Assembly (NCBI GenBank): GCA_050997725.1
Contig: JBPCQV010000077.1
Location: 1-33,881 of the forward strand
Length of the DNA stretch: 33,881 nt
Origin: Acidimicrobiia bacterium
Lineage (GTDB): Bacteria; Actinomycetota; Acidimicrobiia; Spongiisociales; ZC4RG35
Reading direction: 5' to 3'
A model generated the notes under the pieces. The model ran no database searches, was not told where the DNA came from, and was given only the letters and a program-made list of their open reading frames with translations. Below, piece after piece: positions 1 to 33,881 of this stretch. A program made the translations under genes and the position numbers. Each line of letters starts with the position of its first letter. Position 1 is the first letter of the stretch.

Positions 1-47
1 CGTCCCAAGAAGACGCCCCCCTCGTCCGCCTCCTTCGTCGGCGGCCA

Positions 48-68
48 CTCCCCCCTCCCGGGGGGGAG
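48..68 (-). terminator. candidate stem-loop downstream of the first halogenase gene
   Basis: 8-bp GC stem (CTCCCCCC / GGGGGGAG) with a 5-nt loop, about 23 nt beyond the minus-strand stop at 91-93. There is no U-tract, so this is weak. Confidence 0.3.
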
Positions 69-90
69 AAACGGGAGAGGGGATGAGTCT

Positions 91-1488
91 CTAGCCGGGG
101 AGGGTGTTGTCCCGAATCCAGCGCTCGGTCGTCTCGACCGACGCGAGCTCGGAGTTCCAAAGCGCAGCCCGCTCCGCGTGATAGCGCGAGCCAATCGGGA
201 TCGAGAACAGGGTTTGGTCGTCGTACGCCCTCTCCCGTTTCAGGAGCTTGCGAAAGGCCGCCATGGCCCCTTCTCGATTCTGATTCGGCATGCCTTCATA
301 GATCCGTCCTGAGAACACGTCGATCATCGGCTCCCGGTATTTGCCGTGAACCATCACCGCGAACGCGAGTGGGTTCTCCCAGAAGGTGTCGATCGTGTCC
401 TCGAGGACGTCGATGCCCTTCTCGGCGGCGATCATGTAATCGCGGAAAGGGCTGTCCCCACCGAGCTTGCCTTCGAGATAGTCCACCGTGGCATCGGTGG
501 CCAACTCCGACTCCGCCAGGGCGACGAAAAGACCGAACGAGAAGATCGGATCCACGAAGCGGTGGGCGTCGCCGATGCAGAGGTAACCCTTGCCGGCGAA
601 CCCGGCGACCTGGAAGGAGTAGTTGGGAATCACATGCACGTCTTCTACGAGCTCGGCCTCGACCGTCCGGCGAGCCAGGCCCGGGTTGAGCTCCCGCAGC
701 TCGCGAACGTAGAAGTCGTGGCGCGATTCCTTCTTGCTGCGGAAGTATTCCGCCGGCACCACGATCCCCACACTCGTCACCTCGGAGTCGAGGGGGATCC
801 CCCAGGCCCAGTGGTACTTCTTCGTATAGAAGATATGGGTGTTGGTGGACTTGACCCGGGGCAAATCGGTGTCTTCGTCCCGGACGAAGTTCTTGATATG
901 CGAGAAGATCGCGATCTGCTTGTCGTAAGACCCTAAGTACTTAGGACCCGTCGCCTTGCGGTTGGCGAGGAAAGAGGCCTGCCCCGAGCAGTCGAGCGTG
1001 ATCCTGGCGTCGATCTGGACCGTCTCACCGTCATCCCGCTCGACCTCGACCCCGCTCACCGCCCCATCTTCTGTCAAAGGAGAGGTCGCCTTGCCTGCCA
1101 CGAGCTCGGCACCTCGGTTCTGGGCCGTGTCGAGGAGCATCGTGTCGAAAGTTGCGCGCCTGACCTGCCAGGTGGGGTTGAATTCCGAGGACAGGTCGGG
1201 GTGGCGACGCATCATCGGGACCCACCAGTCGGGGTTGCCCTTGGTTCCCGAAACCACCACCCCGTGCTTGACGGGATGTTCATCGCGGATCATCTCCTCG
1301 CTGAAGCCGAGCCCGCGAACCAGGTTGCCGCATTCTCCGGTCATGGATTCCCCGATGTGGAATCGCGGGAACTTCTCCCGTTCGACGACCACAGGCGTTA
1401 TCCCCCGCTGGAGGAGGCGCAGGGAAACCCCGGCGCCGGCGGGACCACCGCCAATCACCACTACGTCGGTCTTGATCCTTTTCGTCAT
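91..1488 (-). CDS. flavin-dependent halogenase (FAD-binding, PltA/tryptophan-halogenase superfamily)
   Basis: 465-aa ORF. It has a GxGxxG FAD fold (VVVIGGGPAGAG), an EKFPRFHIGES segment, a WxWxIP motif (HWAWGIPL) and an FxxPxxSxG motif (FVDPIFSFGL). AAGGAG RBS precedes ATG 1488. The start overlaps the stop of the adenylation gene by 4 nt. Confidence 0.8.
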   Translation of the reverse strand: MTKRIKTDVVVIGGGPAGAGVSLRLLQRGITPVVVEREKFPRFHIGESMTGECGNLVRGLGFSEEMIRDEHPVKHGVVVSGTKGNPDWWVPMMRRHPDLSSEFNPTWQVRRATFDTMLLDTAQNRGAELVAGKATSPLTEDGAVSGVEVERDDGETVQIDARITLDCSGQASFLANRKATGPKYLGSYDKQIAIFSHIKNFVRDEDTDLPRVKSTNTHIFYTKKYHWAWGIPLDSEVTSVGIVVPAEYFRSKKESRHDFYVRELRELNPGLARRTVEAELVEDVHVIPNYSFQVAGFAGKGYLCIGDAHRFVDPIFSFGLFVALAESELATDATVDYLEGKLGGDSPFRDYMIAAEKGIDVLEDTIDTFWENPLAFAVMVHGKYREPMIDVFSGRIYEGMPNQNREGAMAAFRKLLKRERAYDDQTLFSIPIGSRYHAERAALWNSELASVETTERWIRDNTLPG

Positions 1489-3056
1489 GGTTCCAACTCC
1501 TTGGAATCGCTTGTTTGTACAGCTTGTCTGTCGATCTTGCCGGTGCTGGTCTTAGGAAGCGCCGTGGCGATCCTGAACGACTCCGGAATCATGTACCGAG
1601 GGACTCGTCCCGCACACCATTTGATCAGCCGGCTCGTCTCCTGCTCACCGGTGAGGACCACATGGGCCTCGATCCGATTCGAGATCACCTCGTCAGGGAT
1701 CGCCACGACGACGCATTCGACAACATCGGGATGAGCGTTGAGCGCGGTTTCGATCTCGCCCAGCTCGATGCGGTAGCCCCGACTCTTGATCTGATGGTCG
1801 CGCCGGCCCCGAAAGCGATAGTTCCCGTCGGGTTCTTCGACCACCAGGTCGCCGGTTTTGTACAGCTTGGAAGCCGGGTGCTCGGGGTCGTCCACCAACT
1901 TGGCGGCGGTCTTGGCCGGGTCGCCCCAGTAGCCGGCCATCACGGTCGGGCCTCTGACGAGCAGCTCGCCTTCCTCGCCTGCGGTCGTGGAACTTCCGTC
2001 TTCGTTCACCACCAGGGTCTCGACTCCGGTGATCGCTTTGCCGATCGGAATGTCGGACCCGCCGGGATCGGGCACGGTGTCGACTGGATAGGCGGTGCAA
2101 ACGTTGGTCTCGGTTGGTCCATACCAATTGTGGAACGACGCCTGCGGGAGCTTCTTCATGAGTTGAGCCAGAAACTTGCTGGGGAAGACCTCGCCGGCAA
2201 AGACGACCGCCCGCAGGCTGGGCAGATCGCCGTCCTCGAGATTGCCGTGCTGCACAAGCAGCGAGAGGATCGACGGCACTGAGTACCAGACGCTGATCTC
2301 ATTCTGGCGAATGAAGCGGGCGATCTCGACTGGAAATACGGAGGTCGCGGTCGGGACCAGGACAATCGCCGACCCACTTCCCGAAGCCGCGAAAAGATCG
2401 AAGATCGACAGGTCGAAATGGAACGGGGCGTGGCTCGAGAGGCGATCCTCTGGCCCGATACCGAGCTCGGCTATTCCCCATCGTACGAAGGCGAGCCCGT
2501 TCAGATGGCTGAGCATCACCCCTTTGGGATCACCGGTCGAGCCGGAGGTGTAGAGGATGTACGCGAGGTCCATCCCGTTGCCGGGGAGGTTCAGACGGTC
2601 GGAGACCTCACTCGCGGCAAAGTTGAGAACATCGACGCCGGAGATGTCGGCAGGGGCGGCCTCCCCGACGTTGACGATCATTCGGAGCGGGGCACCCAGC
2701 TTCTTCAGCTCGGATATTTGCTGAGCCTGCTTGCCAGAGGAGATCAGCACTTCGATCCCGCAGTCCGCGGCGATGTAAGCGAGCCGAGCGACCGGGGCGC
2801 GGGCGTCGAGAGGAACGTAGACACCTCCGGCCTTGAGGACCCCGTAAATGCCCATCACCGCTTCCAACGACTTGTCCAGGTAAATGCCCACCCGATCACC
2901 CGGCACCACGCCGTTGGACCTGAGCATCTGGGCGATTCGGTTGGCTCCCAAATCCAAATCCCGGTAGGTGACCGATCGTTCGCGATCGAGTACCGCCGTT
3001 CGCTCCGGGTGCTCGTCGGCCGATTTTTCGAGGAGGAGATGGAGCCGGTCGGTCAT
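1485..3056 (-). CDS. stand-alone amino-acid adenylation enzyme (DltA/PltF-like AMP-ligase)
   Basis: 523 aa. Adenylate-forming core motifs are LAYILYTSGSTGDPKGV, FHFDLS, NWYGPTE, GELLVRGPTVMAGYW, YKTGDLV, GRRDHQIKSRGYRIELGEIE and TSTGKIDR. The ORF contains no condensation, thiolation or thioesterase domain. It overlaps both neighbours by 4 nt. Confidence 0.85.
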   Translation of the reverse strand: MTDRLHLLLEKSADEHPERTAVLDRERSVTYRDLDLGANRIAQMLRSNGVVPGDRVGIYLDKSLEAVMGIYGVLKAGGVYVPLDARAPVARLAYIAADCGIEVLISSGKQAQQISELKKLGAPLRMIVNVGEAAPADISGVDVLNFAASEVSDRLNLPGNGMDLAYILYTSGSTGDPKGVMLSHLNGLAFVRWGIAELGIGPEDRLSSHAPFHFDLSIFDLFAASGSGSAIVLVPTATSVFPVEIARFIRQNEISVWYSVPSILSLLVQHGNLEDGDLPSLRAVVFAGEVFPSKFLAQLMKKLPQASFHNWYGPTETNVCTAYPVDTVPDPGGSDIPIGKAITGVETLVVNEDGSSTTAGEEGELLVRGPTVMAGYWGDPAKTAAKLVDDPEHPASKLYKTGDLVVEEPDGNYRFRGRRDHQIKSRGYRIELGEIETALNAHPDVVECVVVAIPDEVISNRIEAHVVLTGEQETSRLIKWCAGRVPRYMIPESFRIATALPKTSTGKIDRQAVQTSDSKELEP

Positions 3057-4201
3057 AGGCCGAGGTGTCTGGCGATGAGATTCCGTTGGATATCCGAGGT
3101 TCCCGAATAGATCTCCCCTCCGATTGCATCCCGTAGATCGCGCTCGATGCCGGCTTCGGCCATGAAGCCATAGCCACCATGGGTTCTGATCGTGTCGAGG
3201 CTCGACTGAACAAAGCTCTCGCTGATGAAGAGCTTCACCATCGCCGACTCCAACGCCGTCGTCGACTTCTTTTCACTCATGGCCCATCCCAGGTGATACA
3301 CCAGCAGCCGGGCGGCTTCCAGCCGCACTTTCATGTCCGCAAGACGATGCGACACAGCTTGGAACTTGCCAATGGGCTGTCCGAACTGCTTTCGGTCCCG
3401 GGCGTAGGCAATCGAGGTCTCGAGCTGGCGCTGCATAGTTCCCACCGCCGCCGCCAGGATGATTCCCCGCTCCCATTCCATGGAATGGTTGAAGATGGCC
3501 ATCCCCGCCCCGAGGCGCCCGAGCACGCATGAGGCCGGGATCCGGCAGTCTGAGAAGGTGATCTCGCTCATTGGAGAGGTCCGCAGGCCCATCTTGTGGA
3601 ACGGAGCGCCGATCCTGATTCCGGGCGTCGAGCTATCGATGAGGAACGCCGAGATACCGAATGCCCCTTTGGAGCGATCGGCAGTGGCGAAGATCACGAA
3701 GACGTCTGCCACCGGGGCGTTGGTGATGAAGGTCTTGGAGCCGTTGAGGACGAACTCGTCGCCATCCTTGCGAGCAATGGTGCTCAGGCTGAAGGCGTCG
3801 GACCCTGACCCCGGTTCGGACATACCTTGGATGCCGATGATGCTTCCATCGGCGAGACCGGGCAAGTAGCGGCGTTTCTGCTCCTCAGTGCCAAAACGGA
3901 CGATCGGCACCTCACACGACCACATCTGCGCGTTGAGGGAGAAGATCAGCCCATTGTCACGACATGCATACCCAAGGGCTTCCATGCCAACAACGATCGT
4001 CAGCGGGTCGGCCCCCTGGCCGCCGTAATCCACTGGGATCGGGAGCCCTTGGATGCCGAACTCGGCGCACTTCTTCCAAGCCTCGTCACTGAACTGATGG
4101 CTCGCGTCCCGCTCAGCCACGCCCTCATTGAGGTGGCGGCCCCCAAATTCGACCACCGCGGCACGAAATGCCTCCTGCTCGTCGCTCAGATCGAAGTCCA
4201 C
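3053..4201 (-). CDS. acyl-CoA dehydrogenase family flavoprotein (candidate aminoacyl-S-carrier dehydrogenase)
   Basis: 382 aa with typical ACAD layout: GMSEPGSGSD in the middle domain, then YARDRKQFGQPIGKFQAV and GGYGF...RDA...IYSGTSDIQR in the C-terminal domain. GTG start at 4201. Its stop overlaps the ATG of the adenylation gene. Confidence 0.85.
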   Translation of the reverse strand: MDFDLSDEQEAFRAAVVEFGGRHLNEGVAERDASHQFSDEAWKKCAEFGIQGLPIPVDYGGQGADPLTIVVGMEALGYACRDNGLIFSLNAQMWSCEVPIVRFGTEEQKRRYLPGLADGSIIGIQGMSEPGSGSDAFSLSTIARKDGDEFVLNGSKTFITNAPVADVFVIFATADRSKGAFGISAFLIDSSTPGIRIGAPFHKMGLRTSPMSEITFSDCRIPASCVLGRLGAGMAIFNHSMEWERGIILAAAVGTMQRQLETSIAYARDRKQFGQPIGKFQAVSHRLADMKVRLEAARLLVYHLGWAMSEKKSTTALESAMVKLFISESFVQSSLDTIRTHGGYGFMAEAGIERDLRDAIGGEIYSGTSDIQRNLIARHLGL

Positions 4202-4213
4202 CGACGGCCGTTC

Positions 4214-5626
4214 TTAGATCCGCTCTCGTTCCCGGCGTGGCTCGTGCTTGAGAAGGCCGGGGTGAAAAGCAGCTTCGTGGGTCACGTCGCAAGTGTGCGA
4301 CGAAAGGGTCGGACGGTCGATGACCAGGTTCTTGTAAGAGGCAAACAACTTGGGGTCGCGCAGTGACTCGATAAACCCGCTGTACTTGTTCGCAACCTCG
4401 AAGAAGTCGCCTCCGATGAGGAAGTGGTAGACCGCCATCGCGTTCCGATAGTGATCAAAGTCCTCGAACGTCGTCTCGGCTGATCCGAGCTGGGCAAAGT
4501 TGATGGCTTCGGGCGTATAGAACAGTCGGATGAGCTTGTCGATTACGTCATAGGCGCCGACCACACGTTCGTACGCCTCCCGGAAGCCTTCCTTCGAAGC
4601 TTCGATGCCCTCCGTAAGGCGTTTGTGGACGACTTCGGACACGATCCGAGAACTGTTCATAGCCATGAACACCCCGCTTGAGAAGATCGGGTCGATGAAG
4701 GCCGAGGCGTCGCCGACCAAGCAGAAATTGTCGCCCCATTTCTCCTTGCAGAGGTACGAATAGTCCCCGTTGACCATCAAATCGCGTTCCATGTGGGCGC
4801 CGTCGAGGATGTTCTTCGTATAGGGAGCGGCCTCGATTTCTTGGAGATAGAGCGCCATCTTCCAATCGTCGAAACCCTGGTCCTTGAGCATGGCCCGCTG
4901 TCCCCGGTAGTAGGACGAGTTCACCACAACCCCGACGCTTACCCGGTCGTTACCGAGCGGGATGCACCAGATCCACCCTTGCTTCTCTCCCCCCAGGTAC
5001 ACGATCTGGATGAGCCCTTCTTCGAGGGTGTCGACGAACTTCGCGCCCTTCCAGTAGCTGCAACTGAGGGCCGTACGCTCCAGTTCCTTGTGGGCTACTT
5101 TGGTGCCAAGTCGGTTCGACATGAACGTGTCCCGCCCGCTGGCGTCGACGATGAAACGGGCCCTGATCCTCAACTCTTTGCCATCGGGCCCAACCGCCTG
5201 AACGTCGCCGCCCTGCTCGTCGAGATCGACATTCATCACCCGCGTCTCGTAATGGACCTTCGCGCCGAGCGACGCAGAATGCTTCAGCAGAATGTCATCG
5301 AACTCAGACCGAATCACCTGAAATGACATCGCGCTCTCGTCCTTGATGTGATGCCAGAAGCACCAGGCGGTGTTGGTGATCCCGTCGACGTCGATAAATC
5401 GAACGCCGGGTTTCCGAACCCAGCGCTCTTTCATCTCCTCCAGGATGCCGAGCTCACGAAAAACGTGGTAGCAGAACGGAAGCATCGATTCGCCCACGTG
5501 CTCACGAGGAAACTTCTCCTTCTCGAGCACCGTGACCGAGTGGCCCTTCATCGCCAGAAAAGACGCCATGGTCGAACCAGCCGGGCCTCCACCGATTACA
5601 ACTACGTCAACCGAACCTTGCTCCAT
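4214..5626 (-). CDS. flavin-dependent halogenase, second paralogue
   Basis: Motifs are GxGxxG (VVVIGGGPAGST), EKFPREHVGES, WxWxIP (GWIWCIPL) and FxxPxxSxG (FIDPIFSSGV). The ORF is open to GTG 5665, but ATG 5626 has a GAAGGGA RBS 7 nt upstream and is preferred. Confidence 0.8.
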   Translation of the reverse strand: MEQGSVDVVVIGGGPAGSTMASFLAMKGHSVTVLEKEKFPREHVGESMLPFCYHVFRELGILEEMKERWVRKPGVRFIDVDGITNTAWCFWHHIKDESAMSFQVIRSEFDDILLKHSASLGAKVHYETRVMNVDLDEQGGDVQAVGPDGKELRIRARFIVDASGRDTFMSNRLGTKVAHKELERTALSCSYWKGAKFVDTLEEGLIQIVYLGGEKQGWIWCIPLGNDRVSVGVVVNSSYYRGQRAMLKDQGFDDWKMALYLQEIEAAPYTKNILDGAHMERDLMVNGDYSYLCKEKWGDNFCLVGDASAFIDPIFSSGVFMAMNSSRIVSEVVHKRLTEGIEASKEGFREAYERVVGAYDVIDKLIRLFYTPEAINFAQLGSAETTFEDFDHYRNAMAVYHFLIGGDFFEVANKYSGFIESLRDPKLFASYKNLVIDRPTLSSHTCDVTHEAAFHPGLLKHEPRRERERI

Positions 5627-5938
5627 TGGGTTTCCCTTCTGGCTCGCCATGGGTGGGCTCGCCACGAGTATTTGACCTATCTGACGGAGACCCAGGATGC
5701 CGCGATGCGGTTCTCTTCAAAACGAGCAAAGCGTTACCCCGGTCACCCTCTCCTTCGGCAATTCTACGTCCGACCCTTGTCCCCGCCAAGGGGTACAGAG
5801 TCCTAGATTCGGTGGCGCTCGGTGCGGCTAGTCCCAGGTCGGCGCGATGTCCACGACAACGTCCGATCCGTCGGGCCGTTTGATCGTTTGGCCCGCTACC
5901 CTTGCACGGTTTGCCAGCCTGCTAGAAAGGCGATCCGA

Positions 5939-6922
5939 TTGCCCTCCGTGCCCAACACTGACTCACCCGCCCCCATCTTCATCGTGGGATGCGGGCGCTC
6001 AGGGACGACGATGCTCCGTCTCATGATGGATTCACATCCCGACTTGGCCATTCCCGGCGAATCACATTTCATTGTGAACAAGTACCGACATCAGCAGAGC
6101 TATTCGGTCGATGGACAGTTTGACAGCGACGTGCTACTCAAGCAGATCACCGCGTCCCCTCATTTCAAAAGGTGGGAGATACCCGCGGACCTGGTATTCG
6201 AGCGAGCCGGAGGCGCCAAGCTGCTGGGGTTTGCCGACACGATTGCCCACCTATTCAAGGTGTATGCGTTGGTGCATGGCAAGACTCGGTGGGGCGACAA
6301 GACTCCCATGTATGTGAAGTCGATCGGTCTTCTGGCGGAGCTGTTCCCGACGGCGCAATTCGTCCATATCATTCGTGACGGCCACAATGTGGCGCTTTCA
6401 TATCTCAGCGTTCCGTGGGGTCCGCGCTCGATATGGGAGGTGGCCCGCAAGTGGAAAGTCGACGTCGGCGCAGGTCTCAAGGCGGGCCGGCCGCTGGGGC
6501 CGGCGCGTTACATGGAGCTCCGGTATGAGGACTTGGTCGCCGACCCCACAGCGGAGCTGCAACGCATCTGTGATTTCGCTCATCTCGAGTTCATCCCAGC
6601 GATGCTCGATTTCCACGAAGACGCGGCCGGGCGACTGCAAACCCCCTATGAAGACTTTCATCAGTCTGCGACGAGGGCTCCCGAGCGCGGCATTCGCGAT
6701 TGGATCACCGAGATGAGTGAGGCGGACATCCTTGCCTTCGAGGCGGTGGCGGGGGGATTGCTCTCCGACCTGGGCTACAGCCGCAGGTTCGACTCGATAC
6801 CGATGCGGACGCTTGCCAAGGCTAAAGCACAGGAGATCAAGCTCTCTGCTCAGGTGGCGGGGAGCCGGTTCCGGCGCACGGTCCAGTTCAGTCGGGGCGT
6901 CAGACAATCTCCTCTGGACTAG
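5939..6922 (+). CDS. sulfotransferase (Sulfotransfer_3/Stf0-like type)
   Basis: PAPS 5'-phosphosulfate loop GCGRSGTTML, 3'-phosphate motif IIRDGHNVALSY, and YEDLVADPTAELQRICDFAHLEF. It is a paralogue of 16963-17952. The ORF is open from 5822. TTG 5939 (GAAAGG 8 nt upstream) or GTG 5948 are more plausible starts, so the start is uncertain. Confidence 0.8.
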   Translation: MPSVPNTDSPAPIFIVGCGRSGTTMLRLMMDSHPDLAIPGESHFIVNKYRHQQSYSVDGQFDSDVLLKQITASPHFKRWEIPADLVFERAGGAKLLGFADTIAHLFKVYALVHGKTRWGDKTPMYVKSIGLLAELFPTAQFVHIIRDGHNVALSYLSVPWGPRSIWEVARKWKVDVGAGLKAGRPLGPARYMELRYEDLVADPTAELQRICDFAHLEFIPAMLDFHEDAAGRLQTPYEDFHQSATRAPERGIRDWITEMSEADILAFEAVAGGLLSDLGYSRRFDSIPMRTLAKAKAQEIKLSAQVAGSRFRRTVQFSRGVRQSPLD

Positions 6923-6930
6923 GTCGCCCC

Positions 6931-7533
6931 ATGGCCCCGGGTCCCAAGGTGTTTTGCATCGGTTTTCACAAGACTGGCACGACCAGCCTGGCACTGGCCC
7001 TACGCCAACTTGGGTACTCAGTCACCGGCCCAAACGGAGTCAACGATCCGAAGATCGCCGAGAACGTGCACACGATGGCCTATGCATTGGTGGAAAAGTA
7101 TGACGCCTTCCAGGACAATCCGTGGCCTCTCCTCTACAAGGAGCTCGACGCCCGGTTTCCAAACAGCAAATTCGTTCTGACCGTGCGCCCCACAGACGCC
7201 TGGATCCGGAGCCAGGTGCGGCACTTCGGTGCCGCCGAGACTCCGATGAGGCAGTGGATCTACGGTGTCGGCGCTCCCGAGGGGAATGAATCTCTCTACG
7301 TTGAGCGCTACGAGAGCCATAACCGGGAGGTGCAGTCCTACTTCAAGGACCGGCCCAACGATTTGCTCGTGATGGATCTCGGCGCCGGCTACGGCTGGGA
7401 GAAGCTCTGCGCCTTCCTTGGCAAGCCAGTTCCGACGGAACCGTTTCCTCACGCCAACAGCTCCAAGGATCGAGAAAAGCGTAATCGCTTAGGTCGGCGC
7501 ATCCTTCACCGGCTCGCCAAGCTCGGGCGATGA
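6931..7533 (+). CDS. sulfotransferase family protein (Sulfotransfer_4-like)
   Basis: 200 aa. N-terminal KVFCIGFHKTGTTSLALALRQLGY is the P-loop-like PAPS motif typical of the small sulfotransferase family. It starts 8 nt after the previous sulfotransferase gene. Confidence 0.7.
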   Translation: MAPGPKVFCIGFHKTGTTSLALALRQLGYSVTGPNGVNDPKIAENVHTMAYALVEKYDAFQDNPWPLLYKELDARFPNSKFVLTVRPTDAWIRSQVRHFGAAETPMRQWIYGVGAPEGNESLYVERYESHNREVQSYFKDRPNDLLVMDLGAGYGWEKLCAFLGKPVPTEPFPHANSSKDREKRNRLGRRILHRLAKLGR

Positions 7534-7553
7534 GCCTCGGTTAACCCACAAAA

Positions 7554-7590
7554 GGAAGCTGCGCCCTGCCAACTACAGGGCGCAGCTTCC
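7554..7590. terminator. bidirectional intrinsic-terminator-like hairpin between convergent genes
   Basis: Perfect 15-bp inverted repeat GGAAGCTGCGCCCTG / CAGGGCGCAGCTTCC with a 7-nt loop. It sits between the + stop at 7533 and the - stop at 7608 and is preceded by AAA. Confidence 0.7.
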
Positions 7591-7607
7591 TGGTCGAAAC
7601 CCCTGGA

Positions 7608-8615
7608 CTACATATCAGAGCTCATCACCACGCTCGGCGAGATGCTTTCGTAGTAGACCACGATCACCGGGTTGCCCCATTCGTAAGCAACCACAGTTAT
7701 CTGCCCAGAGGCTGACTCCGTCTGTTGAAAGGTAATGCCCGGGCCAGGGACGAGGGTCTTGTAGTTCCTCACTTCCAGCAGCTGGCCGGACGGGGTCGAG
7801 TATTTGATGGTTGGACGCTGATCTGCACCGGTGTGCGGCTCGTAGGCGACGTTCGGCTCCGGGCACTGGCCGAGCTCTTGGGGGGCGTTGGCTGGAGCGA
7901 GCGTGCCGTCGTAATACCTTTCGCCTTCCACCATCCTTTCGTCAGTCACCATTCCATAGGAAGCGGCTCCATCAACCCGCATGAAGGTGACACGACCCAC
8001 AGGCACCCCGTCCAAGGTGAGGAACCCGTAGAGGCAGCGGTAGCCGGCGCGGTCGCCATCGGTCCAACCGGTGGCGAGTCCGTACGGCAGGGAGCGCATA
8101 TACACCGCGTTCCACCAGGAACGGTTCGGCCCGTTGTCCACAATGGCTCCCAACATGACGGTCCAGTGCTCACCGGATGGCACCGGAAGTGTTGTGGAGC
8201 TGGTCGGTGGAGGCGCGGTCGTTGTCGTCGTTTCCGATGGCCGAGTCGTCGTCGTCGCCGGTGGGGCGGTGGTGGTCGTCGCCGGTGGGGCGGTGGTGGT
8301 CGTCGTGACGATTGTCGTCGTGCTGGCGGTCGTGGTTGTGCGCAAAGTCGTCGTTGTCGGTGGCAACGTCGTCTCCGGCGCGGTGGTGTTCGGCGGTTGC
8401 TTGGGTCTGGTCGTGGTTGTCGCTTGCGGTCGATCGCGATCTCGCCTACGGATATCCATCCTCTTCGCGTCGAGCCGCTCAACCCTGGCGCCGGCAACCG
8501 CAACGCCCGCTGATTGTTGCTCCTTCGTTTGAGCAAGAGAGCCGCCAACGCCGGCGATTCCCATGATCATCAGAGAAACGACAATGAGTGCGCCAGCTGC
8601 GCGTATTGCGTTCAT
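7608..8615 (-). CDS. secreted or membrane-anchored protein with mucin-like Thr/Pro-rich linker and globular C-terminal domain
   Basis: ATG 8615 is preceded by GGAGAGGGAG. The hydrophobic N-terminus is MNAIRAAGALIVVSLMIMGIAGVGG. An approximately 80-aa stretch (nt 8184-8423) is dominated by T, P and A. The C-terminal approximately 190 aa have ordinary composition. The ORF extension to 8681 was rejected. Confidence 0.7.
   Translation of the reverse strand: MNAIRAAGALIVVSLMIMGIAGVGGSLAQTKEQQSAGVAVAGARVERLDAKRMDIRRRDRDRPQATTTTRPKQPPNTTAPETTLPPTTTTLRTTTTASTTTIVTTTTTAPPATTTTAPPATTTTRPSETTTTTAPPPTSSTTLPVPSGEHWTVMLGAIVDNGPNRSWWNAVYMRSLPYGLATGWTDGDRAGYRCLYGFLTLDGVPVGRVTFMRVDGAASYGMVTDERMVEGERYYDGTLAPANAPQELGQCPEPNVAYEPHTGADQRPTIKYSTPSGQLLEVRNYKTLVPGPGITFQQTESASGQITVVAYEWGNPVIVVYYESISPSVVMSSDM
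8251..8298. repeat. 24-bp perfect tandem duplication inside the Thr/Pro-rich coding region
   Basis: GTCGTCGCCGGTGGGGCGGTGGTG occurs twice in tandem. On the minus strand this encodes the duplicated TTTTAPPA unit. Confidence 0.6.
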
Positions 8616-8843
8616 ATATTCTCCCTCTCCGTACCACTCCACTTGCGCTCTCCCGAGCCCGGAGTTCCCTTTCGGCACCAAAGGCTGGACCCTTAATAGT
8701 TCTCAAGTGCTATGGGAAATACTGGCCAGCTGGTCTTGGCAGAATCCTCAAGGTGGCAGGTTGCAGGTGAGCCAAATGACCCGCCACGCGACAAACTTGT
8801 CCACATCTGTTCGTCACCCGAGAATTTGCGGAGCGTCTATTTC

Positions 8844-10427
8844 CTAGCCGAAAGCGCGGTGCAAGAACGCTGCCATCTGGCCCCGAGTTACGAGCTCCGT
8901 GGGGCAAAAGCGAGCGTTGGGTGGAGGAGCGCAACCGAAGGTGATGCCGGCGGCGGCGACCTTGTCGATATCTGTTTCGAACACCGACCCGTCGTCATCG
9001 GTGAAGAGATCTCCTCCACCGTCGTCCATGAGGTTGAGCGCCCGCGAGAGGAACGCGACCATCTCGCCGCGGGTGACGAGCCCCCCCGGACAGAAGAGCG
9101 CGTTGGGAGGCGGCTGGCAACCGGTGGTGATGCCGGCCGTGGCGATCTTGTCGATGTCGTTCTCGAAAATCGAGGTGTCGTCGTCACCGAAGAGATCCCC
9201 GCCGCCGTTGTTGACGAGGTTGAGCGCCCGGGAGAGGAACGCGGCCATCTCGCCGCGGGTGACGAGGCCATTGGGACAGAACAGAGCATTGGGAGCCGGC
9301 TTGCACCCGTTGGTGATGCCCTGATCGGCAATCCAGACGATGTCGGCGGCGAACGGCGAGCCGCCAATGTCAATGAAACCGGTGGGGAGGGGTCCGCTGC
9401 CACAGGCGACTCCGGCGGCTAAGAACCATGGACAGGACGTCGGGGCCGAGATGAAGTGAGCGAGGAGCATGGCGGCGTTTTTGGCCTCGCCGCTCGCGGA
9501 CGGATGGATGCCGTCATCCTCGTAGTCGGCGCATAGCCATTCGAGGCCGTCGGCGCGCCCAGCCTGCCCTCCGGGAGCGTCGTCCGCCCCCAGGCCGTTC
9601 GCCCATACGTATGGGCCCCACGCGAGCCACGGCGCCACCACTGGACCGGCCGCGGAGTTGGCGTTGAGATTGCCGACGCCGCTGATCTGGTCCTGGATGG
9701 TCCATTTGACACCAAAGCCTTCCTCGAAAGCGATGGGCTCGATGTCGGGATGGTCGACCCCGTAGCCCGTATAGAAGAGGCTGGTGAGGTAGGCGAGCCG
9801 GACGTTGGGAAACTGGGTTTTCAAATTCCGGAGGACGATCTCGAGCTTGTCGCGGTAGCTCCATTGCTCCGTTGGGAATGGAAGCGGAAGCGGGTTGCGG
9901 TCGGGAAGCATGACCCAGGCCACTTGGACCTGCGCGGGTGTGGCGCCGGCACTGCCAACCCGCGTATCGACTTCGGCCCAGGTTGAAGCCGAGGGGTCCA
10001 ACCAAGAATCGATTGGCTCGCCACCGATACCACCGTTGACCAGGACGACGGAAGGGGAGACTCGCGAATCGCCTGCGGCCAAGGAGACGAATGCCCCAAA
10101 GTCCTGGGCAGCGTTGGAGACTCCGATGGACACAAGGACGACCTGGCCGGCGGGGTCGGGATTGCCGCTGGCGTCGAGAGGCTGCACCTGGCCGGCCAGA
10201 CTGAGCCCCAAAGACGCCTGGCCGGCCGGGATCGAATTGGAGCCGCCTGGATAAAGCCCACCTTGCAGCCCCTGGTAGGTGCCCGTGCCAAGGTCGGGGA
10301 GCGCGGTGAGGCCGGGGAGGAAGCTGTTGGAGCAGATGGCGGCCTGGGCGATGCCTGCCGGGCCTGTCCAACCAACCAGCCCCATCACCAAAGCCAGAAG
10401 CGTCGAGGCGAGACGCGGGAACCTCAC
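8844..10427 (-). CDS. secreted SGNH/GDSL-like esterase with three C-terminal SLH-like repeats
   Basis: Signal peptide MRFPRLASTLLALVMGLVGWTGPAGIAQA. SGNH-like blocks are VSIGVSNA, VNGGIGGEP and DGIHPSASGEAK. The C-terminal 177 aa form three 53-54-aa repeats. Confidence 0.75.
   Translation of the reverse strand: MRFPRLASTLLALVMGLVGWTGPAGIAQAAICSNSFLPGLTALPDLGTGTYQGLQGGLYPGGSNSIPAGQASLGLSLAGQVQPLDASGNPDPAGQVVLVSIGVSNAAQDFGAFVSLAAGDSRVSPSVVLVNGGIGGEPIDSWLDPSASTWAEVDTRVGSAGATPAQVQVAWVMLPDRNPLPLPFPTEQWSYRDKLEIVLRNLKTQFPNVRLAYLTSLFYTGYGVDHPDIEPIAFEEGFGVKWTIQDQISGVGNLNANSAAGPVVAPWLAWGPYVWANGLGADDAPGGQAGRADGLEWLCADYEDDGIHPSASGEAKNAAMLLAHFISAPTSCPWFLAAGVACGSGPLPTGFIDIGGSPFAADIVWIADQGITNGCKPAPNALFCPNGLVTRGEMAAFLSRALNLVNNGGGDLFGDDDTSIFENDIDKIATAGITTGCQPPPNALFCPGGLVTRGEMVAFLSRALNLMDDGGGDLFTDDDGSVFETDIDKVAAAGITFGCAPPPNARFCPTELVTRGQMAAFLHRAFG
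8847..9377 (-). repeat. three tandem SLH-like domain repeats (coding)
   Basis: Three copies of F-x-D-x(5-7)-F-x-x-D-I-x(5)-GIT-x-GC-x(4-7)-FCP-x(3)-VTRG-x-M-A-FL-x-RA. Units are joined by GGGDL-containing linkers. Confidence 0.7.
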
Positions 10428-10543
10428 TGGTTCACTCTAAAGGGTCGGAATGCTCAGGAAACCTCGTAGACATGCAAGAGGCCGCTGGGTAGAGTCCCGG
10501 TCCTAGCAAACTGCTGGTGGGGTGGGAAACTAGGTTCGTGCAA

Positions 10544-10561
10544 GGGTCCGTTGGGTCCGTT
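10544..10561. repeat. tandem 9-mer in the divergent intergenic region upstream of the carrier-protein operon
   Basis: GGGTCCGTT GGGTCCGTT, about 90 nt upstream of GTG 10651, within the lower-GC 223-bp intergenic region 10428-10650. Confidence 0.5.
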
Positions 10562-10650
10562 ATGCGAGCAGCCGGGGTTTCGATTTAATCGTTTCCTGGG
10601 CCGTTGTTTTAACCTTCCCGCCTCGATTCAGACAAGGAGGGTGACCGAAG

Positions 10651-10893
10651 GTGGCATCGATAGAGGATCAGATCAAAGAGCACATCATCTCTGAGTTCAA
10701 TGCGAGCGCCGACCTCTCCGACGAGACTCGACTGATTGACACCGAGGTCATTGACTCTCTCGGGATCTTTCTGTTGGTCAACTTCCTCCAAGATCGATTT
10801 GGAGTCGAGGTCGACCCTGAGGAGGTGACGCTCGAGAACTTCGAGTCCGTTTCGGCAATGGCAGGGCTCGTGTCCAGCAAGCGCCCCGCGTGA
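10651..10893 (+). CDS. acyl/peptidyl carrier protein (phosphopantetheine-binding)
   Basis: 80 aa, acidic. The DSLG phosphopantetheine attachment motif lies in EVIDSLGIFLLVNFLQ at the expected position. AAGGAGGG RBS lies 8 nt before GTG 10651. Confidence 0.85.
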   Translation: MASIEDQIKEHIISEFNASADLSDETRLIDTEVIDSLGIFLLVNFLQDRFGVEVDPEEVTLENFESVSAMAGLVSSKRPA

Positions 10894-11561
10894 CAGCTCG
10901 ACTTGGGGGCCAGCCCCAATTGCGGGTGTTGGCGGTCGGCGGCGCCGAGCTGATCGACCTGGTCGCATCTCGGGAGGATGGCGGAACCAAGCTGACGAAG
11001 GGCTTGGCCGAGAAGGTGACTGACGATTTCGACGGTAAGTACAAGGTCGAGCTCGAGAGCCGGGCGGGGGCGACAGCGGCCGAGCTAGTCGCCGATCTGG
11101 CCGGTCTGCAGGCCGACCCCCCCGATGTTGTAGTTCTCTCCCTGCTGCCAGACGTGGTCGCCGCCGGCCGGCTCGACGTGGAAACCTTTCGAGCAGCGCT
11201 CCGGGCCTTGTGCGTCTCCCTCAAAGAGGCGGGTTCCTACGTGTTGATCGCCAATGTGTCGACCGTCGACAGTGCAGACACTGTGACCAATTACTTCGGA
11301 TGGTCGGGAGACTCCCCGAACCTGCGCGCTCACAAGGTGGCGTCAACCATTCTCGATCTTTCCAACCAGCTCGGCATCTCGGTTATCGATTCCGATCGCT
11401 TGCTCGCCGAGATCGGCGCCCACGGACATGTGGAATCCCTCGGCCACTATTCCGCCGATGCCTCGGCCGTGATCCGCGACGAGATCTATCGGATACTGGC
11501 CGACTACGGCTTTTTCGAGGAGCGACCGTTGATGGCTCAGGCGGGGGCGAAGCAGCGATGA
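10890..11561 (+). CDS. hypothetical protein, SGNH-hydrolase-like fold suspected (non-canonical catalytic blocks)
   Basis: 223 aa with a GTGA overlap onto the carrier gene. The block order resembles SGNH enzymes: RVLAVGGAE, DVVVLSLLPDV, YVLIANVS and LGHYSADASAVIRDEI. The block-I Ser is absent. Confidence 0.55.
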   Translation: MTARLGGQPQLRVLAVGGAELIDLVASREDGGTKLTKGLAEKVTDDFDGKYKVELESRAGATAAELVADLAGLQADPPDVVVLSLLPDVVAAGRLDVETFRAALRALCVSLKEAGSYVLIANVSTVDSADTVTNYFGWSGDSPNLRAHKVASTILDLSNQLGISVIDSDRLLAEIGAHGHVESLGHYSADASAVIRDEIYRILADYGFFEERPLMAQAGAKQR

Positions 11562-11983
11562 TCCTCCTTCTGCGGGTGCCTTACCTCGAGAAGTTCGCTC
11601 GTGCGGGCAGGGTCGCCACCTGGCACGTCGGCGTCGGGGCCGCGGTCGGGTTTGGCGACCAAATCTGCGACATCTCGCTGAGCTCATGGATGGCCTTGCG
11701 CAAGACCAAACGGGCTCACAAGCTGGTTCAGTTCGACGCCAAGGCCAAGAACCGCAACCAGTTCGAGGTCCGGCAGGGCGAAGACATGCTCGTGATGAGA
11801 GTTGTGGCCTCCGAAAGTGGATACTTGCGTGAGATCATTGCTCGGGAGGGCCACACGGTGGTTCTCGACGACTTGATGGCGATATTCAGCACCGAGCCTG
11901 AAGAATCGTTGCCGGCGGACTCGTCAGACGCCACCAGCATGCGAGTGGTGGCAAACGCCTTGGAAGTAGAGGAAACGGGATGA
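11558..11983 (+). CDS. hypothetical protein with lipoyl/biotinyl-like hybrid-barrel signature
   Basis: 141 aa from ATG 11558, with ATGA overlaps at both ends. RVPYLEKFARAGRVATWHVGVGAAVGFGDQICDI ... GYLREIIAREGHTVVLDDLMAIF resembles a lipoyl domain. The ORF-track extension from 11210 overlaps the upstream gene and was rejected. Confidence 0.5.
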   Translation: MILLLRVPYLEKFARAGRVATWHVGVGAAVGFGDQICDISLSSWMALRKTKRAHKLVQFDAKAKNRNQFEVRQGEDMLVMRVVASESGYLREIIAREGHTVVLDDLMAIFSTEPEESLPADSSDATSMRVVANALEVEETG

Positions 11984-12996
11984 CCGCGGTGGAAAAGGCC
12001 CTGAAAGGGGGGGTCAAGATCGTCCGCCGGGTGGTTGGCCCGAACGGCAAGCTGGAGCGCTTCGTACGCGACAAGTACTTGCGCGGCCAGCGGGCCAAGA
12101 TCACGAAAGAGAGCGGCCCTGGCTGGGTTCAGCAAAGCGGGGGAAACTTCGTCGTGATGAAATCGACCAAGGACGACGGATCCCGCACCGGAATCGTGCT
12201 CCGCGGCGGCTGCGACCTGCCTTCGATCTTCGTGTCGGCGCCAATGCTTCGTCAACATCTAAAAGGCACCCTGGCGATCTACAAGGACCAATACGGCGGT
12301 CAGGCCGGCGCCAGCAGCACCCGCCAAATGCTCCAGACGCTCGACGGGATCCCGGCCGAGCATCTTGACGAAGCCCGACGGCGACTAAAGCTCGGCGCCC
12401 GGGTGTTCGAGCCGCACATCTTCTCCCCAGAGCCCTTTTCGATCCATCGCTCGCCAGAGTTCGGGACCTTTCCCAAGGATGTGATCGTGCTGTCCAACGG
12501 CTCCGACCTGACGAGGACGCTCCATCGCCACAAGGAGCATGGCTACCTGGTTGACCTCGGCGGTTTGTGGCTTCACCAGTCGCTGGAGAAGGCCATCCAG
12601 GACACGGACACACTCAACTGGTTCAAGAAGAACTTCGAGAGCGTTGGCAGAATCAGGGTTGATGACTTCTACGCCAACATGGGCAGGCTCATCGCGGCCC
12701 TCCGCGAGCGCTCCAAGGCCCACGTCGTGGTGCTCAACTCGCTCGTCATCGACCCGTCGAAGCCGGTTCACAACTACCAGCTGATGAACAACGCTCACAG
12801 CCGGCGGCGGCGTGAATTTCATCTCGCTCTCGCCGAGCTCTCTCGAAACATGGACTTTCACATCATTGACGTGGACCGGGCATTGAAGGGTGTGGGCGTC
12901 CGCGAGCAGATCGACTTCGTTCATTTCCCCGTCGAGGGAATGATGCCGATCGCCGAGCAGGCCTACCGAGTCCTCCGGGAGCTGGAAGTCGTTTGA
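11980..12996 (+). CDS. hypothetical protein, second SGNH-like protein
   Basis: 338 aa. Candidate blocks are DVIVLSNGSDLTR, HVVVLNSLVIDP and IDFVHFPVEGMMPIAEQAYRVL. It is translationally coupled at both ends. Confidence 0.55.
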   Translation: MTAVEKALKGGVKIVRRVVGPNGKLERFVRDKYLRGQRAKITKESGPGWVQQSGGNFVVMKSTKDDGSRTGIVLRGGCDLPSIFVSAPMLRQHLKGTLAIYKDQYGGQAGASSTRQMLQTLDGIPAEHLDEARRRLKLGARVFEPHIFSPEPFSIHRSPEFGTFPKDVIVLSNGSDLTRTLHRHKEHGYLVDLGGLWLHQSLEKAIQDTDTLNWFKKNFESVGRIRVDDFYANMGRLIAALRERSKAHVVVLNSLVIDPSKPVHNYQLMNNAHSRRRREFHLALAELSRNMDFHIIDVDRALKGVGVREQIDFVHFPVEGMMPIAEQAYRVLRELEVV

Positions 12997-13895
12997 TGGA
13001 GGAGGTTAAGGGCGCGACCTGCGCCCTCATCCTCTCCGACAAGTCCTCCGGGTCGAGCATCCTCCAGACCGAGATGCTCAAGCATCCGTCGGTCCGCGCC
13101 TTGGCCAAAACTCCCCATCAGGAGGGAGAAACCCTGTTTTGGAACAAAGCGGCTGCCTTGTTGGGCCGCGGCCAAGAACAAATTGCCCACTCTCACGTCC
13201 TTCCTATGGAGCCTTCTCGCGCCCGGCAAGCGCTGGAATCCCTCTGCACCGACAACGCCCCCGGCTTTGAGGTGCCTAGCGACGACCGCGCCCTCGTCTT
13301 CGAGGGCTGGAGAGCGCTAGCCCACGCCCACCGGCCGGTCTTCTTAGAGAAATCACCTCACCACTTGCACTATCGGACCGCGCTAGCGCTGATTCTGGAG
13401 GCGGAGGATCGACAGTCCGAACTCGCCTTTCGTTTCATCGGTCTCGTTCGCGACCCAATGGACACGATTTACTCGATGTGGAATCGCTGGCGAGTTCCGC
13501 CCGAGAAAAGCCAGCACGACTGGGTCCGCGCCTATCAGAACCTGCTCTGGCTGAAGGCACAGGTTGGGGAGAGGACGCTGCTCGTGCGGTATGAAGACTT
13601 GGTCTCGGACCCCGCCTGCTTGCAAAGGATATGCGCCTTGGTCGGCATCGAAACGTTGGCGGGAATGGGCTCTGGCTTCTCCCCCGCCTCGGTCGGCGCA
13701 TGGCGCAAGGACAAGGGATTCGGATTCCAACCCGCTCCCGAGGTCAACGCGCTTGCCGGCACTCTGGGTTACCCGCCGCCGGAGCTTGCTCGGGGACGCT
13801 TTTGGCCGCTGCGACGCGAGCTGGGCATCGCCGCCCGGCGTATGCGGGGAGGGCGCTTTTCCCGCAAAGGGCGTCCCTCCGCGGCGAAGCCCTAA
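12996..13895 (+). CDS. sulfotransferase
   Basis: P-loop-like ILSDKSSGSSIL, FLEKSPHH, 3'-phosphate motif LVRDPMDTIYS, and LLVRYEDLVSDPACLQRICALVGIE. ATG 12996 shares a base with the upstream TGA. Confidence 0.75.
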   Translation: MEEVKGATCALILSDKSSGSSILQTEMLKHPSVRALAKTPHQEGETLFWNKAAALLGRGQEQIAHSHVLPMEPSRARQALESLCTDNAPGFEVPSDDRALVFEGWRALAHAHRPVFLEKSPHHLHYRTALALILEAEDRQSELAFRFIGLVRDPMDTIYSMWNRWRVPPEKSQHDWVRAYQNLLWLKAQVGERTLLVRYEDLVSDPACLQRICALVGIETLAGMGSGFSPASVGAWRKDKGFGFQPAPEVNALAGTLGYPPPELARGRFWPLRRELGIAARRMRGGRFSRKGRPSAAKP

Positions 13896-15616
13896 TACTC
13901 GATGCTGTAAAGGTCGGGCACAAAGGTCTCGATGTCCTCGGCGGCGCCTGAGTCATCGATTGCAAAGGCGCGCTCGCCATCCTGAACTCGCATCAAAGAG
14001 CCTTCGGCCAAGCCGCCGTCGACCACGACGTCGGCTTCCTCCACCCCGCAACCGACAAAGTCGTAGAAGACCGCATCGCCGCTCCGATTGCCTTCCTCGA
14101 CGAGAACCTTCGGCCCCGTGTGGTTGACGATCGGGCTATTGAGGAAGAGAGTGTTGCTATCCGGTTGGGCCGGGTGACGTCCGGTCAAGATCCCCACCTC
14201 AGTGATGCCGGCTCCGTCGATAGTCAGGTTCTCGTAGGTCGCTCCGTTTGCGGAGAATCTGATGGACGCCTCCAAGTTCCCATAGATGATGCCGTTGCGA
14301 TAAACAAAGCTGTTGTTGTAGGCGCCATGTGAGATTCCGTAAAGCCCGTTGTGGTACACGACGAAGTCCTCAACCGTCGAGCCAATCTGGTTTTGCCAAA
14401 CCCAGAACCCGTTGGCTTCGTTGTTGTGCGAGATGTTGTTGGAAAACGCCCAGTCTCCGACTCGAACCGAAGCGGGCCAGTCGATTCCTCCCGTTTCTGG
14501 GCCGCCCAGGACGCCCACGGCCACAGAGTCTTTGATGACGTTGTTGTCTCCCCCGCCGAGGAGGAACCCACTGAGGCGGTTTGGTTTGTTGTCGTCTCGG
14601 CGGACGAGCGCAGCGACACAGCGCTCCCAGACAATGTCGTGGCTGGCCTCTTTCTCATCCCACCAGAAGGGATCCCCGGTCGTGTCGAACGCGATGCAAT
14701 CTGTGAAAGTGATCCCTTCGGACATGTGAGGCACGAAAGCGTGTCTGCCAGACATCTTGGCTACAACACCCTCGACGACCGAACCCCGGCTTTCCGGACC
14801 GGAATGATGAAAATGCAACGGATAGCGGCCCAGCACATCGAAGAGCCCCAGGTTGGTCAGAGACACATAGCGGATGGTTTGGGGTGAGGTTGACCGGATC
14901 AAAATGTGAGCTCGGCCTTCTGGGCTTGCCTCGACCCTGACGTTTCGAGTCAGGTTGAGAAGCTCCGCCTTCCAACCGAGTCCCACCTCCGCGGGAATCT
15001 TTCCGGCGAGCCCTGCAGCTGTGGTCGTGATAAACCCCTCAAAATTGCCGGACGCGGTGGGGGTGATCACGATTTCGTCATCGGGTAGCCAGCTCTGCTC
15101 GGGCTCGTATGACCAGGCAGTTTTGGCGGTGCCGTTCAGCTCGAGCCGCCCTCCCTCCATCACCCAGATTCCGACATCGGTCTCGAGAAGGTCCATGCCG
15201 CCACCGACCACTTTGCTCTCGTCGATGTCGACGAACCGGACCGTATGAATCACATCGGCGGCTGGGCTGGACGCCAAGGTTCCTAGTACCAAGACATTGC
15301 CAGAAGTTTCCAGAGTGATGTCGCGATTCGGGGCGAGAGTCAGAGTCGCTCCCGGCTCGATCACGATCCCCGGCACCCGCATCGACTCATCGATTGTCAT
15401 CGACCCCTCGACCCGGAGGATGTCCGTTCGCTCAACAAAGGGCACCGTGGTGCTCGCCCCGTTGGCGGCGGCAGTCGAGGTGGAGCCGGAATGGTCGTGC
15501 GCGGTGGTTGCAGGCGCGTTCGCCGCAGTCGTGGTGCTCTCATTCTCAGGTGTCGTGCAGGCAGTAGCAACCACAAATAGGCCCGCCCGCTTAAGAAATG
15601 CCCGTCTGTCAATCAT
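13892..15616 (-). CDS. Tat-exported lipoprotein with right-handed parallel beta-helix (possible G8-type) domain; candidate glycan depolymerase or lyase
   Basis: Twin-arginine signal MIDRRAFLKRAGLFVVATAC with a lipobox-like Cys, followed by a Thr/Ala-rich linker. PbH1-like repeats include NNISHNNEANGFWVWQN and YHNGLYGISHGAYNNSFVYRNGIIYGN. A LGRYPLHFHHSG segment is also present. Confidence 0.7.
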   Translation of the reverse strand: MIDRRAFLKRAGLFVVATACTTPENESTTTAANAPATTAHDHSGSTSTAAANGASTTVPFVERTDILRVEGSMTIDESMRVPGIVIEPGATLTLAPNRDITLETSGNVLVLGTLASSPAADVIHTVRFVDIDESKVVGGGMDLLETDVGIWVMEGGRLELNGTAKTAWSYEPEQSWLPDDEIVITPTASGNFEGFITTTAAGLAGKIPAEVGLGWKAELLNLTRNVRVEASPEGRAHILIRSTSPQTIRYVSLTNLGLFDVLGRYPLHFHHSGPESRGSVVEGVVAKMSGRHAFVPHMSEGITFTDCIAFDTTGDPFWWDEKEASHDIVWERCVAALVRRDDNKPNRLSGFLLGGGDNNVIKDSVAVGVLGGPETGGIDWPASVRVGDWAFSNNISHNNEANGFWVWQNQIGSTVEDFVVYHNGLYGISHGAYNNSFVYRNGIIYGNLEASIRFSANGATYENLTIDGAGITEVGILTGRHPAQPDSNTLFLNSPIVNHTGPKVLVEEGNRSGDAVFYDFVGCGVEEADVVVDGGLAEGSLMRVQDGERAFAIDDSGAAEDIETFVPDLYSIEY

Positions 15617-15709
15617 CGAACTCCCCTACTCGCCACCGTCAAATCTTACCTCCATTCCTGCGTAAAAACCCTAGGAAAAAAGAGCGCCACGTTACGCAAG
15701 AATGGATTT

Positions 15710-16852
15710 ATGAGGAGAGACGAGCCCGACAGCGTGCTCTTTGTCGTGGTGCCGGCGGCAATGGGTGGGTCCAACCGTTCTCTTGCCACCGTGCTCTCGG
15801 CCCTAGGCCCGCGCCTGCGACGGGTGCTGGCTTCCCCGAAGGAGGGCGCCTTCTTGGCGCACGTCCGCGACTTGGGCCTCTGCGAGGAGCACCTCCCGCT
15901 TTCTTACGGCACCCGCTGGCGCCGAATCGCGTCGTCTCTGCGGATCGCCCGCTGGGTGATAATGCATCGTCGCCGGCTCTTGGCCATCCACGCCAATGCT
16001 TCTCGCGGGCTCAACCTGGCGGCTCTGGCCGGCTTTCTCTCCGGCGTCCCGATCACGGTTTGGGTACACGATGCTGTGGCAACTCCCTGGGGGCGCCGAC
16101 TTGGTCCCGTCCTTCGACTCGCGTTCCGACGGGTGCACTGGTTCGCGGTCTCGGACACTGCTCGACAGGTCGTGGTCGGCAACGGGCTCTGCCGCACCGA
16201 TCAGGTCGAGATCGTCCCCAACCCGGTTGACGTAGAAGCGGTGCTCGGGAAAGGACGGAGCCAGGAGGAGCCGACCTTGGACCGGCTCGTCGTTGGATAC
16301 CTCGGGTCGGCGAGCCACCGAAAGGGCTTTGATCTAATGGCTGAGATCATCGCCCAGTCTTCCGACCTCGACGTGGAATGGCGGCTCTTCACAAGACGAT
16401 TTGACGATCCCTACGCCAATCCGATCTGGAGCCGGCTCGACCAACTGAGCGAAAGGTCAATCTCGATTCCGGGACCAGACTCCGACGTCCGGCGGATCTA
16501 CGACCAGTGCGACCTCGTCCTGGTGCCGTCGCGGGAGGAGTCGTTTTCGATGGTCACTGCCGAAGCGATGCTCAATCGCATACCGGTGGTGGCAAGCGAC
16601 CTCGAGCCGCTTCGCGACCTTCTCGAGCCTCCGCCGGCTCCGGCCGGATTGGTATTCCCGGTGGGCGACGCCACCGCCGCGTCAGAGGCTTTGCGCCAAC
16701 TCGTCAAGGATCGCGAACTGCGCTACCGAATGGGAGAGGAGGGACGGCGACGCGCCGCCGAGTTTCGATCCGATCGCATCGCCGACCGGCTGCTGCAAAG
16801 CTATCGCACGCCGGCCTCTCCAGGAAGTTCTGGCCGAAAATTTGGCACGTAA
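15710..16852 (+). CDS. glycosyltransferase family 4 (GT-B, retaining type)
   Basis: 380 aa. The C-terminal EX7E region is VLVPSREESFSMVTAEAMLNRIPVVASD. The N-terminal domain is Rossmann-like. Confidence 0.85.
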   Translation: MRRDEPDSVLFVVVPAAMGGSNRSLATVLSALGPRLRRVLASPKEGAFLAHVRDLGLCEEHLPLSYGTRWRRIASSLRIARWVIMHRRRLLAIHANASRGLNLAALAGFLSGVPITVWVHDAVATPWGRRLGPVLRLAFRRVHWFAVSDTARQVVVGNGLCRTDQVEIVPNPVDVEAVLGKGRSQEEPTLDRLVVGYLGSASHRKGFDLMAEIIAQSSDLDVEWRLFTRRFDDPYANPIWSRLDQLSERSISIPGPDSDVRRIYDQCDLVLVPSREESFSMVTAEAMLNRIPVVASDLEPLRDLLEPPPAPAGLVFPVGDATAASEALRQLVKDRELRYRMGEEGRRRAAEFRSDRIADRLLQSYRTPASPGSSGRKFGT

Positions 16853-16962
16853 GGACCGCTGTCTAGCTAATTCGGCACCAGCGATGCGGTTTCCGGCGCG
16901 CTAGTACCAAAGAACGTTCTAGGCGTCCCCCACCTGCCGAATTTGGGGGTCCGGGAAGGGCT

Positions 16963-17952
16963 TCACCGGCCGACCTTGGACGCGAGCCGGCGGGCCTGCC
17001 AGCGAATGAAGCCCAACCCGGCTCGCAAGCGCGTGCCAACCGTGATCCTTTGGCCGGAAAGGCCGTAACCCAGCTCCTGCAAGAGGCCGCCGGCGATGGC
17101 GTCGAACAGAGCAGCGTCGGCAGTTGACATCTGGCTCCGCCAGTCCCGCAGGCCGGCAGTCAGCGGCGCCGCGGAGGACTCATACGCCTGCGGATCCCTG
17201 GTGAGTGACTCAACGGGGACCGCACGCTCGTGGTAGCGGAGCATCTCGGGCACGAATTCGATGCCGAGGAATTGGCAGACCGCAGAGACCGTGCGCTCGG
17301 GGTCTTCGATGAGCGACTCGTAGCGAGCTTCGAAGTATCGGTTTGGCCCGAGAAGCGCACCTTCCTTTCGCCCTCGCTGCACTCGTGCCCTCCAATAAAA
17401 AGCGCCCTCAGCGATTGTGCGCGGCCCCCATTCCGGGCGGTCGATGTAGGAGAGGGTGACGTCGCGGCCGTCGCGAATGATGTGGACGAACTTCGCCTCC
17501 GGGAAGAGCCCGCCCAACAAACTCAAGTGATTCACATACCCAGGGGTCTTGTCGCCGTAAAGGGTCTTGCCGCGCAGCCGGGCGTAGACCTCGAACACGG
17601 CCCGCACCCCACCGGCGTAATCCGTGACGTCATTCGCTTGGAGTTGCTTCTCGATGTCGGAGCGGGGGACGGCCAACCGGCGGAAGTTGGAGTTTGCCTC
17701 AAGTCCTTCCAGAAAACGAGTCGGATCGAAACCGAATTCCTTGATGAGATGGGGATTCTTGATGGCGAGCGCGGCCACGAAATGAGCTTCATGGGCAACG
17801 GCGAGTTGCGGATGGGAATCGAAGATCAGCCCGAACACGGTTGTTCCCGAGCGACCGCAGCCGACGAAGATCGAGAAAGGCTTCACCTGTGCGCGGCGGC
17901 TCGCTGCGTCAGGTGCGCCAGGCCGAGAGGTCGCGGCCGAGCCACGACTCAA
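16963..17952 (-). CDS. sulfotransferase (paralogue of 5939-6922)
   Basis: Motifs are FVGCGRSGTTVF, IIRDGRDVTLSY and YESLIEDPERTVSAVCQFLGIEF. The TTG start at 17952 overlaps the upstream gene by 44 nt, and GTG 17886 is an alternative start. Confidence 0.8.
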   Translation of the reverse strand: MSRGSAATSRPGAPDAASRRAQVKPFSIFVGCGRSGTTVFGLIFDSHPQLAVAHEAHFVAALAIKNPHLIKEFGFDPTRFLEGLEANSNFRRLAVPRSDIEKQLQANDVTDYAGGVRAVFEVYARLRGKTLYGDKTPGYVNHLSLLGGLFPEAKFVHIIRDGRDVTLSYIDRPEWGPRTIAEGAFYWRARVQRGRKEGALLGPNRYFEARYESLIEDPERTVSAVCQFLGIEFVPEMLRYHERAVPVESLTRDPQAYESSAAPLTAGLRDWRSQMSTADAALFDAIAGGLLQELGYGLSGQRITVGTRLRAGLGFIRWQARRLASKVGR

Positions 17953-18682
17953 GGGCGGCGACCTCCTCGCGGTAGAACGAGGTCAAAAACGTCCTTGTGT
18001 CTGGGTGGAGAGGCGGGTACTGACTGCGGCGGTCCCGGCGTCGCTGCTTGACGCGTCCCTTCAGTGACTTCGGTCGGGTTTGGTCGGGGTCGCCTTTGTC
18101 GGGATCGGTTCCGACATAGGTCCACACTTTGCGAAGCGTGGCCGCGCGGTCGAAGCGGAGGTCCTCGTTGAGCAAAACCAATAGGCGGTCGGCGCCCACC
18201 TGCTGCTCCAGGTAACGGAGCTGGTCGAGATACCGGCCCATATCGATATAGCCGTAGGGTTCGGAGGTGTCGCTGCCATCGCCGATCACTTCCTCGAAGG
18301 CCTTGGTCTCCCGATTTCGGTAGCGGTTGTGCCAGTAGTGGGAGTAGGCCCGATCGGTCGGGTTACGCAAGATCGCCACGAATCGAGCCATCGGGAGTGC
18401 GATCACCATTCGCTCGGCGACCGCCCGATCATCCATGTATCGAGGCGTTGCTTCGCCAATGACCTGGTTCTCGGTAGCCAGCGAAAACCTCTCGGAATAC
18501 CAGTCGAGGCCGCGATCGTAATGCTCGTCGAAGAAGTGGACCTCCTTGCCGGGGGCGATGAAAACGTCGGGGTGGTTTCTGAGGCCCCGGGTCAGGGCGG
18601 TGGTCCCGCCTTTCATAGTCCCGACGATCACGAAGTCGGGGAGCCGCAGCAAGGAGGGCTCGGAAGTCTGCGCCCGGTCCAC
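17909..18682 (-). CDS. sulfotransferase (Sulfotransfer_1 / heparan-sulfate-sulfotransferase-like type)
   Basis: Motifs are LPDFVIVGTMKGGTTAL, GKEVHFFD and ILRNPTDRAYSHYWH. The start is trimmed to GTG 18682 (or TTG 18691, overlapping the permease stop). The ORF-track extension to 19162 overlaps the permease gene. Confidence 0.8.
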   Translation of the reverse strand: MDRAQTSEPSLLRLPDFVIVGTMKGGTTALTRGLRNHPDVFIAPGKEVHFFDEHYDRGLDWYSERFSLATENQVIGEATPRYMDDRAVAERMVIALPMARFVAILRNPTDRAYSHYWHNRYRNRETKAFEEVIGDGSDTSEPYGYIDMGRYLDQLRYLEQQVGADRLLVLLNEDLRFDRAATLRKVWTYVGTDPDKGDPDQTRPKSLKGRVKQRRRDRRSQYPPLHPDTRTFLTSFYREEVAALESWLGRDLSAWRT

Positions 18683-18687
18683 GTCTG

Positions 18688-19545
18688 TCAATATCCGCTC
18701 AGCACCCCGAGCTGGCGCCCGTAGTTGAGGGCGCGGCCCCAAACCCAGATCGCGAGTGGATAAGCCACCGCCGAGAAGATGACCAGGGTCCAGATCAACG
18801 TCGGGGTCGACAGTCCAGTGGCGAAGTCTCCGGGGGCGAGCGCCCGACGAAGTCCCTGGATGACGTAAGTCTGGGGGAGGGCGTAGGACAGCAAGCGCAA
18901 AGGCTCGGGGAGGTCGGTAATCGGAAAATAGACGCCGGAAAAGATCTGCGCAGCGAGCGTGTAGAGGTGGAGGATTGGATCGCCGCTCTTGGCGAGCACT
19001 TTGACAGCCGCAGACAATGTGCCGATCGCCAAGCCGGAAATCAATCCCAAGGCCCCGATCAGGAGGGCCAACGGGATGCCGGAGGCGTTGAAATCCGCTC
19101 CCAACAGGATCGTCACGCCAATGGTGGTCACGACCGCGAACAGACCCTGGGCGATTGGCCACTGCGACATCGCGATCGGCAGGTAACGCCAGCGGACCGG
19201 CTCGACGAGAAACATCTCCAGCCAGCCGCGCTGGATAGCCATGTCCATCTGCAGCCCGAAACCGCGCAGACCCGAGTCGAGAATCTTGACCCCCAGCAGC
19301 CCGATGACGACCGAGGTGAAGTAGTCACTGCCAAATCCTTGGCTGGGATTGTTCACCTGCGTGGCGACGAAGAAGAAGACGAAAACGGGCACGAAGTTGG
19401 AGAGCTGGGTCATGATGAAGCCCAGCGGATAGCTGATTGCTTGTCGCCAGCCGAGAACCATGAACGCGTTGCTGGCAGCGATCAAGCGCGAAACCGGGTT
19501 CTCCCGCCGACGATCTCGCAGGTGGGTGGTAGCGGTAGTAGCCAT
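18688..19545 (-). CDS. ABC-2 type polysaccharide/teichoic-acid export permease (Wzm/TagG-like)
   Basis: 285 aa with about 6 hydrophobic spans and a basic N-terminus. Its ATG overlaps the stop of the upstream ATPase gene at 19545. Confidence 0.8.
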   Translation of the reverse strand: MATTATTHLRDRRRENPVSRLIAASNAFMVLGWRQAISYPLGFIMTQLSNFVPVFVFFFVATQVNNPSQGFGSDYFTSVVIGLLGVKILDSGLRGFGLQMDMAIQRGWLEMFLVEPVRWRYLPIAMSQWPIAQGLFAVVTTIGVTILLGADFNASGIPLALLIGALGLISGLAIGTLSAAVKVLAKSGDPILHLYTLAAQIFSGVYFPITDLPEPLRLLSYALPQTYVIQGLRRALAPGDFATGLSTPTLIWTLVIFSAVAYPLAIWVWGRALNYGRQLGVLSGY

Positions 19546-20684
19546 CAGGCTTGGATTGGCTGTTCGGCGCGCTCGATGAGGATCTTGGCAAGCAGCTCGC
19601 GAAGTGGCAGCCGCACCTCTTGCATGGATTGAACTCCGCTCAGTTGCCCGTTGGCTTGACTGAAGATCTTGCCGAGGCCGAGCGAGGTGGCCACCGTGAG
19701 CACATCACCATCGACCTCGACGACCTCGACGTCGTGCATCTGGTCGAGAACCTTGGCAGCTCGCTGGCATTCGGCTTCGGCGTGAAAGCGGATCTCCATG
19801 CGCGGCTGATCCCAAAGCCGGCGCAGGCTGTCGAGGTCCCCCCGGTACCTAATCAGGCCATCGTCGATGAGCACGACGTCGTTGTGCAATGCCTCGATCT
19901 CCTCAAGACGATGGGAGCTGATCAAGGCGGCGGAGCCTTGTTCGGCGACGGCCTGCTTGATGAGCTCCAGAAGCTCGTACGCGGCGATTGGATCGACAGA
20001 GGAGGTGGGTTCGTCGAGGATCAGAACCCGAGGACGATGGAGGAGCGCCCGGGCAAGCTGCAAACGTGCCTTCATCCCGGTCGAGAGGGCGATGCCTACG
20101 CGGTCGGCGGCGGGACCCAATCCGACGAAATCGAGGGTTTCGCTGACCCTCTTCTGGAGGTCCTTGCGCGATATGCCTTGGAGCTGGCCGTGGAAAACCA
20201 GGTTCTCCCGACAGGTGTTGCGCAGGAGCAAGGAGGAGTCGTCGGCCGGTGCAAATCCGATCAAGCCCCGGACTTCATGCGACCTGGTGGTGGTATCGAG
20301 GCCACACACAAAGGCGCGTCCGGTTGTTGGGGTGTTGAGACCGGTAAGGACTCGAAACAGGGTCGACTTGCCGGCGCCGTTGGGACCCACCACCGCCAGA
20401 ATCTCGCCGGCCTTGACGTCGATGCTGCAGTCTTCCAACGCGACCACCGGGAACCGGATTGACGACCTGAGCAACACTTTCATCCAAGGGGGCGAGGGAA
20501 CATAGACCTTCGACACCTTCTCGGTCACCACCAAGGCGTCAGTCGCCAAGGTGGGTGTCGGCCGCCTCGGCTTCTTGACCGCCGCTGCCCGCAAGATCGC
20601 GTTAGCACGAGCGATCTTCTCCGGGTCGTGGGCTCGTTTGACGCCGCGCGACGCCCTAGTCCCGGTTTGTTTGAATCGAGCCAT
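19545..20684 (-). CDS. ABC transporter ATP-binding protein (Wzt/TagH-like) with N- and C-terminal extensions
   Basis: Walker A GPNGAGKSTL, signature LSTGMKARL, Walker B VLILDEPTSSVD, and H-loop SSHRLEE. It has an approximately 45-aa basic N-terminal extension and an approximately 110-aa C-terminal domain. Confidence 0.9.
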   Translation of the reverse strand: MARFKQTGTRASRGVKRAHDPEKIARANAILRAAAVKKPRRPTPTLATDALVVTEKVSKVYVPSPPWMKVLLRSSIRFPVVALEDCSIDVKAGEILAVVGPNGAGKSTLFRVLTGLNTPTTGRAFVCGLDTTTRSHEVRGLIGFAPADDSSLLLRNTCRENLVFHGQLQGISRKDLQKRVSETLDFVGLGPAADRVGIALSTGMKARLQLARALLHRPRVLILDEPTSSVDPIAAYELLELIKQAVAEQGSAALISSHRLEEIEALHNDVVLIDDGLIRYRGDLDSLRRLWDQPRMEIRFHAEAECQRAAKVLDQMHDVEVVEVDGDVLTVATSLGLGKIFSQANGQLSGVQSMQEVRLPLRELLAKILIERAEQPIQA

Positions 20685-20690
20685 TTTTGT

Positions 20691-22043
20691 CTACCCCTTA
20701 ACCAGTTCGAATGGCCTCGGCGCCGGCACCGTTTCGGGAGCAGGTGCCGGCTCGACCGCCTCCTCGACGTGCTTGCGGCCCAGGACGATCAAAAGCGCGA
20801 GGAAAAGTGGCATCACTTGTGACCGCTGCCGGGCAAGGATCCCCAGGTTGAGAATCGCGCTGAAGGCGAGGATGAACCCCCCGGAGTAGAAGAAGGCGTA
20901 CATGAGATAGGGATAACGCCGCAGACGGCGCAAGTTGCCGATGATCCATGGCAGACGCAATACGAAGATCAACAGGAGAATGGTTCCTTCGATGCTGGCG
21001 ATCAACAAAGGAGCGGAGTCAGCCTCGTTGGGGAGCGGCCGGAAAATAACCCGCAGGATCGCCTCGGGGACGTCGGCGATGCTCGTAACTGCTCCCCCGG
21101 AAACGGCGGACCCGCCCCGGTCGGTCTGCCCCTCCACCTGTGAGAAGACATCTCCGACCTCGTCGGTCGCCGAATCCGCGGAAGCCGCGGCAGCCAAGTC
21201 GACTCCGAAGTCCTGCGCGGTAAGCACGACAACCAGCACCAGGGCGACGGTGGCCGATCCCAAGAGAAGCACCCGGCGGGCCTGGGGGCTCCTCACCCGT
21301 GGGGCCCTTGCCAGGAGCAACGCGAGCACCATGCCAATGGCGAGAAGCAGCGTCATGTGCAACCTGATGATCCCGGTCCCGGCGAGGCCGATGATGATCA
21401 GTCCTGCCCACGCGGGGTTGTAATTGGAAAAGAGCCGGGCGGCCCCATAGGAGGCAATTCCGATCCAAAGCAGCATCAGCGACTCCTTGCCGATGCTGGA
21501 CGGCCAGTAGACGATTGTTGGCGAGAAGAAGATCGCGGCTGCGTACCACTTGAGGTGGCGCTGCGGAAGCGCGTGCCGGAAAGCGGCATACAAGAGGAGT
21601 TGACCGAAGAACGCCAATGAGGCAAAGATGAAGAACCCGCCCAGCATCGAGGGTTGATAAGGCACGTAGAGAAGCCCGGTGGTGGCCTCGACCACATCGG
21701 TGCCGATGCGTTGCACCGTCGTCGGCACCTCGAATGATCGCCAGCTATCCGAGAGCCTCAATCCCGCTCCGTGGTAGCCGGTGGCGTCTCCCCGGCCATT
21801 GTAAATGAGCACCAAAACCAGATAGCGGGTCGTCGACCCGACGAGCTTGGCGATGAACGCGACCATCACGACGACCGGGAGCCACTTGCTGTCCTTGGGC
21901 GAGGCCATCGACCATCCAATGAGCGCTACTACCACGAAGAAGAAAAGCCCAATAATCGTCGTACCCCAAGGTGAGCCACCTGCGCTTGGGGCCTCGGCGA
22001 CCGTAGATGCCAGAGGCGCGGCAAAGTCACTCCAAGCGGTCAT
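20691..22043 (-). CDS. polytopic integral membrane protein (candidate polymerase, ligase or GT-C-like)
   Basis: About 450 aa from ATG 22043 (GAGGAAA upstream) with 10 or more hydrophobic spans. It is the first gene of the exporter operon, 6 nt from the ATPase start. I recognise no motif securely. Confidence 0.6.
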   Translation of the reverse strand: MTAWSDFAAPLASTVAEAPSAGGSPWGTTIIGLFFFVVVALIGWSMASPKDSKWLPVVVMVAFIAKLVGSTTRYLVLVLIYNGRGDATGYHGAGLRLSDSWRSFEVPTTVQRIGTDVVEATTGLLYVPYQPSMLGGFFIFASLAFFGQLLLYAAFRHALPQRHLKWYAAAIFFSPTIVYWPSSIGKESLMLLWIGIASYGAARLFSNYNPAWAGLIIIGLAGTGIIRLHMTLLLAIGMVLALLLARAPRVRSPQARRVLLLGSATVALVLVVVLTAQDFGVDLAAAASADSATDEVGDVFSQVEGQTDRGGSAVSGGAVTSIADVPEAILRVIFRPLPNEADSAPLLIASIEGTILLLIFVLRLPWIIGNLRRLRRYPYLMYAFFYSGGFILAFSAILNLGILARQRSQVMPLFLALLIVLGRKHVEEAVEPAPAPETVPAPRPFELVKG

Positions 22044-22271
22044 GGGGTATTTCCTCGAACAAACAACAGCGACTCCTCGGGTTCCCGGCCCGTTGGCGAA
22101 GTTACCACGGACAGACCCTCTCGATAAAGGGGTTGTTGTGCCTATCCGCTGGTGAGAGGATTCAAAAAACCCCTCTAGCCTTGTCAATCATCCTGAGTAA
22201 TGTTCCTTCGCAAGGGAGCTATACGGGGAAAGGGCCGGGCTGATGAGTGATCGAACGATAGTTGCAAAGAT

Positions 22272-24236
22272 TTGGGCAGGAGACCTGTCCGCGACGCGGA
22301 GGTCTTCGCCGTGCTGACCCGACTAGGCAGGCTTCTGCGACAGCGCTGGCTGATCCTGGCAGTAGTCGTAATAGCGGTCACGGCGGGGGGCGTGTTCGCG
22401 ACGGATTACTTCAACGACCAGCTCAAGCAAACGGTCGAGGCCACTGCGATCGTGAGCCTGGACGACGGGCCGACCACTTCGGACTCGGGAAGGCAGGCGA
22501 CCGAGCCTTCGGCCAACCTCACCGAGGCCCAAGACATGGCGCGGGAGGCCAACGAGGGGTTCTTGGATGAGACCCACGTGGTGAAGACCGATCCGGCGAC
22601 CAACAGCCTCGAATTCATTGCCATTGCCCGGACTGCGGAAGAAGCAACATCGGACGCTTCCGACTTACGAAACCGCTACCTGGTGGCGGTTGCGCCTCCG
22701 CCCATCGAGGATCGGATGGAGGCTGTGCTCGCCCAAGCTGACTTCGTGCAACGACAGCTCGAGTTGTTGTCGCCGGAGGCGCCGCCCATCCTCGTCAATG
22801 ATCCGGCGGTTGAAACCCAACGACAGCTGCTCACAAGCCAAATCCAGTCCCTCACGTCCGAGAGGGCTAATTTGGAGGTTGACCTGGTCCTCGCCGCGAC
22901 AGACAGCGAACTGGATGCAGAGGACATCCAGGCCGACATCGATGCGATTGAGGCACAGATCGTGGGCCTGACCGCGGAGCTGAATGCGCTGCCGCCACCC
23001 GTCGATGGGTCCACAGGGACCGGCCGCGGCGACACCGAGACGCCCGCGGAAGAGCCCGGTCGAACGGACCCCGCGGTCCCGATCGATGGGCAGCCGGTCG
23101 AGAACCGATTCCAAATCGACAGCCTCGAGTCGCTGTATGCAGATCTCCAGGCCGAGTTCCAAGCGCTCTATATCCGAAGCGTGAGCGGCGAGCTCGAGAC
23201 GCTCCCCGAGATCGAAGCCCTCGACACGAGCGGCGAGCCCGTGGCGACCTTGCTCGGCGGAGGCATCGGCCTCGCCCTTGGCCTCCTGATCGCCCTCAGC
23301 GCAATCATCCTCTTCGACCGCTTGCTCCCGCGCTGGTGGACCGAGAACGACATGAAGCAGCCGCTGGCCGAGGTCCCCGACCGTCGCAGCGGCGGCTTGG
23401 AGACTTGGTATTGGACGACGGGGCCGAGCCCGCGGAAGGAAGCGGTGCAGAAAGTAGCCGTGAACCTCTTGCCGTTGCTGGAAGCTGGGCCGGCCGCCGT
23501 TGGCCTCGTCGGGGTGGGTGTAAAGCCCCGCGCCATAAGAGGCCTGACAACCGACTTGGCTGGGACCGTCGTGACGTCCGGCCGTTCGAGCCTCGTCGTC
23601 GATACGACCGGGCTCGAGAACCACGCCAAAAAGCCGGACCCCGAAGCCGTCCCCTGGGAGGGGCCGAGCCTCGGAGACTTGCTCAACCCGTGGCAAAACG
23701 GCCGCAACGAGGATCGAGTCGAGCGGGCCGTGGCCGGCGCGCGCAGGCTGTGGCCAGGACTATCCGCCCTGCCATCGGGCGCGGGCTCGCTCTACTCAGT
23801 CGAGGGAGCGATGACGCCCGTCGTTGGCCAACTCGTCGAGACCGCCCGAGGGTCTTACGCGTTGACGGCAGTCTCGGTTGCCGATCGTGGAACCGCTCTG
23901 TCGGACGCTTTTGTTCGCAAGCTCGATTCCGTGGTGATTGTCGGACGAAGCGGGAAGACCAGGCTGCGCAGCGCCGAGAAACTGATGGATCGGCTGGTCG
24001 CCTTGGGCTATCCCGTCTTGGGATCGGTTCTCATCGTTCGACCCACTCGGAGACCGCTTCGTCAGCTCCTGCGATCCCTCTTTGGAAAGAGGCGGCTGTC
24101 GGCCCGACCTGGGGCCACCAGGAGAAGGCAGACGTCCGCGACGCCGGTTTCCTCCAACGGTGCGACTGCGCCTCATGAAGAAGCCGTCGTCGACGTTCGC
24201 GAACCGGTCGAGGAGACTTCTGCCTCAGCCTCGTAG
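22272..24236 (+). CDS. polysaccharide co-polymerase (Wzz/PCP-like) with degenerate BY-kinase-like C-terminal domain
   Basis: TM1 is LRQRWLILAVVVIAVTAGGVF. A long acidic coiled-coil-like periplasmic region follows, then TM2 LLGGGIGLALGLLIALSAIILF. The cytoplasmic domain is collinear with BY-kinases but lacks Walker A. The start (TTG 22272 or GTG 22311) is uncertain. Confidence 0.7.
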   Translation: MGRRPVRDAEVFAVLTRLGRLLRQRWLILAVVVIAVTAGGVFATDYFNDQLKQTVEATAIVSLDDGPTTSDSGRQATEPSANLTEAQDMAREANEGFLDETHVVKTDPATNSLEFIAIARTAEEATSDASDLRNRYLVAVAPPPIEDRMEAVLAQADFVQRQLELLSPEAPPILVNDPAVETQRQLLTSQIQSLTSERANLEVDLVLAATDSELDAEDIQADIDAIEAQIVGLTAELNALPPPVDGSTGTGRGDTETPAEEPGRTDPAVPIDGQPVENRFQIDSLESLYADLQAEFQALYIRSVSGELETLPEIEALDTSGEPVATLLGGGIGLALGLLIALSAIILFDRLLPRWWTENDMKQPLAEVPDRRSGGLETWYWTTGPSPRKEAVQKVAVNLLPLLEAGPAAVGLVGVGVKPRAIRGLTTDLAGTVVTSGRSSLVVDTTGLENHAKKPDPEAVPWEGPSLGDLLNPWQNGRNEDRVERAVAGARRLWPGLSALPSGAGSLYSVEGAMTPVVGQLVETARGSYALTAVSVADRGTALSDAFVRKLDSVVIVGRSGKTRLRSAEKLMDRLVALGYPVLGSVLIVRPTRRPLRQLLRSLFGKRRLSARPGATRRRQTSATPVSSNGATAPHEEAVVDVREPVEETSASAS

Positions 24237-24282
24237 GTTCGGGACCACACAGGTCCTGGACCTGGTGCGAGAACGAATCCCG

Positions 24283-25125
24283 ATGCCGGCTCGCCGGCGA
24301 TTGGCTCGCTGGTGGGTAACCGCTCGCCGGCCAACCAGTTTTCTGCGCGAGCTGCCGGATTTCTTGATCGTCGGGGCGCAACGGTGTGGGACGAGTTCGC
24401 TCTATCGCTACCTCGGTCAGCACCCATCGATCACGCCGTCGATCAGGAAGGAAGTTGAGTTTTTCTCGATTCGGTACTCCGAGGGCGTTGATTGGTACAA
24501 GTCGCACTTCCCGGTCCGAAGCGGTCGTAGCCTCACCTTCGAAGCCACCCCCGACTACCTGCTCCACCCCTTGGCCGCGAAGCGGGCTGCGGAGCTGATT
24601 CCTGACGCCCGGATCATCGTGATGCTGCGCGACCCGGTCGCCCGAGCCTTTTCCCAGTATCTGCACAACCTCCGCCTCGCGCACGAAGAGCTCTCTTTCC
24701 CCGAGGCACTCGAGGCGGAAGGGACGAGGATCGCGGGGGAGCTGGAGAGGTGCCGGGTCGAGCCGGCATTCAAGGCCACCAGCCTCAGACGTCACGGATA
24801 CATCGAGCGGGGCAAGTATGACGTGCATCTGCTTCCCTGGCTGGAGCATTACCCCCGAGAGCGAATTCACGTGGTGCGCTCGGAGGACTTCTTCGTGTCG
24901 CCTGAGCGGGTGTACAACGAGGCGGTGGAGTTCTTGGGCCTCCCCCCATTTCAGCCAAACGAGTTTCGGAACTACAGCTTACGCCGCGCGACCCCGGTCA
25001 CCCTCGATGAGGAGGCGCCCAAGCTCGGACCGGACACGGCCGAGCGTCTAGGTCAACTGTTCGAGCCGCATAGCCGTCGAGTCGAAGAGCTGCTGCAACG
25101 GGACTTCGGCTGGCAGCTGGCGTAG
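24283..25125 (+). CDS. sulfotransferase (Sulfotransfer_1-like, paralogue of 17909-18682)
   Basis: Motifs are LPDFLIVGAQRCGTSSL, KEVEFFS and MLRDPVARAFSQYLH. The start is trimmed to ATG 24283 because the ORF-track start at 24082 overlaps the PCP gene. Confidence 0.8.
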   Translation: MPARRRLARWWVTARRPTSFLRELPDFLIVGAQRCGTSSLYRYLGQHPSITPSIRKEVEFFSIRYSEGVDWYKSHFPVRSGRSLTFEATPDYLLHPLAAKRAAELIPDARIIVMLRDPVARAFSQYLHNLRLAHEELSFPEALEAEGTRIAGELERCRVEPAFKATSLRRHGYIERGKYDVHLLPWLEHYPRERIHVVRSEDFFVSPERVYNEAVEFLGLPPFQPNEFRNYSLRRATPVTLDEEAPKLGPDTAERLGQLFEPHSRRVEELLQRDFGWQLA

Positions 25126-25209
25126 CTTGGTCATGATGAGGCCGTCAAAGGACAGTTCCCTCTTGTCGGACGGAATCCTTCTGTTACGTTGTCGGGCCGG
25201 GAGGTAGGG

Positions 25210-26091
25210 ATGAAAGTTCTTTTGACCGGTGCTTCGGGATTTCTTGGTCGCCATGTCGCGGCGCGGTTGCTGGCCGACGGATTCGAGGTCACCGGCTTTG
25301 ACCAAAACCCCGGCGCCGCCGAGCTCGAAACCGTGATCGGAGATCTCACCGACCCAACGGCCATCGATAAGGCGGTGGCGGGGCGCGACGTTGTCTGCCA
25401 CATCGGTGCGATCGGAGACGTCTACCTCGCTGCCTCCGATCCTGCCCTGGCGGCCTCGGTGAACGTCTTGGGGACCACCAACGTCGCCCAGGCGGCGCGC
25501 AAAGCCGGGGCCCGAGTCGTCTATGCGTCGACCTGGGAGGTCTACGGCGCCCCGCAGTACGAGCCGATGGACGAGGACCACCCCTGCACGCCTGATCACC
25601 CCTACAACATCACCAAGCTCGCCGGCGAGCGCATGCTCCTGGCGGCCGACCATCTCCAGGGGGTGCCGTCGATCGCACTGCGTCTTGGCACTGCATTTGG
25701 ATCGGGGCTTCGTCCCAATTCGGTGTTCCGTATCTTCTTCGATAAGGCCAGAAAGCGCGAGCCGATCACCATCCAGGGCGACGGCTCTCAGTCGCGCCAG
25801 TTCACTCACGCCGACGACATCGCCCGGGCATTCTCGCTTGCCTGCCGGTCCGATCTCCGCGGGCTGGCGCTCAACACCGTGGCCGAAGAGCCGATCTCGG
25901 TCAAGCAGCTGGCGGAGTCCGTGATCGCGCGGTTCCCGACCGATTTGGTGTTCGGACCGGCCCGCCCCGGCGACGTCGCGCCCGCGTTGGTTTCCTCGCG
26001 TCGGATCGAGCAGCTACTCGGCTGGCGGGCCGAAGTGTCCTTCGAGTCCGGCATCGATTCTTTGATCGAGTCACTGCCCGACCCGGTCTGA
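25210..26091 (+). CDS. NAD-dependent sugar epimerase/dehydratase (extended SDR)
   Basis: MKVLLTGASGFLGRHV (GxxGxxG) and the YxxxK catalytic motif in PYNITKLAGE. GGAGGTAGGG RBS precedes ATG 25210. Confidence 0.85.
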   Translation: MKVLLTGASGFLGRHVAARLLADGFEVTGFDQNPGAAELETVIGDLTDPTAIDKAVAGRDVVCHIGAIGDVYLAASDPALAASVNVLGTTNVAQAARKAGARVVYASTWEVYGAPQYEPMDEDHPCTPDHPYNITKLAGERMLLAADHLQGVPSIALRLGTAFGSGLRPNSVFRIFFDKARKREPITIQGDGSQSRQFTHADDIARAFSLACRSDLRGLALNTVAEEPISVKQLAESVIARFPTDLVFGPARPGDVAPALVSSRRIEQLLGWRAEVSFESGIDSLIESLPDPV

Positions 26092-27236
26092 TGGAGCCGA
26101 CGGCGAGCGGCCCGCGCCCCGTCGTCCTGGTCTTCGTCAAGGGCCTGGGAATCGGGGGCGCCGAACGCCTTATCAGCGAGGCAGCCCGTTTCTGGGATCG
26201 CGACCGTTTCGACTATCGAGTCGGCTATCTGCTGCCGTGGAAGGACCAGCTTGTCGGAGATCTGGAACGGGCCGGGGTCCGGGTGACGATGCTTGGCGGG
26301 AAACGTGGCTCCGACCCGTTGTCGGGTCTCCGTCTCCGCCGCTTCATCCGCAACGAGAATGTGGACTTGGTTCACGCCCATCTTCCATCGGCGGGGATCC
26401 TGGCGCGGGTCTTCTCATCGGTCCCGGTGGTCTACACCGAGCACAATCTGGTCGCCTCCTACCGCCGGCTGACAAGAGAGCTGAACCGCCTCACATATTT
26501 CCGTAACCACGCCACGACTGCGGTATCTCCCGAAGTCGGGGAGGCGGTTTCGGGTTACCGAGGCCCGAAGGTGGAAGTGATCGAGAACGGTGTCTCGGTG
26601 GTGGTTGGCGACGACGAGGTCGCTGCCGTCCGTGACGAGTTGAGCATGCAACCGGGACAGCGGCTGGTGATCCACGTCGGCAACATCCGCCCCCACAAGG
26701 GACACGCCAACCTGGTGGCCGCCGCCCGCTGGCTGGCAGATCGAAGGGAGGATGCTTTGGTGGTCTCGGTTGGAGGCGAAAAGTATCCGGGTGACCTCGA
26801 TCGGGTCCGCGAGCTGGCCCGGCAGGCAGGGGTGGAGGGAACGCTGCGCTTTCTCGGCCGTCGCACCGAGGCGAGGGCCTTTCTCGCCGCCGCCGACGTG
26901 GTCGTGAACCCCTCGGACTTCGAAGGCCTCCCGGTTTCCTTGCTCGAAGCAATGGCCCTGGCCCGCCCGACGGTGGCGACGGCGGTCGGAGGAGTGCCGG
27001 GGCTGATCGAGAACGAAGTCTCCGGCTTACTCGTCCCTCCCGGCGATCCGGCTGCCCTGGGCGCCGGCATCGTCAGACTGCTCGACGATCGCCCGCTCGC
27101 CAGCGTCCTTGCCGAATCGGGTCGGCGTCTGGTCGAGGCCCGCTATGGGCTGGCACCCATGGTCCGGTCCTTCGAGGAGCTCTACCTGCGAGTCCTCGCA
27201 AGCCAGATCTCCGATGGCTCGATTTCCAATGGCTGA
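26091..27236 (+). CDS. glycosyltransferase family 4
   Basis: 381 aa. The motif region is VVNPSDFEGLPVSLLEAMALARPTVATAVGGVPGLIENEVSGLLVPPGD. The start overlaps the epimerase stop (TGATG). Confidence 0.85.
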   Translation: MEPTASGPRPVVLVFVKGLGIGGAERLISEAARFWDRDRFDYRVGYLLPWKDQLVGDLERAGVRVTMLGGKRGSDPLSGLRLRRFIRNENVDLVHAHLPSAGILARVFSSVPVVYTEHNLVASYRRLTRELNRLTYFRNHATTAVSPEVGEAVSGYRGPKVEVIENGVSVVVGDDEVAAVRDELSMQPGQRLVIHVGNIRPHKGHANLVAAARWLADRREDALVVSVGGEKYPGDLDRVRELARQAGVEGTLRFLGRRTEARAFLAAADVVVNPSDFEGLPVSLLEAMALARPTVATAVGGVPGLIENEVSGLLVPPGDPAALGAGIVRLLDDRPLASVLAESGRRLVEARYGLAPMVRSFEELYLRVLASQISDGSISNG

Positions 27237-28167
27237 GACCCTCGCGGTCCGGCCCTTTGTCGATGACGACCTGCCCGCCGTGCTCGAGGTCCTGCGTCTC
27301 TCTCTCGGTGAGCCCCCCGGGCTGACACGGACCGAGCAGCTCTTCGCCTGGAAGCATTTCGACAATCCTTTTGGGCGTTCACTGCTCCTCGTGGCCGAGG
27401 AGGGCGGTCGCCTGGCGGGGATTCGAGCGTTCATGCGTTGGGACCTGGCAGGTCCCGATGGGGGCTATCTCCGATGCGTCCGGGCGGTCGATACCGCCAC
27501 TCATCCCGACTTTCAAAGGCGCGGGGTCTTCCGTCAGCTCACCCTGGCCGGGCTTGACCTCGCGGCGTCGTCGGGCATCGACCTCGTTTTCAACACTCCT
27601 AACGAGAAGTCGGGAGCCGGGTATCTGACGATGGGGTGGAACGAGGTGGGGCCAGTCGGAGTGATGGTCCGGCCCGGCGCGGGGCTCCTCCGCCCAAACG
27701 GTGGCCCCTGGGAACCCCGAGGGTCGGCGCCTACCTCGGAATCGCTCGCGGCTGCCGGCGAGTGGCTCCATCGACCTCCGCACGGATGGCGCACCCCGCG
27801 GACGCCGGAATACCTGCGCTGGCGTTTCGCCTCCCATCCCACGGCCCGCTACCTGATCAGCGGGGTAGGCAACGGGGTCGCGATCGGTCGAGCCAACCGC
27901 CGCCAGGGTCGCCGGGAGTTGGTCCTCTCCGAGCTCGGGGGCTCGCCCGCCGCCATTCGCTCGCTTCGCAGGGTGGCTAGCCCCGATTACACCGTCGGCT
28001 GGTTTTCGGCCGGAACTCCTGAACGGAGCGCGGCTTTTCGCGGAGGATTGCTGCCGGTGCCTCGAAAGGTCGCCTTGACGGTGATGGCCCGTCCGCTCCG
28101 CCAACTCGACGTCGATCTCGGCTGGCAGAACTGGGACCTGAGTCTGGCCGACATCGAGCTGCTCTAG
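27229..28167 (+). CDS. GNAT family N-acetyltransferase with C-terminal extension
   Basis: The acetyl-CoA binding segment is VDTATHPDFQRRGVFRQLTLAGLDLA, and NTPNEKSGAGYLTMGW follows. ATG 27229 overlaps the GT4 stop. About 150 aa of C-terminal sequence have unknown function. Confidence 0.75.
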   Translation: MAETLAVRPFVDDDLPAVLEVLRLSLGEPPGLTRTEQLFAWKHFDNPFGRSLLLVAEEGGRLAGIRAFMRWDLAGPDGGYLRCVRAVDTATHPDFQRRGVFRQLTLAGLDLAASSGIDLVFNTPNEKSGAGYLTMGWNEVGPVGVMVRPGAGLLRPNGGPWEPRGSAPTSESLAAAGEWLHRPPHGWRTPRTPEYLRWRFASHPTARYLISGVGNGVAIGRANRRQGRRELVLSELGGSPAAIRSLRRVASPDYTVGWFSAGTPERSAAFRGGLLPVPRKVALTVMARPLRQLDVDLGWQNWDLSLADIELL

Positions 28168-29151
28168 CTACTGATTCGTCCAATGGCCGGGCCGGGTCGC
28201 GCCCAGCAATTTCACCAGCAGCACGACCACGCCACCGCCGAGCACAAGCAGCGCGACGGGAGCCAGGGGTTGGGGCAGGATGCGGTCGGCGATCAGAACT
28301 GCGGCGACGAAGGCAAGCTCGAGGGCGCCGCTGGCGAGGGCGATAGTGGGGATCGGAGTACCGCGGTCGGCCAGCCGATCGTAGAGATGGAGGCGATCGC
28401 GCGAAAACAGGGGTTGGCGGCCGAGCATCCTTCGCAACAACGTCGCCGCCATGTCGATGAGGAAGACACCTAGCAAAGCTGCGGCCACCACGAGCCCTCC
28501 GGAGTCGGCGCTCACCCCGCCGAATCCATAGACCAGGAAAAGCGCAAGGACGTAGGCGCCGTTGTCACCAAGAAAAAGCCGGGCGGGGTGCCAGTTCCAG
28601 ACGAGGAATCCCATCAGGGCCGCCGCTACCAGCAAGGCGAAGGCCGGATCGGCCCCACGCACGACGGCGAGCGCGGCGATCCCGATCGCGACCGCCAGCC
28701 CCGAGAGACCGGCGAGACCGTCGAGACCGTCGAGCAAGTTGACCGTGTTGACCGCCACCACGACCAGCCCCGCCACCAACAGCGCCTCGCCCCATCCATT
28801 TCCGCGGGCGAAGCCGAGAATCAGGCCGGCGGCAGCTTCGACTCCGAGGCGAGCCGCGGGTGGAACCGAGCGGCGATCATCGACGAGACCCACGCCGAGC
28901 AGCATCGACGATCCCACGAGGAGGGCGGGCTCGGCGATACCGGCGACAAAGGCAGCGAGATTCACCCCGAGCCAGACCCCGATCCCACCGAGAGGCACCG
29001 CGGCGATGCGATGCGCTTTCAGCGCTTCGTCGTCGGGCTCGTCGACCCAGCCCAGCGCCGGTCCCAACCGGATCATGAGCGCGCCCAAAAGCGCAGCCGT
29101 CACCCCCGCGACTCCGATGCCGATCAGATCCCAAGCGTCGAGGCCAATCAC
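28168..29151 (-). CDS. polyprenyl-phosphate N-acetylhexosamine-1-phosphate transferase (WecA/TagO/MraY superfamily)
   Basis: 327 aa and polytopic. Motifs are VNTVNLLDGLDGLAG, FLGDNGAYVLALFL and AHRIAAVPLGGIGVWLG. GTG start at 29151. Confidence 0.85.
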   Translation of the reverse strand: MIGLDAWDLIGIGVAGVTAALLGALMIRLGPALGWVDEPDDEALKAHRIAAVPLGGIGVWLGVNLAAFVAGIAEPALLVGSSMLLGVGLVDDRRSVPPAARLGVEAAAGLILGFARGNGWGEALLVAGLVVVAVNTVNLLDGLDGLAGLSGLAVAIGIAALAVVRGADPAFALLVAAALMGFLVWNWHPARLFLGDNGAYVLALFLVYGFGGVSADSGGLVVAAALLGVFLIDMAATLLRRMLGRQPLFSRDRLHLYDRLADRGTPIPTIALASGALELAFVAAVLIADRILPQPLAPVALLVLGGGVVVLLVKLLGATRPGHWTNQ

Positions 29152-29214
29152 AAAGGCGCGAAATCCGGGTGTCGCTATATTGGCCGCGGGCGTGGACTGA
29201 GAGGGAGCGTGCGC

Positions 29215-30963
29215 ATGGCTTGGATCCTAAATTGGAGACCGCGGCGGTCAGCGGTGGTTCTTGGACTTGTCGCGGCCCTGATTACCACGGTCCTCCCGGC
29301 GACAGTTGCACTGGCGTCCCAAGGCGAGCTGGTGCGGGTCAGCGTCTCGTCAAGCGGAGTGCAGGCCAATGGCTTCTCCACTGCTGCGGAGATCTCGGGC
29401 GACGGACGGTATGTGCTTTTCGCTTCCAGCGCCTCGAATCTGGTGACAGGGGACACCAATGGACGGAGCGACTTTTTCCGCTTCGATCGCTTCACCGGCC
29501 AGGTTCTGCCGGTTTCGGTCACCGCCGCGGGCCTATTTGTCGAAGCTGTGCATTCATCGGCCGAGATGTCAGACGACGGCCTGTTCGTCGCCTTTTGGAG
29601 CGACGCCTCCTTTGACACCGCCGACCCGCTCCGAACCGCTGACGTCATTTTCAAAGACATGCTCACTGGGGTCGTGGAGCGGATATCGCGAGCGCCGGAC
29701 GGCTCGAACAAGATCGGGGATGACCGGATCAACGGCCGGGAAACCCTGGCTATCTCCGGTGACGGTCGTTGGGTGGCGTACAACTCGCTGGCCACCAACC
29801 TGGTCGCGGGTGATATCGAAGACTCCCAGCCGGACACCTTTCTCCGCGACCGGATAACCGGGGTGACGACGCTCTTGTCGTCCGAGCCAGAGGGCCTTCC
29901 CGGTCCCAGCTATGGCCTTGAGGTTGTGATTTCGGGGTCGGGGTCCTCGGCCGCCGCCGCTTTCAGCGTGCAGACGACCGATCAGGGAGTGACCCGCCAG
30001 GTCATTCGCCTCTTGGAAAGCGGCGTCGAGACGGTCGTTGAAGGGTTGGTTGCGGGCCGTTCGACTTTCCTGGCGGTCGCGCCGGGTGGCGGTTTTGCCA
30101 TTGTCGTCAGCGGAACCGGAACCGTTCCTTCCGAGTACGAGGTGGCCACGGGACAGCTCACCCTCCTTCCAGACAATGTCGATTGGACGCAGGCCGTGCC
30201 GCAGTCCTTCTCCGCGGACCTTCGCTATTACGCCGTTGCCGATGCGGCAACTTTCACCTTCAAGGTTTTTGACCGCGACACCGAGACCTTGACCGAGCTT
30301 CCGCATTCCTCGACGGGGGCGATCCCCGATGGGGACGCCTTTGTTCCTTCCATCTCCGACGACGGGACCTATGTGGCCTTTTCGAGCCTGGCCACGAATC
30401 TGGTGGCGACCGACACGAACGCCGTCGAAGACGCCTTCTACGTGCGTGTCGGCGTCGGCACCTTTGCCGATGATGACGGAAGTATTTTCGAAGCCGACAT
30501 CGAATGGCTCTTCGAGCAGGGGATTACCTTCGGCTGTGCGGTCGACCTGTTCTGTCCCAAGTCGCCTGTCACGAGAGAGCAAATGGCCTCGTTCCTCGTC
30601 CGGGCGCTCGACCTTCCGGCGTCAACCACCGACGCCTTCACCGATGACGACGGGTCGCTCCACCAGGCCGACATCAACGCGCTGGCGGCGGCGGGAATCA
30701 CCCAGGGTTGCGGCGGGATCAACTTCTGTCCGAAGAATCTCGTCTCACGCCAGGAGATGGCCTCCTTCCTCGTCCGGGCGCTCGACCTTCCCGCGGCAAC
30801 GCTCGACTACTTCACCGATGACGCCGGCTCGATTCACGAAGCAGACAACAACTCGCTCGCCCTGGCCGAGGTCACGCTGGGCTGCGAGCCGAGCCTCTTT
30901 TGCCCAACGGCCACAGTCCTCCGCGAGCAAATGGCCGCGTTCCTCCATCGGTCGCTCGGCTAG
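29215..30963 (+). CDS. secreted PD40/TolB-like beta-propeller repeat protein with three C-terminal SLH-like repeats
   Basis: GAGGGAG RBS lies 7 nt before ATG 29215, with signal/TM RRSAVVLGLVAALITTVLPATVALA. ISGDGRYVLFASSASNLVTGDTNGRSDFF-type repeats recur four or more times. The ORF-track extension from 28588 is antisense to the transferase gene and was rejected. Confidence 0.75.
   Translation: MAWILNWRPRRSAVVLGLVAALITTVLPATVALASQGELVRVSVSSSGVQANGFSTAAEISGDGRYVLFASSASNLVTGDTNGRSDFFRFDRFTGQVLPVSVTAAGLFVEAVHSSAEMSDDGLFVAFWSDASFDTADPLRTADVIFKDMLTGVVERISRAPDGSNKIGDDRINGRETLAISGDGRWVAYNSLATNLVAGDIEDSQPDTFLRDRITGVTTLLSSEPEGLPGPSYGLEVVISGSGSSAAAAFSVQTTDQGVTRQVIRLLESGVETVVEGLVAGRSTFLAVAPGGGFAIVVSGTGTVPSEYEVATGQLTLLPDNVDWTQAVPQSFSADLRYYAVADAATFTFKVFDRDTETLTELPHSSTGAIPDGDAFVPSISDDGTYVAFSSLATNLVATDTNAVEDAFYVRVGVGTFADDDGSIFEADIEWLFEQGITFGCAVDLFCPKSPVTREQMASFLVRALDLPASTTDAFTDDDGSLHQADINALAAAGITQGCGGINFCPKNLVSRQEMASFLVRALDLPAATLDYFTDDAGSIHEADNNSLALAEVTLGCEPSLFCPTATVLREQMAAFLHRSLG
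30463..30960 (+). repeat. three tandem SLH-like domain repeats (coding), same type as 8847-9377
   Basis: Three 50-52-aa units of the form F-x-DD-x-GS-x(3)-AD-x(7)-G/E-I/V-T-x-GC-x(4)-FCP-x(5)-R-E/Q-x-MA-x-FL-x-R-A/S-L. Confidence 0.7.
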
Positions 30964-30993
30964 GAAAGGCTCCTGGAGTCTCGGGGTGGCCCT

Positions 30994-31935
30994 TTACGGC
31001 AGGTAATAGCCCCTCAGCCAGCGGCGGGTTTTTTCCTCGATTCGCATGCCCCGCTTTGCCTTGCGTTTGAAAAAAAGCATGCCGTCGCTGCGCTGCACCG
31101 GCAGACGATGCAGCAGGTAGGGGTCGGTGTCGGCGGTGATGGGTGGCCCACCCCCAAGCGCGGCCGAGTCGTAGCGACTGCGGACAACGGTGTCCGCGAT
31201 CGAGGACCAATAGCCCCACGGATACGCGAAATGCCGGGGATTGACGCCAACCCTGCGGGAGATGAGCTCGTCTGACCGCCCCAAGTCTTCCTCGACCTTG
31301 TGGAGGCTTGCCCGGCGAAGATCGAGGTGCTCGTGAGTGTGGGCGCCCAGGCTCATTAGACCCGACTCGTTCATCGTGCCGATCTGATCCCACGAAAGCG
31401 GCGTTGCCCCCGGGGACATTGGCTCTCCACTTTCGACGTGGCCGGTTGCCAGATAAAGGACAAAGGGCAGGTTGTCGCGCACAAGGAGCGGAAAGGCGAC
31501 CTCGAAGAGGTCGGCGTAGCCATCGTCAAAGGTGAGGACAAAATCCGAAGCCGCCGTGGGTGTCCCCCGGCTCCGCAACGCGTCCTCCAGACGCACGACC
31601 CGGCCGTGGGATTGCAGCCAGGAAAGCTGGCCTTCGAACACTTTCCGACCCACCTCCATCTGGCGCCGGCGATAGGTCCCGATCTGGTGATAGATCAAAA
31701 AGCGCGGACCGGGCCATCGACCTAGGAAGAGATCGGCGGTGGCGAACACGAGCTTGCTCCCCACGCGAGCCACGTCTCCGATCGAGGGTCCTCGCTGAGG
31801 TTCCGGCGCCGCGCCGTTCGCGTCAGGTTCAGCGGGTTCGGCAACCGTTTCGGTCATCCCCAGCCCCAGCTTCGGCCCAAGCTCGAGGTCAGCAGACAGG
31901 CTCGCCGTCTGATGCCGGGCGGTATAGCTTCTCAC
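30994..31935 (-). CDS. polysaccharide deacetylase (NodB homology, CE4)
   Basis: VLTFDDGYADLF is the Asp-Asp metal/catalytic motif and LGAHTHEHLDL is the His motif. The start is uncertain, either GTG 31935 or ATG 31857. Confidence 0.8.
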   Translation of the reverse strand: MRSYTARHQTASLSADLELGPKLGLGMTETVAEPAEPDANGAAPEPQRGPSIGDVARVGSKLVFATADLFLGRWPGPRFLIYHQIGTYRRRQMEVGRKVFEGQLSWLQSHGRVVRLEDALRSRGTPTAASDFVLTFDDGYADLFEVAFPLLVRDNLPFVLYLATGHVESGEPMSPGATPLSWDQIGTMNESGLMSLGAHTHEHLDLRRASLHKVEEDLGRSDELISRRVGVNPRHFAYPWGYWSSIADTVVRSRYDSAALGGGPPITADTDPYLLHRLPVQRSDGMLFFKRKAKRGMRIEEKTRRWLRGYYLP

Positions 31936-32056
31936 CGGGCTGGCTCAAGATTCGCACGGAAACGGACGTTACCGAGGCGAGTCCATACTTCGGTCGAAGG
32001 AACGGAAGTGATCGAGTAACCCACGCTTGATAAGGATCGGGCTTGCGAACCCCAAT

Positions 32057-32130
32057 CTTTAGGTCGCCGGCTTTAGGTCGCCGGGCTTTAGGTCGCCGGG
32101 CTTTAGGTCGCCGGCTTTAGGTCGCCGGGG
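32057..32130. repeat. five-copy 14-16 bp direct tandem repeat in a divergent intergenic region
   Basis: CTTTAGGTCGCCGG is followed by 0, 1, 1, 0 and 2 extra G in successive copies (units at 32057, 32071, 32086, 32101 and 32115). The array ends 15 nt before the aminotransferase start. Confidence 0.9.
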
Positions 32131-32145
32131 TTTGTCGTAGCCTGC

Positions 32146-33285
32146 TTGCCCTTGACCAGAATCTATCTCTCCCCTCCCGATACCAGCCCCGCCGACCGCG
32201 AGCAGATGGATGCCGCGTTTCTCGAAGGTTGGATCGCCCCGGTCGGCCCTGAGATCGTTGCCTTCGAGGAGGAACTGGCCGCGGCCACTGGCCGTCGTCG
32301 GGCCGTCGCCCTCTCAAGCGGCACTGCGGCGCTGCACCTCGCCTTAATTGTCGGTGGGGTCGGGCCCGGAGATCGCGTGCTCGTTTCAACCCTTACCTTC
32401 GCCGCTTCCGCCAACGCAGTCCGATACGTCGGAGCCGAGCCGGTCTTCGTGGATAGCGATCACGCAACCTGGAACCTCGACCCTGACCTTGTCGCCGCCG
32501 AGCTCTACCGAGCAGCGAGAGCGGGCCAGCCCTACAAGGCGGTCGTGGCCGTGGATCTCTATGGGCAGTGCGCCAATTACCAACCGATTGCTGCTGCCTG
32601 CCAGGAGCATGGGGCGCTCCTGTTGAGCGATGCCGCCGAAGCTCTCGGCGCCGAGCTCGACGGCCACCGTGCGGGCAGCTTCGGCGAGGCCGCGGTTCTG
32701 TCATTCAATGGCAACAAGATCATCACCACGAGCGGCGGCGGGGCGCTGGTGACCGATCGCTCCGACTGGGCCGACAAAGCTCGCTTTCTCGCCACTCAAG
32801 CTCGCGACCCGTTCCCCCATTACGAGCACTCCGAGTTGGGATACAACTATCGCTTGAGCAATCTGCTGGCGGCGCTCGGGAGATCTCAGCTCAGGGACTT
32901 GAAACGGCGAGTTGACATCCGGCGAGGTCATAACGACGCCTATCGCCAGGCCCTTGCGCGCCTTCCCGGTGTTCGCTTCATGCCCGAGATCGAAGGGGGC
33001 CGGTCGACCTTCTGGCTGACGGCGCTGACCATCGATCCGATGCTCTCGGGGCGAGACCGCAACGCGATCATGGACCTCCTCGAAAGTGAGGATATCGAGG
33101 CACGACCGGTGTGGAAGCCGATGCACTGCCAGCCCTTGTATCGAGACTCGACCGTCATTGGTGGCATAGTCGCCGAGGAGCTGTTCAATCACGGCATTTG
33201 CCTGCCGAGCGGCTCAACGCTCCAACCCTCCGATCGCCAAAGGATCATCTCACTGATGCATCAGGTACTCGCCCCGACGCGATAG
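32146..33285 (+). CDS. DegT/DnrJ/EryC1/StrS-family PLP-dependent sugar aminotransferase
   Basis: 379 aa. N-terminal IYLSPPDTSPADREQMDAAFLEGWIA and the PLP-lysine segment LSFNGNKIITTSGGGALVT are present. Start is TTG 32146 (or TTG 32152). Confidence 0.85.
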   Translation: MPLTRIYLSPPDTSPADREQMDAAFLEGWIAPVGPEIVAFEEELAAATGRRRAVALSSGTAALHLALIVGGVGPGDRVLVSTLTFAASANAVRYVGAEPVFVDSDHATWNLDPDLVAAELYRAARAGQPYKAVVAVDLYGQCANYQPIAAACQEHGALLLSDAAEALGAELDGHRAGSFGEAAVLSFNGNKIITTSGGGALVTDRSDWADKARFLATQARDPFPHYEHSELGYNYRLSNLLAALGRSQLRDLKRRVDIRRGHNDAYRQALARLPGVRFMPEIEGGRSTFWLTALTIDPMLSGRDRNAIMDLLESEDIEARPVWKPMHCQPLYRDSTVIGGIVAEELFNHGICLPSGSTLQPSDRQRIISLMHQVLAPTR

Positions 33286-33872
33286 CGCTTCCAGAAGAGC
33301 TCACAACCCAGCGCCACCAGGGTGAAGCCAATACCTACCGCCACCGCGGTCGCGCCTGACGAAAACCGCCCTGCAACTCGGGACCACCACGCAACCAGGA
33401 TCAGGTGACGAACCAAACGGAGGCTGCCCTCGCCGGGAAGGGCGGCTATCGCGACCGCCCCGGCAGCTCCCAAAACCGCTCCCACCCGCTCTCCGCCTTC
33501 GGAGATGATGACCAGGGCGCTCAGAAGCCCTGCCAATGCTCCGCCAACCCAATTGTTCGTCAACTTGGCGAGCGGATAGGACGCAATCGCCAACGGAAAG
33601 GCGGCTCCCATCAAGACGCTGATCGCCTCGGTGTCGGGAACCGTCGCCCAGGCGCCACCGATCGAAATGAAGAACAACCAAGGGTTCTCGTTCCTGCCGC
33701 CAGAGAAAAGCGCTCCGGTGGTCACGGCGAGGATCACCACCACCAGGATCGTCCATTCCAGCTTGGGAGGAAAAAGCTGGCTAAGCGCTCGGGGCCTCGC
33801 CAGATAAAGGCCGGCCAGCGACGCGATCATCCACAAAAGTCCCCAATCAAGCCTCGGCAAGAGGTAGGACAC
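33261..33872 (-). CDS. integral membrane protein of unknown family, possibly 5'-truncated by the window edge
   Basis: The ORF is hydrophobic throughout with about 6 spans. The reading frame stays open to the window end at 33881. Its 3' end overlaps the convergent aminotransferase gene by 25 nt. Confidence 0.5.
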   Translation of the reverse strand: MSYLLPRLDWGLLWMIASLAGLYLARPRALSQLFPPKLEWTILVVVILAVTTGALFSGGRNENPWLFFISIGGAWATVPDTEAISVLMGAAFPLAIASYPLAKLTNNWVGGALAGLLSALVIISEGGERVGAVLGAAGAVAIAALPGEGSLRLVRHLILVAWWSRVAGRFSSGATAVAVGIGFTLVALGCELFWKRYRVGAST

Positions 33873-33881
33873 CAGAAGTCC

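Follow-up and report, generated by a model that had tools for sequence, protein, structure and literature searches.

Our analysis makes it fairly probable that this DNA represents a locus type, conserved in Acidimicrobiia, which builds a multiply sulfated cell-envelope glycan via an ABC-transporter-dependent route. Such a product would be the first sulfated envelope glycan in Acidimicrobiia, where none has been described. The window, i.e. the whole stretch of 33,881 nucleotides that was analysed, is one complete contig from the MAG of an uncultured Acidimicrobiia bacterium in NCBI; the glycan locus takes up its full length, beyond the 5.9-25.1 kb stretch that holds the sulfotransferase (ST) genes. 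Since six ST paralogues of several families lie in this assembly and export locus, sulfation of one glycan at multiple positions is the most economical reading.

Six sulfotransferases of four types

The original prediction had named six open reading frames (ORFs) as PAPS-type sulfotransferases of at least three sequence types, and their coordinates were confirmed:

5939-6922, plus strand: ST1, Sulfotransfer_3 (E 2.7e-42), paralogue of ST4
6931-7533, plus strand: ST2, Sulfotransfer_4 (1.6e-38)
12993-13895, plus strand: ST3, divergent Sulfotransfer_3 (9.7e-12), final gene of the carrier-protein operon
16963-17952, minus strand: ST4, Sulfotransfer_3 (2.9e-32)
17909-18682, minus strand: ST5, Sulfotransfer_1 (2.4e-13), heparan-sulfate-sulfotransferase-like
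24283-25125, plus strand: ST6, Sulfotransfer_1 / _3 (about 2e-16), heparan-sulfate-sulfotransferase-like, core conserved ST

All six exceed the curated Pfam cut-off (the gathering score) and fall in Sulfotransfer_1, _3 or _4, which excludes chance matches. The cofactor motifs quoted in the prediction were all found, and the 5'-PSB and 3'-PB are intact in each of the six full-length ORFs. Pairwise BLAST gives four types and not three: ST1/ST4 (39% identity; GCGRSGTT and IIRDG(H/R)), ST5/ST6 (31%; LPDF(V/L)IVG...G(T/S)(T/S)(A/S)L and (I/M)LR(N/D)P..RA(Y/F)S), and the unpaired ST2 (GFHKTGTTSL) and ST3 (SDKSSGSS and VRDPMDTIYS). No hydrophobic N-terminal signal or membrane anchor is present in ST1-ST6; the only ST stretch flagged by a hydrophobic-segment scan is internal (ST5 residues 87-105). 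Pfam searches of every sizeable ORF gave no seventh sulfotransferase in the window and, in line with the predicted lack of PAPS-synthesis and sulfatase genes there, no ATP sulfurylase, APS kinase or sulfatase.

In the PDB, ST1 matches the CurM/OLS sulfotransferase (6.6e-14) and tyrosylprotein sulfotransferases (TPST, about 1e-12), such acyl-carrier and tyrosylprotein enzymes being the closest solved structures to ST1/ST4. ST2 instead finds small-molecule sulfotransferases there, namely SgdX2, 9kf1 and the oxamniquine sulfotransferase of schistosomes, and its relatives at 52-70% identity are present in many phyla. ST5 (3rnl 5.4e-28, NDST 9e-23, 3-OST 6e-21; KEVHFF motif) and ST6 (3rnl 1.9e-28, 3-OST 8e-22, NDST 1e-21; a 280-aa gene call on an independent assembly) both retain the K-E-V-x-F-F catalytic motif. 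ST3 belongs to a small subfamily, with 270 clusters among 1.84 billion representatives, in which K17, G20, S21, R153 and S161 are invariant and the odd loop is kept.

The product had been described as densely sulfated and glycosaminoglycan-like. The second term stands in part: ST5 and ST6 are akin to the heparan-sulfate enzymes NDST and 3-OST (E 1e-21 to 1e-23), but ST1, ST2 and ST4 have non-carbohydrate enzymes as their closest solved counterparts, and UDP-glucose dehydrogenase, a GAG-synthase-type glycosyltransferase and other uronic-acid genes are absent from the window, which instead holds only GT4 enzymes, a LegC/PseC-type 4-aminotransferase and a GNAT protein. The word "densely" had to be dropped, because gene number cannot give sulfation density. 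The six genes encode real sulfotransferases, while glycan acceptors for all of them are suggested by context.

Genes for glycan assembly, export and the envelope

7608-8615, minus strand: Thr/Pro-rich membrane-anchored protein (78% T+P+S over 60 residues; one N-terminal TM segment)
8844-10427, minus strand: secreted SLH-domain protein A (SLH repeats; N-terminal signal-like sequence)
13892-15616, minus strand: Tat-signal beta-helix protein (CEMIP-type; CEMIP_beta-hel 4.6e-10), putative glycan hydrolase/lyase
15710-16852, plus strand: GT4 glycosyltransferase a (Glycos_transf_1 7.3e-20)
18688-19545, minus strand: Wzm-type ABC-2 permease (ABC2_membrane 1.8e-10)
19545-20684, minus strand: Wzt-type ABC ATPase (ABC_tran 5.8e-30)
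20691-22043, minus strand: putative GT-C-fold membrane protein, a hallmark gene of this type of locus (model pLDDT 83, pTM 0.85)
22311-24236, plus strand: co-polymerase-like protein, 641 aa, with degenerate C-terminal P-loop domain (coiled region between two TM segments)
25210-26091, plus strand: NAD-dependent sugar epimerase/dehydratase (Epimerase 1.2e-50)
26091-27236, plus strand: GT4 glycosyltransferase b (Glycos_transf_1 4.6e-32)
27229-28167, plus strand: GNAT acyltransferase (Acetyltransf_9 5.6e-11)
28168-29151, minus strand: WecA/MraY-family polyprenyl-phosphate HexNAc-1-P transferase (Glycos_transf_4 9.7e-24)
29152-30963, plus strand: SLH-domain protein B (SLH 9.6e-09; true start downstream of 29152)
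30994-31935, minus strand: CE4 polysaccharide deacetylase (Polysacc_deac_1 3.2e-20)
32146-33285, plus strand: LegC/PseC-type sugar 4-aminotransferase (DegT_DnrJ_EryC1 3.7e-90; TIGR04181 347 bits, cut-off 420)

The assembly set in the window thus comprises the WecA-family transferase (at least nine hydrophobic segments), two GT4 enzymes, epimerase, GNAT, DegT, CE4 deacetylase, ABC-2 permease and ATPase. The predicted interleaving of sulfotransferases with glycan genes was borne out for both GT4 genes, the permease and ATPase, and the co-polymerase-like gene. Two operons make this linkage direct: GT-C-Wzt-Wzm-ST5-ST4 joins sulfotransferases to transport genes, and co-polymerase-like-ST6-epimerase-GT4-GNAT joins ST6 to assembly genes. 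In the window there is no match to a Wzx or Wzy family, neither an LCP ligase nor an outer export component turned up, and no Wzt_C domain is reported in the ATPase. The CE4 deacetylase has neither a signal peptide nor a hydrophobic N-terminus and is PgaB/IcaB/HfsH-like at scores under the cut-offs. The co-polymerase-like protein has a weak match to the EpsG tyrosine kinase (0.0045), and SLH protein A matches the SLH-repeat region of an NCBIfam NEAT/LRR protein model (4.1e-12). The beta-helix protein begins with RRAFLK...ATAC.

The putative GT-C enzyme (450 aa, nearly all helical in the model, 100% identical to NCBI MGI8517448.1) gave no match in Pfam, NCBIfam or a PDB sequence-profile search; PF13231 was found in a few of its homologues. 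Its assignment draws on fold similarity of the confident model, for which the top Foldseek hits, at a probability of about 1, are PglB, STT3, ArnT, AglB, AftD and PMT (TMq 0.40-0.49, weak E of about 0.07).

The original prediction had missed the whole-contig span, the conserved Acidimicrobiia locus type, the halopyrrole-type cassette, the GT-C-fold protein and the SLH proteins.

A halopyrrole-type cassette and the carrier-protein operon

91-1488, minus strand: FADH2-dependent halogenase 1 (Trp_halogenase 3.5e-19), final gene of the hal2-ProDH-A-hal1 operon
1485-3056, minus strand: stand-alone amino-acid adenylation enzyme, PltF-like (TIGR01733 388 bits, cut-off 317)
3053-4201, minus strand: prolyl-carrier-protein dehydrogenase-like flavoenzyme (PDB AnaB prolyl-ACP dehydrogenase 7.6e-130)
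4214-5665, minus strand: FADH2-dependent halogenase 2 (PDB CndH 2.7e-50, PltA 5.9e-48)
10651-10893, plus strand: type II carrier protein, prolyl-carrier type, 80 aa (PP-binding 24.9 bits, cut-off 20.8)
10890-11561, plus strand: SGNH-fold protein (AlphaFold model pLDDT 91), translationally coupled to the carrier protein
11558-11983, plus strand: biotin/lipoyl-like protein, 141 aa (Biotin_lipoyl 5.8e-07)
11980-12996, plus strand: weak GDSL/SGNH-like protein, 338 aa (Lipase_GDSL_2 3.2e-4, under cut-off)

Judged by sequence similarity, the cassette is complete, with an adenylation enzyme, a prolyl-type carrier, a prolyl-carrier dehydrogenase and two halogenases; its proline specificity is predicted. 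The adenylation enzyme, whose start overlaps the stop of the upstream gene by 4 bp, has a full-length PDB match to PltF (L-proline-[prolyl carrier] ligase, 2.3e-104). Further matches of the dehydrogenase are 6cxt_B, deposited as butyryl-CoA dehydrogenase (2.8e-98) and which we take to be Bmp3, and PigA (3.1e-92); with NCBIfam it scores 448 bits for PigA (cut-off 500) and 416 for RedW, while generic acyl-CoA dehydrogenase models reach 312 at most. Halogenase 1 carries GxGxxG, WAWGIP (the WxWxIP motif) and FVDPIFSFG and is CmlS-like in NCBIfam (1.9e-38, under cut-off), and halogenase 2 carries WIWCIP and FIDPIFSSG, its PDB matches including also ChlB4, CmlS and 5buk/5bva, presumably Mpy16 and Bmp2. 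The carrier protein, located by tblastn with the carrier of a related locus (L083) as query, has its serine within VIDSLG; among its closest solved structures are the 6cxt carrier chain (presumably Bmp1), PigG, PltL and CcbZ.

In the carrier-protein operon, which ends in ST3, all five junction-sharing genes overlap by 4 bp. The position of ST3 in this operon, with no adjoining glycosyltransferase, speaks against a glycan reading of that gene. The SGNH-fold protein at 10890-11561 has GGAE in place of GDS in block I, resembles TesA, acetyl-xylan esterase and Iah1 in Foldseek (E 2e-7 to 1e-5), and belongs to a family met in Acidimicrobiia records only.

Conservation in related loci

Despite rearrangement, the gene core recurs in eight loci (L003, L083/84, L085/86, L087/88, L089, L090, L091 and L092/93), and those with named records are all Acidimicrobiia. 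They hold 1-6 STs each. Orthologues exist elsewhere for five of the six STs (39-69% identity): ST6 in six of the seven related loci compared, ST4 in five (42-54%), and ST1 as a 326-aa orthologue at the matching place in L092. The arrangement in which the co-polymerase-like gene adjoins the GT-C gene and an ST6-type gene is also conserved. Identities are 57-58% for GT4 a (L083, L085), 51-69% for the permease (L083, L085, L089), 68-74% for the epimerase/dehydratase in relatives and 48-54% for the CE4 deacetylase in five relatives. SLH protein A has homologues in L089 (52%), L091 (44%) and L092, and the beta-helix protein in L087 and, there SLH-fused, in L089. The biotin/lipoyl-like protein has a counterpart at the equivalent operon position in L091, L092 and L093, and the 338-aa protein has homologues in L090, L091 and L092. 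The Thr/Pro-rich gene is not conserved; L092 has a 178-aa gene instead.

Loci with this many STs had been called uncommon, and among 91 fetched loci, a biased sample since each was centred on an ST2 or GT-C relative, the majority have one or two ST ORFs and only the window and the syntenic L003 reach six credible genes.

Proposed pathway and alternative explanations

We propose a pathway for which we infer the order of steps, the substrates and the products, the gene assignments coming from sequence or model. On the inner side of the membrane, a WecA-type enzyme would prime polyprenyl phosphate, and the chain would be extended by GT4 transferases with sugars from the epimerase, 4-aminotransferase and GNAT; amines may be exposed by the cytoplasmic CE4 deacetylase. 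The six soluble PAPS-dependent STs would then sulfate different positions of the lipid-linked chain in the cytoplasm, where alone PAPS is found, possibly with N-sulfation by the NDST/3-OST-like ST5 and ST6. Acyl decoration would probably come from the halopyrrole-type cassette. Wzm/Wzt would export the finished chain with the co-polymerase-like partner, the GT-C-fold enzyme may complete or attach it outside the membrane, and the secreted beta-helix glycanase would trim it. The SLH proteins encoded alongside suggest that the polymer is wall-associated and not loose slime. The sulfamate suggested in the original prediction is plausible, since the conserved locus has a signal-less CE4 deacetylase whose gene, in two relatives (L087/88 and L089), has a 4-bp overlap with an ST6-type gene.

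It is possible, though we think it somewhat unlikely, that the acceptors are mixed, so that glycan sulfation falls to ST5 and ST6 only, perhaps with ST4, while ST1, ST2 and ST3 use non-sugar acceptors, such as a (halo)pyrrole or acyl group, either tethered to the carrier or already transferred, or tyrosines in co-encoded secreted proteins. The solved relatives of ST1 (enzymes for acyl-carrier-bound substrates, and TPSTs) and of ST2, the divergent orientation of ST1-ST2 to the halogenase operon in the window and likewise in L092, and the translational coupling of ST3 to the carrier-protein operon all fit such a division. However, ST1/ST4- and ST2-type genes lie beside Wzm/Wzt and GT4 genes in L003, L083, L085 and L090 with no cassette within 10 kb, a partial NCBIfam match is to the Nod-factor sugar sulfotransferase NoeE, and the moderate PDB similarity (E about 1e-13) reflects the broad Sulfotransfer_3 family. 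Transfer of the exported sulfated chain by the GT-C-fold enzyme onto an SLH/S-layer or Thr/Pro-rich protein, which would parallel ABC-dependent S-layer glycosylation, is unlikely. The oligosaccharyltransferases PglB, STT3 and AglB together with PMT are among its top fold matches, PMT_2 is present in a few homologues, and the window encodes two SLH proteins and the mucin-like Thr/Pro-rich protein; but no related locus has the Thr/Pro-rich gene, not even the closest (L092), the enzyme lacks the large soluble domain of oligosaccharyltransferases, and fold similarity does not tell an oligosaccharyltransferase from an ArnT- or arabinosyltransferase-type enzyme.

The complete cassette could also indicate a discrete secondary metabolite instead of a polymer, namely a halogenated pyrrole glycoside that carries sulfate and leaves the cell through the ABC transporter. 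Glycoside antibiotic clusters can hold ABC exporters and STs, as exemplified by saccharomicin Sam10 (PMC13291958). We regard this as improbable in view of the envelope-glycan hallmarks (WecA-family transferase, Wzm/Wzt, co-polymerase-like protein, GT-C, CE4, glycanase and SLH) and of the conservation in many Acidimicrobiia, which resembles that of a housekeeping envelope trait. Even less credence is given to redundancy or decay, by which several of the six STs would be inactive or redundant and gene number would overstate sulfation diversity. The range from 1 to 6 STs implies that the core pathway can do without most copies, the 5'-PSB of ST6 has Arg for the usual Lys, and the ST3 loop is unusual; but all six ORFs are full-length with intact cofactor motifs, five have orthologues elsewhere, the ST3 loop is invariant across its subfamily, and Arg at this position is normal in the TPST-like Sulfotransfer_3 family.

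Comparison with known systems

The multiply sulfated glycan favoured here can be compared with synechan of Synechocystis PCC 6803, a sulfated exopolysaccharide whose xss cluster, with related cyanobacterial clusters, likewise combines polysaccharide assembly genes, STs of distinct subfamilies and a co-polymerase (PMC8205485). In both, sulfation must happen at the cytoplasmic, lipid-linked stage. The xss cluster has Wzx/Wzy and two STs (PMC8205485), whereas the locus of Acidimicrobiia, in another phylum, has Wzm/Wzt, six STs of four types, GT-C, SLH proteins and the halopyrrole cassette. The wps-1 cluster of Actinoplanes missouriensis, for an envelope/matrix polysaccharide in the same phylum, has two STs from different families, one heparan-sulfate-sulfotransferase-like, but is Wzx/Wzy/Wzz-dependent, with no ABC exporter, GT-C hallmark or cassette reported (PMC13390465). 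Sulfation is predicted from the genes for both wps-1 and the present locus.

ST5 and ST6 have their fold family, 5'-PSB and 3'-PB loops and KE(V)xFF motif in common with the NDST and 3-O-sulfotransferases of animal heparan sulfate, and the pairing of deacetylase and ST in relatives mirrors the NDST logic. However, identity is about 25-30%, the proteins are separate and cytoplasmic where NDST is a bifunctional Golgi enzyme, the deacetylase is CE4-type, and heparosan-type synthase and uronic-acid genes are lacking from the locus. Mycobacterial arabinogalactan, in the same phylum, is made by WecA, cytoplasmic polymerisation and Wzm/Wzt (Rv3781/Rv3783), followed by extracytoplasmic GT-C transferases. 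The present locus would likewise use a polyprenyl-P-P-HexNAc primer, export a lipid-linked chain by ABC transporter and have a GT-C enzyme act outside, but it has no galactofuranosyl- or arabinosyltransferase homologues, its GT-C protein is of an unannotated family, and sulfation is not a known feature of arabinogalactan.

All four component types of the pyoluteorin, prodigiosin and Bmp cassettes (PltF-PltL-PltE-PltA; PigI-PigG-PigA; Bmp1-4) are found here, with these systems among the top solved-structure matches. In contrast to them, this cassette sits within an envelope glycan locus, with which it is conserved, and not in a PKS/NRPS cluster. Its carrier gene is found at a distance of 5 kb, where it shares an operon with SGNH-fold proteins and an ST, and its dehydrogenase most resembles AnaB, an enzyme that stops at pyrroline.

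A non-cyanobacterial parallel is the putative sulfated-GAG cluster (GT2/GT4, aminotransferase and a PF13469 sulfotransferase) of Pontiella sulfatireligans, an organism whose polymer is mostly N-sulfated; the cluster differs in having one ST, another phylum and other assembly machinery (PMC7356697). P. sulfatireligans also carries an ST2 relative with 66% identity (L048).

Six sulfotransferases of four sequence types

The window is about 62% G+C and densely coding, and the six sulfotransferase open reading frames (ST1 to ST6) that the original prediction had recognised from loop motifs proved to be real. When assigned to families, as had been proposed as a check, all six products passed the gathering thresholds of PAPS-type Pfam families (Sulfotransfer_1, _3 or _4; 46-146 bits against thresholds of 22-27):

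ST1, 5939-6922 (+): Sulfotransfer_3, E 2.7e-42
ST2, 6931-7533 (+): Sulfotransfer_4, E 1.6e-38
ST3, 12993-13895 (+): Sulfotransfer_3, E 9.7e-12
ST4, 16963-17952 (-): Sulfotransfer_3, E 2.9e-32
ST5, 17909-18682 (-): Sulfotransfer_1, E 2.4e-13
ST6, 24283-25125 (+): Sulfotransfer_1 / _3, E about 2e-16

Every loop motif quoted in that prediction was found in the translations, and all six proteins contain a 5'-phosphosulfate-binding loop ((K/R)xGT(T/S)-like) and a 3'-phosphate-binding R...S motif. By sequence they are members of the PAPS-dependent sulfotransferase superfamily, with transfer activity predicted. The expected minimum of three sequence types became four by pairwise BLAST, namely ST1/ST4 (39% identity), ST5/ST6 (31%), and ST2 and ST3 as one lone type each. 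Among the remaining sizeable ORFs of the window, all scanned with Pfam, there was no seventh sulfotransferase and, in agreement with the earlier statement, neither a sulfate-activation enzyme nor a sulfatase. Run SRR33880242 gave an independent assembly of parts of the window, with identical gene calls.

ST3 belongs to a small subfamily (270 clusters at E <= 0.001 among 1.84 billion representatives), and its odd SDKSSGSS loop might be taken for decay. This is ruled out by the invariance of the loop Lys, Gly and Ser, and of the Arg and Ser of the 3'-phosphate-binding motif, in 22 aligned subfamily members.

Resemblances and possible acceptors

In searches of the PDB, ST5 matched, with full-length similarity, the NST domain of NDST at an E value of 9e-23 and 3-OST at 6e-21, and the corresponding values for ST6 were 1e-21 and 8e-22; the top solved relative of both is the bacterial sulfotransferase 3rnl (E about 1e-28). 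Both retain the catalytic KE(V)xFF motif including the catalytic Glu (KEVHFF in ST5, KEVEFF in ST6), and the heparan-sulfate-type (NDST/3-OST-like) class is the predicted class of these two enzymes only. The nearest solved relatives of ST1 are the CurM/OLS sulfotransferases and tyrosylprotein sulfotransferases (E about 1e-12 to 1e-14), with an additional sub-threshold NCBIfam match to the Nod-factor enzyme NoeE, and for ST4 a resemblance to the same two solved groups is assumed by paralogy with ST1. The nearest solved relatives of ST2 are small-molecule sulfotransferases (SgdX2, 9kf1 and a schistosome enzyme), and ST3 has marginal PDB matches only. A glycan as acceptor is directly supported by sequence for ST5 and ST6 only; for ST1 to ST4 it is uncertain, and we infer it from operon context and conservation.

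The 200-residue ST2 has relatives of 52-70% identity in Gammaproteobacteria, Planctomycetota, Kiritimatiellia including Pontiella, Chloroflexota, cyanobacteria, Deinococcota and one archaeal MAG (loci L002-L081 of those fetched for comparison), a spread over very distant phyla which suggests that the function is strongly conserved and horizontally mobile. In these loci a second sulfotransferase often lies within a few kb.

Assembly, export and secreted proteins

The other genes that bear on a glycan pathway in the window are the following:

7608-8615 (-): membrane-anchored protein with a Thr/Pro tract
8844-10427 (-) and 29152-30963 (+): two SLH-domain proteins
13892-15616 (-): beta-helix protein, CEMIP type
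18688-19545 and 19545-20684: ABC2_membrane permease and ABC_tran ATPase (Wzm/Wzt)
20691-22043 (-): 450-residue membrane protein (GT-C protein)
22311-24236 (+): 641-residue co-polymerase-like protein
28168-29151: WecA/MraY-family polyprenyl-phosphate transferase, Glycos_transf_4

There are in addition two GT4 glycosyltransferases, an epimerase, a GNAT protein, a LegC/PseC-type 4-aminotransferase and a CE4 deacetylase, which lacks a hydrophobic N-terminus; the sulfotransferases likewise have no hydrophobic N-terminal signals or anchors. The permease and ATPase genes are adjacent with a 1 bp overlap, and a Pfam search of the window genes gave no Polysacc_synt or Wzy match for a Wzx/Wzy system. 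With this transporter pair, an initiating transferase and no Wzx/Wzy match, the locus bears the predicted marks of an ABC-transporter-dependent polysaccharide pathway. The 641-residue protein combines two TM segments with a coiled region and a degenerate P-loop domain; its sole family match is a weak one to EpsG, and in this architecture it would behave like a polysaccharide co-polymerase. Gene junctions define the operons GT-C-Wzt-Wzm-ST5-ST4, co-polymerase-like-ST6-epimerase-GT4-GNAT and ST1-ST2, and a fourth running from a carrier protein through SGNH, biotin/lipoyl-like and GDSL-like genes to ST3, with a 4-bp overlap at every junction.

The original prediction was of a densely sulfated, glycosaminoglycan-like polymer. 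A multiply sulfated glycan remains likely, but a GAG-like backbone is not supported, as Pfam found no GT2 or GT45-type (KfiA/KfiC/HAS-like) synthase and no UDP-glucose dehydrogenase among the window genes, the transferases being GT4 and WecA-type only; four of the six sulfotransferases have an uncertain acceptor.

The N-terminus of the beta-helix protein reads RRAFLK...ATAC, a twin-arginine (Tat-like) signal with a possible lipobox after it. In animals CEMIP depolymerises hyaluronan, and the tie of this family to GAG turnover is curious. SLH proteins recur in this actinobacterial locus type (in the related locus L089 at 7876-9948 and 16477-18039). A PS_pyruv_trans match, indicative of a CsaB-type pyruvyl transferase, was absent from the window and from the Pfam lists compiled within 10 kb for eight related loci. 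SLH domains with no accompanying CsaB match raise the question of the SLH ligand.

A probable GT-C-fold protein as hallmark

The 450-residue GT-C protein is 100% identical to NCBI MGI8517448.1 and matches nothing in Pfam or NCBIfam. Its homologues number in the hundreds and, where a source is named, all come from Acidimicrobiia, Acidimicrobiales or Actinomycetota; a few carry PF13231, and the family is widespread in Acidimicrobiia. An alignment-based AlphaFold model reached a pLDDT of 83 and a pTM of 0.85, and the matches that Foldseek ranked highest for it in the PDB are without exception GT-C enzymes (PglB, STT3, ArnT, AglB, AftD and PMT; probability about 1, TMq 0.40-0.49, with E only about 0.07). 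A sequence-profile search of the PDB gave a chance match only, so that the fold search alone is informative here. In the alignment D86 is invariant, within a GDATGYH loop. We treat the product as a probable GT-C-fold enzyme using lipid-linked donors outside the membrane. Its gene marks the locus type in every relative examined.

The PMT-like fold could also suit a mucin-like O-glycoprotein, with the product of 7608-8615 as acceptor of the GT-C enzyme; the Thr/Pro tract of this protein is extreme (78% T+P+S over 60 residues) and gives it a mucin-like look. The gene is, however, absent from the related loci, and a 178-aa gene takes its place in the closest relative (L092), so we keep this reading at low weight.

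A halopyrrole-type cassette

The genes at 91-5665 (-), which had escaped the original prediction, encode two flavin halogenases, a stand-alone adenylation enzyme and a flavoenzyme similar to prolyl-carrier dehydrogenases. Both halogenases carry WxWxIP and FxDPxFSxG, and their best matches include CndH, PltA and CmlS, as well as PDB 5buk/5bva, which we take to be Mpy16/Bmp2. The adenylation enzyme exceeds the TIGR01733 cut-off and matches PltF with E 2e-104; its motif-anchored specificity code reads D-L-F-Y-V-A-W-V-C-K. The four best solved relatives of the flavoenzyme are AnaB (7.6e-130), 6cxt (deposited as a butyryl-CoA dehydrogenase and presumably Bmp3) and two PigA entries, and all four are taken to be prolyl-carrier dehydrogenases. 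In NCBIfam it scores 448 bits with PigA against 312 bits with the best generic acyl-CoA dehydrogenase model; neither the PigA nor the RedW equivalog cut-off is reached, and its closest match is AnaB.

No carrier gene came out of a PROSITE-style scan of the window for the phosphopantetheine motif; tblastn with the carrier of the related locus L083 located one at 10651-10893 (+). Its 80-residue product exceeds the PP-binding cut-off, with nearest solved chains that include PigG, PltL, CcbZ and the carrier chain of 6cxt (Bmp1, as we assume), and the gene heads the operon that ends in ST3. All four component types of a PltF/L/E/A-type cassette are present as judged from these matches, with known cassette proteins among the best solved ones, and the cassette could deliver either a pyrrole or a pyrroline, with proline as putative substrate. 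The cassette adjoins the GT-C gene in the related loci L087/88, L089 and L091 and is co-linear in L092; that this linkage has outlasted rearrangement speaks for a functional tie between cassette and glycan locus. Unrelated fatty-acid metabolism or geranylgeranyl reductases, as other readings of 91-5665, are overturned by the halogenase motifs, the PDB and NCBIfam matches and this conserved linkage.

Between the carrier gene and ST3 (10890-12996, +) lie genes for the SGNH-fold protein, a 141-aa biotin/lipoyl-like protein and a 338-aa weakly GDSL-like protein. Together with the carrier gene they form a translationally coupled module that is also found in L091 (2912-5470) and L092 (9759-12110), and which may represent acyl-transfer machinery. 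The model of the SGNH-fold protein (10890-11561; pLDDT 91) is most similar to TesA and acetyl-xylan esterase. Since GGAE replaces GDS and the canonical GDS serine is missing, we do not assert that this protein is an acyl-transfer enzyme.

Conservation of the locus type

Genomic context was fetched around homologues of the GT-C and SGNH genes. The same gene set, in rearranged order, was found in L003 (an Acidimicrobiia MAG), L083/84, L085/86, L087/88, L089, L090, L091 and L092/93, the last being the nearest relative, with a left half co-linear with the window. Common to these loci are the GT-C gene, the co-polymerase-like gene with an ST6-type sulfotransferase adjoining, Wzm/Wzt, GT4s, epimerase, GNAT, WecA, CE4 deacetylase, beta-helix and SLH proteins; L089 has a fusion of the beta-helix protein with SLH.

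Sulfotransferases in the window and within 10 kb in related loci
L087/88 and L091: 1
L089: 2
L083 and L085: 3
L090: 4
L003: 6 (five by Pfam including one Sulfotransfer_2, and one by iterative phmmer)
Window: 6

None of the related loci lacks a sulfotransferase within 10 kb, which makes sulfation a conserved feature of this type of locus. Paralogue numbers vary, with the window at the top of the range. In L087/L088 (3459-5251) and L089 (3953-5664) the ST6-type and CE4 deacetylase genes, downstream of the co-polymerase-like gene, overlap by 4 bp, an arrangement which looks like a split N-deacetylase/N-sulfotransferase. With the conserved CE4 gene, this context would suit a putative glucosamine-containing acceptor of ST5 and ST6, open to N- or 3-O-sulfation. 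The sister variant L083 (1871-6786, 13445-14449), and L085 with the same layout, are without ST1, ST2 and ST3. Their substitutes are an APH-like kinase, encoded between Wzm and the sulfotransferase genes, together with ADH/GFO oxidoreductases, a carrier protein and two alpha/beta hydrolases. Decoration in this locus type appears to be modular.

Four Frateuria loci (L005, L007, L009, L010) have sulfotransferase-like segments in overlapping frames of the same strand around 4000-10800, which points to genes that are frameshifted or fragmented, or to assembly errors. Such segments inflate the raw Frateuria counts (up to 8) and merging them undercounts adjacent genes, so that our sulfotransferase survey is only indicative.

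Proposed pathway and relation to known systems

In the pathway that we propose, WecA would start the chain on polyprenyl phosphate and the GT4 enzymes would extend it with amino sugars, after which it would be partly de-N-acetylated and sulfated by up to six enzymes while still cytoplasmic. Sulfation is placed in the cytoplasm because PAPS occurs in no other compartment, and with an ABC-dependent route the polymer could be modified as a whole. The chain may also be acylated from the carrier protein. Export by Wzm/Wzt would be followed by the GT-C enzyme, which finishes or attaches the chain, and by trimming by the beta-helix glycanase. From the recurrence of SLH proteins and the lack of a pyruvyl-transferase match in these loci, the sulfated polymer could be the wall ligand of the SLH proteins. 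A far wider reading, which we consider improbable, is that of a lineage-wide Acidimicrobiia glycopolymer, assembled on polyprenol, exported by an ABC transporter, multiply O-/N-sulfated, acylated with (halo)pyrrole-carboxyl groups and installed by a new GT-C family, which as an anionic SLH ligand would replace pyruvylated wall polymers or teichoic acids, and whose makers would be unrecognised producers of the "GAG-like" polymers of sludge granules and mats.

Bacterial sulfated polysaccharides are still described as essentially cyanobacterial, and two sulfotransferases per cluster as remarkable (PMC8205485, PMC13390465); the synechan xss cluster, with two, was termed unprecedented among bacterial EPS clusters (PMC8205485). 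The polymer of Pontiella is mainly N-sulfated and its candidate cluster has one sulfotransferase (PMC7356697), while metagenomic surveys have recorded sulfotransferase presence or absence only (PMC9723792). A bacterial glycan cluster with sulfotransferases is accordingly of a known kind, and the Acidimicrobiia variant is not described in the literature searched, where we found nothing on Acidimicrobiia envelope glycans or S-layer. The locus differs from known clusters in its ABC export, GT-C hallmark, up to six sulfotransferases of four types, SLH association and halopyrrole cassette.

Sulfated GAG-like polymers have been measured in granular sludge, anammox granules and mats, with producers not known (PMC7356697, PMC10483923, PMC9723792). 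Acidimicrobiia are a widespread, mostly uncultured actinobacterial class, and the locus offers candidate producers of such polymers, candidate bacterial N-/O-sulfotransferases for enzymatic glycan sulfation, and a pointer to a candidate uncharacterised envelope architecture.

For glycan loci combining halogenase or pyrrole cassettes with a sulfotransferase, the literature searched gave general papers only (PRISM, a decarboxylation review) and no such locus; the halopyrrole cassette, if coupled to the glycan, would represent a type of decoration not found there. Just downstream of the minus-strand halogenase stop, at the contig end (1-90), lies a G/C-run inverted repeat (CCCCCCTCCCGGGGGGGAG...), which may be a terminator or the cause of the assembly break.
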